A DNA stretch of 64,000 nt from an uncultured virus (IMG/VR IMGVR_UViG_3300006735_000024) (IMGVR_UViG_3300006735_000024), one strand, 5' to 3'; counted from the first letter of the stretch, positions 1-64,000 are shown. The notes: generated by a model not told the origin, from the letters alone. Program-made: numbers and translations.

Positions 1-285
1 AGACAATGAAACTGTACTAGCGAAATTACGAATTTTCGTTCTGAGGGTATCGATGTTACCGTCTTCAGAACAGTTAATAATAATGTTGTCGGTGTCCAAC
101 TCATTACAAAGGGCTTTTGCAATAGTTGTTTTACCGCAACCCGCACTCCCCGACAAGAGAAGATTTTGTGATTCTCCAGAATCTACCATACTATGAAAGG
201 TAGACTTGATAGATTCTGGTAGAATACACTCGTCGATTGTCTTTGGGCGATACTTTTCAACCCAAAGATATTCTGATTTGGACAT
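1..285 (-). CDS. gp44: Clamp loader large subunit (T4 gp44-like), 5' part; runs off the window
   Basis: Manual translation gives MSKSEYLWVEKYRPKTIDECILP...NLLLSGSAGCGKTT (RFC box and Walker A); lies directly downstream of gp45. Confidence 0.93.
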   Translation of the reverse strand, partial: MSKSEYLWVEKYRPKTIDECILPESIKSTFHSMVDSGESQNLLLSGSAGCGKTTIAKALCNELDTDNIIINCSEDGNIDTLRTKIRNFASTVSLS

Positions 286-289
286 CTAA

Positions 290-982
290 TCACTCTCCAT
301 ACTTAGAATCGGATTCAAGAGCAATCCAATAAGTCAACTCATCGTTTACTTTCTTAAACTGACTAATCACCTTATCGGTAATCTTAACGTCATAATCTCC
401 AGGCAGCATCTTTAGATTTTCTGCTTTGAAGTAGAATGTAAAATCAGAATCGGTTGGAACTTGACCGAGTTCAATGGAATAATTGTTAGAGGTTGCATCT
501 GCTTTATCTAGTGCAACAATCTCAAGTGATTCACCATTAGATCGAATCGCAATGTCATTGACTTGCAATACAGAAGATGCCTTAAGAATATCATTCAGGA
601 TATCCTGTGTGATTGTGCAATCAATCACAGACTCTGGCATGTTAATTTCCTTGTTTACGGTTGTGAGAAGACGGGGTTCAGAATAATGATATGTTACTTC
701 TGACTTCTTCTTCTCATCTCGAATCACAACGAACTTTTCGTGAAATTCAAACTCAGGATTGGTAAACAAAGAAACAGTACCAAGAAACTTACTCAAGTCC
801 CAGATACCAAATTCTGTGTCAAAATCTTCTTCGACAGTTGCCTCCGACATGACATTCTTAACTGGTGAAATTGTAACTAGTTTGTTACCAGGCTTCACTA
901 GAATGTTTGAGTTGATTGTCGAAAAATTCTTGAGTACATCAAGAGTTCTCTGCGAAAGAGAAATAGCGGTTTGTGTTGTCAT
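290..982 (-). CDS. gp45: Sliding clamp (T4 gp45-like)
   Basis: LKNFSTINSNIL, FGIWDLSKFL, ENLKMLPGDYDV, YWIALE. Start moved to ATG 982 because it has a GGAG SD and the upstream promoter overlaps the longer ORF start. Confidence 0.93.
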   Translation of the reverse strand: MTTQTAISLSQRTLDVLKNFSTINSNILVKPGNKLVTISPVKNVMSEATVEEDFDTEFGIWDLSKFLGTVSLFTNPEFEFHEKFVVIRDEKKKSEVTYHYSEPRLLTTVNKEINMPESVIDCTITQDILNDILKASSVLQVNDIAIRSNGESLEIVALDKADATSNNYSIELGQVPTDSDFTFYFKAENLKMLPGDYDVKITDKVISQFKKVNDELTYWIALESDSKYGE

Positions 983-1013
983 AATATAATCTCCATAACT
1001 AGACAGTGTATTC

Positions 1014-1042
1014 ATTATACACCATGTTCAAATCAATTGCAA
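1014..1042 (-). promoter_or_regulatory. Sigma70-like early promoter for gp45/gp44
   Basis: Minus strand TTGCAA-17 bp-TATAAT upstream of gp45. Confidence 0.6.
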
Positions 1043-1047
1043 GTGTT

Positions 1048-1242
1048 TTACCAACCTGCTTCCATATAATCTTGATAATCTTCAGAATCAATATCACCGC
1101 GAACCACATCCTTTAGATATTTCTTTTCATTTCGCCTTTGATTTTTCCGATGTTGTTTTCTATTACCATTACGGCTGATGTCTTGGTAATCTTCGTTCTC
1201 GTTGTAATTCTTATTGTTACCTTTATTTTTTTTGCGGGCCAC
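1048..1242 (-). CDS. Small hypothetical protein (basic N-terminus, acidic C-terminus)
   Basis: 64-aa ORF filling the gap between rnh and gp45, same strand as neighbours. Confidence 0.6.
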   Translation of the reverse strand: MARKKNKGNNKNYNENEDYQDISRNGNRKQHRKNQRRNEKKYLKDVVRGDIDSEDYQDYMEAGW

Positions 1243-1245
1243 TTT

Positions 1246-2091
1246 CTAAAACTCCTCTATATTGACCATTAAGTTTTTTAGTTTCTTATCTATGAAGTAA
1301 TTTAAAATATTACTTCTATTTCCAATAGGTTCTTTTTCAAACTCTTCTAATACCAGTTCTCTAATACTATCAGGAATCATATTGAAATCAATCAATTTTT
1401 GATTTCGTTCCCAGTTATCTGTACAAGTCCATTCGGTAAGGTTTTCTTTCATTTCAGAAATTCTTTTGTCTCCGCATGGTTTCTGTCTCTTATCTGGATC
1501 TACAAACACATCATCTTCTGAAAGAATGTTTGGAATTCCGTCCGAAGAATCTCCCTTTAGAATATGATATGTCAAGAATTCTTCTGGATTTTCGCACTTT
1601 AGAAATTGCTTCTTTGTTGGACTGTATTGCGAAACATTAGGATATCTTTGAAGTTGTTGAAAATCTTTGTCGTTTGAAACAATTACGATATTTTCATCTG
1701 AATGGTACTTCTCGCACAAAATTGCAATAATATCATCCGCTTCTACTGTTCGGATCTTAAGATTTTTGTATGGGAAATTTTCAACCACTTCTTGGTGAAT
1801 CATATTCATCACCTCATGGATTCTGTCCCAATCCACATCAGAAGCCTTTTGATTTTTGCTTCTGCTTGCTTTGTATTGTGGGAAGATATCCTTTCTCCAA
1901 TATCTACCTCCATCATGGCAAATAACAAGTTCACCGTACTTATCTTGAAATTTTGATCTGTACATTCTATATGTGTTCAGCATAAGAGTCCGTACCATAT
2001 CTTCATTGATATTTGGATCATACTTTATTGATTGAAATAAATTTGCTATAACTAATTGATTGTTGTCTAGTAGAATCACAGTTCTATCCAT
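1246..2091 (-). CDS. rnh: T4 RNase H / 5'-3' flap exonuclease
   Basis: YWRKDIFPQYKASR, EADDIIA, SNDKDFQQLQ, ILKGDSSDGIPNILS motifs. Confidence 0.93.
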   Translation of the reverse strand: MDRTVILLDNNQLVIANLFQSIKYDPNINEDMVRTLMLNTYRMYRSKFQDKYGELVICHDGGRYWRKDIFPQYKASRSKNQKASDVDWDRIHEVMNMIHQEVVENFPYKNLKIRTVEADDIIAILCEKYHSDENIVIVSNDKDFQQLQRYPNVSQYSPTKKQFLKCENPEEFLTYHILKGDSSDGIPNILSEDDVFVDPDKRQKPCGDKRISEMKENLTEWTCTDNWERNQKLIDFNMIPDSIRELVLEEFEKEPIGNRSNILNYFIDKKLKNLMVNIEEF

Positions 2092-2396
2092 TGTTTAGTA
2101 TCTTTATCTTCTATGTAAATGAACAATTTACCATTGGAAGAATCAAACCAATGATCACCATCATAGGCAACCTCTGGTTCATTATCACTATTTGTAAAAT
2201 TCATAGATCGAGTTGAAGTTAGTTTTCTCCAACCCGACCTAGACTCTGGATGCAGTGGAGAATAACCCGAAGTTCTTCGAGTTGCGATATACTGTGCGCC
2301 CTGAAACTCCACTGCATCACCTTCTTCATAAACTCTTTCCGTTCCAGAAGAGTTTCTGATTTCAAATTCCCCGACAAATCTCGTTATATCGGTCAT
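2076..2396 (-). CDS. Hypothetical protein with CBM5/12-like and tail-fibre-like motifs
   Basis: YEEGDAVEFQGAQYIA...W and GDHWFDSSNGKLFIY...QWIEL. Confidence 0.55.
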   Translation of the reverse strand: MTDITRFVGEFEIRNSSGTERVYEEGDAVEFQGAQYIATRRTSGYSPLHPESRSGWRKLTSTRSMNFTNSDNEPEVAYDGDHWFDSSNGKLFIYIEDKDTKQWIEL

Positions 2397-2830
2397 TTGG
2401 TTTTCATCTTTTCAAACACATCTTGAGTAGAACCAACTTTGGTTTTCTTCTTACGAGTAACCTTCTTGGTTGTCTTTTTCTTTGGTTTAATGATTGCATC
2501 TTTGAACATTTTAATCTTCAAGTCTGCCCATTGACGCATATAATCTCTGTCTTCTTGATTTCGATTGGACTGGTGAAAAAATAATTCTTCTACGATAAAC
2601 TCGTACTTTGATTCTTTGTTCCAGTAAATCTGAACACGAAGGTCTTTGCCCCTTTCAAAACAAGGGTAATCATTCTTCGGTGCAAGTTTATAAACTCGAA
2701 TCGAAATGTTTGGTGAAATCAAACTTAATGCTTGTTTCAGATACTTCTCATAAGAAAGGTTTGACTTATCAGAAAGTCCTGAGACATTCTCTTTTTTGAT
2801 TTTCTTTTTCCTAGCCACAATTACCTCCAA
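2393..2830 (-). CDS. Hypothetical lysine-rich protein
   Basis: ORF in operon with overlapping stop/start; exact start uncertain (GTG after GGAGG at about 2818 is plausible). Confidence 0.6.
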   Translation of the reverse strand: MEVIVARKKKIKKENVSGLSDKSNLSYEKYLKQALSLISPNISIRVYKLAPKNDYPCFERGKDLRVQIYWNKESKYEFIVEELFFHQSNRNQEDRDYMRQWADLKIKMFKDAIIKPKKKTTKKVTRKKKTKVGSTQDVFEKMKTK

Positions 2831-2838
2831 TTGACAAT

Positions 2839-4278
2839 TTATGTAGCAATGAACAATTCTTCATTAATATTATTAGCGACACCCACAAGATACGAAAACG
2901 CTTCATATGGATCAACATTCGCGGAAGGTCTTCTGTCTTCTAGATATCCCTTACCATCATTCCTGACTGTGTAGAGAGGAATGCGAATGGATGCAGTTCT
3001 ATCCAAAGAACCCCAAGTAAACTTATGTAGTGATGAAGTTTCATGTTCACCTGTAAGTCGTTTTTCGTTATCCGTACCATATGCTTCGATTGCTTTATCG
3101 TGATACTTCGCCATACCAGAGCAGATTAGATTCATATAATCCATATCTCCGTTTGTTCTCATATGCTTCGTGGAGAAGTTGATATGAGCGCCAGAACCGT
3201 TCCAATCACCTTCTACTGGTTTTGGACTGTATGAGATTTGAATACCCATTCTCTCTGAAAGTCTTTGTAGGAAATATCTAGAGATAATTAGATTATCGGC
3301 AGACTCAATTGCAGGACTTGGTTCTGTCTGATACTCCCACTGAGATAGCATCACTTCTGCATTTGTTCCCGAAATACGAATTCCTGCATTGTTGCAAACC
3401 ATGGCATGAGATTCGATCAAATCTCGTCCAACAGCAACACTCGATCCTACTCCGCAATAATACTCACCTTGTGGTGGAGGAGTTTCGCTTGCGTATTCAG
3501 ACCATCCAATAGGTTTATTCTTTACAGGGTCCATCAATGTAATTTCTTGCTCAACGGCAAACCACATATCATCTAGTTTAGTCTCTTTGATTCTATCTAC
3601 TAGTTTTGCTCTTGTATTTGTTTCATGTGGTGTATCATCTGGATTTAGAACTTCGCATAGAACAACAAAGGACTGAGTTCTACCAGATTCTAGCGGGTTT
3701 GGTACAATCTTTACGGGTTTGAGAACACAATCGCTCTCGCCTGTTTCCGCTTGATTTGTGCTTGAACCGTCATATGACCATTCTGGAACTGAATTTACAA
3801 AATCCTTTGGTGACTTGATCTTACTCCTATCCCAAATCATATACTTAGTTTTACTTCTAATATTCTTTGGAGTGTGTCCATCAGTCCAAATATATTCAAA
3901 CTTAGTAAGTTTTGGACCCATTTGCTGTTGTTGACCTGGGTTTTGCTGTGGTTGCTGTGGACGAGGAGGGGGTGCAGGAATCTCTTCTCCCTTTGCCCAG
4001 TTCTCTAGAACATCCTGTCTAAAACCACAAACCATATTACCACTCTTACCGTCAATAAAGAGAGGAGTTCCGCACTGTGCGCCATGCTTTGCCTTTACCT
4101 CATTTGCTCTCTTTGCGTCTTTTGGATCAGTTAGGTCAAGAGTCGTAATCTTGTGTCCCTTCTTTACCATTTCTTCTACAACCGGATCTGCTTTCTTACA
4201 CCAACCACAATTTGGATTAGTGATGTATAGAAGTTCACTACACTTACAATCTTTATTCTTTCCACATTTACATGCCAT
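2839..4278 (-). CDS. glnII: Glutamine synthetase type II fused to an N-terminal thioredoxin/glutaredoxin-like domain
   Basis: GSII motifs EYIWTDG, RSKT, WSYDGSSTNQA, EQE, YYCGVG, GTNAEVMLSQWEYQ, DWNGSGAHINFST, RLTGEHET, RTASIRIP, GYLEDRRPSANVDPY. N-terminal CGWC and GTP (cis-Pro-like loop) followed by a Pro/Gln linker. Confidence 0.92.
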   Translation of the reverse strand: MACKCGKNKDCKCSELLYITNPNCGWCKKADPVVEEMVKKGHKITTLDLTDPKDAKRANEVKAKHGAQCGTPLFIDGKSGNMVCGFRQDVLENWAKGEEIPAPPPRPQQPQQNPGQQQQMGPKLTKFEYIWTDGHTPKNIRSKTKYMIWDRSKIKSPKDFVNSVPEWSYDGSSTNQAETGESDCVLKPVKIVPNPLESGRTQSFVVLCEVLNPDDTPHETNTRAKLVDRIKETKLDDMWFAVEQEITLMDPVKNKPIGWSEYASETPPPQGEYYCGVGSSVAVGRDLIESHAMVCNNAGIRISGTNAEVMLSQWEYQTEPSPAIESADNLIISRYFLQRLSERMGIQISYSPKPVEGDWNGSGAHINFSTKHMRTNGDMDYMNLICSGMAKYHDKAIEAYGTDNEKRLTGEHETSSLHKFTWGSLDRTASIRIPLYTVRNDGKGYLEDRRPSANVDPYEAFSYLVGVANNINEELFIAT

Positions 4279-4291
4279 ATTTTTTATTCCT

Positions 4292-5881
4292 TTATGGTTT
4301 TCTAAAGACGAACACTGGTTCGTATTTTAAATATTTTCCGCTGATTTGACAGAAATTCTTACATTTAGGCTTTCCGTCTTCACCTACTCTATTTTGTCCC
4401 GGCATTCCTTCCAGTGCCATCTTCATTGTGTATTCATATATCATACCACATGATTCGAGGATGTCAATACTGTCCTGTTCGATTGGAAGATATTTCCCAC
4501 TCACAAGAACATCTGCCACATTCCACAATAAATATCGGTCGTTTCTTAACCACTCAACACATGTCTCTAATGTTGGTCGGAGGAATCCGTCCCGCCATGA
4601 CGCATACGACGATCCATACTTTTTGTAAGATTGGTTCTCGTCCTCCGAATATGCCTCTCTGTTGAAGTAAGGTGGTGAAGTAAAAATGAGGTCTGTGCAT
4701 CCTCGATACTGTTGGAAATCTGGGTGTTTGCCAATTTCTTCCGATCCTTCCATGAATTGATGGAAAGTATTTGTTTCGGAAAAGAATGGATTTCCACGAT
4801 AAGTTTTGGTATTGTAAAAATCAGCGAGAGACTCATACTTACTGCCAGAACCATCGTGGTAATGATTATCAGGATTAGGGTCAGTCCCAACATAGTGAAT
4901 CCGGCGATCATCCCGAACACCCATAGCACCAAGTATGCGACCACCCCACCCGCTAGACGGATCGTAGATGACAATTCTTTCTTGTTCTTTGATATTTTCT
5001 GTGAATCGTTCATAAAGATACTTCGCCGTCATTGGAGGGAAATTCACTGCGGGTTGAATATACCCAATTCTAAATGATTTAAATCCCGCAGGAAAAACTT
5101 TTCTTCCTTGCTTATATATGCGAATAGCATACACCTTATCATCTGGCATGTCATTGATATCAAAAGTAGAGTGGTGTCGATATGACATCTTGTCTCTCCA
5201 CTTCTCTACCTGTTCCTTCGTGAGTTGTAGAACATCATCCTGCTCTAACTGAAAGTAACCAGAGTTTGCACCCTCTCGAATCTTAATTTGTTCGAGTAGA
5301 AAGTCATGTCCTTTGAAGATTGCTTGGTTGTTAAAGAATGTTTCCATCCATTCGTCACCGCTATCAACCGATACGACTGCATACTTCTTGCTTCTCTTAA
5401 TAGCAGAGAGTGCGTGTGTATAAAAAGAATCACGACGAAGGTGACGCATTGCACCCTTCACAACTTGATCAAGGCGATTATCATCTGCAACCAAATCATA
5501 GATGGAATATCCGTTGTCTTTTTCAGTGTAGTTGATTCTCGTCATAAACATATTTGAGAACCACTGGTCTACTTCAACTGCCATACGAGACTTGTTAATA
5601 ATTACATCGTCATCCATGTCGGACAATTCATCGGTATGTGTAAACTGATGAACGGGATACTCTGCAATCTTGTTGAATGCGTCGATGATGTCCTGTTCGT
5701 CCTTACCCGTGCGTGGAGGACAACCATAGGTGTCCCATGCATCCTTCACTACCTTACGCATTTCAATCACCCACTCACGAAACTCGTCGGGTGTCATCTC
5801 AAGTAAGTCTTCAAAGTTACAATTCACATGTGAGTTTATCACATGCTCGTTACGCTCATAATAAGGTTTTGTTTTTATCAT
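4292..5881 (-). CDS. SAM-dependent amino (N4-C/N6-A) DNA methyltransferase
   Basis: Motif I-like YDPSSGWGGR, YVGTDPN, motif IV FTSPPY, C-terminal YEPVFVFRKP. Confidence 0.82.
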   Translation of the reverse strand: MIKTKPYYERNEHVINSHVNCNFEDLLEMTPDEFREWVIEMRKVVKDAWDTYGCPPRTGKDEQDIIDAFNKIAEYPVHQFTHTDELSDMDDDVIINKSRMAVEVDQWFSNMFMTRINYTEKDNGYSIYDLVADDNRLDQVVKGAMRHLRRDSFYTHALSAIKRSKKYAVVSVDSGDEWMETFFNNQAIFKGHDFLLEQIKIREGANSGYFQLEQDDVLQLTKEQVEKWRDKMSYRHHSTFDINDMPDDKVYAIRIYKQGRKVFPAGFKSFRIGYIQPAVNFPPMTAKYLYERFTENIKEQERIVIYDPSSGWGGRILGAMGVRDDRRIHYVGTDPNPDNHYHDGSGSKYESLADFYNTKTYRGNPFFSETNTFHQFMEGSEEIGKHPDFQQYRGCTDLIFTSPPYFNREAYSEDENQSYKKYGSSYASWRDGFLRPTLETCVEWLRNDRYLLWNVADVLVSGKYLPIEQDSIDILESCGMIYEYTMKMALEGMPGQNRVGEDGKPKCKNFCQISGKYLKYEPVFVFRKP

Positions 5882-7590
5882 TTTATTCTACTGAAGTTAT
5901 TCTTCTTTTCAAAGACGATATGATTCTGGAATTTGTCCGTCATCGTATCAGACTTATGACTTATTACAAATATATTAGCACGGCTTCCGAAGGATGTCAA
6001 GAGTTTTAAGAACTCTTCTGTACCAACGGCGTCAAGACTTGAATCAAATACTTCATCAAGAATCAACAGGTTACAGTTTACACTATTCTTTAGTCGTGCA
6101 ATCTCACGCCATGCGAGAAGCAAAGATAGGTCGATACGCAATCGTTCACCTTCACTGAAACTGTGGTAAGAAAACTCATCACGATGGCGACTCTTGATTG
6201 TCTCGTTGAAGTTTTCGTCAAGATTAAACTGACAGAAGAAATCCATGTCGGAAAGATACTTGTTGATTAACTTGTTCATAATTGGCAAGTAATGCTTAAT
6301 AATCTTTGCCTTGATTCCACTGTCCTTCAGAAGAGTAGAAGCAATAGCAAGATAATGTTTGTCTTCGACAAGTTCTTTTCTTCTCTCGACATGGTTCTTT
6401 CCTTCACCAATCAACTGATTGAGTTCGTCTTTTGTTTCTTGGACTTCTGTACCCTCAGTCAAAACAGAATCAATGTTCCTCTGCATCTTGTCAATGTATT
6501 GATTTGAAGCACTGATTTCATTCTGTTTTGTATAAATTTGTTTTTCGATATTCTGTACAGTGTTTAGAATGGTATTTATCTCTCCCATTCTTTTTTCTGT
6601 ATCTTTTATATTTTTAAGAAGTTCATTTAGTTCATTCTCAATACACTCTTGTTCTTTACTATTCTCTGCAAAGACACTTTCTTTGTGATGTTCCTGTATG
6701 TCCTGCTTACATGAAGGGCATGTATCATTCTCCTGATAAAACTTAACATTCTTCTGAATGGTTTTTATCTTATTCTTGAGTTGAGTTTCATTTGATTCTA
6801 GTTTGATCAGAGATTTTGGAATCGTATCTTTGTCTTTTATTTGGGACAACATATTCTCTACACTCTTTTGTTGGTTTTCGATTTCTTCCTGAAGTTCTTC
6901 GATCTGCTTTTGAGATTCATCTATCTCTTGCTGATACTTGTCCACAGAATCATTCGACTTCTTTTCAAGAGCGTTGATTAGTTTTTGCTTTTCGTCTACT
7001 TTACTCTTTGCAATCTCAATCTTTGTATCAATATCCTTAACATATTCTTTTGTCATCTGAAGTCTTGCACGAACAAGAGTGTTCATAACAGAGAACACAT
7101 CAATGTCGAGAAGATTTTCCACAACCAATCTTCTGTCTGCGGCACTTAGTTGCATGAAAGGAACATAATTTGAAGAACCAAGAATCACAACCTGACAGAA
7201 TGACTTATATGTCATCTTCAGAATTTGTTCTTCAAGAATCTTCTGGTAGTCTTTTGCCTTTGCATCCTGATCTAACATTTCCTTGTTCTTGTATATTTCA
7301 AACTTCTTTGGTTTCAAACTACGAAATACACGATACTCATCACTACCAATTGTGAAAGTAATCTCTACCTCACAATCTTTATCATTGATTGAATTTGGTA
7401 ATTGAGGAATGTTGATACCACGAAATGATTTTCCAAACAAAGCAAATGTAAGTGCGTCAAGCATCGTTGACTTACCCGCACCATTTTCACCAGAGATGAG
7501 TGTATTGTCATGTCGAGTAAAATCAACGGTAGTCTTATAGTTACCTGTTGAAAGAAAGTTCTTCCAACTTAATGTTCGGAATAATATCAA
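5878..7590 (-). CDS. gp46: Recombination endonuclease ATPase subunit (gp46, Rad50/SbcC-like)
   Basis: WKNFLSTGN, GENGAGKST, CPSC zinc hook, FSEGE signature, LILDE. TTG start at 7590 with AGGAGG SD overlaps the upstream stop. Confidence 0.95.
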   Translation of the reverse strand: MILFRTLSWKNFLSTGNYKTTVDFTRHDNTLISGENGAGKSTMLDALTFALFGKSFRGINIPQLPNSINDKDCEVEITFTIGSDEYRVFRSLKPKKFEIYKNKEMLDQDAKAKDYQKILEEQILKMTYKSFCQVVILGSSNYVPFMQLSAADRRLVVENLLDIDVFSVMNTLVRARLQMTKEYVKDIDTKIEIAKSKVDEKQKLINALEKKSNDSVDKYQQEIDESQKQIEELQEEIENQQKSVENMLSQIKDKDTIPKSLIKLESNETQLKNKIKTIQKNVKFYQENDTCPSCKQDIQEHHKESVFAENSKEQECIENELNELLKNIKDTEKRMGEINTILNTVQNIEKQIYTKQNEISASNQYIDKMQRNIDSVLTEGTEVQETKDELNQLIGEGKNHVERRKELVEDKHYLAIASTLLKDSGIKAKIIKHYLPIMNKLINKYLSDMDFFCQFNLDENFNETIKSRHRDEFSYHSFSEGERLRIDLSLLLAWREIARLKNSVNCNLLILDEVFDSSLDAVGTEEFLKLLTSFGSRANIFVISHKSDTMTDKFQNHIVFEKKNNFSRIK

Positions 7591-8138
7591 ACTAAAGCCT
7601 CCTTGTACCAACTAGGAGTTTCTGAATAATTCCATTCTGCAAACCCAGTCTTCTCTCCAAGATAGTATGCACGGTATGCTTCTACTGCATCTGGATTCTT
7701 GTACTCATCAGGCATTGCTTGTGCGAATGGTGTGATAGAATCTGCGATTGGAATGTTTTTAGGTTTACGAAAACGAATGAGAGAAATCATATCTTCGCTT
7801 TTATGTACCTTCTTGTATCGTCGAGTATATTCCTTACATAGTTCGTATGCGTGTTCCACTAACCAGTAATAATTTTTGTTGTTCTCCATTACCCACTGTG
7901 TACAGGGATGTCCAACAAACGATGCTTTGTATAGCATTTCTTCCATCAAATTGTGTGGGGACTTCCATCTCTTGATTCGACGACCATTCTTTGAATAATC
8001 TGTCCATTCTGTTCCGTCAAGAACACGATGGGCAGTGGACAGCATTTGTGCCGACTCTACAATCATTTTTACAACATGCTTGTCACACATATCCCGTGCG
8101 GCGGTTTGTGGGTTATTATCCAATACAAAAATATTCAC
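7587..8138 (-). CDS. Pyrimidine-dimer DNA glycosylase / endonuclease V-like protein
   Basis: MNIFVLD...CDKHVVKMIVESAQMLSTAH, HPCTQW, EYTRRY, FAQAMPDEYK, AYRAYY. Confidence 0.8.
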   Translation of the reverse strand: MNIFVLDNNPQTAARDMCDKHVVKMIVESAQMLSTAHRVLDGTEWTDYSKNGRRIKRWKSPHNLMEEMLYKASFVGHPCTQWVMENNKNYYWLVEHAYELCKEYTRRYKKVHKSEDMISLIRFRKPKNIPIADSITPFAQAMPDEYKNPDAVEAYRAYYLGEKTGFAEWNYSETPSWYKEALV

Positions 8139-9181
8139 AGCGACAAACTCTCCATATAAAGGTCTTTGATAAGTTTTTTCATTCGAGTTTTATCTTCAAC
8201 TTCATCAATAGAATCAATTTCATTATTTATCAGTGTAACAGTATCTTGAGCCAAGTCAACTATTTCTTCCTTAGTCCACTCAGAATCTATGATATCTTCT
8301 ACAATTGTAATCTTTGCAACCCCGTTATCATACAACTTATCCATAAATCGGTCAAATGTGTATGGGTTTTTCTTTGACTCTACAAATATCTTAATATATG
8401 TGTCTTTTAAATTTGTGCAATCAACTGCATCAACATCAAAATTATCGTCATTGTCGTTATACCTTAGAGTATGAAACATCTTATATGGATTCTCAACAAA
8501 ATCAATTTCTCTTGTTTCTGTATCGAGAACATGAAAACCTTTTGTTTCATTTAAATCTGCAAAGGTAATTTGGTATTGTGTCCCCATGTAATGGACATTT
8601 CCACTTTCCTGTCTGCAATGAAAATGTCCCGACAATACCTTCTCATATCGATCAAATATATTGGCGTCCATACCACCATCAAACTTTATACCACGCATCA
8701 CATCATAACCACGAAGTTCAAGATGTCCAATCAAAATTGGTGCAGAGGCATTCTTAATAAAATCAACAGACTCCTGTTCATTCTCTTTGTTTATCCAAGG
8801 AAGTAAAGCAATATCCAAACCATCAAAATTTACAACCTCTGGTTTCTCATATAAATTCAAATCATTGCTGAATAATTCACGAATTGAATTTATCATATTT
8901 GTATTTCTATAATAAACATCATGATTTCCAAGAATACAATGTAATTCTATGTCTTGATCATTTATTCTGTCCATGAACTTCGTTCGTACTTGGTTCAATA
9001 TATTAAAGTTTACAAACTTTCGTCTATCCATCAAATCACCCGCATGAATGATTGTTTTGATGTTATTTTTCTCCAAGTAAGGAAAGAACACATCATCAAA
9101 AAACTTCATGAAGTAATCAAAAAATAATTGAGAGTCGCCTCTCGCACCAAAGTGCGTATCATTTATTATTGCTATTTTCAC
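8135..9181 (-). CDS. gp47: Recombination endonuclease nuclease subunit (gp47, Mre11/SbcD-like)
   Basis: DTHFG, GDLMDRRK, GNHD, GHLE, SGHFH metallophosphoesterase motifs. Confidence 0.95.
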   Translation of the reverse strand: MKIAIINDTHFGARGDSQLFFDYFMKFFDDVFFPYLEKNNIKTIIHAGDLMDRRKFVNFNILNQVRTKFMDRINDQDIELHCILGNHDVYYRNTNMINSIRELFSNDLNLYEKPEVVNFDGLDIALLPWINKENEQESVDFIKNASAPILIGHLELRGYDVMRGIKFDGGMDANIFDRYEKVLSGHFHCRQESGNVHYMGTQYQITFADLNETKGFHVLDTETREIDFVENPYKMFHTLRYNDNDDNFDVDAVDCTNLKDTYIKIFVESKKNPYTFDRFMDKLYDNGVAKITIVEDIIDSEWTKEEIVDLAQDTVTLINNEIDSIDEVEDKTRMKKLIKDLYMESLSL

Positions 9182-9751
9182 TTACATGTCCTCTAGCGAA
9201 GAATCTTTAGTTTTTCTCTTCTTCTTCTTTTTCTTTGGAGTAAACTTTTCTATGTCTTGATCATTTAATTGAAAATGTTTGTGTAACATTTCTTTCGATG
9301 ACAACTCATTTGGAACCGAAGATGATGTATCTTCAAAATGATTTTTAGTATACCAATTTTTGATTGTTCCATCATCTAACTGTTCCATTGCTTTATACTT
9401 TACATAATTTTGCTTCTTTTCCTTTTCAATTCTTCTTAAAAAGGCATAGTATATGATTTGAGTAAAGTATGAAAATGGGTTCTTTGATTTTTCAGGATCA
9501 AAATTATGTGCATACATTAGGCAGTTTTCAATACCATCTCCTACCATCTCATCCTTATAAGGATAGTTGATAAAGTTAGGTCGAAAAGAAAGATGCTCCG
9601 CAATATCCAAGAAACACTTACCGATGTATTCAGTCACTGGAGGACGGGGTTCATCGCTTTCTTCTGCTTCAATTACTAATTGTTTCCACTCAATCATTGC
9701 TTGGTAGAATTCTTTATTATCAATATAGTGATTCGCTGGTTTTTTGCTCAT
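9182..9751 (-). CDS. gp55: Late-transcription sigma factor
   Basis: HYIDNKEF, RPNFINYPYKDEMVGDGIENC, NPFSYFTQIIYYAFLRRIEKEKKQ. Confidence 0.95.
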   Translation of the reverse strand: MSKKPANHYIDNKEFYQAMIEWKQLVIEAEESDEPRPPVTEYIGKCFLDIAEHLSFRPNFINYPYKDEMVGDGIENCLMYAHNFDPEKSKNPFSYFTQIIYYAFLRRIEKEKKQNYVKYKAMEQLDDGTIKNWYTKNHFEDTSSSVPNELSSKEMLHKHFQLNDQDIEKFTPKKKKKKRKTKDSSLEDM

Positions 9752-9823
9752 ATTATAAACCCTTTGTTTTACCCATTATAATACATTAAAGAAAAATATA
9801 AAGATAAAAATCTAAAATTTGCG

Positions 9824-9852
9824 TTGACAGTTTTGTTTTTCTGTATTACAAT
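9824..9852 (+). promoter_or_regulatory. Near-consensus sigma70 promoter oriented antisense to the surrounding genes
   Basis: TTGACA (9824-9829), 17-bp spacer, TACAAT (9847-9852), with an A/T-rich upstream tract. Confidence 0.6.
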
Positions 9853-9885
9853 CATCTGTGCCAACAGACATAAGGAACATAGTAA

Positions 9886-10623
9886 TTACTTAAAGTAGTC
9901 TCTAGGATCTGAACTCCAGTCTGTCCATTTTGTGCCGTAATCTTCCCTGTCGGTTTCATCACTTGTATCTAAATCAGAAATTTTTGACTCGTCTTCGTCG
10001 AGGTTTCTATTTACCTTGCCGTTTAGAGTTTCAATTAAATCTAAAACATCTTCATGGTCTATGAGACCTGCATCAACTAAAGTCAGTAGTGCCTCTGGTG
10101 GAAGAAACATACTCATAGTTATGAAGTTTTTACTCTGAGGAGAAATACTATTTTTACTTTCCATTTCTTCTAGGTCTTCTAGAAGTTCTGGATTTTCATC
10201 AATAGCATCTCTCATCATATCAATTAAATCTTCAAAATCTTCTGGTAGCATGTCGCTTACGGATTTCATATCGGAACCTAAATCGTCCTTCATCATTTCT
10301 GTTAGATTTGTTATCTTAGGATCTTTCGGATCAACATCTTCTTTTTCTTTTTCTAAAGAATAAAGTTCCATCACATCTGAGGTCGGAATTAAATAAGTTG
10401 CAATATAGTCTTTTGGAATTTTTGTCTGAATCTCGTTTGTATGAGATAACCAATTCTTTAAAATAGTTAGTTCTTTTTGCTTACCAGTATATGGGTCCAT
10501 TATTACTCTTGTCACAAATATCATAGGTCTCTCTATTACTATTTTACCCCTTTGCTCTCCCCTGAGTCGGGCAATAATTTGCTCTCCGCTTCTCAACTTT
10601 AGAATTCTATAGGGTGTTTTCAT
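9886..10623 (-). CDS. Conserved T4-like hypothetical protein between uvsW and gp55 (possible Sm-like N-terminus, acidic tail)
   Basis: YRILKLRSGEQIIA N-terminus; GGAGG SD; synteny. Confidence 0.7.
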   Translation of the reverse strand: MKTPYRILKLRSGEQIIARLRGEQRGKIVIERPMIFVTRVIMDPYTGKQKELTILKNWLSHTNEIQTKIPKDYIATYLIPTSDVMELYSLEKEKEDVDPKDPKITNLTEMMKDDLGSDMKSVSDMLPEDFEDLIDMMRDAIDENPELLEDLEEMESKNSISPQSKNFITMSMFLPPEALLTLVDAGLIDHEDVLDLIETLNGKVNRNLDEDESKISDLDTSDETDREDYGTKWTDWSSDPRDYFK

Positions 10624-10635
10624 CGTAGCCTCCTA

Positions 10636-12126
10636 TCATAATCGTATTTTAACCATTTTGAAAGAAAAGTTCTCTCTATTATATATCTTAATTCTCTCAT
10701 CTAAATGTTTCATGGTGTGGTTAACATACTTTTTATGTTGTAAATTATCGCTTATGTCATATAGTTTTACTATTTCTTTTTTGTCAGATTTCCGTAAACC
10801 CCGTCCTATTGACTGTAAAACCCGAACAACTGACTTTGAGGGTGAAGAGAATATTATATTGTGAATATTTTTAATATTAATTCCGGTAGAACATGTACCG
10901 TATGATGCTACTAGAATGGCATTCTCTTCCTTGTCTATAATCTTTCGTATGAATTCTCTCTGTTCTGTTTCAGTACCCCCATGTATGAAAAACACTTTCT
11001 TATCTGGGCACTGTTCTCTTATCTGTTCAAACAATGGTTTACCGTGAGAGTCCACATAATTGAACAGGAGAAGAGTATTACCCTTTATTTTACAACATAG
11101 ACTGGTTATGAAGTCATTTCTTTTTTTGTTTCCTACGATCCATTTAATCTCATCTTGGTATGGCGCTCTTTTGATTTCTTCTATATCTTTTATTGGGTAT
11201 TGTAGATTTATACACTCAATTTGAAGTTCAGAAAGAAGACTTTTATCTATGAGTTTTTTTGTAGAAGTGACACTGAATACTCTACCAAACAACCCTTCTA
11301 TTACTAATTTGTGGGTAAAAGTACCGTCTAGTGTACCAGTTGTTCCTACTCTATAAGGACAATCAGTTAGTTTTGTCATTAGAGTCGTAAGAGATTTTGA
11401 TTTAAATAAGTGACACTCATCACCAAATATTGCACCGAACTGTTCAAAGTACTTTTGAGGCATTTTGTATATACTTTGCCATGTGGATATGATAACTCTT
11501 TTTTCTGTATTCTTATCTTGTCCCGCATAAATTGTATGGCAATTATCTTCTACGTTCCAATAGTCTTTTGACGAATAGTCTCCAAAATCATTGTACATCT
11601 GGGATACGAGTCCAGTTGTAGGTACAATTATCAATATCTTCCTATCATTCTCTAAAAGTTCTTGGTAATATCGAATAAGAGTGTATATTATTAAAGACTT
11701 TCCGCTTCCGGTAGGAGAGAGCAGTAGGCATCTTTGATTGTTGATAGCGTGAACAATAGCATCAAGTTGATGATCATGTGCTTTGATTCTAGAAGTACCA
11801 ACAGTTGGTTTTAGTTTTTCGTTTAGATATAAGGATACATCTTTTCGAGTCACAGAGTTTTTTGTAGGCGGTATAGTGCTGGAAACTGTATAGTTTCTTT
11901 CTGCTGCAAACTTGAGAACATACTCCTTAAGTCCATGATATATTTGCTGGGTGTGTATGTTGTAAAGTCTAATTTGACCATCCCACATTTTGTTTCTATA
12001 TGCAGGTATATACTTATAGTTCGGAACAGTAAATGTGAAAAATTCACTCAGTTCTTTTGCAATACTTCTATCACAAATAACTTTAATATTTACAGAATCT
12101 ATTGAATGTATTTCTATATCACTCAT
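10636..12126 (-). CDS. uvsW: SF2 helicase UvsW
   Basis: PTGSGKS, DECH, TTGT, QSIGRGLR; ATG 12126 overlaps the uvsY stop (ATGA). Confidence 0.95.
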   Translation of the reverse strand: MSDIEIHSIDSVNIKVICDRSIAKELSEFFTFTVPNYKYIPAYRNKMWDGQIRLYNIHTQQIYHGLKEYVLKFAAERNYTVSSTIPPTKNSVTRKDVSLYLNEKLKPTVGTSRIKAHDHQLDAIVHAINNQRCLLLSPTGSGKSLIIYTLIRYYQELLENDRKILIIVPTTGLVSQMYNDFGDYSSKDYWNVEDNCHTIYAGQDKNTEKRVIISTWQSIYKMPQKYFEQFGAIFGDECHLFKSKSLTTLMTKLTDCPYRVGTTGTLDGTFTHKLVIEGLFGRVFSVTSTKKLIDKSLLSELQIECINLQYPIKDIEEIKRAPYQDEIKWIVGNKKRNDFITSLCCKIKGNTLLLFNYVDSHGKPLFEQIREQCPDKKVFFIHGGTETEQREFIRKIIDKEENAILVASYGTCSTGINIKNIHNIIFSSPSKSVVRVLQSIGRGLRKSDKKEIVKLYDISDNLQHKKYVNHTMKHLDERIKIYNRENFSFKMVKIRL

Positions 12127-12557
12127 GAACCATTTGTAAATCGTACCCAGTCGATTGTCGAACGAATAGACCATTGTCTATTGTTAATAATTTTGATAAC
12201 ATTCTCTAGGTAATTTACTTTTTCCTTCTGTAACAATATTTTATTGGAGAGTCTTATGATATCTTCATCGGAATCCATGAACCTATCAATGTCTGTCTTT
12301 AATATATTTAGGTCAAAAGGTTCCCAGTTTCTTTCTTCCAACTGCTCTTGACTCATCTTTCCTGTATAGTAAAGCCATTTATCTCTTCTAAGAACATTGA
12401 TATCTGACTGCATCTTTCCCAAGATGAGTTTTTCATCTCCGTGAAAAATAAGATACTTGTTATGCAACTGTGGCGTTTTCATAGACTCTATGTCAAGTTC
12501 AGTCTTGTCCATAGGGAGGTCTATGCTTACTTTTTTTCTTATTTCATCAAGTGTCAT
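12123..12557 (-). CDS. uvsY: Recombination mediator UvsY
   Basis: PQLHNKYL, KWLYYTGK, R-W-I---IDW; start at ATG 12557 with GAGGAG SD. Confidence 0.9.
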   Translation of the reverse strand: MTLDEIRKKVSIDLPMDKTELDIESMKTPQLHNKYLIFHGDEKLILGKMQSDINVLRRDKWLYYTGKMSQEQLEERNWEPFDLNILKTDIDRFMDSDEDIIRLSNKILLQKEKVNYLENVIKIINNRQWSIRSTIDWVRFTNGS

Positions 12558-12578
12558 TTTATATAAACTCCTCGTACT

Positions 12579-12606
12579 ATTATACACTATAGGAGCAGAA
12601 AATCAA
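12579..12606 (-). promoter_or_regulatory. Sigma70-like promoter for uvsY-uvsW
   Basis: Minus strand TTGATT-16 bp-TATAAT; shares GTGTATAAT with the gp45 promoter. Confidence 0.5.
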
Positions 12607-13212
12607 TTAAATTGTTGTTATATCATAAGATGTGTATGAGAACGTAGCACTGGCGATTATTGGTTCGTTCTCTGTCGATGAACTATTAAATTCCAGAGAA
12701 GATAGTCCAATAGGAAATGCGTCTTTGAAACGCACATAGTATTGTGGTTTATAGGCACTATTTGTTACTGTCAATGTTATGTCTGAGAAGAAATCGCCAG
12801 TTTGAGTTCGATCAATTGTATCAGAATACTTTTCCATATTTCCGATGGATCTCATCCATTCATATACCTCATACCAGTTTTTCATTTGCTCATCGACTAT
12901 AAAATTAACTACCAAATCCTCAAAGGAATACTGTCCCCCAACAAACTTAGGTCGTAAACCAAATGCAGTAGGCTGTTCTACTGGGGTGAGTGTTAATGAC
13001 GGTATGCTCGCAGACTGGCAGAAATATGTAACTGTTGGTAATCTAGTAATTTCTATTTGAAAGTAGTTACTAGAAAGATAGTTATTATTATCTGGTTGTC
13101 TAGGGTTCGATACTCTTGACACATCAGGCATACCAGGTCCAGTATACCCTACATTTGCCCCAGTATAACCACCCTGAAAACTTTGATCAGATTCTGTAGT
13201 TGTGAATGCCAT
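12607..13212 (-). CDS. gp3: Tail completion / sheath stabilizer (gp3-like)
   Basis: YFCQSASIP, FIVDEQMKNWYEVYEWM, F-DAFP--LSSLEF, ATFSY; AGGAG SD before ATG 13212. Confidence 0.88.
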   Translation of the reverse strand: MAFTTTESDQSFQGGYTGANVGYTGPGMPDVSRVSNPRQPDNNNYLSSNYFQIEITRLPTVTYFCQSASIPSLTLTPVEQPTAFGLRPKFVGGQYSFEDLVVNFIVDEQMKNWYEVYEWMRSIGNMEKYSDTIDRTQTGDFFSDITLTVTNSAYKPQYYVRFKDAFPIGLSSLEFNSSSTENEPIIASATFSYTSYDITTI

Positions 13213-13230
13213 AAGCAAATTCTCCTACAG

Positions 13231-13238
13231 TATGTATA
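13231..13238 (-). promoter_or_regulatory. Late promoter variant TATACATA (gp3)
   Basis: Directly follows the terminator U-tract, about 20 nt before the gp3 start. Confidence 0.65.
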
Positions 13239-13270
13239 AAAGAAAAGGGGAGTCCCCGAAAGGACTCCCC
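13238..13270 (-). terminator. Rho-independent terminator after the major capsid gene
   Basis: GGGGAGTCCT-TTCG-GGGACTCCCC followed by TTTTCTTTT on the minus strand; UUCG loop typical of T4-like phages. Confidence 0.9.
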
Positions 13271-13296
13271 TGATCAAATCTCTTATATACTACTTA

Positions 13297-14688
13297 TCAA
13301 GCAGTGTTACCGTGGAGATTCGTAATTGCGAAGATTCTGTAGTAACAGTTCTTATCGGCAATTAGATTTCCACTAGACATTACTGCTGAAGCGTCGTCGT
13401 GTGCGAATGGGTTTGCAACCATTCCGTAACGAGTCTTGAACCCAATCTTGGGCTGGAAGGTGTTCTCACCAACCGCACGAACCATCTGGAGTGGGACGTA
13501 TGGACAGTAGAAGATACCAGCATCGTATGGGTTGCTACCTCTGTAACCTACACATGCAAAGTTGAAGTCATTGGTTCTTGCATCGTTGGTTGTTGCACTG
13601 TATGGATCGATGTAAACTTTCATCTTACCGTTGAGTGTACCTACGAATGTGTTACCAGTGTCATCAACATCTAGGCTTGTGTTGAGTGCAGGAGAGAGTT
13701 GTAACCAACCACCCATTGCGAGGGCAGAAGCAACGTCTGAGGAGCAGACAACAAAGTTACCCTTACCTCTACGAGTTTCCTTGGCGATTACGTTTGATTC
13801 TCTTTCGAGTTGGAACATAAGTCCTCTGAATCGTTCAGCACTCCAACGACCGTCTGAGTCGTTGTTTAGATCGTAAGTACCAGCAGTTTGAAGGTCTACA
13901 TGCTGGGCACCAGTCTTCGCTGAGAAGTAGATGCTACGAATGAGTTCACGGTTGATTTCTGAGAGGATTTCAGTGCTAAGAATGTTAGCAAGTTCAGTCT
14001 CTGCGTCAAGTCCGTGGACTGCTTTGAGGTCCTGAGCGAGTTCAGTGGTGTACTCTGCTTTGAGGGCGCGAGTCTTTGCTTCCACAGCAACCTTCTCGAT
14101 TGAGAATGCCATTTCCTTGAAGTTAGTACCTTCAGCACCACCAGCACTAAGTGCTTCTGCGGTGTTTGTTGCCATACCTCTCATGTTGGTGAGAAGGTCA
14201 GCAGCAGTTGGATCTACACCACCAGTTGCAGTACCAGCAGCACCACTTGAGGTGAATCCAGCACCAGAGAACTTAGAGAATGCTTCTTGATACAGTGCTT
14301 CTGCTCCGTCTTGCTTGTCGTACTTAGCACGCATAGCGAAGATAAGACCAGTTGGGGCGCTCATAGGCTGAACACCTGCAAGATCGTATGCCATTAGATT
14401 AGGCATTGCACGACGAACAAGACTGATTAGAACTGGATCATAACCGGCGAGGTTTGGTGATCCGGTTTGAGCAGCCTGGGAAACGGTGAAACCACCACCA
14501 CCCATGGCGTTGTTCGCAACTTCGTGAATGTTCTGCTCACGGAGTGCTTGCTCTTGGTTTTCGAGAAGTGCAGCAGTTACTTTTTGCTTGTAACTGTCAT
14601 CGATTGCAGGTAGGTCTGGGTGGTTTAGAACCGGAGACCACTTCTCCTGCAACTGATCATACGGTGTGTTGTTTTGATTGAAATCCAT
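13297..14688 (-). CDS. gp23: Major capsid protein
   Basis: DPVLISLVRRAMPNLMAYD, GVQPM--PTGLIFAMR, RALKAEYT-ELAQDLKAVHGLDAE, FYCPYVPLQMVR, FQPKIGFKTRYG. Confidence 0.98.
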   Translation of the reverse strand: MDFNQNNTPYDQLQEKWSPVLNHPDLPAIDDSYKQKVTAALLENQEQALREQNIHEVANNAMGGGGFTVSQAAQTGSPNLAGYDPVLISLVRRAMPNLMAYDLAGVQPMSAPTGLIFAMRAKYDKQDGAEALYQEAFSKFSGAGFTSSGAAGTATGGVDPTAADLLTNMRGMATNTAEALSAGGAEGTNFKEMAFSIEKVAVEAKTRALKAEYTTELAQDLKAVHGLDAETELANILSTEILSEINRELIRSIYFSAKTGAQHVDLQTAGTYDLNNDSDGRWSAERFRGLMFQLERESNVIAKETRRGKGNFVVCSSDVASALAMGGWLQLSPALNTSLDVDDTGNTFVGTLNGKMKVYIDPYSATTNDARTNDFNFACVGYRGSNPYDAGIFYCPYVPLQMVRAVGENTFQPKIGFKTRYGMVANPFAHDDASAVMSSGNLIADKNCYYRIFAITNLHGNTA

Positions 14689-14732
14689 TATAGATTCTCC
14701 TTTTGACTCGTTAGTTTATTGAGATTTCCTGA

Positions 14733-14740
14733 TATGTATA
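14733..14740 (-). promoter_or_regulatory. Late promoter variant TATACATA (gp23)
   Basis: Intergenic, upstream of gp23. Confidence 0.7.
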
Positions 14741-14752
14741 AAAGTTTGACCT

Positions 14753-15967
14753 TTAGGATACCTTATTGTAAGATGCGTGTCTACCGATTACGTTAGTGTA
14801 CCTATCCATAGGTCCACCCTCTGAGATTACCTGATTTGTTGTTTCAGTTTCTTCTGTAAGAACAGGAGTATTGTTGAAATAACTTTCTCTTAGAACTGAA
14901 ATCTTATCTCGATACTGTTGTTCGTTTTCAAACTCAATACCTTCAGTCAAAGATGCAAGTTTTTCAACTTCAACATCAGTTAGTCCATCTGCTTGCTCAA
15001 CGAAGATTTCACCACAACGATGCGAGAGAATTTCTTTACGAAGTTCAATACTTTCTTGGAGTGCTTTGTTGAGTTGCTCTTCCAGTTCGTCTTTAGTAGC
15101 GGTAACTTCATCAAGAAGGTCATACTTCTCGTCGGGAACATCAATGAAGTTGTTCTCAAAGAGTACCTTGAGTCCAGAGATAAAGTTCTCTGCGACTTCC
15201 ATTCGGATACCATTTTCAAGAGCAAGTTTATTTTCTTCAACCCAGTTCTCAACAACATAACCTAGATAGTCATCTAGTTTCTCGGAAAGATTATTACTAA
15301 TCTCTTCGATGTTCTCTGAGAGGATTGTTTCGTATTGCTCAAGAAGACTTGCTTCTACTTCTGAAACACGCTCGTTAATTGCTGCTTCAAAGATAGTTAC
15401 TGCTTTAGTCTGAAAACCCTCTGTTAGTTCTTCACCATCAAAGAGAGCAGTCATGTGCTGTTCCATTCTTTCTTGAGAAGAACCACTCGCTGTTGGAGTT
15501 TCAAAGGAAGAAGGACCTTTTGATTTACCAGCAATAGATGCCTTGTTCTTCTTGTCCTTTCCTTCAGTACCCTTGTCCGTATCAATTTTGGCGTGCTTTC
15601 CTTCAGCATCCTGATACAGTTTTGGATCTTCTTCTGATTTTGTGTCTAGTGTAGGAGTCTCTGACCCCGCCTCGTTTAGATGTGTATCGTCATATTCTGA
15701 CATGACTGACTCCTTTTTTGTTTTAGTTTTATCTAAAAGTCTGTGTCCCTTGTTAGCAACACCCTTTACTGCTCTTGTCGCCGCTCTTCTTACTAGTTCA
15801 TCTGCGTGTGGTTTTACTGTTGGGTGATTGTAAACTTTTTTTATAACTTTACCAGCACCCTTTACTAAATCCATAGCACCTTCGTCCACAGATTCTGTAT
15901 CTGTGTCCGTAGACTCCAGTAGTGATTCTTTAACTGAATCTAAAAGTGTTGTATCTTTGTTTGACAT
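14753..15967 (-). CDS. gp22: Prohead core scaffold protein (possible second start at 15703)
   Basis: KAVTIFEAA, LDDYLGYVVENWVEENKLALENGI, LFENNFIDVP, RESYF; located between gp21 and gp23. Confidence 0.9.
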   Translation of the reverse strand: MSNKDTTLLDSVKESLLESTDTDTESVDEGAMDLVKGAGKVIKKVYNHPTVKPHADELVRRAATRAVKGVANKGHRLLDKTKTKKESVMSEYDDTHLNEAGSETPTLDTKSEEDPKLYQDAEGKHAKIDTDKGTEGKDKKNKASIAGKSKGPSSFETPTASGSSQERMEQHMTALFDGEELTEGFQTKAVTIFEAAINERVSEVEASLLEQYETILSENIEEISNNLSEKLDDYLGYVVENWVEENKLALENGIRMEVAENFISGLKVLFENNFIDVPDEKYDLLDEVTATKDELEEQLNKALQESIELRKEILSHRCGEIFVEQADGLTDVEVEKLASLTEGIEFENEQQYRDKISVLRESYFNNTPVLTEETETTNQVISEGGPMDRYTNVIGRHASYNKVS

Positions 15968-15992
15968 ATAAAACTCCGTAGACTGTCTGCTT

Positions 15993-16000
15993 TATTTATA
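15993..16000 (-). promoter_or_regulatory. T4-type late promoter TATAAATA (gp22)
   Basis: Exact gp55 consensus in intergenic space. Confidence 0.75.
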
Positions 16001-16005
16001 AAAAA

Positions 16006-16647
16006 CTAAAGTTTTGACATGAAATCTTTAAACGCAAAAAGTGCCTTTTCTTCTAATTCTCGACTGGAGGCCTTTTTAATCATTTGCTGATATTCGTGTA
16101 TTTGTTTTTCTTGCAAAATACCATTATCCCATACCCACTCTTTACCTTCCATGATACCGTTTACGAAGGCATTTGGAGCAGATGGATCTGCAACAATGTC
16201 CACTGCTGAAAGCATGAAGTCGTCTTTAACATAGTTGACTCCTTTTCTTTCCTCAAGTGAACCCATACCGCGAGAAGACACACCAAGTTGTGCGCCTTCA
16301 CTTACGAGATTCTTTGCAATGTTACCCATAGGGGTATCAAGAAGTTTGGCTTTACCAATACAATCATTACCCTCAAACTTGAGGTCTTTAATCATATGGG
16401 AAACTCTGTCTAGATTTACAGTAGGACCTTGTGGGTGATTCAGTTCACCTAATGCACGATTTTTCTTAACAAAGGACTTGTTGTATCGTTTTACTTCATT
16501 CTCTAATATGTCTCTTTTATATACCCTACCATTGCGGTTCTTTTGCTCTGCTTGCATAAAGACACCCTGAATGTAGTGGTTTTTTTTACCATCTTCCTCT
16601 TCTACAAGATACTGGACATCTTCAATCATTTCTGTGATTAGTTTCAT
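16006..16647 (-). CDS. gp21: Prohead protease
   Basis: MKLITE, KNRNGRVY, ALGELNHP, LGVSSRGMGS, DIVADPSAP-AFV. Confidence 0.96.
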   Translation of the reverse strand: MKLITEMIEDVQYLVEEEDGKKNHYIQGVFMQAEQKNRNGRVYKRDILENEVKRYNKSFVKKNRALGELNHPQGPTVNLDRVSHMIKDLKFEGNDCIGKAKLLDTPMGNIAKNLVSEGAQLGVSSRGMGSLEERKGVNYVKDDFMLSAVDIVADPSAPNAFVNGIMEGKEWVWDNGILQEKQIHEYQQMIKKASSRELEEKALFAFKDFMSKL

Positions 16648-17150
16648 GAGTGGCCCTTTTCCTTTTCTTCTTGTTCTTTTTCTTTGTGGAATTTAGTTTT
16701 TATTTTATCTTTTTCAGTATCAGAAAGTTTCATATACTTTTCTTTATCCATACCATAAATATTTTCTTCTTTAACTTCCTCTTCATCATCGTCTTTATTG
16801 ACTGCTTTTTTCACAGTCTTTCGGCGATTCTTGAGGTAGTCATCAGAATCATCGGAGTCACCGTCATTGTCAACATCACTGTCTTCTGCACCGACTGGAT
16901 CTAAACCTTCACCATCATCTTCTTTGTCGGTTTTCTTGGCGTAATCTTCGTCATCGCCATTATTCTTTGCTTTTCTTTTTTCAGCAAGAGTAGCAGCACC
17001 GATTGCATCCTCATATACAGAGGATGTTACATCTTTTTTCATTCCTTCAATTGATTCACTTAATTTGGAATAAAGTATTTCTTCTGTTTGTTTTCTTGCA
17101 GAAGAGAGATTTTCTGATAGTATTTCTTGAATGATGTTTTCTGTTGACAT
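16644..17150 (-). CDS. Acidic prohead core protein (gp67/gp68-region)
   Basis: Between gp20 and gp21; D-rich repeat DSDVDNDGDSDDSDDYLKNRRK; L/V-x-E sites; AAGGGA SD before ATG 17150. Confidence 0.6.
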   Translation of the reverse strand: MSTENIIQEILSENLSSARKQTEEILYSKLSESIEGMKKDVTSSVYEDAIGAATLAEKRKAKNNGDDEDYAKKTDKEDDGEGLDPVGAEDSDVDNDGDSDDSDDYLKNRRKTVKKAVNKDDDEEEVKEENIYGMDKEKYMKLSDTEKDKIKTKFHKEKEQEEKEKGHS

Positions 17151-17160
17151 TTGAAGTCCC

Positions 17161-17391
17161 TTATTTGTTAAACTGTTTATCACAGAATTGTAGAACCTTG
17201 ATAAACTTATCTTCTGATTCTTCCAACATACTTCTCATATTCTGCTGATTATCTTTGTTTAAAGTATCATGAACTGAGACTATAGAAGAAGCATGTTCTG
17301 GTGTAATATGTATACTTGCGCCGTCTTTGGTTTCAAAAACGACCTCTTTTTTTTCTGATAATACTTCTTGTAGTGCTTTAATAATGGTCAT
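17161..17391 (-). CDS. Small prohead core-region protein
   Basis: 76-aa ORF with F-TKDG...LNKDNQQ-M, a pattern seen between gp20 and gp21 in T4-like phages. Confidence 0.6.
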   Translation of the reverse strand: MTIIKALQEVLSEKKEVVFETKDGASIHITPEHASSIVSVHDTLNKDNQQNMRSMLEESEDKFIKVLQFCDKQFNK

Positions 17392-17401
17392 TTCTTTATC
17401 C

Positions 17402-17761
17402 TTATTTTGCTTTCATTTCTTTTGCGAGCATCTGAAGCATCTGATTCATTTCTTTATCTTTCACACCAGAAACATCTACTGTCTTACCCTTGACTTTGAA
17501 ATTTCTTTTCGTCAGTCCAGCGTTTGATGCCGAATTGACAAATTTCTTTGCGTCTGTAGGTGATTTAAATGTATATGCTTCTGATACAGGTGCATCAGGA
17601 GATAGTGCTTCGGGGGATGATACAATATCCTTAGAAATTTCTAAGTTCTTATCTACAATTTTCTCACCAATACGAGTATCCATTTCTGCCTTAAAGGCAG
17701 ATTCAAATCCCTCTTTATCATCACTAAGAATAGAACCAATCATTTTTGCAATGTCTTCCAT
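17402..17761 (-). CDS. Prohead core protein (gp67-like position)
   Basis: Start overlaps the gp20 stop; synteny. Confidence 0.6.
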   Translation of the reverse strand: MEDIAKMIGSILSDDKEGFESAFKAEMDTRIGEKIVDKNLEISKDIVSSPEALSPDAPVSEAYTFKSPTDAKKFVNSASNAGLTKRNFKVKGKTVDVSGVKDKEMNQMLQMLAKEMKAK

Positions 17762-19287
17762 TAGTATTCTTCTCCCATATCTTCTTCGCCCATTTGAGGA
17801 CCTTCTTGTTGAATTTGACTGTCAATTAATTTCATTTCTTCGTCAGACTGCTTTAGTATATTTCTACGAATCCATTCAGTGGAATAGTACTTACCTATAT
17901 ATTCATCCATTTGGCTTAATATATCTAATCTTTCTTTTAAGATTTCTGAATGCTTTAATTCGCTAAAATGTGAGTCTTGATTGAATATGAATTGAATGTC
18001 GGGAGAGATATTATTCCAATCATCTTCTGACATAACACCTTTAAGAATTAATTGAGTTCTTAAAAGATTAAGAAATAGTTCTGTGAATCTCGTTCTTAAT
18101 TTTTCTATGAACTTAAAGAACTTAACTTCATCTCTTGTGATTTCAGCGGAACGACCTAAATTAAATCCGTTATCAGATTCCATTCTACTTACAGGTACGT
18201 TTAGAGACCTATAAACTTTTCGTAGAAGGTATTCAACATCTTCCATTTCGCCAAGATTCTGTCCACCGTCAAGAGTGGTAATTTCTGTTCCTTTACCACC
18301 TTCTCTTCTTGGTAACCAATAATCTTCAAGCATATGCATATGCTGCTTACCGTCTTTAATCTCACCAGTTGCTGCGTCATATGTAAGTTTATTTCTATAC
18401 TTATTCATAATATCACGAAGATATTGTTCCGCTTTATTCTTTGGAAGATTACCAACATCAATATAGAATATGCGTCTTTCTGGCGCACGGGAGATACGAT
18501 AGATAACAACTGCATCTTCGATCTGACGAAGCATGTTTAATGGTCGAATTGCTTTCTGCAAATAACCAATTACTCGTTTTGAGTTACCGTCAATCATACC
18601 AGAATGGACATAACAGATAGCATCTGTTGAAATTTTAATACCAGTTGATGCAGTTTGAACCGGAGAATTTTTATCAGTGTTTGTATAAACAAAGAATTCT
18701 TCTACCTTCTTAATAAAAGGAACTTTATTAGTTCCAATATTTTGTTGTTCCTTATCAACCTTTCGTATTTTCTTGATCTTTACGGGATCAATTGCTCTAA
18801 GTTCAGAAATACCTTTTTGTGGGTTTTCCTCATCAATCAAAACATGAAAATATAGTTTACTATCAACATACCATCTTCTGAAAAGGTCACTTCCCTTTTT
18901 ATTAAATTCTAATAGTCGAAGAATGCCATCATATTCATTGTAGATTTTAGTCTTGATACTTTCAGACAAATCTACAATTTCCAAATCTAACTTGATTGGT
19001 TTATGATCCGTATCCATAATAACTGCTTCATTAACAATATCTTCAACTGCCTGATCAACTTCAGGAAACATAGAGCAATTTCTATATTGAGATATGAGTG
19101 CATTTTCATCACGAACAGAACCCTGAAAGTCAACATAAGTACCAAACACTCCACCTGTTTCTAGAGTATAGGTTCCATCATAAGAATCTGGTTCTACAAA
19201 TGATTTTTGTACGTTTGCTTCTTGGGGACTGATTAGTTCTTCTGGTTTTTTTCTACCAATCGAGAAACCGAATATGTCTAGTGGCAT
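17761..19287 (-). CDS. gp20: Portal protein
   Basis: FRRWYVD, IYRISRAPERRIFYIDVGNLPK-KAEQYL, EDYWLPRREGGKGTEITTL-GGQNLG, ITRDEVKF. Confidence 0.97.
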   Translation of the reverse strand: MPLDIFGFSIGRKKPEELISPQEANVQKSFVEPDSYDGTYTLETGGVFGTYVDFQGSVRDENALISQYRNCSMFPEVDQAVEDIVNEAVIMDTDHKPIKLDLEIVDLSESIKTKIYNEYDGILRLLEFNKKGSDLFRRWYVDSKLYFHVLIDEENPQKGISELRAIDPVKIKKIRKVDKEQQNIGTNKVPFIKKVEEFFVYTNTDKNSPVQTASTGIKISTDAICYVHSGMIDGNSKRVIGYLQKAIRPLNMLRQIEDAVVIYRISRAPERRIFYIDVGNLPKNKAEQYLRDIMNKYRNKLTYDAATGEIKDGKQHMHMLEDYWLPRREGGKGTEITTLDGGQNLGEMEDVEYLLRKVYRSLNVPVSRMESDNGFNLGRSAEITRDEVKFFKFIEKLRTRFTELFLNLLRTQLILKGVMSEDDWNNISPDIQFIFNQDSHFSELKHSEILKERLDILSQMDEYIGKYYSTEWIRRNILKQSDEEMKLIDSQIQQEGPQMGEEDMGEEY

Positions 19288-19325
19288 GATATAACCCTCT
19301 TTATCTTGGTGTTTCTTTTACTTTA

Positions 19326-19333
19326 TATGTATA
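19326..19333 (-). promoter_or_regulatory. Late promoter variant TATACATA (gp20)
   Basis: Intergenic, upstream of the portal gene. Confidence 0.65.
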
Positions 19334-19348
19334 AGAATTTACGAGGGT

Positions 19349-19912
19349 CTACTTCTCGGCTAGTATAAGGTAGTCATACGCAAGAGTGATTGAGTATTCA
19401 GTCAAAGTATCAGCAGTATCGTAACTCAATTCTATTCCACCTACTTCAACTGGCCAACAATTTATTAATTTAATTTTTCTGTTTGGTATTTCTTTACCTG
19501 TCATATCCAACTGAACGACTGTCCATTCACCATAATCATCACCTGTACCACTAAGAGTCTCGGGTTTATCAACAATATTTTCTTCATGTTTGTTGAATTT
19601 TGCGTGCCATTCTTCAAACTTTCTTCGCAGGCCGCCTTCTTTCTCTTCGCCACCTATATCGTCTATCATAGTGAACGTCCACTCTGCATAGACACGATCT
19701 CCCGGAAGTTTTGCAACTCTTCCCCTAAAGGGAATTTGTAGAATACCAAGTGTCTGAACAGGCATAGAACCCGCCTTTACAAGCACTGGTTCAACATCAC
19801 CCTTCTCCTGTAAAGCCCCACCCATAGTTCCAGTAATTACAAACCTATTAGGACGAGTTCCCCCATTAAACTTTGCCTTGAAGTCTCCAATTTGATTTGA
19901 ATGTGATACCAT
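19349..19912 (-). CDS. gp19: Tail tube protein, copy 2
   Basis: GGTRPNRF, IPFRGRVAKLPGDR-Y-EWT, CWP-EVG-IELSYD, TLAYDY. Confidence 0.9.
   Translation of the reverse strand: MVSHSNQIGDFKAKFNGGTRPNRFVITGTMGGALQEKGDVEPVLVKAGSMPVQTLGILQIPFRGRVAKLPGDRVYAEWTFTMIDDIGGEEKEGGLRRKFEEWHAKFNKHEENIVDKPETLSGTGDDYGEWTVVQLDMTGKEIPNRKIKLINCWPVEVGGIELSYDTADTLTEYSITLAYDYLILAEK
19707..19756. repeat. 50-bp exact direct repeat shared by the two gp19 copies (second copy 20284-20333)
   Basis: AGTTTTGCAACTCTTCCCCTAAAGGGAATTTGTAGAATACCAAGTGTCTG occurs in both genes. Confidence 0.9.
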
Positions 19913-19922
19913 TTAGATTACC

Positions 19923-20486
19923 TCAAATTGAGTTTTTTAGTTCAAGATAATCATATGCTAATGTTACTGTATACTCAGTAATAGTATCAGCGGCATCATA
20001 TGACAAATCTATTGATCCGACTTCTACAGGCCAGCAGTTAATTAGAGAGATTGTTCTATCTGGAATAACAGAACCTGACATGTCAAGTTGCTGCACGGTC
20101 CATTGAGTATAGAAATCTTCATTTGTTCCGTTCAAGACACCTTGTGCATCAACAACATTTTCTCGATGTTTGTTGAATGATTCGTGCCATGATTCAAATT
20201 CTCTTCGGAAGTTTCTACCGGACTCTGAACCAGTAGTATCAACCATAGTGAATGTCCATTCTGCGTATGCACGGTCACCGGGTAGTTTTGCAACTCTTCC
20301 CCTAAAGGGAATTTGTAGAATACCAAGTGTCTGTGCAGGAACCTGTCCCGCCTTTACAAGTAGTGATTCTACAGCGTCTCCTACTGGTTGTCCGATAGTA
20401 CCGCTGATCACAAACCTGTTTGGACGAGTTCCCCCGTCGAATGCATTCTTAAAAGTGGCGATCTCATTTGGATGATTTTCTGCCAT
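19923..20486 (-). CDS. gp19: Tail tube protein, copy 1
   Basis: Same motifs and same length (187 aa) as the adjacent paralogue. Confidence 0.9.
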   Translation of the reverse strand: MAENHPNEIATFKNAFDGGTRPNRFVISGTIGQPVGDAVESLLVKAGQVPAQTLGILQIPFRGRVAKLPGDRAYAEWTFTMVDTTGSESGRNFRREFESWHESFNKHRENVVDAQGVLNGTNEDFYTQWTVQQLDMSGSVIPDRTISLINCWPVEVGSIDLSYDAADTITEYTVTLAYDYLELKNSI

Positions 20487-20504
20487 TTTATTCTCCTTTA
20501 AAAG

Positions 20505-20512
20505 TATTTATA
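20505..20512 (-). promoter_or_regulatory. T4-type late promoter TATAAATA (gp19 pair)
   Basis: Exact consensus in intergenic space. Confidence 0.75.
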
Positions 20513-20522
20513 AGGCCTATGA

Positions 20523-21767
20523 TCAATCTAGGTCATCTGCTGAATTTTTATTTGTGAACGTGAGTCTAATAAAGTTAACACTCTTTGTTGGTTTAATGAA
20601 GACATCAGCAATGAAGTGATTTGAATCAATTAGAGCATCTGTGTTGTTCGTCTCGTCACATACGACTCGGAAGTCAGTGATACCTCTTCGTGCTTGGATG
20701 TTTCTCAAGAGAGGAGATACTGCGTTGACAAACGATGCTCTTGTAGTTGCATCGTTGATCTCGAAGAGTTTACCTCTTGCGGCAGCACCGATTGTCTTCT
20801 TAAGATAGATGAAGAGTCTCGAAACATTAATTCTGCTTAGAGTGCTTGTTCCGTCTGCACCAGTCTTGTCTCCGAAGAGTACTGTTCCTTCGCCTGGGAA
20901 GGTAACGATTGGGTTAATCTTCGCATCGTAGAGTGTATCCATATCTGCATCGGTTGGGTTGTCCACAAGACTTACAACATCAAGAATCTGTCCTCGGCGG
21001 AAACCTGCTGGTGAAATCCAAGGATCAGCGAGTTTGTCGTTTCTTGCAATACAACCTGCAACGTCTGCGCCGCAGGATGTCGTAATGTAATCTACATTTG
21101 ATGCGACACCACCGACACCTCTTGTCACATCCAAGTGTCTTTTTGTACCGTAAACATTGATTGTGAATTCGTTTGCAGTTCCAGAGAAAGTAGCACTTTC
21201 TGGAGCAGTAATTGAACCTGCACACCCCACAACACCAACACAGTCTCCTCTTGCAGAAGCAATTGTGGATGGTGTGGCATCACCACCAGTTGCCGCGAAG
21301 ACAACATCGAGTGGAATCTGCTTATCTTGGAGTGTTGCTGAACCAGATCCTGTGTTCTCCACACTACCAGTTGCACCCACAATAAGAACACCACCGTACT
21401 GTAGGAAGTTATGTGCGGCGTACCATTCATTCTTCCAAGCACCAGTTGGTCCTACAGGATATCTGGAACCTGTACCACCTGCATATAAACTTGTATGATG
21501 ACTAGTAAAACCCGCAGAATCTGAATGATACCAAACATGATCGAAAGTATTACCGTTTCCTGTTGGGTCTTTTGCTGTTAATCTATGCATCCAGTCAGAT
21601 ATACTGTCGATTTGCATAAATCCTTTTTCTCTATCTGCTGTAAATCCGAGTGCTAATACGAGTCCCTCAGTTGAAACCATACCACCCCGAACAATAGAAC
21701 CCTCCTCGCTGTTCGGTATTACATAACTCTGATCATCAATTACTACTGTTACATTTGGTCTGGCCAT
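20523..21767 (-). CDS. gp18: Contractile tail sheath protein (short form)
   Basis: PWISPAGFRRG, LYDAKINPIVTFPGEGTVLFGDKT, RINVSRLF, VVCDETNNT, IKPTKSVNFI-L-F. Confidence 0.93.
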   Translation of the reverse strand: MARPNVTVVIDDQSYVIPNSEEGSIVRGGMVSTEGLVLALGFTADREKGFMQIDSISDWMHRLTAKDPTGNGNTFDHVWYHSDSAGFTSHHTSLYAGGTGSRYPVGPTGAWKNEWYAAHNFLQYGGVLIVGATGSVENTGSGSATLQDKQIPLDVVFAATGGDATPSTIASARGDCVGVVGCAGSITAPESATFSGTANEFTINVYGTKRHLDVTRGVGGVASNVDYITTSCGADVAGCIARNDKLADPWISPAGFRRGQILDVVSLVDNPTDADMDTLYDAKINPIVTFPGEGTVLFGDKTGADGTSTLSRINVSRLFIYLKKTIGAAARGKLFEINDATTRASFVNAVSPLLRNIQARRGITDFRVVCDETNNTDALIDSNHFIADVFIKPTKSVNFIRLTFTNKNSADDLD

Positions 21768-21843
21768 CCTTAAATCTCCTTGGAAGATGTTTTATTTAAA
21801 ATTCGGTATTTTTTATCCAAAAAACCATAGTTCTTGTCGTTCA

Positions 21844-21851
21844 TATTTATA
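21844..21851 (-). promoter_or_regulatory. T4-type late promoter TATAAATA (gp18)
   Basis: Exact consensus in the gp17-gp18 intergenic region. Confidence 0.7.
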
Positions 21852-21875
21852 GTTTTTGAGTTTTTTACCCCTATA

Positions 21876-23528
21876 TTAGAATGCAAACCATCTATCTTCA
21901 CCATCCCACTCTCCACCCTCATCATCATCGTCATGAATAAATCCAAAAGGTGCCATATTTTCTTCTAATTTTTCAATTTCATCCTCATAAATTTCAGTTC
22001 TGACATCTGTGTTGGTGGTAGTCTTGAAATAATCCTGTCGAGTCAACCAAGCAAAAAGAACCAAACACATCACCAAATCGTCGTTGTAATTATCATCTGC
22101 TTCATATGAATTTCTTTTTGCAATAAAAGTTGTCAATTCATTAACTGTATCAATATCTTCAATTATTAATTTGTCTTCTTCAATTAAACTTTTCAAAACA
22201 GAACATCCGAGTTTTTTAACCACAGCAGATGTCCGAACACCCATGTGTGTTGTACCCTTTCCACCAAACCCCGATGTAACGACCTGTCCTTTTCTACCCA
22301 TATGAGAACACATGAGAATATTATCATATTCTAGGTCTTGATGAAGAACATCTGCAACCTGCCCCCCGATGTCATTTATTTCAACCAAAACATAAGCATT
22401 GTTGAATTGTTTAGCGACTGTCGAAATGACAGTTGGATAAACCATCGGAGATACAATATTATTTTTATATCTTGCCACAACTCTATATGGCATTTCTGTT
22501 GCATCAACCACAACAAAAGCACTATAATCCAATCCCTGTCCCCTTGCAGTATCGACAGTTATATAATAAGTTCGATCTTCTTTAGGTTCTTCATATATCC
22601 ACAATCCATCATCATTTCTGATGAGAGGTTTCACCCAAGAAAGTGCATGAAGTTTACTCGAAGATATTAAAGTGGCACTCGAACCAATAAAGTCACATTC
22701 AAATTCTGTTTTGAATTGTTCTTCCGAAGTATTTGCGATTGTTTGTTTTTTCCATTCTTCGTCTCTTAAAGGTCCGCCTGGATATGCAGGAACCTGACTC
22801 CAATGAACGTCTATCGGAATATATTCATTCTTTCCTTGTTCTCCTTCATTTTTGGTTGCCCCTCTCCAATAATGGTAATACATGTTTAAACCATTTGGTG
22901 TAGAAACCATAAGAACCTTTGTGCTTTGTCCAGAAGTAATTGTAGGATAAACTGAACTAAAGAACTCCTCTGCAATATTTGTAGGAACGTGAGCAAATTC
23001 GTCAAGGAAAAGCATGTTATACGAACCACCACGAACAGCAGAAGCAGATGTGGATGATGCAAGAATCTTAGAACCATTTTCTAATTTAATACTAGCCTTG
23101 TTCCATTCAACGATTCCTTGCTGAAGCCATATTGGAAGGTACTCATAAGCAAGTTGTAATCTACTTAGAATATCTTTAGCCGTTGCTTGCTTATTTGCTA
23201 GAACTGCAACACTCATACTTTGATTGAATAAAACATAATGAAGAATATAAGAAATTACAGTTGTGGATTTTCCACTCTGTCTAGGTAGTTTTGCAATTAC
23301 AAAACGATTATTATGAATAGTATCTACAATATCATTTTGATAATCATACATCTCAAAGGGAACAAGTCCTTCATCAAGAGATACAACTTTGATGTATTTT
23401 TGTATAAAATACTTTGGGTCTTGGGCACACTTAATATACTCCTTGACCTGCTCCTTCGTAAACTCCATCTCAACTCCTGCCGGTTTGAGATTGGGGTTTC
23501 CCAGATATCCTGCTTTTTTATCCGTCAT
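21876..23528 (-). CDS. gp17: Terminase large subunit
   Basis: YLGNPNLK, PRQSGKSTT, FLDEFA, STPNG-N, EFEC-F, DTARGQGLDYSAF, DDLVMCLV. Confidence 0.97.
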   Translation of the reverse strand: MTDKKAGYLGNPNLKPAGVEMEFTKEQVKEYIKCAQDPKYFIQKYIKVVSLDEGLVPFEMYDYQNDIVDTIHNNRFVIAKLPRQSGKSTTVISYILHYVLFNQSMSVAVLANKQATAKDILSRLQLAYEYLPIWLQQGIVEWNKASIKLENGSKILASSTSASAVRGGSYNMLFLDEFAHVPTNIAEEFFSSVYPTITSGQSTKVLMVSTPNGLNMYYHYWRGATKNEGEQGKNEYIPIDVHWSQVPAYPGGPLRDEEWKKQTIANTSEEQFKTEFECDFIGSSATLISSSKLHALSWVKPLIRNDDGLWIYEEPKEDRTYYITVDTARGQGLDYSAFVVVDATEMPYRVVARYKNNIVSPMVYPTVISTVAKQFNNAYVLVEINDIGGQVADVLHQDLEYDNILMCSHMGRKGQVVTSGFGGKGTTHMGVRTSAVVKKLGCSVLKSLIEEDKLIIEDIDTVNELTTFIAKRNSYEADDNYNDDLVMCLVLFAWLTRQDYFKTTTNTDVRTEIYEDEIEKLEENMAPFGFIHDDDDEGGEWDGEDRWFAF

Positions 23529-23997
23529 CTTCCATTACCTCTGCATCGATAATATCATCACTTAATGCCTTTTTGGCGCTTCTTGATTGGTTGATTAAAT
23601 CTTGAAGTTCACTGGTAGATCCGATGTAGAGTGCGTTGTTTGTGGTGTTATTTATGTTTATTTCTTCTTTATTAATGTCCTTCATTTTCTTATGAAGATC
23701 CATTAAGTCTTTATTTGTTTCTGCAACAGTTTTAATCATCTGTGCCGCCACTTCATATGCACGGGGAGAATCACCTTCCATAGCAACTTTGAGGATACCC
23801 TCTATAGCATCTTCTCCTGTGGAAATCAACTCTTTCATGTTTTTGCGAACTAACCAATAATCCTTTTCGCTATCAACTGCATTTACTTGAATCTCAGTAA
23901 CTTTTCTTTCTTTGGTTACTTTCTCTTCTTCTTTTGTTTCAAAATCTATATCTAAAGATTCTGATAATTTTTCATCTACTGTTTTTTTAGGTTTCAT
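23518..23997 (-). CDS. gp16: Terminase small subunit
   Basis: PRAYEVA, TNNALYIGSTSELQ; start moved to ATG 23997 (GGTGA SD). Confidence 0.9.
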   Translation of the reverse strand: MKPKKTVDEKLSESLDIDFETKEEEKVTKERKVTEIQVNAVDSEKDYWLVRKNMKELISTGEDAIEGILKVAMEGDSPRAYEVAAQMIKTVAETNKDLMDLHKKMKDINKEEININNTTNNALYIGSTSELQDLINQSRSAKKALSDDIIDAEVMEDDG

Positions 23998-24757
23998 AAT
24001 AATAATCACCATAAATTCTATTACCTGCGGTGAACCCCTCACCAGTGTATCCACCTGTTATACCAACACGAAGGTCATGTGCATCAGTCACAGCACTACC
24101 AAACTTCTCGTTACTTCCGAATATATCTATCTCTGATGTAAGAATTTCTTTGCTTGTTTTTACTGGTCCATAGATGTATGTTTTTGCAGTAAACTCAAGA
24201 GTAGAGGTTATGTTTCTTCGAGTTTCAAATTCACCTTCATATTCATCAAGAGTGTTCACTCCGTTCAATATGATAGGAACATCTACGTTGTTATTGATAT
24301 CATTGATTTTTAAAGTTACAATAAACTCTGGACTAAAATAAGGCAGTATTTGCTCTATGATTTGCAGATTGTCGTCATGGTTTCTTGAAAAGGAATATAA
24401 CCCAAAAGATATATTATAAGGAACTTCATTATAGTTCCATGACTCTGTTGTGCCGCTGCTACCGTTAGTTTTTCTGGTTCTTAACTTATTGCTTTTTCTT
24501 TGTGGATCGTATGCGATACCTGTAATATCGAATCCCAATAAAGGTAGCGTGATTTGAGTATGTGTGTTATTTGATATGCTACTATTTTGCTGGATTCTCT
24601 TTATAAACTTTTCTTTTGGACCATATGATAGAGGAACTCGAATTGTTTCTTTTGTAGAACCGTCTGGGTTCTTACGAACAACACGAATATCATTGAATAG
24701 AGAACCAAATCCAATTACCATCTTACGAATAGATTCATTGTAGAATTGAGTAAACAT
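23987..24757 (-). CDS. gp15: Tail sheath stabilizer / tail terminator
   Basis: FGSLFNDI, VPLSYGPKEKF, LQIIEQILPYF-P, DVPIILN, F-AKTYIYGP. Confidence 0.93.
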   Translation of the reverse strand: MFTQFYNESIRKMVIGFGSLFNDIRVVRKNPDGSTKETIRVPLSYGPKEKFIKRIQQNSSISNNTHTQITLPLLGFDITGIAYDPQRKSNKLRTRKTNGSSGTTESWNYNEVPYNISFGLYSFSRNHDDNLQIIEQILPYFSPEFIVTLKINDINNNVDVPIILNGVNTLDEYEGEFETRRNITSTLEFTAKTYIYGPVKTSKEILTSEIDIFGSNEKFGSAVTDAHDLRVGITGGYTGEGFTAGNRIYGDYYYET

Positions 24758-25686
24758 TAGAAGTTACCCTCCGAGAATGGATCAACATCTGTAAAGTCAA
24801 ATATATCATCTTGATCTCGGAACAGTTCGATGTCTTCATTATCACCTGAAGGTTTGTTGTCCTCTGGTTCCTGTGGAATAATGAGTGTAGTTGTTGTGCT
24901 ACTATTAATTTGATATTCTGCACCGGATACTGCACCCTTTAGTGTTTCTCCAGATGTTGTAGATATTGTACCAACAATATTTGTTAATGTTAGTTTTGTT
25001 AGTGTCGATTCCCAATCGGTGGATACTGCTGTCGCTGTTGCATTTTCTAGTGCCGCAGACCCATCTGTAACACCAGACACCTGATATACAGTTTCACCTT
25101 CAAAGAAGTTTGTGGCGGTAGAAGCACTTACTCTTGTCCCAAGTTCAAACTCAACAGCAAACTTCTGAATAGAGTCTTCGACTGTATCAATGTCGCTATA
25201 TCCTGTATCAATATCCTCTTGACTATAAGTGAATACCTCACAGGATAGTCTGTATGTGAAAAGTTTACCCATTTGATAAAAAGGATTTTCATGTTCCACA
25301 AAATTAATTTCAAAAAGTGTTTTACTCAATGGAAAATAGATCAAATCACCTTCTTTTGGACGAGTTGCACTTTCATAAATACCAACAGTTTGCTCGAATC
25401 TTTTTCGAGACACAATCAATTCCATTCTGTCTCGAATTTCCAAACCAAACTTAGAGATAATATCTCCCTCACCCTCAAATCCATCGACAGACTGGACATA
25501 CATTTCTAATTGATAACCATCATCGAATTTAGAAGTAGGATCTTCTCCGAATAACTTATCTTCATTTACCAGAGTTCTTGGAATGTATACCATATCTCTA
25601 CCCATTGCTTTGATAGTTTCAATGGTTAAATCTTCTACTACATTCTGTTCTCCAGAGTAATCTCTGAAATATGGATTACGCGCCAT
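24757..25686 (-). CDS. gp14: Neck protein
   Basis: YIPRTLV, SKFGLEIRD, RPKEGDLIYFP, FEINFVEHENPFYQ-GK, DFTDVDPF. Confidence 0.93.
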   Translation of the reverse strand: MARNPYFRDYSGEQNVVEDLTIETIKAMGRDMVYIPRTLVNEDKLFGEDPTSKFDDGYQLEMYVQSVDGFEGEGDIISKFGLEIRDRMELIVSRKRFEQTVGIYESATRPKEGDLIYFPLSKTLFEINFVEHENPFYQMGKLFTYRLSCEVFTYSQEDIDTGYSDIDTVEDSIQKFAVEFELGTRVSASTATNFFEGETVYQVSGVTDGSAALENATATAVSTDWESTLTKLTLTNIVGTISTTSGETLKGAVSGAEYQINSSTTTTLIIPQEPEDNKPSGDNEDIELFRDQDDIFDFTDVDPFSEGNF

Positions 25687-25697
25687 TTGTTAACCCC

Positions 25698-26501
25698 TCA
25701 ACCTACATCAAAATTAATTGGTAATTCGTATGTGAGTATGAGTTCTTCCTCTAGTCTAGAAATTTCTTCAACCGCTTCGTTGTATATTTCATTACCTCGT
25801 AAAGAAACTCCTCCGGGTAACTGAACACCTTCAAATTTAGAAAGATTAGAACCCCATTGTTTTTTTATTAATGCAGTTGTAAACTTTTTCAACCAAATGT
25901 CGTTGAATATTTCCGAAAATGTAGCAGATGACAGTTTAACATATGCTTCAATGATTAAGTAATTATCAACTTTTAAGTCATCTAAATCTGTATCAATATG
26001 AACTCTGTTTGTTACTTTGTTAAATCTCAAAGACTTTTCTGGTTGGAAGAAATCTTGAATTATTCCAATGTGTTGCTGCATGGTAGAATACCTTGCAAGT
26101 CCCATAGAATTGTGTCCTCCAAGACCTCTATTAATTCCAAAATAATCACCTAAAGCCATTTGATATCGAACATCAAACATATTAATGCTTGCAAAATCTC
26201 CAAATTCAAATATGTTCGTAACAGATACAATATCTTTACCAGTGGGAGCATCTCCTGTAGGACCGTTGATAGGTCCGAATGCACTGGTATCAACATACCC
26301 AGTATCTTTATTGTCTTGGGTTATTTTATGTTTAAAGTATGCCTTCTCTACACCATCGAAATGTCGTTCTGTATATAACTCCAATGCTTCATCTAATCTA
26401 TCTTCGCATTGTTGTCTATCTACATTTATTTCTACTACTGGTGATCCCAATTTACGAAGAGCATAATCAATTAGTTCATCTCTAGTTCTTAGATTTGCCA
26501 T
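25698..26501 (-). CDS. gp13: Neck protein
   Basis: YALRKLG-PV-EINVD--Q-EDR, WLKKFTTALIKKQWG-NL-KF-G-QLPGGV. Confidence 0.93.
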   Translation of the reverse strand: MANLRTRDELIDYALRKLGSPVVEINVDRQQCEDRLDEALELYTERHFDGVEKAYFKHKITQDNKDTGYVDTSAFGPINGPTGDAPTGKDIVSVTNIFEFGDFASINMFDVRYQMALGDYFGINRGLGGHNSMGLARYSTMQQHIGIIQDFFQPEKSLRFNKVTNRVHIDTDLDDLKVDNYLIIEAYVKLSSATFSEIFNDIWLKKFTTALIKKQWGSNLSKFEGVQLPGGVSLRGNEIYNEAVEEISRLEEELILTYELPINFDVG

Positions 26502-26508
26502 ATGAATA

Positions 26509-26549
26509 CTCCTGATGCTTTATCTCTATATGTATAAAGGCATCAGGAG
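26509..26549 (-). promoter_or_regulatory. RBS-sequestering hairpin enclosing late promoter TATACATA (26529-26536) upstream of gp13
   Basis: mRNA-sense CTCCTGATGC...TATACATA...GCATCAGGAG-TATTCAT-ATG: 10-bp perfect stem whose 3' arm carries the AGGAG SD. Confidence 0.75.
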
Positions 26550-26556
26550 CAAGAAA

Positions 26557-27078
26557 CTATTCTGATTCACTTTTTGGCGTTTCTTCTGGGGGAATTGGTT
26601 GTTCACCTATCGTAACTGGAACCTTTTGCACTAGTTCATAATCCATATTTTCAATATAAAATTTTCTAGTTACAGGTTCATCCGCTTCGTCTGGAGTAGA
26701 AACTAGATAGTTTGAAAATCCTGGCATCTGAAGAGGACATGCAACCTTTGGATAATCGAGTTTGCTGTATTCTTCTGCTTCTTGAATTAACCACGTTTGC
26801 TTTCTATCACCACATCCGCAAGCACCGCAGTAATTCTTTCCCTCTCCTGTTTCACTATCCATGAGATGTTCGCAGGGTGGTAGAACTCCGCCATTTTGCT
26901 GATTACCGAAACAACTCAAAACACGAAGTTGCTTTATAGGCTTATTGATTTTTTTGTTGTTGATACTTCTGGAAGCAAGTGCAGACGCAAAACTCTGAAC
27001 CATACTCAACTTTCTTTTTAGACCTCTTTTGTTTGGATCTGCGGGAACTTTTCTAAACTCCATATTTCCTTCTGACAT
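26557..27078 (-). CDS. Cys-motif hypothetical protein (putative metal-binding)
   Basis: R-x3-C...CEHL...YCGACGCGD...KLDYPKVACP; GGAG SD. Confidence 0.7.
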   Translation of the reverse strand: MSEGNMEFRKVPADPNKRGLKRKLSMVQSFASALASRSINNKKINKPIKQLRVLSCFGNQQNGGVLPPCEHLMDSETGEGKNYCGACGCGDRKQTWLIQEAEEYSKLDYPKVACPLQMPGFSNYLVSTPDEADEPVTRKFYIENMDYELVQKVPVTIGEQPIPPEETPKSESE

Positions 27079-27136
27079 ACAAAAATCTCCATGTTAAAAT
27101 ATAAAAAAAGTTTATTCTCAATAATATATATCTCGT

Positions 27137-28603
27137 TTATATGAGAGGAATCAATAAAACTCCCTTTGCATTATGAACTTTTTCTGTCGAACAGGTAGAT
27201 GTAAATCCATTGTCCATATCCTGAATATAGGTATATCTTGTGTCTCTTATATTATTAATTGTTAAATATGTTGATGTGTGATAATAATCTTTACTAAAAC
27301 CAACCCAATCTACATTATTGTTATATCTTTCCTTTGAATTGAGTTGAAATTCTGGAGTTCGCACTGCATTATATAAAAATCCTAGTGTCTCTATATCTGG
27401 TAATATAAACTTAAAGTTTTTATCATTTATTACAGAAAAGTATGAATCTATGTTATTATAAGAAACAGACAGAGAATAATTATGAACAAAAACAGCATAT
27501 GATATACCAGCGGTTACATTCTCAGTTGATTTTTCGAGTATTCTAGTTTCAGGTAAACCTGTGTTTTTATTTCCATAGTAATCTACACCTCTACCCTTGG
27601 TGTCTGATTTGGAATACATGATACCCGCATATCTTGCATTTAATCCTAAATATGATTTTCCAAGTTCCCAACCAGAAGCATGTGTAGAGTTATTATTATT
27701 TTTATATTCAAGTAAATCTGAAGCAACAGATGATGAACAAGTATGTCCAAATCCTGATGCATCTAGTCCTGACCAAATACCATTTCTGTGATCACAAACC
27801 TTTTTCGTTTCCTTTGAGCATTTGTATGAGGTATTATCGTCTTTGTATATACAGGCAGAACTATAATCAAACAGTCCTTTTGATATAATATTTTTTCTCT
27901 TAGCATTTATACTTTCCATATTTTCGTCGGAAATAACAAGAAGTCCATTTCTTTGATCCCTATTTCCTGCTCTCATTGCAACTTCATCTTCACAGTATGG
28001 AATGTCTTTATCACAAACCGGAGTGCTATTACATATAAAGAATTCGTAGAAAGAGGCATCAGGATTACCCGCTGCAATCTCTGCACAATCATCTGACGAA
28101 CATACATTTGTACATCCATCACTGCAACATGCACCAGGCCATCTTTTGTCGGTTTCTGTTCCTCCTGATGTGCATAGAGTGAAGGCATTCGACTGTCCTC
28201 CAGTTTCGTATATCGAACAAGAAACACCTGCTCCCGCCCAAGCACCACCAACTGCTCTACACTCACATTCGGTTACTTCTTTCAATCCTCCATCATCGCA
28301 GTAGTCATATGAATAATCACCACCTGCTCCCTGACACTCTCCTGCACAACCAGAATCGTTAAAAAATGATTGAAAATCTTCAACATATGAACAAGAACAA
28401 CAACAACCTTTTGTTGCTAAATCTGGACAGGTCCAAGGACCTTCGCTGGGAATGAAGTATCCATTTTGTGAAATACAATTTTGATATGTGGACGCAAACC
28501 CATCATTCGGACCAGAGTCGGGTAAACAGCAACCACCCTCATCCGAAAGGTAGTCGCTATAATCTGCAACTGTTTTAATTCTTGCTCTGTGTTGTACGCT
28601 CAT
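27137..28603 (-). CDS. Cys-rich repeat virion protein with a degenerate Lcl/DUF1566-like C-terminus
   Basis: GGCC/GCCC/GACC repeats, then FILPDIETL...YHTST; start ATG 28603 (GAGG SD, late promoter 28620-28627). Confidence 0.7.
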   Translation of the reverse strand: MSVQHRARIKTVADYSDYLSDEGGCCLPDSGPNDGFASTYQNCISQNGYFIPSEGPWTCPDLATKGCCCSCSYVEDFQSFFNDSGCAGECQGAGGDYSYDYCDDGGLKEVTECECRAVGGAWAGAGVSCSIYETGGQSNAFTLCTSGGTETDKRWPGACCSDGCTNVCSSDDCAEIAAGNPDASFYEFFICNSTPVCDKDIPYCEDEVAMRAGNRDQRNGLLVISDENMESINAKRKNIISKGLFDYSSACIYKDDNTSYKCSKETKKVCDHRNGIWSGLDASGFGHTCSSSVASDLLEYKNNNNSTHASGWELGKSYLGLNARYAGIMYSKSDTKGRGVDYYGNKNTGLPETRILEKSTENVTAGISYAVFVHNYSLSVSYNNIDSYFSVINDKNFKFILPDIETLGFLYNAVRTPEFQLNSKERYNNNVDWVGFSKDYYHTSTYLTINNIRDTRYTYIQDMDNGFTSTCSTEKVHNAKGVLLIPLI

Positions 28604-28619
28604 GTAGTTTCCTCTGTTG

Positions 28620-28627
28620 TATTTATA
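28620..28627 (-). promoter_or_regulatory. T4-type late promoter TATAAATA
   Basis: Exact consensus 16 nt before ATG 28603. Confidence 0.7.
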
Positions 28628-28634
28628 CCTACAA

Positions 28635-31397
28635 CTATTCTTGGCAGGATGGGAATCCAAAATTTATTCCGTCCATCATCCAGACGCACCTACCATCTGG
28701 AAGTTTTACTAGATCATTCATGTTTCTTGCACTTCTTCCTCCAGTACACAATTCACTAGTTTCTCCAGTACATTCGGCATTTTCACACGGATCATATTCT
28801 CCACAAATAACTTCAAAATTAGGTCTACAGTTTCTTTGACACGGGCATGATTCTTCATCGTCACCGGGACATCGCGGCCCAGTCTGATTATTATCACCGC
28901 AACCACATGTACAATCGTATCCAAAAATTGGAACTGGTTCACAACTTGCTTCTCCATCAGAGCAAGATGTTTCATAAAACACTTCGGGAGGAGTCACCGC
29001 GTAATTCATTACTGTATGAACACAGTCATCCGGTGCATCAATCCATAAATCTAGTGCATAACTTCCATCATCGGGATCTCTTGGAACCCAATCTTGCAAA
29101 CCCCAGGCTTCCCAATCAATACGTCCCGGAGAGCATTGTCTTAATGCCAAATGGAATCTTACACTGGGTTCTTCTATATCTCTAATCTCAATACCAAGCC
29201 CTTCAAATAGTTCTAGTCCGATTGGACTTGATATAAAGCCTGTGTCATAGCACTTTCTTTTTGTTCCTCTCTCTGGACAACAACAATTATATCCACATTC
29301 ATTTACGGACGGGCAAGGAATACAACCAAATGTGTTCAGGTTTGATACTTGACAACCAATTTCCTGACACGAATATTCAGAACCTACTCCCGGTCTGAAA
29401 ACGTATCTACCAACAACACCTATAGGAAATTCTCCTGACAATTCAATACATTTCTGTAATGTTACCTCTGTTTCACAACCCAAAGTAACATCAGTTGGAT
29501 CAGCACTATTTTGAACTTTAATAACATAACAACAAGTTCCAAGAACATCTTCTTCGCAAGGATTTGGAAAACAACCGATGTTATCTCCAAAGTATGTACC
29601 ACCAATTGTTTCACACTCAATTTGTGTTCTTTGTGAACATTCCTCGCCAGTACAACAGGCACCAATTTGAATAACAGTACATGAGTTATCGCATGTATCT
29701 TTATCTCGATACCATTGACCTGGTTCACAATCTATTTCATAACTTGGATCACAATTTCCAGTTTGCTGATTACAACACCATCCTATCTGATCATAACAAC
29801 AATTTGTAAATTCACACAGTGTGTCCGGGCCCATGAAAACCCCATTAGACTCCGCACATGTGGTATTTGTAGTATTGATACAACTCGAAGATTCAATGAT
29901 ACAACATGCTCCTTCGTGAACAATATGATCACAGCAATCTATCTCACCACAGAGTCCAGAAACAGGAAGTCCACCGTAAACATATTTACAAGCAACCGGA
30001 GTTATGACTCCTAGATTTGTATTTCCGTTTGTGTCTCCGAGACAAGAACCGTTTCTACAACATGCAAAATCTTCAATGTCACATGGGTTAAAACAGATGT
30101 CGCTATGGGGAGTTCCATCGGATAGAACTTCATCACAATCTACAGGAAATGGTTCTACTTCGGTGAGTTTTCCGTTAACCATTTCATAATAGAAATAATC
30201 CCAAAATTGTGCATTGAAGTAGTTACATTCTGCTGGTCCAATTCCCTCAAGACAAATTGCCTTTTCACCACCATGCCAGTCTCCACCTTCACTACAACAC
30301 ACTCCCTCTCCTATTTTTCCGCAGTTTTCTGAACAAGTGGAGAGAGGATTCCAGAAAGATTGATTCTTTAATGAACATGTGTTTTCTGGAACATAGTCTT
30401 CGCAGTCTGGAAGACCATTATCATTTATATAACAACAAGAACCCAAACCATAAACAGACTCACAACCCTCAACACCATATCCTCTTGATGCTATATTTGC
30501 ATACCAAGTTTTTCCCTTGTTGCTTGTTGATAGTCCCAAAATATCTGTTCCGCAAGAAAAGAATATATCAGTTTCATCAAAATATACATTTGAAGGCCAG
30601 TCCCATATATTATTACCATGAAGTAACATTGTAAATCTGAATGTTTCACCATCATGAAATTCACCAGTGAATCCTGCAATACCAATTGGTGTCTGTACGC
30701 TATACACAGAACCAGATGTGACACCGAGTTGAATTCCCACACCTCTACCGGCAGTCTGTCCACAATCTCCTTCGCACTCTCCTCCGTAGATTGTTACCGT
30801 TTCTTGTGTTGATATTTCTGGAACACTAACAACAATTTCTTCTGGATCATATGACCATCGATTTCCTGTAGGTCCGTGTCCAAATATAATTGTTCCCGTT
30901 AATCCTGTATCAAAGGTCAAACCAGAAACATCTGCTGTGTTACCAGCAGACAAGTAAGCAAATCTTAACCGATCTGATATTTCAGCAGTTGCGCCCTGTT
31001 GATAAACTTTGTCTCCGCTGATACCAATTGTGTTGTCTGTTTCATAAACTATTAGAGAACCTTCAGCACTAATTCCTTTAAACCAGAAAGTCATTCCTCC
31101 ACTAACTTCCTTGAAGATTCCCACACCAGAACCAGAATTTACTCCATCAGCATACCCAGATTCACCAGTAACACCTGCAACGCCATCTACTTTTATTTCA
31201 GTACCATCAGAGAGAACATAATAAACATAAGGCCATTCATGGTAACTTGAAACAACATATGTTCCAGTTACACCAATCGAACCTGTGGATCCAGTAGGTC
31301 CAGTTCCTCCAGTAAAACCACCACCAGCAGCACCCGTAGGGCCCTGTGGTCCTATTGATGCTGAAGGTATGATTGAACTACTTCCGATTACTGGCAT
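28635..31397 (-). CDS. Collagen-headed Cys-rich (GACC-repeat) putative tail fibre/adhesin, paralogue A1
   Basis: MPVIGSSSIIPSAS, G-X-T triplets, W-P--V-F...GTDI tail-like domain, multiple CC repeats, C-terminal VKLPDGRCVWMM. Confidence 0.75.
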   Translation of the reverse strand: MPVIGSSSIIPSASIGPQGPTGAAGGGFTGGTGPTGSTGSIGVTGTYVVSSYHEWPYVYYVLSDGTEIKVDGVAGVTGESGYADGVNSGSGVGIFKEVSGGMTFWFKGISAEGSLIVYETDNTIGISGDKVYQQGATAEISDRLRFAYLSAGNTADVSGLTFDTGLTGTIIFGHGPTGNRWSYDPEEIVVSVPEISTQETVTIYGGECEGDCGQTAGRGVGIQLGVTSGSVYSVQTPIGIAGFTGEFHDGETFRFTMLLHGNNIWDWPSNVYFDETDIFFSCGTDILGLSTSNKGKTWYANIASRGYGVEGCESVYGLGSCCYINDNGLPDCEDYVPENTCSLKNQSFWNPLSTCSENCGKIGEGVCCSEGGDWHGGEKAICLEGIGPAECNYFNAQFWDYFYYEMVNGKLTEVEPFPVDCDEVLSDGTPHSDICFNPCDIEDFACCRNGSCLGDTNGNTNLGVITPVACKYVYGGLPVSGLCGEIDCCDHIVHEGACCIIESSSCINTTNTTCAESNGVFMGPDTLCEFTNCCYDQIGWCCNQQTGNCDPSYEIDCEPGQWYRDKDTCDNSCTVIQIGACCTGEECSQRTQIECETIGGTYFGDNIGCFPNPCEEDVLGTCCYVIKVQNSADPTDVTLGCETEVTLQKCIELSGEFPIGVVGRYVFRPGVGSEYSCQEIGCQVSNLNTFGCIPCPSVNECGYNCCCPERGTKRKCYDTGFISSPIGLELFEGLGIEIRDIEEPSVRFHLALRQCSPGRIDWEAWGLQDWVPRDPDDGSYALDLWIDAPDDCVHTVMNYAVTPPEVFYETSCSDGEASCEPVPIFGYDCTCGCGDNNQTGPRCPGDDEESCPCQRNCRPNFEVICGEYDPCENAECTGETSELCTGGRSARNMNDLVKLPDGRCVWMMDGINFGFPSCQE

Positions 31398-31430
31398 AAA
31401 ATTATCCTATATTTACTATGTATTCAGAAA

Positions 31431-33791
31431 TCAGCACGGAGGAAACGGACAATCTTTACCACACATCATCCAAACACATGTTCCATCAGGCAATTTAACA
31501 TACGAATTTACCATTGTAGTGTCACTAATTTCTGGTGTACTCTGAACAGTTGGAGTAACATTTTCAATAAAAGTAGTAAATGGATTCGTTGCTGGACCGG
31601 GTATGGGATCGGGAGTAGTAGTGACATCAGGATCAGGAGTTGTTGGACATTCAAATTCTGGATAATCATCCCACGGATCTTCTGATGTATCATCATCTCC
31701 ACATTGAACTCCTTGAGTGAAAACTCCTTGGCAATTTTCACACTCTTCAAATGTTCCGGTAAAGGGAGTATCACTAATACAAGTAGAATCATCTGGTCTT
31801 TCATCGAAACAGCAACAACCATATGCTGTTTCACATGTATCTTCTTCGCATATTGTTCCGTTACCTAGATATATTCCACCAGCACCATAGCATAGAGTCT
31901 GTGATGTTAAGGAACAAACATCTTCTTGACAACACGCTCCATTGGGACTGCAATATACGTTATCCAATTCGTCACATGAATCTACAAAACCGTAAAACAC
32001 ACCACCAATACTTTCACAAACATTTTCATAAACTGGATATGAACAGGTTCCGTTTTTACAACAGGCACCACCTTCTCCGAAGCAGCAATTGACTTCGTTT
32101 TCACCACCATTTTGTCCCAAGCAATGTGTTTCAGGTCCCATGAACACACCACCATCAGATACACATGTGGAATATAATTCACGGTTGCAAGAACCTTCAC
32201 TGCTGTCTGATTCAGATTGTCTGCAACAAGCGCCTTCGTGTTCGATATAATCACAACAATCAACTTCACCACAAAGTTGTCCAAGAACAGGAACACCACC
32301 AAATACATACCTACACGATACAGGTGATATAAGTCCCAAGAAAGTTGAACCAGAATTATCACCGATACATTTTCCGTTTTTGCAACACGAAATTAATTGT
32401 TCATCACAAGAACCAACACATAATTTATTACTCAATGATTCTGAAGAGTCCCCATATAAAAATCCTTGGCCTTCATTTGCACAACCATACTGAGAACATG
32501 GCAGTTGTCCGCCACAAATAATCTCCATAGGTTCATCGAGTTTCTTCAGTCTCAAATCTGTGCTAGTGTTTTCCACATATTTGTAGGTATCATAAAATTT
32601 ACCATAGAAGAAAGCACATTCGTTTGGACCTATATTGTCATTACATATCGCTTCCCCACCAAAGAGTCCCCAATCTCCACCCGGACTACAGCACACTCCT
32701 CCGGTATTACCACAGTTGTCAGCACACGTTGATAGCGGGTTCCAACTAATGCTGTTATATACATTTTTGCATGTTTCTTCTGTTATATAATCTCTACAGT
32801 TTATGTTTCCACCATTGTCTATATAGCAACAAGAACCAACACCATAAACAGAATCACAATCATCGGTTCCATATCCTCTTGCTGAAACTGTACCATACCA
32901 CGACACTCCTCCGTCTTCTGAAAGAATGTTTAAAACATCTGTGCCACAAGAGAAGAATCTATCCTGTTTATCAAAATACAAATTTGCAGGGAAATCCCAC
33001 AACGCATTTCCCTTGAGAAGTATTGTAAAGTTTATGAGTTCTTCGGGACTAAATTCACCAGTGAATCCTGCAATACCAATTGGTGTTTGTATTTCATAAA
33101 CTGTACCGGCGGTAACACCAAGTTGAATTCCCACACCTCTACCGGCGGTAGGTCCACAGTCACCCTCACAAATTTCTCCATAGATTGTTACTGTTTCTTC
33201 TGATTCAATTTCAGAAATTGGAACTACTATTTCTTCTGGATCATATGACCATCGATTCCCTGTAGGTCCATGACCAAATATAATTGTCTCGGTAAGTCCA
33301 GTATCAAAAGTTAAACCAGAAACATCCGCCGTGTTTCCGTGTGAAAGATAAGCAAATCTCAACCTGTCTGATATTTCAGCAGTTAAACCCTCCTGATAAA
33401 GTTTATCGCCACTAATACCAATCGTGTTGTCTGTTTCATAAACAATCAATGAACCTTCTGCACTAATTCCTTTGAACCAGAAAGTCATTCCTCCGCTAAC
33501 TTCTTTAAAGATTCCTATACCAGAACCAGAATTAACTCCGTCAGCGACACTGGTTTCCCCTGTGTTACCTTTCAGTCCCTCTATTTTTATCTCTGTACCG
33601 TCTGATAGGGTTAGGAATAAATTCGGATCAATGTGGTAAGTTGAAACGACATATGTTCCAGTAATTCCGGTAGGTCCGGTCGGTCCTGTCGGACCAGTGC
33701 TTCCAGTAAAACCACCACCACTAGCACCACTAGGACCTTGAGGGCCTCTTGATGCTGAAGGTATGATTGAACTACTTCCGATTACTGGCAT
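31431..33791 (-). CDS. Collagen-headed Cys-rich (GACC-repeat) putative tail fibre/adhesin, paralogue A2
   Basis: N-terminal ~350 aa highly similar to A1; C-terminal VKLPDGTCVWMM. Confidence 0.75.
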   Translation of the reverse strand: MPVIGSSSIIPSASRGPQGPSGASGGGFTGSTGPTGPTGPTGITGTYVVSTYHIDPNLFLTLSDGTEIKIEGLKGNTGETSVADGVNSGSGIGIFKEVSGGMTFWFKGISAEGSLIVYETDNTIGISGDKLYQEGLTAEISDRLRFAYLSHGNTADVSGLTFDTGLTETIIFGHGPTGNRWSYDPEEIVVPISEIESEETVTIYGEICEGDCGPTAGRGVGIQLGVTAGTVYEIQTPIGIAGFTGEFSPEELINFTILLKGNALWDFPANLYFDKQDRFFSCGTDVLNILSEDGGVSWYGTVSARGYGTDDCDSVYGVGSCCYIDNGGNINCRDYITEETCKNVYNSISWNPLSTCADNCGNTGGVCCSPGGDWGLFGGEAICNDNIGPNECAFFYGKFYDTYKYVENTSTDLRLKKLDEPMEIICGGQLPCSQYGCANEGQGFLYGDSSESLSNKLCVGSCDEQLISCCKNGKCIGDNSGSTFLGLISPVSCRYVFGGVPVLGQLCGEVDCCDYIEHEGACCRQSESDSSEGSCNRELYSTCVSDGGVFMGPETHCLGQNGGENEVNCCFGEGGACCKNGTCSYPVYENVCESIGGVFYGFVDSCDELDNVYCSPNGACCQEDVCSLTSQTLCYGAGGIYLGNGTICEEDTCETAYGCCCFDERPDDSTCISDTPFTGTFEECENCQGVFTQGVQCGDDDTSEDPWDDYPEFECPTTPDPDVTTTPDPIPGPATNPFTTFIENVTPTVQSTPEISDTTMVNSYVKLPDGTCVWMMCGKDCPFPPC

Positions 33792-33813
33792 AAAGTTATC
33801 CTATATTTAGTAT

Positions 33814-36800
33814 CTATTCACAAACAGCATTACATTGATCTTCTAAAGGATACCAGTCAAACCCGTTATTTTCACATTCACTTTTGAGAGTTTCTGGACA
33901 GAACCCACCATTAGCACTTCTACTTCTTCTCTCCGCAGAGGATTTGGGAACTAATCCTGTCAATGCCTTTATATGTACATTCCACAATTCGTTAACCATA
34001 TCTTCTCCGAATTCCTTTATAGGATCTGTTGAATTTGCTATGAAATCCCAACCTTCGTATCTGTTTGCTAATTCTTGAATTTCTTTTGTTGCTACACACT
34101 TACAGTAAGGATATTCTCCAAGGCAATTTCCCGATTCGGTGAAAGGTTCAACGAGCCAAAATTCTTGTTCATTTCCGAACTCATCACTATCGGGACCAGG
34201 ACATTGAGGATCATCGACATCGGTATCAAAACATGCACAACCACCACCCGGCGGACAACCATTGTGTGTTTGTCCACCATCAGGTGGTTGCTGACGAGAG
34301 CAACATACTTGATCAGTCGCACATGGTGAATCGGGACAGTCTACGGACAGATTTCCTCCAATTAAGTCTGGACATGAAACATCACCTTTGCAACAAAAAG
34401 TACATGGTTCCTGTCCATCCGCATATAACTGCTCGTCACCATCATATCCTTCAGGACAATCTTCGTCAAAGTAATCAACATAACTTCCACCGTCAGTACC
34501 TCTGGCACAACCTCCCCTTGCCCAGATATCCTTTATGCAGTATGTACCAAAGTCAAGTTCACAGCATACATTCCCGGGCACATATGATCCAATCGCTCCA
34601 TCAAACCCCGGCCAAGGTTCACCCGATTTCCAAGGTTGATTTGGATTGCTCTTTAGACACGCACATCCTCTCCAATCCGTTTGCTCTATCCATTCGTTTT
34701 GAGACAAACAACAACCAAACCCATCATCTACCGAGTTATTATCCGAGACAGGTCCGCATCCAGCAAAACTATTATCTGCATCTGGTTCTGCCGACCACAG
34801 ATAAGGGTTGCAATCGTAAGCAACTTGTTGTTTGGTAGGACCTCCACCAACCCCATCTGGATTAGCGTCATCAGGATATCCATTTGGATAGTATGCAGCC
34901 CTTTGTCCCAGTGGACTATGTTCGCTTCCATCTGCATTGAATTGAGCCCCGCGTGCGCCGTAGTTACGACACACATAAGAAGAAAGTTCCGGGTTTGGAT
35001 CCCACGGATTTGTGAAACCACCATATTCAAGGCTGCACTTTATCTCCTCAAGTGTGTCATCGGGGGGACAACGCGAAACAAACACCGAAGGCGAACATCC
35101 CTTATCGTATGGATTGTATGGTGATGGTGATACACCCTTCGCCGGTGAAAACGGATTGTCTGCTGGATAATCTGGGTGAGACCATGCTCTGTACCCGTTT
35201 GGTTCTGGAATATAAATGTCGGATAGAGGATTGATCCAAGGATGTCCTTCTGGTAAGTCTTGATAATTATACCAGTACGAAACTCCTTTTGTTCCCCAAA
35301 TCTCTTCATTTTGATACGTTTTCATCAAATCTAAACATTCAAAGTATGTGAGGTCTTCAAAGGCAATTGGACCAGGTAATCCCGCATAGGTTTCTGATAA
35401 ATCCCGCCTCAGTACACAAACACCCAAGTCGTCATATACAATATCACATATACCTTCATCATCACATGAAGTACCAACTCCCTTAAACTCACCATCGTTC
35501 TCGATACACTCTGTACCTGTTTCAATAGTGCAATTAGTTATTGGTAAGAAAGGATCAGGTCTACAACATGCACCAGTATTAAATTTTGGTGGGTTGCAAC
35601 AATATCCTAGAGGATCGTCTTCTTCTGACTCAAAGTCAGAATGACAACAACATTCCCAACACGTTCCATCTGCAAGAAGAATGCTTCCGCATGATTGGAA
35701 TGTTTCTCCTTCTCCAAGAGCCTGTTCAGCACATATTGCAGAATATATTTCCAAGTATGAAGAAGTTAAATCGTCTGCACTTAATGCAATTTTTTCATAT
35801 TCTGGACCAGATGAGAAACTACTCAACGACGAATCAAATTCTCCAAGTTGAACGGTGTATATAATAACACCCATTTCTTTGAGTTGATTTGCTAACAGAA
35901 TTGATTCTTCAGTACAATTGGGGTTTTGTGCGCCATCACCCAATAACACAAGAACAGGTAGTGCTACTCCAGGTCTTGCTCTTGCACTTTCAAATTCTTC
36001 AATAACTCTATTGAATCCATTTGTAGTACAAGTAGCACCGTCTGGTAATGTTCTTAATTGGTTAATTTTACTTTCAAATATATCTTGATTAAAAGTTAAT
36101 TGTTGATGTAAAATACCTTCAAGATTAAATGTTGCACATCCTAGTTTATCGGTTGCAGGATTTGTTTGATCAACAATAGTTAAAACCGCATCGCATGTTG
36201 CATCGATTGCTTTGATTGTTCCTCCTTCTCCATCGGGAATGGGAGAAAGCATACTAGTGCTTAAATCAACCATAAAAATAATGTCTGATTTTTTATTATA
36301 ACAGCAACCAATTCCAGTAGTGCATCTTGAACTACCATCTGGTAAAATACAAGCAGAATTACATCCATTCCAACAAACACTTTTATATTCTGGGTTGTTA
36401 TTTAATGCAGTACAATCATCAGAATTTAGTTGCGAGCAACTCCAACTTCCGTCAGTTCTTTCGGTGCAACAAGCACCAATACAATCACTAGTACCTGAAT
36501 TACAAGTTCCGCAAGCACAAGCACAACATTGGGGTGCATTGTCTGGATTTTCTTCATAATCAGGACCACAATATCCAATCGAGTCTGCTGCACATATGTT
36601 TAGTTCAGGATCACTTGATATTTCTTGTGACCAACCCAAACAACCTAGACACGGAGGGGGACCTCCATTTCCATCGATACAATTTCCTTCTGAATCTATA
36701 GGACCTATTACGGTTCCATCTTCATTTTCACCACAATCATGTGGAGCATATGTTCCCGTGTTTCTATAAGGACCGGCACAACTAGAACCTATTCCCCAGA

Positions 36801-38145
36801 AGATTCCCTTAGACTCTCCATCAGTTGCAAGCATTTCACGACACAGAGTCGGTGTTGTCTCGTAACACATTTCATCCAAACAACATGCACCAGTGTTTAC
36901 TTCTAAACAACAATTCACTTCAGAACATGGTGCATCAAACCAAGAACTGTTTGGAAAGAATGAACATTCATATTCTGTATAATCATAACAGAACTGATCT
37001 ATGCAACAAGCACCTCTGTTGAAACAAGGAGAAGGACAACCATTATCAAGATCGGAATCTGTACCACTTCCTAAAGCCTGAATATCATCGCAGGTTAAAT
37101 TGGGAGTAAAGAATCCTCCATATGTTTCTTCGCATTTTTCTCTGCTTGTATGAACACATTCTCCATTTACACAACACGATCCTTCGATGTAACAGTTTGG
37201 ACCTTCTGGTCTATACAGACAAGTTTCAAAATCGAAAACTCCCCCAATCTCTGTACAATAGTTTTCTGAAACGTAATCTACACAGCCTGTGCTAGACGAA
37301 TATTCGCCTTCCTTTTCACAGAAACAACAGGAACCTATTCGAGAACCTGTGTCATATATTGCTCCATGAGTCACTCCCGCAAATCGGTATATTACATTCT
37401 CATCTCCGGTTTTTCCTAAATGAATTCCACTGCTCGTTGCAGTCATTCCATTGATATCATAATCAACATCAACCACATATTCAAAGAGAACTGCGGTCCC
37501 ATCAACATCTGCTGTTCCTGCAATTGGAGAAGTATTTTCTGGAGTTGATAAAAGTGTGTTGCTTCCTGAAGATTCTCTAAAACTTAATACTCTTGCAGTA
37601 AGTTGATCGCCACTCCAGAAGGTATTCAACGCACCATGTGCGGAAGCACCACTAAAGTTATAAACAAGTTCACCTGTGTTACCTAATCTACCTTGAGCGT
37701 ATGCAACACCATTGAGAAGAATTGTATAATCAGAAGTTGCACCAATCGAAATATCTTTACCACTAACTGTAAGTGATTTGAAATATGCAGTAATACCATT
37801 TTTGACTTGGAAAATTTGTCCGTATTCAGGTCCTTCAATTGCATTAATGATCTGGAAATTCTCAGAATCAGTTGCACCCGTATCACCTCTTGCTCCACTT
37901 ACACCAACTGTGCTTCCGTCTGTTAGATAAAATGTAATCAAGTCGTTGCCATACGAACCACCGATTCCACCACTTGCTCCCGTCGCAGATATAATACCAA
38001 CTCCAACCGAACCGATGGAACCAGTAGCACCTGCCGCACCAGTTGCTCCGGTAGGACCAGTAGGCCCTATCGGACCAGCATCTCCGGTTAATCCGTTGAT
38101 ACCACTGGTGTTTAATATTCTACTAGAACCCTGAATCGATGGCAT
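33814..38145 (-). CDS. Collagen-headed Cys-rich putative adhesin with a vWA domain, paralogue B1
   Basis: MPSIQGSSRIL, GXT triplets, GACC repeats; vWA with DIIFMVDLSTSM (MIDAS DxSxS), VLVLLGDG, GVIIYTV. Confidence 0.78.
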   Translation of the reverse strand: MPSIQGSSRILNTSGINGLTGDAGPIGPTGPTGATGAAGATGSIGSVGVGIISATGASGGIGGSYGNDLITFYLTDGSTVGVSGARGDTGATDSENFQIINAIEGPEYGQIFQVKNGITAYFKSLTVSGKDISIGATSDYTILLNGVAYAQGRLGNTGELVYNFSGASAHGALNTFWSGDQLTARVLSFRESSGSNTLLSTPENTSPIAGTADVDGTAVLFEYVVDVDYDINGMTATSSGIHLGKTGDENVIYRFAGVTHGAIYDTGSRIGSCCFCEKEGEYSSSTGCVDYVSENYCTEIGGVFDFETCLYRPEGPNCYIEGSCCVNGECVHTSREKCEETYGGFFTPNLTCDDIQALGSGTDSDLDNGCPSPCFNRGACCIDQFCYDYTEYECSFFPNSSWFDAPCSEVNCCLEVNTGACCLDEMCYETTPTLCREMLATDGESKGIFWGIGSSCAGPYRNTGTYAPHDCGENEDGTVIGPIDSEGNCIDGNGGPPPCLGCLGWSQEISSDPELNICAADSIGYCGPDYEENPDNAPQCCACACGTCNSGTSDCIGACCTERTDGSWSCSQLNSDDCTALNNNPEYKSVCWNGCNSACILPDGSSRCTTGIGCCYNKKSDIIFMVDLSTSMLSPIPDGEGGTIKAIDATCDAVLTIVDQTNPATDKLGCATFNLEGILHQQLTFNQDIFESKINQLRTLPDGATCTTNGFNRVIEEFESARARPGVALPVLVLLGDGAQNPNCTEESILLANQLKEMGVIIYTVQLGEFDSSLSSFSSGPEYEKIALSADDLTSSYLEIYSAICAEQALGEGETFQSCGSILLADGTCWECCCHSDFESEEDDPLGYCCNPPKFNTGACCRPDPFLPITNCTIETGTECIENDGEFKGVGTSCDDEGICDIVYDDLGVCVLRRDLSETYAGLPGPIAFEDLTYFECLDLMKTYQNEEIWGTKGVSYWYNYQDLPEGHPWINPLSDIYIPEPNGYRAWSHPDYPADNPFSPAKGVSPSPYNPYDKGCSPSVFVSRCPPDDTLEEIKCSLEYGGFTNPWDPNPELSSYVCRNYGARGAQFNADGSEHSPLGQRAAYYPNGYPDDANPDGVGGGPTKQQVAYDCNPYLWSAEPDADNSFAGCGPVSDNNSVDDGFGCCLSQNEWIEQTDWRGCACLKSNPNQPWKSGEPWPGFDGAIGSYVPGNVCCELDFGTYCIKDIWARGGCARGTDGGSYVDYFDEDCPEGYDGDEQLYADGQEPCTFCCKGDVSCPDLIGGNLSVDCPDSPCATDQVCCSRQQPPDGGQTHNGCPPGGGCACFDTDVDDPQCPGPDSDEFGNEQEFWLVEPFTESGNCLGEYPYCKCVATKEIQELANRYEGWDFIANSTDPIKEFGEDMVNELWNVHIKALTGLVPKSSAERRSRSANGGFCPETLKSECENNGFDWYPLEDQCNAVCE

Positions 38146-38173
38146 AATTAAATCCTATACTTTAATGCTAAAC

Positions 38174-38181
38174 TATTTATA
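38174..38181 (-). promoter_or_regulatory. T4-type late promoter TATAAATA
   Basis: Exact consensus upstream of B1. Confidence 0.7.
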
Positions 38182-38189
38182 AGCACCAT

Positions 38190-41100
38190 TCATCCTTCCT
38201 GAATCGGGGGAGGCGGCCCTTCACCACAACATTGATGACCATCACAGCATTCCTGTTCACATGCGGCCTCGGTGCATTTCTGGCCACAAAATGGAGGACA
38301 GGGTCCTTGTGCGTTTATCGTGTGGGGACAACACCAGTTCGCGTCCGTAGGCTCTCCCTGACCTAAATCATTGGGAACCGGGCCGCACTTCTTCAGTTTA
38401 CATTCCTCTTCTGTTATGTACCCATGATAACATTCACAAATTACGCCACCGGGAGCGGTGGTGTCAGTTCTATATTTGTGAGGGTGTTTACAGCAACAAT
38501 GTCCGAGCGTCGTACCGTTCAGATGACATACTCCCGGCTCCACCTCGAAGTAACCATCAGGACATTCCCATCCATCTTCAGGAGCGCATAATCCGAACTC
38601 TAGTGGACCGCAATATAAATCGCCTTGGTATTCGTATCCGTTGCATGGATACTCACCATAGTCTGCACGGGGAGCAGTCTGTACAGTTGGGCAGTCAATG
38701 ACGATCTCAGGTGGTTTGATACCCATACACTCTTGTGCAGGGGGACCAATAATGACAGCAGGTCTTTCTTCTTCAACACCTTCGACTTCAACCGTAAACA
38801 TTACTTGAGGAGACAGGCCGGCAAGTATACGCAATTTAGGATCAAGTACCTCTGTTCCAAAAGCATCACTATTTTTATATAGTTGATCAATAGCACCATC
38901 GATTGGTCTGAATATCAAAGCGGGATTTCCCAGAGCATCTGTTGTCCAAATACTTCTTCTATTGAGAGATAATCCCGGATTCACACCTGTATTACAAGCA
39001 CTACATTCCCAAGAAGATTTAGTTACTATCGATGGACCACCGCAATATTTATAGATAGCCTCAGTCTGACAGAATGTACACCAAGGTTCTTCTGGTAATT
39101 CTGGGCAAGTCTTACCTCCCTCATCATCTTCCACTGGAGGCCGGGAACCTTGACACCCACAACCATACGGAGGAATAGATTGCGTAGCCCATTCTTTCTG
39201 CTGACAACATAATCCCATATCAGAGTCACCCAACCGATATTCTTCTGGAACACTGAAGCGTCCAGGCGCATCTATACCACCGAAGTAATATCCACATGTA
39301 TTCGAGCCAAGATCAGGTGTAAGAGAAAATGGTAAAGTGAAGGTAGTACCACCGAGAGTGTATGTGCTTCCACAAGACGTTCCTGGTCCTGCCCATAGAT
39401 ATTCGACATCTGGTGCTTGCATTCCAACTGGTGGTGTTGAATCTCCTGTCTCCTCATATATGGCAGGAAGTTTACTTGCACATTCGGCCTCGGTTACCTC
39501 AACACATAATGCGTTCCGAGCAGAGCAACATGCACCCAGCATGTAAATCGAACAATCTACATCATTATCATTACAAGTTGTTTCGGGACCTTGCCAATAA
39601 CCATTACTTGCAGCACAATTAGTTTCTTCTCTAATTTCACATGTTCCATCTTGGAAGCAACAAGCACCTTCAGCAGTAAATGCCTGACAAGCATCGCAAC
39701 TCACACCAACTCCGAGGAATGTAGAGGTTCCAAAGCAGGCAGTTTCATTGGTTTGAGTGCAGTCGGCATTAGCAGCATCACAACAAGCACCATCACATGT
39801 AGTGTCATTACACAGTGTATTAAATACTGTTGTTCCACCAAGACCGGCACAATCTTCTGGGGGTATATCGTCTACACAGAAACCAGTAATACAACACGCA
39901 TTGGTGTCTTTATCATCGGGACATGGACCTTCCGTCCAACCGGAATCATTTCCATTGTATTGTTCACAGTAACATTTAGAAGTTTCTCCTATCTGCACTT
40001 CACCATCTAGGCAACATCCTATAATTTCATTCGGACATCCTTGATTTCCATTCTCCGACGAACAATCACCCGAAGTCCATGTCACATCTTGATAATCACC
40101 ATCTGGGTAACAAGGAACTGTTCCAGCCTCAGCACCTACATCTGCTAAATTCTCACAATCATAGAATAATTTATTACCAGTTTCATCGCAATGATAACTT
40201 TCTTCGCCGGGGTTTCCTCCCCACCAGCAACAACTTCCGCAACATTCATGATTAGTATCCGAATACCATATAGTTGGATATTCTTGAGTGGAAAGCGAAT
40301 CGCAAATAGTTTCCGTAATAGGAACACCACTGGCAGTACATGGTCTTGGTTGACCGTTAATATTATATGCTCCACCACAACATATTCCTACTTCATCACA
40401 ACCAGCATCTGCACAACTTAAACCTTCGTTGAATTTACCGTCACAATCTTCTTCGGTAGAATCATCAGTACAAGTACCATCACTATTACAACATGCACCA
40501 GTTATGATAGTATCACAAGAACTGCAAGTTAAATCTTCTTTAAACTCACCTCCAGTAATATCGCATTGCTCTTCTGTAGCCTCTTCGATACAAGAACCAT
40601 CCGTATAGCAGCAAGCACCAAGCGGAGATTGAAGTGTGTCGCAAATACTGCATGTAGAATCTTGATAGAAAGTACCACCACTATTGCTACATGTTATCTC
40701 ATCTATAAGTTGACAATTATCAAACTCATAGCAACATGCCCCTTGAGGGTTACTGCATGGATTTGATTCACAAGTCTGTCCTTCTAGGAAATATCCACCA
40801 CTATTGTTGCATTCTTCGACTGTTACATATGAACACGTTTGATCCACACAACATGCACCCAGTTCGACTGGCGGTTCTTCGTCTTCTTCTTTTGTTTCAC
40901 AACAACATTCCCAGCATGTTCCATCGACAGTGATAATTGTACTACATGATTCTAAATTTGAACCGCAGACATTACACCCATATTGACCGTCACCAGTATC
41001 ACAGGGACAATAGACATCATCAGCAGCACATATGTTTATTGTAGGATCAGAAGAAATTTCTTGAGTCCAACCAACACAATCTGTACATGGAGGTAAATCT

Positions 41101-42590
41101 CCATTCGGACAAAGACCATCCTCCAATTCCCCGAAAGTTTGATTACCAAATCCTCTTCGAGTACAATCGTGGGGATAGTATAAACTTTCTTCATCTGGTC
41201 CTGCACACTTTGAACCGATTCCCCAGAATATTCCTGGCGTACCACCACTTGATACCATCTTAGAACAAAGAAGTGCAGATGTGTTATAACACGCCTCGTC
41301 TAAACAACACGCACCATTTTGAGTTTCGAGGCAACAATTGATAGCGTCATCACCAGTACACGAACCTTGTATCCAAACACTGTTTGGTTCAAAGGAACAT
41401 TGATATTCTGTCAGTTCAAAACAAACTTGGTTGATACAACATGCGCCTATTTCTTCTTCTGAGCATGGATCTGGACATCCTCCCAGAAGTTCAACTTCTT
41501 GACATGTATTACCGTCAACAAAGAATCCACCATACGTTTGACATTTTTCTTCGGAGGTTTCTGTGCATCCACCAAGAAGACAACATGCTCCCTGTGGATA
41601 GCAATCAGGTCCTTCAGGACGATTTAAACAAGGAATAGATGAGAATGAACCACCAACAGAATCACAATAAGTTTTATTGACATAATCAACACATCCTGAT
41701 CTATCTGGACCATTAGAGTTTTCACAGAAACAACAAGAACCAATAAAAATGTCACCCTGAATTAAATTGTCAAATGTCAATCCAGTGAATTCGTAAATTA
41801 CATTATCATCTCCAGTTTTTCCTAGATGAAATGCACTTACCATTCCTTTTGTGATCGGAGAATTTGAATTTTCTTGATGTTGAGTTATATAAGTAAATGG
41901 AACAACAGTTCCATGAACCTCTGCCGTACCTGCAATCGGAGATGTGTTTATAGGATTTGATCCTCTTTGATTAACCTCTGTCCCAATAACAATATTATTA
42001 TTGAGTTCTCCGGTTTTCGATTCTCTATGAGTTAATATTCTTGCAGTGAGTTGATCACCACTCCAGAATGTATTTAATGCTCCGTGTGCAGATGCACCAG
42101 AGAAATTATAAACAAGTTCACCTGTGTTTCCTAATCTGCCTTGATCGTATGTTGTACCAGAAAGAAGTATGGTGTAATCAGAAGTTACACCAATCGAAAT
42201 GTCTTCACCACTAACTGTAAGTGATTTAAAATAGGCAGTAATACCATTCTTGACTTGGAAAATTTGTCCGTATTCAGGTCCTTCGATTGCATTGATGATC
42301 TGGAAATTTTCACTATCGTCCACACCAGTAGCGCCTCTTGCACCACTCACACCGACAGTGCTTCCGTCTGTTAAATAAAATGTAATCAAGTCGTTACCAT
42401 ACGAACCACCAGGTCCGCCGCTTGCACCAGTCGCAGATATAATACCGATACCAGTTGCAACACCACCAATGGGACCTGTTGCTCCAGTAGCACCAGTAGC
42501 ACCAGTAGGGCCTATAGGCCCAGCGGGACCAGTGAGAGAGTTTGTCCCACTGGTGGTTAATATCCTACTAGAACCCTGAATAGATGGCAT
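38190..42590 (-). CDS. Collagen-headed Cys-rich (GACC-repeat) putative adhesin, paralogue B2
   Basis: N-terminus near-identical to B1; ten exact GACC motifs plus variants. Confidence 0.78.
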   Translation of the reverse strand: MPSIQGSSRILTTSGTNSLTGPAGPIGPTGATGATGATGPIGGVATGIGIISATGASGGPGGSYGNDLITFYLTDGSTVGVSGARGATGVDDSENFQIINAIEGPEYGQIFQVKNGITAYFKSLTVSGEDISIGVTSDYTILLSGTTYDQGRLGNTGELVYNFSGASAHGALNTFWSGDQLTARILTHRESKTGELNNNIVIGTEVNQRGSNPINTSPIAGTAEVHGTVVPFTYITQHQENSNSPITKGMVSAFHLGKTGDDNVIYEFTGLTFDNLIQGDIFIGSCCFCENSNGPDRSGCVDYVNKTYCDSVGGSFSSIPCLNRPEGPDCYPQGACCLLGGCTETSEEKCQTYGGFFVDGNTCQEVELLGGCPDPCSEEEIGACCINQVCFELTEYQCSFEPNSVWIQGSCTGDDAINCCLETQNGACCLDEACYNTSALLCSKMVSSGGTPGIFWGIGSKCAGPDEESLYYPHDCTRRGFGNQTFGELEDGLCPNGDLPPCTDCVGWTQEISSDPTINICAADDVYCPCDTGDGQYGCNVCGSNLESCSTIITVDGTCWECCCETKEEDEEPPVELGACCVDQTCSYVTVEECNNSGGYFLEGQTCESNPCSNPQGACCYEFDNCQLIDEITCSNSGGTFYQDSTCSICDTLQSPLGACCYTDGSCIEEATEEQCDITGGEFKEDLTCSSCDTIITGACCNSDGTCTDDSTEEDCDGKFNEGLSCADAGCDEVGICCGGAYNINGQPRPCTASGVPITETICDSLSTQEYPTIWYSDTNHECCGSCCWWGGNPGEESYHCDETGNKLFYDCENLADVGAEAGTVPCYPDGDYQDVTWTSGDCSSENGNQGCPNEIIGCCLDGEVQIGETSKCYCEQYNGNDSGWTEGPCPDDKDTNACCITGFCVDDIPPEDCAGLGGTTVFNTLCNDTTCDGACCDAANADCTQTNETACFGTSTFLGVGVSCDACQAFTAEGACCFQDGTCEIREETNCAASNGYWQGPETTCNDNDVDCSIYMLGACCSARNALCVEVTEAECASKLPAIYEETGDSTPPVGMQAPDVEYLWAGPGTSCGSTYTLGGTTFTLPFSLTPDLGSNTCGYYFGGIDAPGRFSVPEEYRLGDSDMGLCCQQKEWATQSIPPYGCGCQGSRPPVEDDEGGKTCPELPEEPWCTFCQTEAIYKYCGGPSIVTKSSWECSACNTGVNPGLSLNRRSIWTTDALGNPALIFRPIDGAIDQLYKNSDAFGTEVLDPKLRILAGLSPQVMFTVEVEGVEEERPAVIIGPPAQECMGIKPPEIVIDCPTVQTAPRADYGEYPCNGYEYQGDLYCGPLEFGLCAPEDGWECPDGYFEVEPGVCHLNGTTLGHCCCKHPHKYRTDTTAPGGVICECYHGYITEEECKLKKCGPVPNDLGQGEPTDANWCCPHTINAQGPCPPFCGQKCTEAACEQECCDGHQCCGEGPPPPIQEG

Positions 42591-42604
42591 AACAAATCAT
42601 TCCC

Positions 42605-45600
42605 TTAATCCTGATTTATATTTTTATCGCTGTCTCGCAACACCTTAGGCATTTTTGTGAGTTTGTCACTTGAAGATTTTCCGTCGCAACGAATCATACG
42701 AATAGGTCTTACTTGATATGTATTCGTAGTTCTATTTTTCTTGCCTACCAAAAATTCGTCTTTATTTCCTTCAACGTCAAACTTCATTGCCCAGGCAACT
42801 GTTCCGGGATCAGCAGTTGCACCAGAATTGGAAGATACCATTACACCTTCTTCATATCCCCCTGTGATTCCTCTTGTCTCATCGAATGCACCAGTAGATG
42901 TCCAATACCATCCTTTATATGGACTACCACCATATGCTAAAAGATGAGAATTCAAATCAAAGTCGTATTGATTATCACGAACACAATTCTCTGCAATAAA
43001 TCCTAGTTCATCATGACTTGGAATATACCAAGAAGAAACTTCAGGAATATTAGAACCAGTCAAACCATCAACCGCCCCTGTGGTTCCATTTAATTCATCT
43101 CTATATAATCTACAAATTCTGAACGCAGAAATATAATCAGCAGTCAAACCAGGTCCAAATTGCTCTGATGTGTATAAATTATTAGTTTCGTTATATACCT
43201 GTGATAATGCATTGTCCGCACTAATAATTCTTAAGTTGTTATGGAATCCATAGTTTCGATGCCAGAAACCGTTTGCTGATTGATTCGGTCTTGTTAGGAG
43301 TTTACTTACACCATCGACTCCAAGACTTCTTGCCTTTGCACATGTGGTATAAGTATTGAAAGGAAGATTTATCAGAGAAGGTTCTTCCATAAATCTATCA
43401 TACCAGTAACCTTCATTTAGACTAAATTTATTTTTATAGTCTTCGTTTAAGTCATTATATTGTAGAGTGTCTTGATTATAGATTGGTCCCCAAGAACTTC
43501 CTCTGTTACTCCAATAAAATTCTGCTGTTGCACTTGGATAGTCTTGTAAAAGAACTACTTCTCTATCACCTGTTACAGCAAGTGGAGATAATGCAGTGAT
43601 CACATAGTACGCATCAACACGGGTTTGGTCATTCAGAATATCCAACTCATTAAATTCTGTACATCCCTTGTCAGATGTGAATCCATAACCGTGGAAATCA
43701 TACTTTGACCTGTATGTTTCTCCTATTAAACCACTGTCTGAGGTAGAACCAGTAGCACCAACCATCAATTCTTCCCAGTTTGCAGTTCTATCCTTTCCGA
43801 AACTGTTGTGTCCAAGCACAGAACCACCATGAGGTCTGTATATTCCAACAACCATTCCACCTGCATATAAATCACCGGGTTGTAGATTTAGTGCTTGAAT
43901 TCCAGAGTTTCCGTTAAATTCGTCATCTGAAACACAGTCAACACCACAGCATTTGCTTCTGTCTCCAGCATATAGATTGCCTGCGTTCACACAAGTTTTG
44001 AATGTGGTGCTATTACTGCAAGAAGAACCTTCACAACAAGCACCAGTCCCACCCGCACAAATTTCAATAATATCATTTCCATATCTCTTTGTGCATGGAA
44101 TTCCTTCACCTTGGAAAAATCTTCCTAAAGTATCACATTCTGAATGTGTCAGTAGTTCGCAATTTCCCAAACCATCACAACAGGCACCTAAATCTTTTGA
44201 TGCAGATTCACAGTCCATGTTGTAGCATTCATTTCCTGTTCCACCAAATGTGGTTTCAATATAGAGAACATCAGAATAATTTACACAAGCATCAATTGTT
44301 TGTTGCGTACAATCTGTTTCCTTTGTTGATGTGTTATAGGAACAACAAGGTCCTTTTTCAAAACATACTGATTCTGTTGAACTTCCGCATGTTGTTCCGC
44401 ACCCAACAAAGTAACCACCGAAGCATTTTGACTCTGTTGTATGAACACAAATTCCATCACCCAAGCAACAGGCACCTGTTGCGCCCGTTGTTCCTGCTGA
44501 ATCTAAAAATTCAATACCGGGATAATCTTGAACACCATCAGTATATAAGTTTCTTGTTCCTGCAACTTCATGGCAGAAGAAAGGATTATTATCTGTATCA
44601 TTGTCCATTATATTATCGGGAGATTTCCACTGAATCAGATTTCCATGCCATGCTACTCCATTGGGACATATTTCTCCCCGTGTTTCACATGGAAGCCAAA
44701 AGAAGTTAAAGATATCAGTACCACCACTGAAACATGGTGCTAAATCTAAAGGCCAAGTAACATTCGTAAATCTTTCCACAGGAACTAATGAATTTTCTGC
44801 ACCGTGAACAATGAGAGTGAATGCCTTTGTTAAGTTTGGTTTTCCTTCTGCTGGAATTCCTGAAATATTATTTCCTGTATATCCAAAGGATGCATCATTT
44901 ATAACAAATTGAACTGGACCAGTAGAACCACTCTCATGCATATCCGCAAAGGTGAGTCCTCTCATATCTGCTATGAATACCTTTGCGATATTCGGATCTA
45001 TTGTTCCTTGATAAAATGGAGGATTACCTTCTTCACCAAATCTCCGAATATCGTATGTTCCGGGATCACCATTGTCAACGGTTAAATACTTGGACTTTTC
45101 TTTATATGATTTTACACGAACATCAAGTGCATTTAGTCCACTGTCGTAAGAAGCACCAGTGAAACCATGAAGACGAACTGGTTGTCCCTCGTCTGTTCCA
45201 ACAAGAGAACCGATTCCCGAACTTGGTTGTGTGTTTAGATAACCAAAGTTTCCTCTATCGTAGTGTAGATTTATTTCACTGGTTGCAGTATTATCTGTTA
45301 AGGTTAAAGCATCACCTGCAACTTCGATTGCTTTTATAGTGATTGTATTACTAGAATTCCTAACCTTAAATACAGTTGCACCACCGCTAGGCAATGTATA
45401 ACCAGGCGGTGTTCCTTCTGGTCCACCCGAAGTGTTACCGCCATCTATATTGTTTATTGAATTTCCAGTAGGTCCTTTAGCAAGAGTGGATGTCACATAA
45501 CCACCAGTGTAACCACCAATCGGATCTCCATGAAAATTATATCCATGAAATATTTGGTGTAATTTTCCATCCTGAATATACATTGCAGTGGAACCAGCGA

Positions 45601-45775
45601 TAGGTCCAGTAGAACCCATCATACTTGCACCAGTAAGTCCAGTTGCACCAGTAGGTCCAGTAGGTCCAGTAGAACCAGAATCTCCAGTAGGTCCGGTGGG
45701 TCCGATAGGACCGGTGATTGCATCACCGCCTATTGGTAAAAAGAAACTACTTCCATGAACTACTGGTGCTACCAT
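42605..45775 (-). CDS. Collagen + GACC repeats + Lcl/DUF1566-like (C-type lectin fold) putative receptor-binding protein
   Basis: GPTGPTG triplets; GACC repeats; WYIPSHDEL...WYWTST...AWAMKF...VRPIR. Confidence 0.72.
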   Translation of the reverse strand: MVAPVVHGSSFFLPIGGDAITGPIGPTGPTGDSGSTGPTGPTGATGLTGASMMGSTGPIAGSTAMYIQDGKLHQIFHGYNFHGDPIGGYTGGYVTSTLAKGPTGNSINNIDGGNTSGGPEGTPPGYTLPSGGATVFKVRNSSNTITIKAIEVAGDALTLTDNTATSEINLHYDRGNFGYLNTQPSSGIGSLVGTDEGQPVRLHGFTGASYDSGLNALDVRVKSYKEKSKYLTVDNGDPGTYDIRRFGEEGNPPFYQGTIDPNIAKVFIADMRGLTFADMHESGSTGPVQFVINDASFGYTGNNISGIPAEGKPNLTKAFTLIVHGAENSLVPVERFTNVTWPLDLAPCFSGGTDIFNFFWLPCETRGEICPNGVAWHGNLIQWKSPDNIMDNDTDNNPFFCHEVAGTRNLYTDGVQDYPGIEFLDSAGTTGATGACCLGDGICVHTTESKCFGGYFVGCGTTCGSSTESVCFEKGPCCSYNTSTKETDCTQQTIDACVNYSDVLYIETTFGGTGNECYNMDCESASKDLGACCDGLGNCELLTHSECDTLGRFFQGEGIPCTKRYGNDIIEICAGGTGACCEGSSCSNSTTFKTCVNAGNLYAGDRSKCCGVDCVSDDEFNGNSGIQALNLQPGDLYAGGMVVGIYRPHGGSVLGHNSFGKDRTANWEELMVGATGSTSDSGLIGETYRSKYDFHGYGFTSDKGCTEFNELDILNDQTRVDAYYVITALSPLAVTGDREVVLLQDYPSATAEFYWSNRGSSWGPIYNQDTLQYNDLNEDYKNKFSLNEGYWYDRFMEEPSLINLPFNTYTTCAKARSLGVDGVSKLLTRPNQSANGFWHRNYGFHNNLRIISADNALSQVYNETNNLYTSEQFGPGLTADYISAFRICRLYRDELNGTTGAVDGLTGSNIPEVSSWYIPSHDELGFIAENCVRDNQYDFDLNSHLLAYGGSPYKGWYWTSTGAFDETRGITGGYEEGVMVSSNSGATADPGTVAWAMKFDVEGNKDEFLVGKKNRTTNTYQVRPIRMIRCDGKSSSDKLTKMPKVLRDSDKNINQD

Positions 45776-45790
45776 ATTGCTTCCTTATCA

Positions 45791-47140
45791 CTATTTGCTC
45801 GTAATGTTTGCAGTAATTGCGGTAGTAGAAGCACCATCACCATTCACTTGCGTTTTCAAACTTGCAAGTTCATCTGCCAATGTGTTAATTGTTCCTGCTA
45901 AATCAGCGACAGATTTTGCACTATTTTCTACAGTAACGGTTCCTGTAACAGATAATTCATTAACGGTGACTTTTGAAGGAACAGTTGCAACATCATCTCC
46001 CTGATCCGACTTCACTGAAATTTTGTATCGTTCTGTTACAATTTTCGTTGCACCACTTATAGTTTTTGCTCTTATACTTGTATTTCTATTTGGAATTTGT
46101 GGTAGTGCAACATCAGTTTTTTCTGAATTTGATATGATTATATTTTCTCCAGAAGAAGAATGAAGTCTATTTCCAATATCAGGACCTGAAGTTTCTGTTG
46201 TTGTAACATAAATGCAATTTATATTCGGTCTATTCACATCACCAACTTGGGTACATGTGCCTTTCCATACTCTTTCTCCAGAACCACTGATAAAGTAAAC
46301 CGCTTTACCCAACCAAAGACTCTCCACAAATCCTGTTAAGGATGTAAAGGAATATCTCGCACCAAACGGATCATTTTTTAGTTTCCCGTTTGCTAAATTA
46401 TTGAATGTTTTATAATTTCGTGAAGATGCGTCTGGAGAATTGGAACTAATAGGAGCAAAATTATTAGGTTTGTTTGCATCCCACTCATTGTCTGCGAGTA
46501 TAAGTTCAGTTCCTTCTATGTCAACAAATGACCGGAGACCCAAGGGTTCTTCTTCACCACCAACCGAAGCGACCACCGAACCTCCAACCTGATAACCAAT
46601 ATAGTTTACTACATGATGAGTATATGTACCATCAGCAGCCTGTTGTAGAATTGGTTTCGCAATTTTAGTTGGTGAATTTGGAGCAAGATTTTGAACTGCT
46701 CCTGCTGTAACTTCACTTAAGAAGTAAATATCATTCCCGCCAGTTGCACCAGAAGTTCCTAGAGTTTCATCTATATGTGTCGCATTTATAATACGATCAG
46801 GATATATCATTTGTCCAGATAACACAACATTCACCATACCATCATCGATACTTTCTACAATACCAATAATTTCTGCATTCTCAGCAGTATCCGCTTGTGC
46901 TTTTCTGTACTTTTGGTAACTTGGAGAATCTGTTACTCCATCAGATTTATATGGAACAACATCATAGCGAATCGCATCACCTGCTGTAACACCATCGTCT
47001 CCTATGTAATCAGAAACTCTACCACCAGAAAACCCAGATAACTCATGGGTCATCAATAACCTTGCTCCGCTGTTCGTTATATTACGAACATTTAGGTTTC
47101 CTGAAATATTTGAACTGTTTCCGCAACTAGAATGTGCCAT
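45791..47140 (-). CDS. Putative tail/virion structural protein
   Basis: KAQAD--ENAEIIGIV...YFLS...G domain shared with the next gene; C-terminal coiled-coil-like segment. Confidence 0.65.
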   Translation of the reverse strand: MAHSSCGNSSNISGNLNVRNITNSGARLLMTHELSGFSGGRVSDYIGDDGVTAGDAIRYDVVPYKSDGVTDSPSYQKYRKAQADTAENAEIIGIVESIDDGMVNVVLSGQMIYPDRIINATHIDETLGTSGATGGNDIYFLSEVTAGAVQNLAPNSPTKIAKPILQQAADGTYTHHVVNYIGYQVGGSVVASVGGEEEPLGLRSFVDIEGTELILADNEWDANKPNNFAPISSNSPDASSRNYKTFNNLANGKLKNDPFGARYSFTSLTGFVESLWLGKAVYFISGSGERVWKGTCTQVGDVNRPNINCIYVTTTETSGPDIGNRLHSSSGENIIISNSEKTDVALPQIPNRNTSIRAKTISGATKIVTERYKISVKSDQGDDVATVPSKVTVNELSVTGTVTVENSAKSVADLAGTINTLADELASLKTQVNGDGASTTAITANITSK

Positions 47141-47157
47141 TAATGTTTACTCCTGTT

Positions 47158-49614
47158 CTATGTATTGTTCATATTGTCGGTTAAGTCTGCATCTGCAACA
47201 TAATGAACAGAAACTTCGTCAAATATAACCGTACCGGCAGGAACAAAGAGATAAATACCATTCTTTGTTGCATACTCCGAAGTAATTGTGGTTGTACCTG
47301 CGGGAGCATTTCTTGGGGTAGTATTAGATCCGTCAGAAGACCAACCATACGTTCCAGCAGTGTGTCTTAAATCAACACCTGCACTTTGGTTATATGCATC
47401 TGATGTTTGACCACTGAATGGTGAATATAATGTTATCGTAGGATCAGCACGCATTACTACTGGGAATGTGTAATGATTGTCTCTTGTTGGAGAAACTGTA
47501 AAGTTCACCGCAGTTACATCTGGTACACTTCCCAACATAGTAGAACTTACGGTTGCTTGATCTAAACCATAACTTCTTTGATAATATCTACTACATTTGT
47601 GTAAATCATCTTCTCTCTGTTGTGGTGTTGATGCATTTCTTGTAGCAACTATTCCTCTTTCGAGTTTTACTTGTGCTAAATCAAAAGTAGTATTCATATG
47701 TGTAGTATCAAAACCGACACCGAGGTAATGTTTACCGGATGGTGTTGTTTCAATATTTGGAACATGGAATGCCACTTCATATTTTGTCCAACTAGTGCCT
47801 AGTGTGAAGTTGGATGGCCTATGTGTATAAGTATCTGAACCATCATATTGGTTTAGAACAATCGAACCAGTAGAACCAGCAACACCAGATTTTGCCCAGA
47901 ACGAGAGAGTAGCATTTTCATTTCTCAATGTTCGGACATCTTCAATTCTATTTTCGATTATTGCATGACTACCCACAGCATCACCTTGTGGATGGAAGTC
48001 ATTCTGGAATCGAGTATAATAAGTAGGATTACCGAATACTTCTATTTGGTTTGCTGAGAATGCTTTTCTTTCAATATTGAATGTTCCGGTGGTTGCTCCG
48101 CTTGCATTCCACGCTGCACTGCCCGAAGCACCATCTATTCTCACCCATCTGTCTGCAAAGTAGGTTGTACCAGTAGCACCATAAGAAGATGTACCAATAC
48201 CTCTTTGCCACACATCAAACCCACCGTTGATTAGAATATTTTCATTGATGGCACTACCATAAGTTGTACCACCAACACTTGTGGATTTGAACGCCCAGTT
48301 TCCCATTCCGTATGGACCTTGTGTGGTGTCTCCCGCTGACCTTGGCGCACCAAGATTATTTACGGCCGCTTCACCTGCAAGGTGATTTTGATTGATGATT
48401 GCACCTTTAACATTTCCGGTTCCATCACCATTAGAAGACCATCCAACAGCAAATGGTTTTTTGGGATTTCCAATTGTGTTTGGTGTTCCATCTGCATCAA
48501 ATTCGTTTTCTAATTTTCCGTTTCTATTAACATACAGTAATCCAGTCTCAACATTTACTGTAGGTAAATCTCCGCACCACCCAGTAGTAACGACTGTCAT
48601 ATACCGAGTGCTATCCAGTATAAATTCATCCAGTACCAAACCGACTGCATGATTTAAATCATCATCTTCTTGTTTCGCAACAAACCACCCGGCGGTTCCT
48701 CGTCCAGATTTATATCCTACAACATGTCCTCTTTCAAAGGTTCCTTCCGCTTCCCCGTGTGCAACAATGAATCTGTTGTCATTAATTCCACCAGTACCAC
48801 CAGTACCAGAACCAGTGAGCAACTGTCCTCTATAATTAAGAACATATCCTGTGTCTGCTGTTATACCCATAATTAATGGTTTACTTACATAACCAGCAAT
48901 CGTTGGTTCGTGCGGAGTAAGTCCACCGCTTGTGCCTGCATCTAGAAAGTAGATACATCCTGCACTTAGTCCTGCACCATATGTTGTCGCTTGTGAGAAA
49001 TCACCAACGACTTTACCGTGTGTAGTAACTTCAATATATGTGTTTGTAGAAGTATACGGAGGACTGGGAACACCAGAACTCATAGGCCAAGTAACACCAG
49101 AAACAATACCAAATACCTCTGCGAAAGGAGCGTTATCTGCTCTTGCAAGATAATAGTTTGGTGTTCCTGTTCCCCCAGCATTTTGATGCCCGAAGTCTTC
49201 TACTCTGACTGCTTGACCAAGAGTAAATCCATCTCTTGCCGCAGTATAACCACCTACAGGATGTACTCTGCTCGTAATAGAAGGAAGTTCTAGACTGTTT
49301 ATGTCATAGTTTAATATTCCATTTATACTAACATCACCCTGAAAGGTAACTCCTCTAGCAATCGTTTCAGCGATATCACATCTAAACGAACCTGCAATCA
49401 AGTCAGAACCAGCGGTTGCTCCTCCTTGCGGATCATTACTCGCAGTTGTTCCTAAAGTAAAAACAATACCATCGCCGGACAATCCATCATATATCTTCAA
49501 GTTATTTAATTTGTTTACATGAAGTGTATTGTGATAGTTTACCCAATCATAGAAAGTGTCATTTCCTTGAAGGTATGGAATCTGATATAAATTGTCGTCT
49601 GGAAGTCCGGCCAT
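47158..49614 (-). CDS. Putative tail fibre / structural protein with a carbohydrate-binding-like domain
   Basis: N-terminal DTFYDW; LARAD...GIV domain; NILINGGFDVWQRG...YFADRW...TLSFWAK...AQVKLERG...C-RYYQRSY. Confidence 0.7.
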   Translation of the reverse strand: MAGLPDDNLYQIPYLQGNDTFYDWVNYHNTLHVNKLNNLKIYDGLSGDGIVFTLGTTASNDPQGGATAGSDLIAGSFRCDIAETIARGVTFQGDVSINGILNYDINSLELPSITSRVHPVGGYTAARDGFTLGQAVRVEDFGHQNAGGTGTPNYYLARADNAPFAEVFGIVSGVTWPMSSGVPSPPYTSTNTYIEVTTHGKVVGDFSQATTYGAGLSAGCIYFLDAGTSGGLTPHEPTIAGYVSKPLIMGITADTGYVLNYRGQLLTGSGTGGTGGINDNRFIVAHGEAEGTFERGHVVGYKSGRGTAGWFVAKQEDDDLNHAVGLVLDEFILDSTRYMTVVTTGWCGDLPTVNVETGLLYVNRNGKLENEFDADGTPNTIGNPKKPFAVGWSSNGDGTGNVKGAIINQNHLAGEAAVNNLGAPRSAGDTTQGPYGMGNWAFKSTSVGGTTYGSAINENILINGGFDVWQRGIGTSSYGATGTTYFADRWVRIDGASGSAAWNASGATTGTFNIERKAFSANQIEVFGNPTYYTRFQNDFHPQGDAVGSHAIIENRIEDVRTLRNENATLSFWAKSGVAGSTGSIVLNQYDGSDTYTHRPSNFTLGTSWTKYEVAFHVPNIETTPSGKHYLGVGFDTTHMNTTFDLAQVKLERGIVATRNASTPQQREDDLHKCSRYYQRSYGLDQATVSSTMLGSVPDVTAVNFTVSPTRDNHYTFPVVMRADPTITLYSPFSGQTSDAYNQSAGVDLRHTAGTYGWSSDGSNTTPRNAPAGTTTITSEYATKNGIYLFVPAGTVIFDEVSVHYVADADLTDNMNNT

Positions 49615-49633
49615 AGGTTTATCTCTTTTACTT

Positions 49634-49641
49634 TATTTATA
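49634..49641 (-). promoter_or_regulatory. T4-type late promoter TATAAATA
   Basis: Exact consensus in intergenic space. Confidence 0.7.
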
Positions 49642-49652
49642 CCTTTTTTATA

Positions 49653-50681
49653 TTACCATGAGAAAAGAACTTGATTATTCATATAACGAACAGTTCTTTG
49701 TAGGGGGTTAATCTTAACACATAAAGAAATCTGATCTCTATCTGCCACTGTGTATATATCTTGTGTGCTTGAACTTGGGTATGATGCTGCGGCACTTGAA
49801 AAGTTTACAGAATATCTAGATGCACCACATGAAGCAGGATTTGGGAACCCAGCGGCGTTATCTGCTAAAGTTTCATCAAATTGATCGTTGATAGGATCAG
49901 GTGTTTGTTCACATCCAACATAATTACTTGTAACTACTAACCCAACAACAGTATCAAGATCATTGTTAGTATTTATTGGAACATCAACAGAATATGTTTG
50001 TGAATATGTGGAGTCTGTATCGGTGTCTAAGTAAACCCAATGCTTCAGTCCACTCATACCAGATATATCACCTCCAGTATCAGGAAGTCTGATTTCTGTT
50101 AAATACCAACCAGAATAAAAGTTTATTCTAATAGTCTGTCCTTGTCCACCAGATAGTAGTTGTGCCTCTACCAATCTACCACCAGGTCCATGATTTATAT
50201 CTCCACTTTGTGGTGCATATGGATTTGCATATGGATAAAGTGGTGTAGTTCCCCTCCATCCAGGCGCTGTTATTTGATACGCTGAATCGTGGAATGGATT
50301 CCCAGTCCCATTATAACCACCACCCTGACCAATAGAAGTAGGATAGGAGAAATTATCCCCACCTCCACCAACACCGCCTGGTGAATCTGGATTTGCACCA
50401 TTCCACATAAAACCACCACCAGAACAGATCCAGTTGTTCATCATTGCAATTGATAGCGTGAGTTGCATCTGAAAATGTTCTTGTATTTCGTTCAGTTCCG
50501 ATGCTTGCAAAGAAAATCCAGGCCGGAACGCTATAGACTGATAGTTTTTTACCCTATCGAAATCTGTTCCACCATCAAAAGCAACTTTTTGATCTTCTAT
50601 CCTGCTGAAGTATGGACTCGGACTCAAAGGAAATGATGGACTTCCTCCGCTATAAAAAGGTTGTTTGTTTCTGTTTCCCAT
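49653..50681 (-). CDS. Baseplate-associated structural protein (DUF4815-like N-terminus)
   Basis: SPYF...KNY--IAFRPGFSLQASELNEIQ motif; downstream of the gp8-like gene. Confidence 0.62.
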   Translation of the reverse strand: MGNRNKQPFYSGGSPSFPLSPSPYFSRIEDQKVAFDGGTDFDRVKNYQSIAFRPGFSLQASELNEIQEHFQMQLTLSIAMMNNWICSGGGFMWNGANPDSPGGVGGGGDNFSYPTSIGQGGGYNGTGNPFHDSAYQITAPGWRGTTPLYPYANPYAPQSGDINHGPGGRLVEAQLLSGGQGQTIRINFYSGWYLTEIRLPDTGGDISGMSGLKHWVYLDTDTDSTYSQTYSVDVPINTNNDLDTVVGLVVTSNYVGCEQTPDPINDQFDETLADNAAGFPNPASCGASRYSVNFSSAAASYPSSSTQDIYTVADRDQISLCVKINPLQRTVRYMNNQVLFSW

Positions 50682-50714
50682 TTTAATTACTACTCCTTAG
50701 TGCTAAGACCTATT

Positions 50715-52619
50715 TTACAGATAAATCTGCACGTTTAATAAATTTGGTTGGTTTCCTGATCCTTGGGCGACATTCAACTTAGACAAGAAGGAATGGGTAT
50801 GTTCTACTTTAATAGTCCTTGTATCAATTTCATCACCACTTAGAGGAGATGTTGGCGCTTCTACAGAATTTGTTGTCCAATCATCATCATTAATTTTTAA
50901 GACTTTACCGACTTTATATAAAGATTTTCTTCCTGTGATTTCAATTTCTGATACACCACCAACGAGAGCAGAAGAAGAAACAATATTACCAGCCTGAATT
51001 GTTGCATTCGATTCTGTAGCCTTACCCTCATATACATTACTGGAAACTGATGAAGTTCCTCCTCCACCACCCTTTCCTCCTCCACTCGAAGGTGCTTCGG
51101 AAACTTCTGTATTTTCAATTTCAAGTTTGTTTGTGAGTCTTGCAACAGTAGATTCGTTCTTTGCATTTCCAGCGAATAGGTTTCCACCACCAATACCACC
51201 ACCAGATGCAATAGAAACTGAATTGATATCGATTGCACTAGTCACGGAAGATATTGAACTTTTTGGAATTTGAACATCCAAGAGAGTTCTAATACTATAA
51301 AGATCACCCATTGATAGATGAAAACCTCTTATTGGTGATATGTTAACTTTTGTATATTGCTGCAACTTACCCTTGTCTGCATTTGGAAGATAAGTTGCGA
51401 TTAAGGTATCATAATCTATTTCTACTTTAGTAGCACCAGAACCATGATCGACAACTTTTGTTCCTATCCACACAATATTTCCATTATTATCTACTTCTGT
51501 TATCATCTCTACCTTTGAGATTGAGTCTTCATCAAAATCTCCGAATAAAGGTACTAGTAATTGAGTGTTTCGATAAGAACTTGGTATCGTTCTTTCTTCG
51601 AGGGAAAATTTTCCAATCTCTGTGATGAGAGAAGTTACAGCACCACCCTGTTCATCATTTGCTTTTGCAATTTGTGCATTCTTGTATACTGATGTGTGTG
51701 GAGAGAAATCTGAGGTAGTTAGAATTGAATCATAGTGGTAAGTTCTTTCATTCCAATCAATACTACACTTACACGGACCACAATTTGATGGGAAATCTTC
51801 AGAGTCGCAATGAAGACAACTCTCTCCAGTCCCCCCTGTCACACCAGTTCCCTCCCACATATTAAATCGATACTGCATACCGAGTGACTCCGCCATTTCA
51901 GAACATCTATAGCACTCTGTGCAAGTACATCTATAGAAATCTCCTGCGGAATATGTCACTCCACGGATTCTGTCATAATTTTCCGACGAATAATAAAGAC
52001 AACAAGTTCCATATCTTCTCTCATTCCCTGCACCGCATATTGATGTTGCTCTGGTGTTTGGACTTGTATATGAATTCTTTAGAGAATCGTATGCATCTAC
52101 CACTGGTTCTAGAGTAATGTGCTTTCGATACGAATTGAATGTTTCATCCGAAGGAGTCATACCTATACAGCAAGCAACAATACCATCCTCATTGGTGAAT
52201 ATTTTACCAGAAGTATTCGCTAATATACTTTTAGCAACGATCACATCATTTGAAGAATTTGCATTTAAAACATTTTGTAGAACAACGAAGATAAAACCTT
52301 CAGGATTTACCCATGTATACCAATTTGAAGAGGATGTATTATAAGAAAACGCTCCACCATCGGATTTATACATTCCAGATTGTGTTCCCGTTCTATCGCC
52401 TGTTTGCCATAATGCTCTCGTTCCCTTTGGAACCTGAACAACTTTCTTTATATTTTTGTCTAGAATTGGAGTTGCAAAAACTGCATCCCTGATTGTGTCC
52501 GAGGATGCTTCCGGTACATTACTTAAATAATTATTTTCGGTATTACTAAATACCAAAAACTTATTAAGAAGTTCTTTCTTTAAAGCGTCAGCACCAAGAT
52601 TTGTATTTCTACTTACCAT
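50715..52619 (-). CDS. Baseplate wedge protein, gp8-like position (divergent, with Cys-rich insertion)
   Basis: Synteny gp6-gp7-gp8; VVDHGSG and ISPIRGF resemble gp8 motifs. Confidence 0.5.
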   Translation of the reverse strand: MVSRNTNLGADALKKELLNKFLVFSNTENNYLSNVPEASSDTIRDAVFATPILDKNIKKVVQVPKGTRALWQTGDRTGTQSGMYKSDGGAFSYNTSSSNWYTWVNPEGFIFVVLQNVLNANSSNDVIVAKSILANTSGKIFTNEDGIVACCIGMTPSDETFNSYRKHITLEPVVDAYDSLKNSYTSPNTRATSICGAGNERRYGTCCLYYSSENYDRIRGVTYSAGDFYRCTCTECYRCSEMAESLGMQYRFNMWEGTGVTGGTGESCLHCDSEDFPSNCGPCKCSIDWNERTYHYDSILTTSDFSPHTSVYKNAQIAKANDEQGGAVTSLITEIGKFSLEERTIPSSYRNTQLLVPLFGDFDEDSISKVEMITEVDNNGNIVWIGTKVVDHGSGATKVEIDYDTLIATYLPNADKGKLQQYTKVNISPIRGFHLSMGDLYSIRTLLDVQIPKSSISSVTSAIDINSVSIASGGGIGGGNLFAGNAKNESTVARLTNKLEIENTEVSEAPSSGGGKGGGGGTSSVSSNVYEGKATESNATIQAGNIVSSSALVGGVSEIEITGRKSLYKVGKVLKINDDDWTTNSVEAPTSPLSGDEIDTRTIKVEHTHSFLSKLNVAQGSGNQPNLLNVQIYL

Positions 52620-52622
52620 TTA

Positions 52623-53903
52623 TTAACTCCAACATGCTCCACCGTTTGTATCACCATAAGCGGTACATCCGGTTATGCCAAGATTAGGACTATTCTCTAT
52701 CGGGCAAAGATAAAGGAAGTCACCAATATATATCTCTCTAAACGGCGCACGGTGAACAAGTTCTCCTGTTATTCCATCTGCCCAATCTGGGTAATGGAAA
52801 GTTGGCATATGAAAATCTGCCGAGATAGAACCAGGTCCAGCAAGAGCCCAACCGTCACCGTATGTGAATCCATTACCCGCTGATAATTCACTCGGTATTA
52901 TGTTACTTGCCATCCCAGTCAATCCTGCATAGGTATATCCACTACCTTGACAACCTATACATCTTTCTATGCTCTCAGGACCATCTGCCATTCTATATGG
53001 AAAATAATTTCCAAGAACAGGCCGTTCGCATATGTTAACACCACCTTCGTAATCATCGGGTGGAATATAGTCTATTTCTGTTTTTTCAAAAAATCCTTTT
53101 AGACCAGCAGGGTGTAGGAGAGATTTCATTAGATCATCATATATCGGTAAACCTGTATCTTGATCAATAAACTCGTTCTCTCCATCTTCGTTCTCAATTC
53201 CTGCTTTCATGAGATATGAATAATTCTGATACCAATAACTATCCTGAATAACAAATGGTCCGTTTAAATAACTTCCACCTAAATTTTGTGTTTGGTAAGT
53301 ATCTGTGCTATATTCATATGTTCCGCCTTGATTACCATCTTGAAGTGGAGCAATCGCCCAGTCGGAAAATCTACCCCCATTTAATCTAAGAATATATTTT
53401 TTGGGATAGAAGAAGTCAATAGGATTCTCAACACCGTATAATGTTTGGAAGAAATATTGATATGCTTCTTCTGTAGATTTCTTCTGATAGAAGTTGGTGC
53501 GAATTCCTTTAATAAAATCTTTAACAAAGGAAGTTCTATCTTGTCCATCATTTGTTGGTTCGAGAACATTTTCTGGAAATCCACTTGCATATGTGTATGT
53601 GAAATGCTTAAGAAATTCAACTGGTGTTTCGTCTAAGTCTATAAGTCTTCGCAATCCAGTAGTATTAAATGTGGTTGTGCTTAATTCATAGTCTGCCTTA
53701 TTATACAACCAATCATAATATGCTTGCACAAACTTGACCATGTTTCCATTTGCATTTCTGTCGAGAATCCACTTCGGAAACAAATGCCTAACATCAATGA
53801 CTTCATCTACAACAGAATCACCTTCTTCTATTTTTGTACCCAAAAGAAGAAGTTGGTATGCAGTATTTGCAACAGTCGTGTTGTTGAACAGAAATCCGTA
53901 CAT
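52623..53903 (-). CDS. Baseplate wedge initiator, gp7-like (short)
   Basis: FVQAYYDWL, FYQKKSTEEAYQYFF--LYG, IQDSYWYQNYSY, LLHPAGLKGF. Confidence 0.72.
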   Translation of the reverse strand: MYGFLFNNTTVANTAYQLLLLGTKIEEGDSVVDEVIDVRHLFPKWILDRNANGNMVKFVQAYYDWLYNKADYELSTTTFNTTGLRRLIDLDETPVEFLKHFTYTYASGFPENVLEPTNDGQDRTSFVKDFIKGIRTNFYQKKSTEEAYQYFFQTLYGVENPIDFFYPKKYILRLNGGRFSDWAIAPLQDGNQGGTYEYSTDTYQTQNLGGSYLNGPFVIQDSYWYQNYSYLMKAGIENEDGENEFIDQDTGLPIYDDLMKSLLHPAGLKGFFEKTEIDYIPPDDYEGGVNICERPVLGNYFPYRMADGPESIERCIGCQGSGYTYAGLTGMASNIIPSELSAGNGFTYGDGWALAGPGSISADFHMPTFHYPDWADGITGELVHRAPFREIYIGDFLYLCPIENSPNLGITGCTAYGDTNGGACWS

Positions 53904-53911
53904 CTAACTTA

Positions 53912-55720
53912 TTATCCTGTTATTCTAAATGTAAATTCGGTGCCAAGTTTACTATACTGATTTGTAGATGCATTATATTGTTGAGAACCTTCATCGTCTT
54001 TTGGTTCAGCAGAAATATTAAAAGTTCCGTTCGCAAATATTTTTGGTTTAATTCTAATTTCACATTGAGAAGAATTTGGAGTCCAATATCCTATATTTGG
54101 ATCCACCACAGAAACCAAACCATTTTCACTATAGTATGCTTCAAGTATTTGTTTTCCGTTAGCAAGAACACTACCAGAGGTTCTTATTGAAATCAATCCG
54201 TCTGGTGCATCTGTTTCGGAAGCCAAGTCTGGGTGGGCAAGAGTTGGTTCTGTTGTTCTTAGGGTGTTGGGTTTCATCGGATTTCCGTAGTATTTAATTT
54301 TAACAGAATCACCAGAAACTGTCATAGGAGTTTGAACTTCCAGTCGTAAATTTACTACATCTGCTCTTGAACCTTCAGAAACAGAATTTATTTGATTTAC
54401 AATTTGAGATAGAGAATATGATCGTTCAAATCTGGGTGTTCCATACAGACTATCTATTTGATTGAATACTCTATTTCTATAATCGTCTCTTGTTATTGTT
54501 CTTGGATCAAAGTAGACATCTCCAACAACTTTTAGATTAAACTCTTCCAGTGCAATAAATTCAGGTATGATACTTACACATGTTTTTCTCTCCAATAATT
54601 GTCTTGCAACAGTTGCTCGAACAGGTTCATCTTCTGGTAAAGTGTTTAGTGTTACAAATACTCTACCATATCTGGGAGGATTTGCATCCTCTCCGCCCCA
54701 TACATTAAATTGAGAATATGGATCTTGATCTCCACTCACAAAACCCTCTTTCGCCAACAATGCTCTACAATCTTCGACGGTTACTGCTCTGTCCTGAGAA
54801 GCAAACCATTTTGGTGCAAAGAACCGTATTGCTTCCAAATCTGGTTTGTTTGTTCCACCACTCGATAGTGAAATAGTATCGACTGCGGCACCAGAACCAT
54901 CTCCTATTCTGAAGTTTCCGATGTCATTTCCTATTTCCCCATTACTTTTTAGGTATGTGACTCGAACTCTATCATTTACAGAAAGTTCTTGTCCAACTAC
55001 ATTAGAAAGATTACCACCAAAAACTACAAAGAATCCTAATTCACTTCTTTCCAACCAGTAAACTTGACTCTTGCTATCTAAATTGTCTTCGATGTTTCCT
55101 GCTCTACTCCACGGAACCCACCCAACAACCCCCAGGTCTAAATTATTTTCATCAATATACGAAGAGTCATACACCTCCACTGTCAATGTGTTTATGTCAA
55201 TATCAAGACCAGACAAAAATCCTTTTTGTGTTACTTGATCCACCAGAAGGGGAAGTTCTTTCGTAAGTGATTTTGCTTCAGTGATGGTTACTACTGATTC
55301 ACCATCATCATCTGTTGTGTAGGCATCAGTAGTATAAAAAGTGTAAGAAGTTCCTGCTGAATTATTACCTACAAATCTAGTGTAAGCAGGTATAACGGGA
55401 TTACCAGAACCATAACCACGAACTTTTACTCTTGCACTCGATGAGGTTCTACCAGGCACAACATACCCTAATGGTTTCACAAGAGAGATTATAGATTCTT
55501 CTCTTTGTGCTGTATCTAAAAACATCTCACTCGCAACCATATTTGAATAATAACCATAGTAGAGAGTGTTATATGCAAGAATATCTAAAAGAACCTGAGC
55601 CGCCGAACCAGAGTAATCAAAGTCCTTTATTGTGTCTTGAGTTTTGAGATGATTTATGATACTTTGTTTGATATCATCAAACTCTAAACTTCCTAATTGT
55701 ACGTCTAGTTTATTTGCCAT
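53912..55720 (-). CDS. gp6: Baseplate wedge protein
   Basis: LEFDDIK, DFDYSGS, LLDILAYNT, EMFLDTA, LGYVVP, QDRAVTVED, WGGED-PP-YGRVF. Confidence 0.92.
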   Translation of the reverse strand: MANKLDVQLGSLEFDDIKQSIINHLKTQDTIKDFDYSGSAAQVLLDILAYNTLYYGYYSNMVASEMFLDTAQREESIISLVKPLGYVVPGRTSSSARVKVRGYGSGNPVIPAYTRFVGNNSAGTSYTFYTTDAYTTDDDGESVVTITEAKSLTKELPLLVDQVTQKGFLSGLDIDINTLTVEVYDSSYIDENNLDLGVVGWVPWSRAGNIEDNLDSKSQVYWLERSELGFFVVFGGNLSNVVGQELSVNDRVRVTYLKSNGEIGNDIGNFRIGDGSGAAVDTISLSSGGTNKPDLEAIRFFAPKWFASQDRAVTVEDCRALLAKEGFVSGDQDPYSQFNVWGGEDANPPRYGRVFVTLNTLPEDEPVRATVARQLLERKTCVSIIPEFIALEEFNLKVVGDVYFDPRTITRDDYRNRVFNQIDSLYGTPRFERSYSLSQIVNQINSVSEGSRADVVNLRLEVQTPMTVSGDSVKIKYYGNPMKPNTLRTTEPTLAHPDLASETDAPDGLISIRTSGSVLANGKQILEAYYSENGLVSVVDPNIGYWTPNSSQCEIRIKPKIFANGTFNISAEPKDDEGSQQYNASTNQYSKLGTEFTFRITG

Positions 55721-55721
55721 T

Positions 55722-56126
55722 TTATCTTACCTTTGTTATTTGTATCTGAAGGGAATCTAAGATTGGTTCTGCGTTTAATCCTTGTCGGACAATATAATTC
55801 ACGGATATATTCAACAAATTCGCATCAGTATCAGGAAAATTAAATTCTACACTTTCAACCTCTGCTCTAGGTTCTCTTAGTGTTACCTGATCTTTTATAT
55901 CCAACTCCATTCTTTGTAGTTCTATATCGGTTGGGCTATCAAATAACAAATCATGAACACCAACTCCAAAGTTTCTGTTGAAAGGTTTTTCACCCTTTCT
56001 TGTCAATATTAAATTCATGATAGATTGACGAATAGAATTACGATCTCTCATAATAGACACATCATTCGTGAAACTATTTTTAGTAAAGTCTATATCAAAA
56101 TCTGTGAATTTATAGTTTGATGACAT
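55722..56126 (-). CDS. gp25: Baseplate wedge subunit
   Basis: SIRQSI-NLILT-KGEKPF---FG, REPR. Confidence 0.9.
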   Translation of the reverse strand: MSSNYKFTDFDIDFTKNSFTNDVSIMRDRNSIRQSIMNLILTRKGEKPFNRNFGVGVHDLLFDSPTDIELQRMELDIKDQVTLREPRAEVESVEFNFPDTDANLLNISVNYIVRQGLNAEPILDSLQIQITKVR

Positions 56127-56153
56127 CCAGCAAAATCCTTATTTTGGTTACTA

Positions 56154-56161
56154 TATGTATA
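56154..56161 (-). promoter_or_regulatory. Late promoter variant TATACATA (gp25-gp6 operon)
   Basis: Intergenic, upstream of gp25. Confidence 0.65.
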
Positions 56162-56167
56162 AGGCGA

Positions 56168-56893
56168 TTAGTCAAATAATCCGCCTAACCAGTCCGCAAC
56201 CGAATCAAACCATCCTAAAATTTGACTTTCGTTTGGTTCGACTGGACTACTATCTCTTGATAATCCTATTAGCATCCTATGACTTTCATTTTGAATTACA
56301 TGAGATATAGTCGTCACCATCCACCTACCTGAAAATCTTCTTGTATTTGGATCATCATTCCCAGGCATTTTATTAATAATTTTAATAAGTTCTCCAGGTC
56401 TTAAACTTAAATCACCGTTCAGTGCTATTTGTGCAGTTTGTGCAGTTATAAGAAACATCTGTGCATCTCTCCACAGAGGAGTAGTCTCGGGAGTGTTCCA
56501 GTATGTTGCATATGTTCTTGTATAGTCAAGATATTCACCAAAGTTATCACCTCTACACGGACAACCACAACTACTTGGATGATCTTGATCTGCCCAGATA
56601 CATCCCAACCAATCTTCTCCCAAAGAACTTTCGATATAATCACACTCTTTGATTGATTCGAGTGCTTCTTGTAATTCTTCGTCAGTTGGTTCTGGTTCGG
56701 TTGGTTTTAATTCCTGACATGGACAATTGCACAACGGATCATCTTCGTCACACTCAGAATTATCTACCGGACCATCTGGATTTGCACATGGATATTTGTC
56801 ATTAATTGCACCAATGGAATGACCTACCCTGATAGTAGGCCAAACATTGTTAACAAAGGAAGAGAGTTTTAAGATATGATCTGCTTTTGCCAT
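56168..56893 (-). CDS. C-terminal portion of a baseplate hub (gp27/GpD-like) protein with a Cys-rich N-terminus
   Basis: IALNGDLSLRPGELIKI...FSGRWMVTTISHVI...LSRDS; own GGAG SD. Confidence 0.62.
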   Translation of the reverse strand: MAKADHILKLSSFVNNVWPTIRVGHSIGAINDKYPCANPDGPVDNSECDEDDPLCNCPCQELKPTEPEPTDEELQEALESIKECDYIESSLGEDWLGCIWADQDHPSSCGCPCRGDNFGEYLDYTRTYATYWNTPETTPLWRDAQMFLITAQTAQIALNGDLSLRPGELIKIINKMPGNDDPNTRRFSGRWMVTTISHVIQNESHRMLIGLSRDSSPVEPNESQILGWFDSVADWLGGLFD

Positions 56894-56913
56894 TTATTTC
56901 TCCAACTTATATA

Positions 56914-59865
56914 TCAAGGATCTGTGAAACAACTAAAATTATTTCCAGTCCAGTAACAATCACATATGTCACAACCGCCGATTGCTAGACAGTTATTACA
57001 ATCACACTCTTCTGGTGTACCACCCGACTCTAAACAATCATTTTGTACCCCCGTACAACAATAGTCTGGTGGTTCGCATGTGTTGCATACAAAATTAAAA
57101 CAACAATACCCCTCTGGACATTCACTATCGTCACCTTCAGAACACCCACAATTTTCGCATGTCTGAATTGGGCCGGGGAAATCTTCGCTATATGATGTGG
57201 TACAGCATTGATTGTCGGAAGTATTACATTCACATGGTGCTGTAGGATTTGAAGACTGACCGCAACATGAGCCTGGTGGAACTCCGCAACATCCATAACT
57301 ATCATCAGGAAACGGTACATTGTCTTCTTCGCAATCACCGTTATCTGCCGTACCCCAGTAGCAAGTACGACAACCTGCCTGACCATAATCTCCCATTTCA
57401 TCACAAATTGTACCATTCTCCTCGAAATCAGATCCGTCATCATCGTTCCGTTCGCAGGTTGCAGGTGTTCCGTCAGGACAAGTTCCTGATGGTGGTTCTG
57501 TTGTTGGTGGTTCCTCATCGACACAATAACCATCCTCGCAACGCCGGCGACAGTCCTCGCCCGCGTCGATGCAGCAATCCGCGTCACCGAAACATTCTGG
57601 AGGACATTCTTCACAATATCCATCATTACAACACAGGCCTGGTGGACAAGTTTCTGCGTCGGGATTACCGCCGATCAGACCACATTCGCCACCGGAACAA
57701 TAAATACATTCTCCGAATCTACAGCATTCTTTATATGGACAATCTGAATCTGTTTCACATTCTGGAGGATCTGGATCAAAGGTTGTACACCAATCACCAC
57801 TTCCCTCTCGACGCCATTCTATTGTATTTTCCCACGGACAGTCCCATTGAGGATCGCTTCCACCTGCGAAACCAGAACCATCTGCCCAACACTTATCGCT
57901 TGATTCAGTTGCAAAACAAAAACATTCATGTTGGTAATTTTCAGATGTTGCTTCTTCATAACCAATCCATTGTCCTGCATCATTGAACACAGTTTGACAA
58001 CATTTACCTATAGGAAATTCTTGACAACTATATCTTAGTTGATCACATGTTGCATTGCAACGACCTTCACAAAATCTTTGATCTCCAAACCCAGCATTTA
58101 AATCGGGATCGAAGTTCGACGGCGGTGGATCCTCGAAAAATTTGAGGTTATGGTCAAAAATAAAGTCTGTAGATCCTCTCCACAATCCTTCTTCTTTAAA
58201 ACAATCCCAGTAATTTGTATCAACACAAGAACCATCCGGTAAACAACAAGCGGCAGTTCCTGCATCTAGTAAACACTGGTTCTCATTGTATGGTTTCGAG
58301 AATTCATCCCAAAAACAAGTTCCCTCATCACAAGGATAATCTTCTGCTCCCTCACTGATAAATTCTTCACATAAGAATTTCCAAAAATCATTATTGCAGT
58401 CTTTGAGTTTTAATTCTTCTGCTGTCAGGTTTTCGGTATTTGAAGGATGTTGTGCTGCCAGTTCATACCACCCGATAGGAATTTGTGTGGCCTTTGCTCC
58501 AAAAATTGTAGAGTCGTAAATTACAATAACAGCACCCAAACCGTTTTTCTTATATACCGCAGTACATGCCGGAGTATCACAACTTCCTATTAATCTCTTT
58601 CCTCCGTTTTGAGGAACGAGTCCACCAGCGTCGGATGTGTTGACTGAAAACGGATATTCTTCCTCTCCATCGCCTTTTTTAAACGGAGATAAAGTTTTCT
58701 GACAACACATCTGTGGAAATGCACCAGTTTCATCATATTCAATCCTATTAATTGTTGGTTCAAATTGTCCTTCCTCTAAACATCTATCCACACCAACATA
58801 AGAATCGGAATAGCATAGATGATAAAACTCTCTATCCTGCTCCCCATCATCACCACAGAAGAATGCAAATTCTCTCAACTGTTCTTCTATTTCAACATAA
58901 TTGTATCTCTCTCTTGTTCCATATTGGTTTTCACTTTCATCTTCAGGATCTCTTACTAGTTCCCACCAATCATCATACATGCAGGAGAAATTATTTCTTC
59001 TCCCCATTTCACCACCATTATTGGTATGCACATTAGAATTAGCCCATTCTCTAAAATCAAATTTATATCTGCATCCAGTATTGAGAGATTCCTGAAGAAT
59101 CACCAACTTACCACCACTCTGTACCCAATCCCTAACCCATAACCAACCTTCATCATTCTCTCCCCTCACGGGAGGGATTGTAGAAATATCAGCACCACAT
59201 CGAGGTAAATTATCGAAAACAGAGTTACCAATGTGATTTCCCCAATAATTACCAAGTCCCCCAACGAATGCTAATTTATGACATCCGATGTTTTCTGGAT
59301 TGCAGTGCATGGTACAATCTCCTCTTGGTTGAAGAGGACCGTTCCAATTTTCTTTCCAGTCATTCATTACCTGCGGAGACCATGGAAGATGTCCCCACGG
59401 AGGAGTGAACTGATAATATGTAACTCTCGGGACGGGACTAGATCCGGGCGCGATAAAATTACCACTTCCCGGATATCTTTCCCAGCAACGATTAAACTCA
59501 CATCCTGTTTCAGAATAATAATATGCACCTTGAGGATTACAGGATGGAGGACAAATATCTAGGTTCGTCTCTCTTGGGTCGGAAAAACCTTCACCATCAG
59601 GTAAGAACGCTCTAGAATCTAAACATATATCTCCGACATATAAATTAGAAGGATGTGCTTGATCATAAAAATCAATATCTGGCCCGTTCTCCATAGGTGC
59701 ATAAACAGTATTTTGAAATCCATACCTCTGTGCATGATCTTCTTCGCGTTCGGACCTACCAATGGCACAAATTGGACATGAACCGGAAGTATTCTCGTAC
59801 CGATATTCTATACCTGTACAAGGTCTGTCTCCACAACCACAACAACATGTTCTATGTGTACTCAT
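56914..59865 (-). CDS. Large Cys-rich virion protein
   Basis: MSTHRTCCCGCG start, AACCLPDGSC, and C-x3-D/E-CP----CC--G-C repeats. Confidence 0.7.
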   Translation of the reverse strand: MSTHRTCCCGCGDRPCTGIEYRYENTSGSCPICAIGRSEREEDHAQRYGFQNTVYAPMENGPDIDFYDQAHPSNLYVGDICLDSRAFLPDGEGFSDPRETNLDICPPSCNPQGAYYYSETGCEFNRCWERYPGSGNFIAPGSSPVPRVTYYQFTPPWGHLPWSPQVMNDWKENWNGPLQPRGDCTMHCNPENIGCHKLAFVGGLGNYWGNHIGNSVFDNLPRCGADISTIPPVRGENDEGWLWVRDWVQSGGKLVILQESLNTGCRYKFDFREWANSNVHTNNGGEMGRRNNFSCMYDDWWELVRDPEDESENQYGTRERYNYVEIEEQLREFAFFCGDDGEQDREFYHLCYSDSYVGVDRCLEEGQFEPTINRIEYDETGAFPQMCCQKTLSPFKKGDGEEEYPFSVNTSDAGGLVPQNGGKRLIGSCDTPACTAVYKKNGLGAVIVIYDSTIFGAKATQIPIGWYELAAQHPSNTENLTAEELKLKDCNNDFWKFLCEEFISEGAEDYPCDEGTCFWDEFSKPYNENQCLLDAGTAACCLPDGSCVDTNYWDCFKEEGLWRGSTDFIFDHNLKFFEDPPPSNFDPDLNAGFGDQRFCEGRCNATCDQLRYSCQEFPIGKCCQTVFNDAGQWIGYEEATSENYQHECFCFATESSDKCWADGSGFAGGSDPQWDCPWENTIEWRREGSGDWCTTFDPDPPECETDSDCPYKECCRFGECIYCSGGECGLIGGNPDAETCPPGLCCNDGYCEECPPECFGDADCCIDAGEDCRRRCEDGYCVDEEPPTTEPPSGTCPDGTPATCERNDDDGSDFEENGTICDEMGDYGQAGCRTCYWGTADNGDCEEDNVPFPDDSYGCCGVPPGSCCGQSSNPTAPCECNTSDNQCCTTSYSEDFPGPIQTCENCGCSEGDDSECPEGYCCFNFVCNTCEPPDYCCTGVQNDCLESGGTPEECDCNNCLAIGGCDICDCYWTGNNFSCFTDP

Positions 59866-59873
59866 AATTTAAA

Positions 59874-61901
59874 CTACGGACAACTACACAAACCATCGTG
59901 TGCATTCGGGACATCAAAGAGATAAGTGTCTGTTGGAATTTCTGAATTTTCCTCATCCTCTTGTGCAACAATTGTCGATAATACATGATTGGGAATCTTA
60001 TACATCTGAACAATATGCTTATGAAAATAAACTCCAGACTCTCCTTCCTCTGGAATTTCACACGGATCATCGCCTACTCTAAAGTAACCTCCAACTGGCA
60101 TCATTTGGAATGCTTCTGGATAGTCATTGAAATCATCATTTGCCAAGTTTACTCCAGGTCCTGCGAAGACATCATTCTCCTCATCTAAGTTCATCAATTC
60201 GTTTATGTTGTATGCGGGAGAATCATCCGAATCTCCTTCCATACCACCTTCTACAGCAACCACCGTGACCGGAGCGCCTTCTGGTGTTATAACTTCACCA
60301 CCGTCCTGATCGATGAAATCTTTTGGCCAGATTTCCACTTCTCTCCAAGAATATTCATATATTCCTGCTCTACCATTATCTTGAACCTTCACCGCATCTT
60401 CTATCACTGCAAAGAATGTGTACTTCTGTAAATCTTCTGCATCACAGCAAACAGATTGACTATAGACGTTCCATTTTTCTTTTAAATTTTTCTTCTCAAC
60501 ATAGTTCTGGTAATTTTGTTTTATTGGTTCTTTAATTTCATCTTTAATTATCTTTGCGGTTTCGGGATCTAAGTTTGTTTGATCAAACATAGTTTGCCAC
60601 ATTATATCGTTTGTTTTTCCATACTTCCCGTCAGTTTGTATACTTCCCATATAGTCGTGATTATTACTACCATAATAATTGTACGGAGAAGAAAAGTAAC
60701 CATAGAGACCACTTTCATCATATTTTCTTCTCGACTTAGGATGTATGTTCATCGGATCACTGATATCAATTGATGTATCAAATGTTTCCGGTAACAATTT
60801 ATACTTTTCTATTCTACCACCACCGTCAGCATCACCCCACAAATCAGAATCTCTGTGGTAGTCATAGGTTATGATTTCTCGTTCTCCCCAACTGTCGGAA
60901 TTGCTTCTAGAGTGGTTGGAAGTAAAATCTAAATATTCAAAATAATCGTCATCATAGTTTGGTTTTATTAATTCATAATAAGAAGAATATGCTCCATTTT
61001 GCAAAGACGCTAGATGATCATACTCTGAAACAATCTTAAATGATTCTATTCTGGGATCACCAAACTCCCCCCACTCACTAACTGGAACATTTTGATCTGT
61101 GATGTAGTAGGTTCTTGCCTTATCTTCACCAAACAAACCAAATCCCCAAGTTGTGTCCGAATCATCAATCAGTTTTCTAATCGATTTGAAATGCCAACCA
61201 TTGAAATCTTGCCAGAATAAGTAATTAACACCAAGTGTATCCTCTGTTACAGAATTCTCACAAATATTATTCATAAGACTCAATAAGTTTGGAGGATGAA
61301 CGTCCTTCCCCCAAGGATACATCATGTGATTTTTCTTCAACCACATTGAATTGTGAGTTTCCTCAACTGAGGTTGGTTCTTGTGCATGACTCATAGAAGT
61401 AGAGCCTGGATCTAAATACTTTTCTGCTATTGTTTGCACAAACTCACTATTAAGTCCAATGAAGTCATTGTCCATGTAATCTAAAACGCCGTTGTCAAGA
61501 AAATAACTTTCACATGCGATTAAATCAAGTTCCCAACCTGCTCCTGCCCTACCTTTGTCTCCAGATAGTGCTTGAGTAAATGCTTCGTCTCCAAGAAACC
61601 TAACATTACTTACGCACAAAGTCAGAGTGTGTGAAGAATTCGGAATGTCTGGTGATTCAAATTGTATTTCTACCTTCTCGTTACCAATCATGTTGAAATA
61701 ATCACCGACAATTCCGGGATCTTTTATCTTCAACAACCCAGTAATTCCAGTTTGAAATACACTCTCTATTAAGTTTAAATTTGCAAATATAGATTTAGCG
61801 GATTCAGGACCTGGGATAACATCCAATACCTGTCCCTCTGGTTTTATAATCTTAATAGTGGATATATTAATCGCTGATCTTAATTGTCTTTCATTAGGCA
61901 T
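59874..61901 (-). CDS. N-terminal/main portion of a baseplate hub (gp27-like) protein
   Basis: NLIESVFQTGITGLLKIKD, GNEKVEIQF, YLFWQDFNGWHFKSI, D-LASLQNGAYSS; immediately downstream of gp53. Confidence 0.65.
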   Translation of the reverse strand: MPNERQLRSAINISTIKIIKPEGQVLDVIPGPESAKSIFANLNLIESVFQTGITGLLKIKDPGIVGDYFNMIGNEKVEIQFESPDIPNSSHTLTLCVSNVRFLGDEAFTQALSGDKGRAGAGWELDLIACESYFLDNGVLDYMDNDFIGLNSEFVQTIAEKYLDPGSTSMSHAQEPTSVEETHNSMWLKKNHMMYPWGKDVHPPNLLSLMNNICENSVTEDTLGVNYLFWQDFNGWHFKSIRKLIDDSDTTWGFGLFGEDKARTYYITDQNVPVSEWGEFGDPRIESFKIVSEYDHLASLQNGAYSSYYELIKPNYDDDYFEYLDFTSNHSRSNSDSWGEREIITYDYHRDSDLWGDADGGGRIEKYKLLPETFDTSIDISDPMNIHPKSRRKYDESGLYGYFSSPYNYYGSNNHDYMGSIQTDGKYGKTNDIMWQTMFDQTNLDPETAKIIKDEIKEPIKQNYQNYVEKKNLKEKWNVYSQSVCCDAEDLQKYTFFAVIEDAVKVQDNGRAGIYEYSWREVEIWPKDFIDQDGGEVITPEGAPVTVVAVEGGMEGDSDDSPAYNINELMNLDEENDVFAGPGVNLANDDFNDYPEAFQMMPVGGYFRVGDDPCEIPEEGESGVYFHKHIVQMYKIPNHVLSTIVAQEDEENSEIPTDTYLFDVPNAHDGLCSCP

Positions 61902-61913
61902 GATAATTCACTT

Positions 61914-62960
61914 TCAATTCAATTCAATCAACCGAGTCGTTCCTCTTGGAACAGCACCACTTAATAAACTTTCCAATTCATCAACGATAATATTTGCCAT
62001 TCTTGGGACAATCAATTTGATATTTCTATTTCTGTCATTGGTATTCATAATATCTGCGTATGTGGTAAGAATTTCTATTTTAGGATTTAAATTATCTGTG
62101 ATATAATCATAAAGAATTGTTCCTGTCATTCCGCACAGACTTTGGTATGAGAAAAAGTCACCACTTGGACCATCATCTTGACCGTCGATGTTTGAAAGAT
62201 AGGCAGAATATGGATTTACATCATCTCCTTCATATTTAAAACTTACAATACTATCTTTGATACTATCTTTTCTTTGAATGATACCAAAGGTAGAACCGGA
62301 GGTTGCACACAGTTCTCCCCAATGAGTAAATGTGTCATTACTTTCAGGACCGGAAATCCCAACGCATGATGTTGAACCGAAGTATGGTTGGTAGCAACCA
62401 GTTTCACCAAATCCACCAATAGAAACATAGTTACCTTCTACACCTTTTCTAAAAATATGAACCTCGTCTCCAGCGTTCAATGTACCAGAACCAATCTTCA
62501 CATCTAATTTTCTCAGAAGAGGATCATAACTATCTACAACTCCATATTTGTCTATGTCAATACCTGCGGTTCCACCACCTCCGTTTTCCACAGAAACAGT
62601 ATCTCTCTTTACAATGACATCACCATGTCTCGCATCGAGTCCTTCAAACAAGTAGTAACTGTTTCCACTTAGAAAAGCAGAAAACAACCTATCAAGTTCG
62701 GACATAGATTTAGGCCATTCGTTTTCTATATCAATTATGTTATTGCAAAGTAGAACTAACCACCAATAGGAAGGACTTCCGTAAAATTTATTGGCAATAT
62801 CATCGGGACTTTCTCCCTCGATTACCAAATACTCCTCGAAGTTTTTCTTATCGTTCAGTGTCTTCTCTGTAAATTGAACTCTACGAAATATATCCTGAAC
62901 AGAAACCCCAACCAATTGAGGAAAGTCATATTCAATTTTAGGAAACCTATTAAAATACAT
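61914..62960 (-). CDS. gp53: Baseplate wedge protein
   Basis: MYFNRFPKIEY, GESPDDIA-KFYG---YWWLVLL-NNIID---EWP, ND-NRNIKLI. Confidence 0.88.
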   Translation of the reverse strand: MYFNRFPKIEYDFPQLVGVSVQDIFRRVQFTEKTLNDKKNFEEYLVIEGESPDDIANKFYGSPSYWWLVLLCNNIIDIENEWPKSMSELDRLFSAFLSGNSYYLFEGLDARHGDVIVKRDTVSVENGGGGTAGIDIDKYGVVDSYDPLLRKLDVKIGSGTLNAGDEVHIFRKGVEGNYVSIGGFGETGCYQPYFGSTSCVGISGPESNDTFTHWGELCATSGSTFGIIQRKDSIKDSIVSFKYEGDDVNPYSAYLSNIDGQDDGPSGDFFSYQSLCGMTGTILYDYITDNLNPKIEILTTYADIMNTNDRNRNIKLIVPRMANIIVDELESLLSGAVPRGTTRLIELN

Positions 62961-62975
62961 GAATCTTTCCTCTTA

Positions 62976-63749
62976 TTATTTTACCTGACTTCTTGACTTG
63001 ATTGTGTTTCCGGCAGCAACTGCTGGTTCTAGTTCTTGGAAGTCGCATGTGAGAGTGGTAATCGCAGGATAATATTTAAAGTTTTTACCATGTCCATATG
63101 TTCCTTCTGGTGTGGTGTTGATTGTGACCTTAGTTAGAACAGAAGGAAGAACTTTAAACAACCATGTTTCATTAGGATTAGTTGTACCAGGCCCCATAGC
63201 ATTTATATGCCAAACTGCCGGGTGAATTACTCTAGATGCACTTTCAAGTCCAGACATCATCGGATATGCACACGTTTGAAATGCATTAGCGATCTTTGCT
63301 ATTTCGGGTGCATCTTTGTCGCATTTCGGTATGAGTCTCCACTCAAATGAATGTGTTCTAAAGTTTGCCCCTTGGTAAATCGAATCCCTCATATCCATAG
63401 GTCTTTGTCCCATAAGAGAACTCACACCAAGTAGGTCTTTTGCAACCGAAAGGAAACCACCCCCTGTTTTGAAGAATTCAGCAATTCCACCAGAAGTTAA
63501 ATCAAACATATGACCTGTCTCGGTTTCTCCCATACCATATGAAATTGAATTTTCTCTTGCCATATTTTTAACAAAAGGTAGAACTATATCTGCAAAAGAA
63601 GAACCGGAATCTGGTGCTTCGTCTCTCACTTCTGAAAAAATGCTATATGGTTGCGCCTGAAATCTTAATTTGAGTGGGGTGTTGTCTGCCCCATCCAAAC
63701 CGCACTGAGACGACGGCCATTGTAATTTTCCAAAATTAGGTTGCGACAT
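62976..63749 (-). CDS. gp48: Baseplate tail-tube cap (gp48-like)
   Basis: YQGANFRTHSFEWRLIPK, P-VLT-V-IN-TP-G, TLTCDFQELE. Confidence 0.75.
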   Translation of the reverse strand: MSQPNFGKLQWPSSQCGLDGADNTPLKLRFQAQPYSIFSEVRDEAPDSGSSFADIVLPFVKNMARENSISYGMGETETGHMFDLTSGGIAEFFKTGGGFLSVAKDLLGVSSLMGQRPMDMRDSIYQGANFRTHSFEWRLIPKCDKDAPEIAKIANAFQTCAYPMMSGLESASRVIHPAVWHINAMGPGTTNPNETWLFKVLPSVLTKVTINTTPEGTYGHGKNFKYYPAITTLTCDFQELEPAVAAGNTIKSRSQVK

Positions 63750-63769
63750 TTTTCTTTTCTCCGTTTACT

Positions 63770-63779
63770 AATATATATT
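63770..63779. promoter_or_regulatory. Palindromic AATATATATT, candidate bidirectional late promoter for gp48 and gp4
   Basis: Perfect palindrome centred in the 50-bp divergent intergenic region. Confidence 0.45.
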
Positions 63780-63799
63780 CATGTTAAGGATTATCTTTT

Positions 63800-64000
63800 A
63801 TGGCATATAAAACAAAGTATAAAATAGAAAACCCTTCAAAATATATAGGTGATCCTACCAAAATTATATGCAGGTCTTTATGGGAAAGAAGAGTTTGTAA
63901 ATATTTAGATGAAAATATAAATGTTCTGAGATGGGGGAGTGAAGAATTGATTATTCCCTATTACTCACCAGTTGATAAAAAGAACCACCGTTACTATCCA
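63800..64000 (+). CDS. gp4: Head completion protein (gp4-like nuclease), 5' part; runs off the window
   Basis: Manual translation MAYKTKYKIENPSKYIGDPTKIICRSLWERRVCKYLDEN-NVLRWGSEELIIPYYSPVDKKNHRYYP; TAAGGA SD. Confidence 0.9.
   Translation, partial: MAYKTKYKIENPSKYIGDPTKIICRSLWERRVCKYLDENINVLRWGSEELIIPYYSPVDKKNHRYYP

Follow-up and report, generated by a model that had tools for sequence, protein, structure and literature searches.

A probable host-recognition cluster of cysteine-rich, collagen-headed fibre-type proteins in an uncultured marine T4-like phage

Introduction

The host range of a phage is set by its tail fibres. As a rule, proteins that are synthesised in the bacterial cytoplasm avoid cysteine, and it is for this reason that cysteine-rich fibres are unusual. 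For pelagimyophages, a hypervariable 'host recognition cluster' has been described between VrlC and gp14, and tail fibres and collagen repeats are among its parts (PMC7029224). In the cyanophage Pam3, disulfide bonds link twelve fibres to the wedge, and treatment with DTT releases these fibres (PMC9942802). On the bacterial side, the C-terminal domain of Lcl (Lcl-CTD) is described as a trimeric domain that binds sulphated glycosaminoglycans (PMC11162425).

The locus described here lies in a window of 64,000 nucleotides (the whole stretch of DNA that was analysed), which is a part of the phage genome. It contains a 19-kb array that is probably a host-recognition (fibre) cluster, the paralogous fibre proteins of which would share one common building plan. 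The observed part of this explanation consists of the genes, the repeat and its distribution, the synteny, the domain matches and the predicted fold of the repeat unit, termed the bead.

The gene array and its phage

The array is formed by six consecutive ORFs on the minus strand (27137-45775; Table 1), lying between baseplate and neck genes just as an earlier note on this DNA had described. On one side are gp6 and the wedge genes; on the other are the neck gene gp13, gp14, gp15, terminase, sheath, tube, portal and gp23. The major capsid protein shares 60% identity with that of Methylophilales phage Melnitz and 59% with that of Pelagibacter phage HTVC008M, and the phage is a member of an uncultured, widespread marine lineage of T4-like myoviruses. 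The hosts of its closest cultured relatives are OM43, SAR11 and cyanobacteria, and the G+C content of the clade is 33-43%. Near-identical copies of the array occur in marine metagenomes from three further studies; for F1466, one 93%-identical protein and one 100%-identical IMG/VR copy were found elsewhere. A tblastn search of 50,697 GenBank phage records gave no match to F1466, G1056 or A173.

Together, the six proteins hold 435 Cys (B counted from its ATG), with 28-140 per protein and the highest number in F1466 (140). This corresponds to 5.7% in B507, 7.9% in C920, 7.3% in D786, 7.1% in E1443, 9.5% in F1466 and 3.3% in G1056, while A173 has 3.5%. The Cys content is 0-2.7% in 35 of the 37 other tabulated window ORFs (120 aa or longer), the exceptions being H983 and the ORF at 56168-56893 (4.1%). 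For the fibre genes of Mosig and Melnitz-3, which are cultured relatives, the value is 0-1.0%. A Cys-rich ORF was also seen upstream of gp6 in two relatives (L090 and L092).

Two paralog pairs are present in the array. E and F are 61% identical over E residues 1-526, and C and D 56% over C residues 1-660; in both pairs the proximal parts are conserved and the distal parts have diverged. Relatives of G1056, at 29-52% identity, are found at loci L002, L083, L099-101 and L105.

The exact T4-type late-promoter motif TATAAATA occurs seven times in the window, always on the minus strand, and in six of the seven cases a start codon follows 17-77 nt downstream. The total itself is not enriched (4.3 expected; 21 of 100 shuffles reach seven). 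The suggestion that several of these ORFs have a late-promoter motif of their own holds in part: exact copies stand upstream of E and of the internal ATG of B, and C, D and F have near-matches only.

Table 1. Positions of the array genes, their parts and nearby features in the window
Feature	Position	Strand	Description
G1056	42605..45775	-	HGSS head, 10 collagen triplets, Cys-poor proximal domain, 3 six-Cys beads (residues 434-615), then Cys-poor distal half with Lcl_C-like end
Lcl_C-like (PF07603) stretch of G1056	42869..43081	-	residues about 899-969
F1466	38190..42590	-	QGSS head, collagen, proximal domain, 10 six-Cys beads
First tandem bead array of F1466	40389..40859	-	residues 578-734, 4 HMM units; part folded by AF2
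Second tandem bead array of F1466	39474..39899	-	residues 898-1039, 4 units
TATAAATA	38174..38181	-	29 nt upstream of E1443 start
E1443	33814..38145	-	F paralog, 4 beads, inserted VWA domain, Cys-rich distal part
VWA domain of E1443	35770..36285	-	residues 621-792; MIDAS DxSxS motif (VDLSTSM)
D786	31431..33791	-	IGSS head, collagen, proximal domain, 4 beads
C920	28635..31397	-	D paralog, 4 beads, longer Cys-rich distal part
TATAAATA	28620..28627	-	17 nt upstream of B's ATG at 28603; inside 3' end of C920
B507 ORF	27137-28660	-	488 aa (27137..28603) counted from ATG at 28603
B protein	27137..28603	-	N-terminal half Cys-rich, 2 degenerate beads; C-terminal domain Cys-poor, Lcl_C-like; no collagen
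A173	26557..27078	-	conserved 173-aa protein, between B-type gene and gp13
H983	56914..59865	-	9.7% Cys, 2 weak beads; baseplate-hub region, outside array

Collagen heads and the building plan

C, D, E, F and G begin with MPVIGSS, MPSIQGSS or MVAPVVHGSS, and behind this head each carries a run of 7-12 G-X-Y triplets (10 in G1056, residues 22-51); B has no collagen. These are the five proteins for which a GSS start and collagen triplets had been claimed, and all of them show x-G-S-S followed by the collagen tract. In an alignment of 12 E/F-type heads, G6, S7, S8 and the glycines of the triplets do not vary, and GSS is present in 22 of 34 distinct collagen heads of relatives. PHROG tail-fibre/collagen families match the heads of D, E, F and G (E 9e-4 to 4e-7). 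C920 has no PHROG family match, and the Pfam collagen model reported nothing at E<=0.01 in the window ORFs scanned. Position, along with heads that match PHROG tail-fibre families, supports the assignment of the array genes as putative fibre-type virion genes.

The proposed plan has five parts. The conserved N-terminal x-G-S-S peptide may be the docking or assembly end, and the 7-12 collagen triplets behind it may make the chain trimeric. A Cys-free proximal domain, similar between paralogs, would come third, and strings of the autonomous 38-residue bead fourth. The fifth part would be made of diverse adhesion modules, namely an Lcl_C-like domain of a carbohydrate-binding type as the C-terminal end of both G and B, VWA/MIDAS inside E, and uncharacterised Cys-rich parts in C, D and F. 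From the earlier picture of trimeric fibres with swappable tips, two elements are retained: the fibre-type genes, by position and PHROG-matching collagen heads, and the modularity of the distal parts, seen in the C/D and E/F pairs, the internal VWA of E and the C-terminal Lcl_C-like domains of G and B. We infer the virion location, trimer state, disulfide chemistry and oxidation timing of the array proteins.

As for the site of attachment, T4 has the gene order gp12-wac-gp13, and B and A173 hold the place of wac (fibritin), just upstream of gp13. B also lacks the collagen head common to the other five, and one head motif shared by five paralogs points to several docking sites of a similar kind. 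Certain of the six proteins could be neck/collar whiskers or head fibres, not baseplate fibres. This reading is rather improbable; it would change where the proteins attach, but not what they are.

The six-cysteine bead

The bead spans 38 residues and follows the pattern GACC-x5-C-x7-C-x3-GG-x-[FYW]-x-G-x3-C-x4-C. Exact GACC is found ten times in F, four times in E, three times each in D and G, twice in C and once in B, and in none of the other window ORFs; the ten copies formerly counted in 38190-42590 are those of F1466. With the repeat HMM (i-E<0.01), 29 units were detected in the window, of which two are in B, four each in C, D and E, ten in F, three in G and two, both weak, in H983. A six-Cys unit, put earlier at about 40 aa, is thus indeed found in all six array proteins, which hold 27 units. 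All six Cys are aligned in 16 of the 29 window units, and the first five in eight more. The bead profile, built on 929 units from 61 proteins (746 with all six Cys), places the Cys at positions 3, 4, 10, 18, 32 and 37 and has the core GG-x-[FY]-x-G. As Cys are almost never lost in beads, the conservation pattern gives no Cys pairing.

No match to the bead was found in Pfam, NCBIfam, PHROGs or PDB sequences. A match to an already characterised phage fibre family, looked for in these collections and in the GenBank phages, was likewise not found. The taxonomic survey with an HMM of the repeat, as had been proposed, yielded 8,962 clusters (50% identity; profile search, E<=0.001), and the members are mostly apparently secreted proteins of Planctomycetota and Candidatus Eisenbacteria. 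Residues 570-1040 of F1466 match 60 proteins, the bacterial ones with E 1e-84 to 1e-4. By inspection, the bacterial carriers have hydrophobic, signal-peptide-like N-termini, and their other domains include S8 peptidase, dockerin, PKD and multicopper oxidase. The phage array proteins, inspected in the same way, start with MPVIGSS or MPSIQGSS, and a hydrophobic leader is absent.

If the bead had recently been taken from the host, it would mark a Planctomycetota or Eisenbacteria host. The best 77 bead-bearing genome loci include 39 of Planctomycetota and 19 of Candidatus Eisenbacteria (hand tally), and the Atlas neighbours of the bead are viral and Planctomycetota clusters. However, phage-to-bacterium bead identity is only 34-48% over 90 residues, and both the 33-43% G+C of the phage clade and the OM43, SAR11 and cyanobacterial hosts of the closest cultured relatives speak against such a transfer. 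Moreover, the spread of the bead across a diverse phage clade argues for old residence, and a recent host origin is considered very unlikely.

In the AF2 prediction of four F1466 units (94-row alignment; pLDDT 89.3), the units form separate small folds, each with a beta-hairpin, a short helix and a strand. The structure prediction suggested earlier thus returned autonomous beads, and the model supports the bead as a real, self-contained Cys-rich module. Its only structural matches are to the Cys-rich part of human ADAM17 (PDB 9xy4, 8snl). The two superpositions are weak (Z 4.1, rmsd 1.7 A, 40 aligned, 20% identity; Z 2.1, rmsd 2.0 A, 39 aligned, 31% identity), and the top Foldseek rows, again ADAM17, have E 0.77 or worse. 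The ADAM17 part does superpose on the modelled bead, and this likeness is a hint at a small disulfide-type fold, with scores too low for kinship and proving nothing on chemistry.

Adhesion modules

The variable modules of the array are putative adhesion domains: Lcl_C-like and C-terminal in G and B, VWA and internal in E. Against Pfam Lcl_C, G1056 scores 17.1 bits (E 0.0068), below the 34.9-bit cut-off. Ten of the 12 G-type tips, the one in the window included, match Lcl_C at E<=0.1, with a best E of 1.7e-8. Only two of 15 B-type tips match Pfam Lcl_C directly; aligned to the G-type tips by hhalign, the B-type tips reach 97.3% probability (E 1.7e-11, 56 columns). The VWA domain of E1443 matches Pfam PF00092 with E 6e-9 and 36.8 bits against a cut-off of 23.8 bits, and the region also has PDB sequence matches to a VWA domain.

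A173 and the linked gene module

A173 has six invariant Cys (C56, C69, C84, C87, C89 and C114), including a CxxC, and belongs to a family of 620 protein clusters, present on at least 586 IMG/VR contigs. In all 78 loci with enough downstream sequence, gp13 is next to A173. Where 3 kb or more of sequence lies upstream of A173 (37 IMG/VR loci), an upstream ORF of 250 aa or longer, with a Cys content of 4% or higher, is always present, and 31 of these 37 loci have at least one bead. The gene module of fibres, B-like protein, A173 and gp13 recurs in relatives, and A173 beside gp13 is a convenient marker gene for the phage clade.

The 173-aa protein had been named as a candidate folding aid. No Pfam, PHROG or NCBIfam match to it was obtained, and structure searches gave no Foldseek match at E<=0.001 and no VIA match at Z>=2. 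Its AF2 model has a pLDDT of 66.2, with four of the five models below 46. The CxxC within the six invariant Cys, the constant neighbourhood of Cys-rich fibre genes (37 of 37 loci) and the lack of a match to A173 in the 50,697 GenBank phage records would suit a redox or folding factor that specifically serves the Cys-rich fibres. Such a role is nevertheless quite unlikely, as the moderately confident model and the family searches reveal no likeness to an oxidoreductase. In our own reading, the C-x2-C-x-C with distant Cys bears a closer resemblance to a metal site than to the active site of a Trx. An adaptor or structural role would explain the constant place beside gp13 just as well.

Cysteine chemistry and oxidation

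By inspection, none of the phage array proteins carries a signal peptide, and their synthesis would thus take place in the reducing cytoplasm. The other folding aid put forward in the earlier note, a Trx domain, was not found by Pfam search in the window ORFs scanned. The idea of co-occurrence with thiol oxidoreductases in related phages gained no support either, with no Trx, Grx or DsbA match in five related partial phage records (13-55% complete). For the Erv1 search of related phage records, the control matched nothing anywhere. Since these records are fragmentary, a phage oxidoreductase may be encoded outside them.

Each bead may be held by three internal disulfides, and may be a stiff, protease-resistant spacer, as apparently in the surface proteins of Planctomycetota and Eisenbacteria. 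With no signal peptide and no phage thiol oxidase found, oxidation after lysis, only when the virions meet oxygenated seawater, would be the most likely route.

Cytoplasmic Cys-rich modules usually bind zinc. If the beads were likewise metal-binding modules, with thiolates holding Zn or Fe, no oxidation would be needed for their folding in the cytoplasm and there would be no disulfide problem; this also agrees with the lack of signal peptides and of any oxidoreductase match in the window ORFs scanned or the five partial relatives. However, a unit of 38 residues with six invariant Cys and no conserved His is more readily explained by three disulfides than by tetrahedral sites. The bacterial relatives appear to be secreted (N-termini by inspection) and carry extracellular domains, and the only structural matches are to the disulfide-rich extracellular part of ADAM17. 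The metal demand would also be high in trace-metal-poor seawater. Metal-binding beads are thus unlikely.

For disulfide-held beads, it is tentatively proposed, as something well short of an even chance, that the fibres are 'cured' outside the cell: the bead strings would be reduced inside and locked stiff when released virions meet dissolved oxygen. To our knowledge, an extracellular maturation step of such kind is not described for tailed phages.

Significance

A widespread uncultured marine T4-like clade appears to build its fibres from a module with no counterpart in Pfam, NCBIfam, PHROGs or PDB sequences. This raises the question of when and how more than 100 Cys per chain become paired, or whether they are metal-bound. 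At an assumed copy number of six trimers per protein per virion, the 435 Cys would give several thousand thiols per particle. If the fibres are cured outside, adsorption competence would depend on the ambient redox state, in anoxic or oxygen-minimum water it would be low or slow to develop, and maturation would act through a domain family common to phages and the surface proteins of Planctomycetota and Eisenbacteria. As the bead family comprises 8,962 uncurated clusters, the structure and chemistry of one bead would annotate thousands of proteins. Judging by its model, the stable, autonomous 38-residue bead may also serve practically as a spacer.

Comparison with known systems

Like the collagen-like phage tail fibres (PHROGs 6320, 5073, 819, 8745 and 30509), the array proteins have an N-terminal or internal G-X-Y tract and would be large structural proteins of the tail module. 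The match, however, covers the collagen tract only; the proximal domain, beads and distal parts have no PHROG match. The array proteins contain 3-9.5% Cys, in contrast to 0-1.0% in the fibres of cultured relatives. The host recognition cluster of pelagimyophages and cyanomyophages is also a hypervariable block; it lies in the structural region, extends up to the neck genes and likewise contains tail fibres and collagen-repeat proteins. The word stem 'cystein', however, is absent from the paper that describes it (PMC7029224).

In the bacterial repertoire, the common unit of 38 residues with six Cys columns, the GG-x-[FY]-x-G core and the tandem arrays are found in the GACC repeat of Planctomycetota (mostly Phycisphaerae) and Eisenbacteria. 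The bacterial proteins have signal-peptide-like N-termini with extracellular catalytic or anchoring domains, whereas the phage proteins have a collagen head and no signal peptide. The bacterial units, which have a PNPCP linker, are highly regular, whereas those of the phage lack this linker and are more divergent.

Legionella Lcl (PF07603; PMC11162425) and G1056 with its relatives both combine a collagen-like tract with a C-terminal domain of the Lcl_C type, which is putative in G1056. In G1056, which is below the Pfam cut-off, an insert of roughly 850 residues, beads included, separates the collagen tract from the tip; it would be a phage structural gene, whereas Lcl is a secreted bacterial adhesin.

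Finally, cyanophage Pam3 (PMC9942802) and Agrobacterium phage Milano (PMC10811340) are reported to have tail parts that rely on disulfide bonds. These bonds are few and join subunits between ordinary domains, whereas the array has dedicated six-Cys modules, up to ten per chain, and 28-140 Cys per protein.

Organisation of the array

The array forms the fibre cluster of a T4-like clade that is marine, uncultured and widespread. It comprises six large ORFs followed by A173, a gene for a 173-aa cysteine-containing protein, and every gene of the window is carried by the minus strand. An earlier note had described here collagen-headed proteins built of a cysteine repeat with many GACC motifs. This description is borne out by the ORF calls, the cysteine contents, the GACC counts and the repeat units recognised by a hidden Markov model (HMM). 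Cysteine accounts for 0-2.7% of residues in 35 of the 37 other tabulated ORFs, the exceptions being 56914-59865 (H983) and 56168-56893. Exact GACC occurs 10 times in F1466 and 23 times across the six proteins, and in none of the other tabulated ORFs. The proteins C920, D786, E1443, F1466 and G1056 start with x-G-S-S and continue with 7-12 collagen-type G-X-Y triplets; B507 is without such a head.

Features of the array and of other regions of the window
Feature	Coordinates	Strand	% Cys	Beads (HMM, i-E<0.01)	Remark
Six large ORFs	27137-45775	-			ORF calls; A173 next
G1056	42605-45775	-	3.3	3	fibre-type ORF
F1466	38190-42590	-	9.5	10	fibre-type ORF
E1443	33814-38145	-	7.1	4	fibre-type ORF
D786	31431-33791	-	7.3	4	fibre-type ORF
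C920	28635-31397	-	7.9	4	fibre-type ORF
B507	27137-28660	-	5.7	2	fibre-type ORF
A173	26557-27078	-	3.5		173 aa, after the six large ORFs
H983	56914-59865	-	9.7	2 (weak)	983 aa, outside the array
ORF flanking H983	59874-61901	-			phrog_350 match
ORF flanking H983	56168-56893	-	4.1		phrog_350 match
Tail-tube-like paralogue	12607-13218	-			phrog_45
Tail-tube-like paralogue	19349-19912	-			phrog_45
Tail-tube-like paralogue	19923-20486	-			phrog_45
Sheath protein	20523-21767	-			414 aa, unusually short
Glutamine-synthetase-like gene	2839-4278	-			among replication genes

The exact putative promoter motif TATAAATA is present seven times in the window, always on the minus strand, and six of these copies lie 17-77 nt upstream of a start codon, those of E1443 and an internal ATG of B507 (28603) among them. 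Only near-matches are found for C, D and F, and the total count in the window is not above chance expectation. Since a copy precedes it, the ATG at 28603 is likely the true start of B, giving a protein of 488 aa.

On one flank of the array lie T4-type structural genes (gp48, gp53, gp5-like, gp25, gp6, wedge genes and an 818-aa tail-fibre-like protein), and on the other gp13, gp14, gp15, terminase, sheath, tube, portal, protease, scaffold and gp23. In its major capsid protein the phage shares 60% identity with Methylophilales phage Melnitz, 59% with Pelagibacter phage HTVC008M and 57-58% with cyanomyoviruses, and the neck proteins are ~40% identical to their counterparts in the same phages. A hypervariable 'host recognition cluster' of fibres is described for pelagimyophages and cyanomyophages (PMC7029224); from its flanks and the capsid and neck kinship, the array thus occupies the position of this cluster.

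Elsewhere in the window, the two ORFs that enclose H983 match successive parts of the PHROG tail-protein family phrog_350 (profile positions 173-299 and 350-435). As judged from sequence, H983 seems to be a Cys-rich gene lodged between the two parts of a split hub or spike gene of gp5-like type. Two related viral loci, L090 and L092, also carry an ORF rich in Cys (11-16%) upstream of gp6. The glutamine-synthetase-like gene, which matches Pfam Gln-synt_C (E 2.4e-20) and Gln-synt_N, is a possible auxiliary metabolic gene.

The bead repeat and its distribution

The HMM of the repeat, or bead, was seeded with seven F1466 units and then rebuilt from database matches. Its consensus is GACC-x5-C-x7-C-x3-GG-x-[FY]-x-G-x3-C-x4-C, with six Cys columns in 38 positions. 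Among the 29 beads of the window proteins, all six Cys are aligned in 16 and the first five in 8 more. A match of the repeat to an already characterised phage fibre family of known chemistry had been named as grounds for refuting the earlier interpretation; the bead is covered by none of the Pfam, NCBIfam or PHROG families, either in phage proteins or in bacterial carriers, and a PDB sequence search with the bead array returned nothing at E<=1.

Residues 570-1040 of F1466 match 60 proteins. With a four-unit bead profile, 8,962 clusters were found at E<=0.001, 5,444 at 1e-10 and 1,848 at 1e-30 among 1.84 billion representatives, and in a set with one genome for each species the bead pattern fits more than 634 stretches, of which 390 were confirmed. 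The taxonomic survey proposed earlier was carried out on the 77 best loci, counted by hand, and these belong mostly to Planctomycetota (39, including 21 Phycisphaerae/-ales) and Candidatus Eisenbacteria (19). A further 17 are from unnamed bacteria, with one each from an Alphaproteobacteria and a Lentimicrobiaceae MAG. The bacterial carriers have N-termini that are signal-peptide-like by inspection, and combine the bead array with S8 peptidase, PKD, SdrD-B, LamG, multicopper oxidase and dockerin domains. Their beads look like a stalk joining a functional domain to an anchor. A planctomycete host for the phage is unlikely.

Several IMG/VR contigs of 60-67% G+C (L082, L087, L093, L096-L098, L103, L104) bear bead ORFs with 3.8-11.5% Cys and without collagen heads. 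High-G+C bacteria may be the hosts of these as phages or prophages, or the contigs may be pieces of bacterial DNA.

Predicted fold and cysteine chemistry

Four F1466 units were modelled by AlphaFold2 from a 94-row four-unit alignment, with a mean pLDDT of 89.3 and a pTM of 0.48; the separate beads are thus predicted confidently, while their mutual arrangement is undefined. The single-repeat prediction asked for in the earlier note has in this way yielded a bead consisting of a beta-hairpin, a short helix and a strand. Foldseek gave nothing at E<=0.001 for this model. In an exhaustive structural scan, ADAM17 was the sole match, its Cys-rich part overlaying one bead (Z 4.1, rmsd 1.7 A over 40 residues; Z 2.1, rmsd 2.0 A over 39 residues). 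This likeness between a model and a structure is a hint, not a relationship.

All six Cys are kept in 746 of 929 bead units, most of the others being alignment truncations. As loss of any of the six Cys is so rare, their co-loss gives no pairing within the bead. By inference, three disulfides per bead are more probable than metal sites because the six Cys are invariant, no His is conserved, the bacterial relatives have an apparently extracellular setting and the structural neighbour is of the disulfide type.

A173 and the conserved module

A173 has relatives in 620 protein clusters at E<=0.001 and on at least 586 IMG/VR contigs. Its surroundings were surveyed in the best 80 loci, 37 of which extend at least 3 kb upstream. 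In all 37, an ORF of 250 aa or longer whose Cys content is 4% or higher (maximum 16.6%) lies upstream of A173; at least one bead is found in 31 of them and a collagen head in 20. Directly after A173 comes gp13, in each of the 78 loci that reach 900 nt or more downstream. A173 is a strongly conserved clade marker. The x-G-S-S start is shared by 22 of 34 distinct collagen heads of relatives, and G6, S7 and S8 are invariant across 12 aligned E/F-type heads.

The A173 alignment contains six invariant Cys, C-x2-C-x-C among them, and no family match was found. Its structure model is moderately confident only (pLDDT 66.2), and the fold search with it gave nothing at E<=0.001 (Foldseek) or at Z>=2 (VIA-wide). 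One subgroup of homologues (P0154, P0161, P0163, P0166, P0167, P0174, P0176, P0179 and P0180) has an N-terminal extension that begins MGC(G/N)C-x-NKNK and brings three extra Cys; one homologue begins MACGC, with two extra.

Paralogues, adhesion modules and variation

The window has two copies each of the C/D and E/F types, with identities of 56% over residues 1-660 (C/D) and 61% over 1-526 (E/F). The DNA identity of the paralogues is 77-91% in the proximal domain and falls to ~40-50% distally. Duplicated fibre genes usually show such a sequence pattern, in which the attachment end would be kept and the distal end diversified. C920 and D786 end in a common motif, VKLPDG-x-CVWMM, and the common region of E1443 and F1466 closes with DGTCWECCC (at about residues 830 and 560, respectively); both sites may be module boundaries.

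A VWA domain with a DxSxS motif is present in E1443 (36.8 bits, the cut-off being 23.8). The C-terminus of G1056 is Lcl_C-like, at only 17.1 bits for the window protein; Lcl_C is matched by 10 of 12 G-type tips, with a best E of 1.7e-8. Comparison by hhalign shows the C-terminal domains of B and G to be related (97.3%, E 1.7e-11). The Lcl C-terminal domain is trimeric and binds sulphated glycosaminoglycans, according to the abstract of PMC11162425. Three or more of the six proteins thus have recognisable adhesion modules, which supports a predicted role as adhesins.

Among 50,697 GenBank phage records (INPHARED, the window's own record possibly left out), F1466, G1056 and A173 had zero tblastn matches and the array had no megablast match. 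In IMG/VR, F1466 has one 100%-identical copy plus relatives at 43% identity. A bead-alignment scan there gave 25 viral loci, of which those of low G+C (33-41%) are syntenic (G-like, E/F-like, C/D-like, B-like, A173-like, gp13, gp14), with A173-like proteins of 58-63% identity.

Marine metagenome runs from three further studies contain copies of the array that are nearly identical, and a fourth holds a ~95%-identical relative with locally replaced stretches within C, E and F. In this relative, from one seawater run, the stretches corresponding to 28935-29508, 34127-35088 and 39423-39544 are replaced or strongly diverged and the array otherwise aligns; fibre variation seems to have its hot spots there. 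Contigs of other runs link the collagen-coding heads of different paralogues (45667>42474, G to F; 45677>33657, G to D; 31314>45647, C to G), being either assembly cross-joins at common G-X-Y coding repeats or true fibre-gene recombinants.

Proposed oxidation of the beads and comparison with known systems

The phage fibre proteins are without a signal peptide and are therefore made in the cytoplasm. A phage-encoded folding aid, for which A173 and a Trx domain had been put forward, is unsupported, though one may still exist: no Trx, Grx, DsbA or Erv family was found in the window ORFs scanned, and A173 has neither a family nor a structural neighbour. A173 apart, the window holds no plausible Trx-type CxxC ORF. 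Co-occurrence of thiol oxidoreductases was also looked for in five related partial phage records (13-55% complete), with no Trx, Grx or DsbA match. The simplest remaining route would be oxidation of the beads after lysis, in oxic seawater.

Collagen-headed modular phage fibres are a known kind. With respect to the searched catalogues and literature, the new elements are the linked A173 gene and the use of the six-Cys bead as the chief building block, neither of them described there; in the open-access literature searched, neither fibres rich in Cys from marine T4-like phages nor the planctomycete repeat were found described. The cultured relatives Mosig and Melnitz-3, unlike the window array, have fibre genes of 0-1.0% Cys. 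Disulfide-dependent phage tails are known in Pam3 (PMC9942802) and reportedly in Milano (PMC10811340). These tails use a few inter-subunit bonds, whereas the array has dedicated repeat modules.
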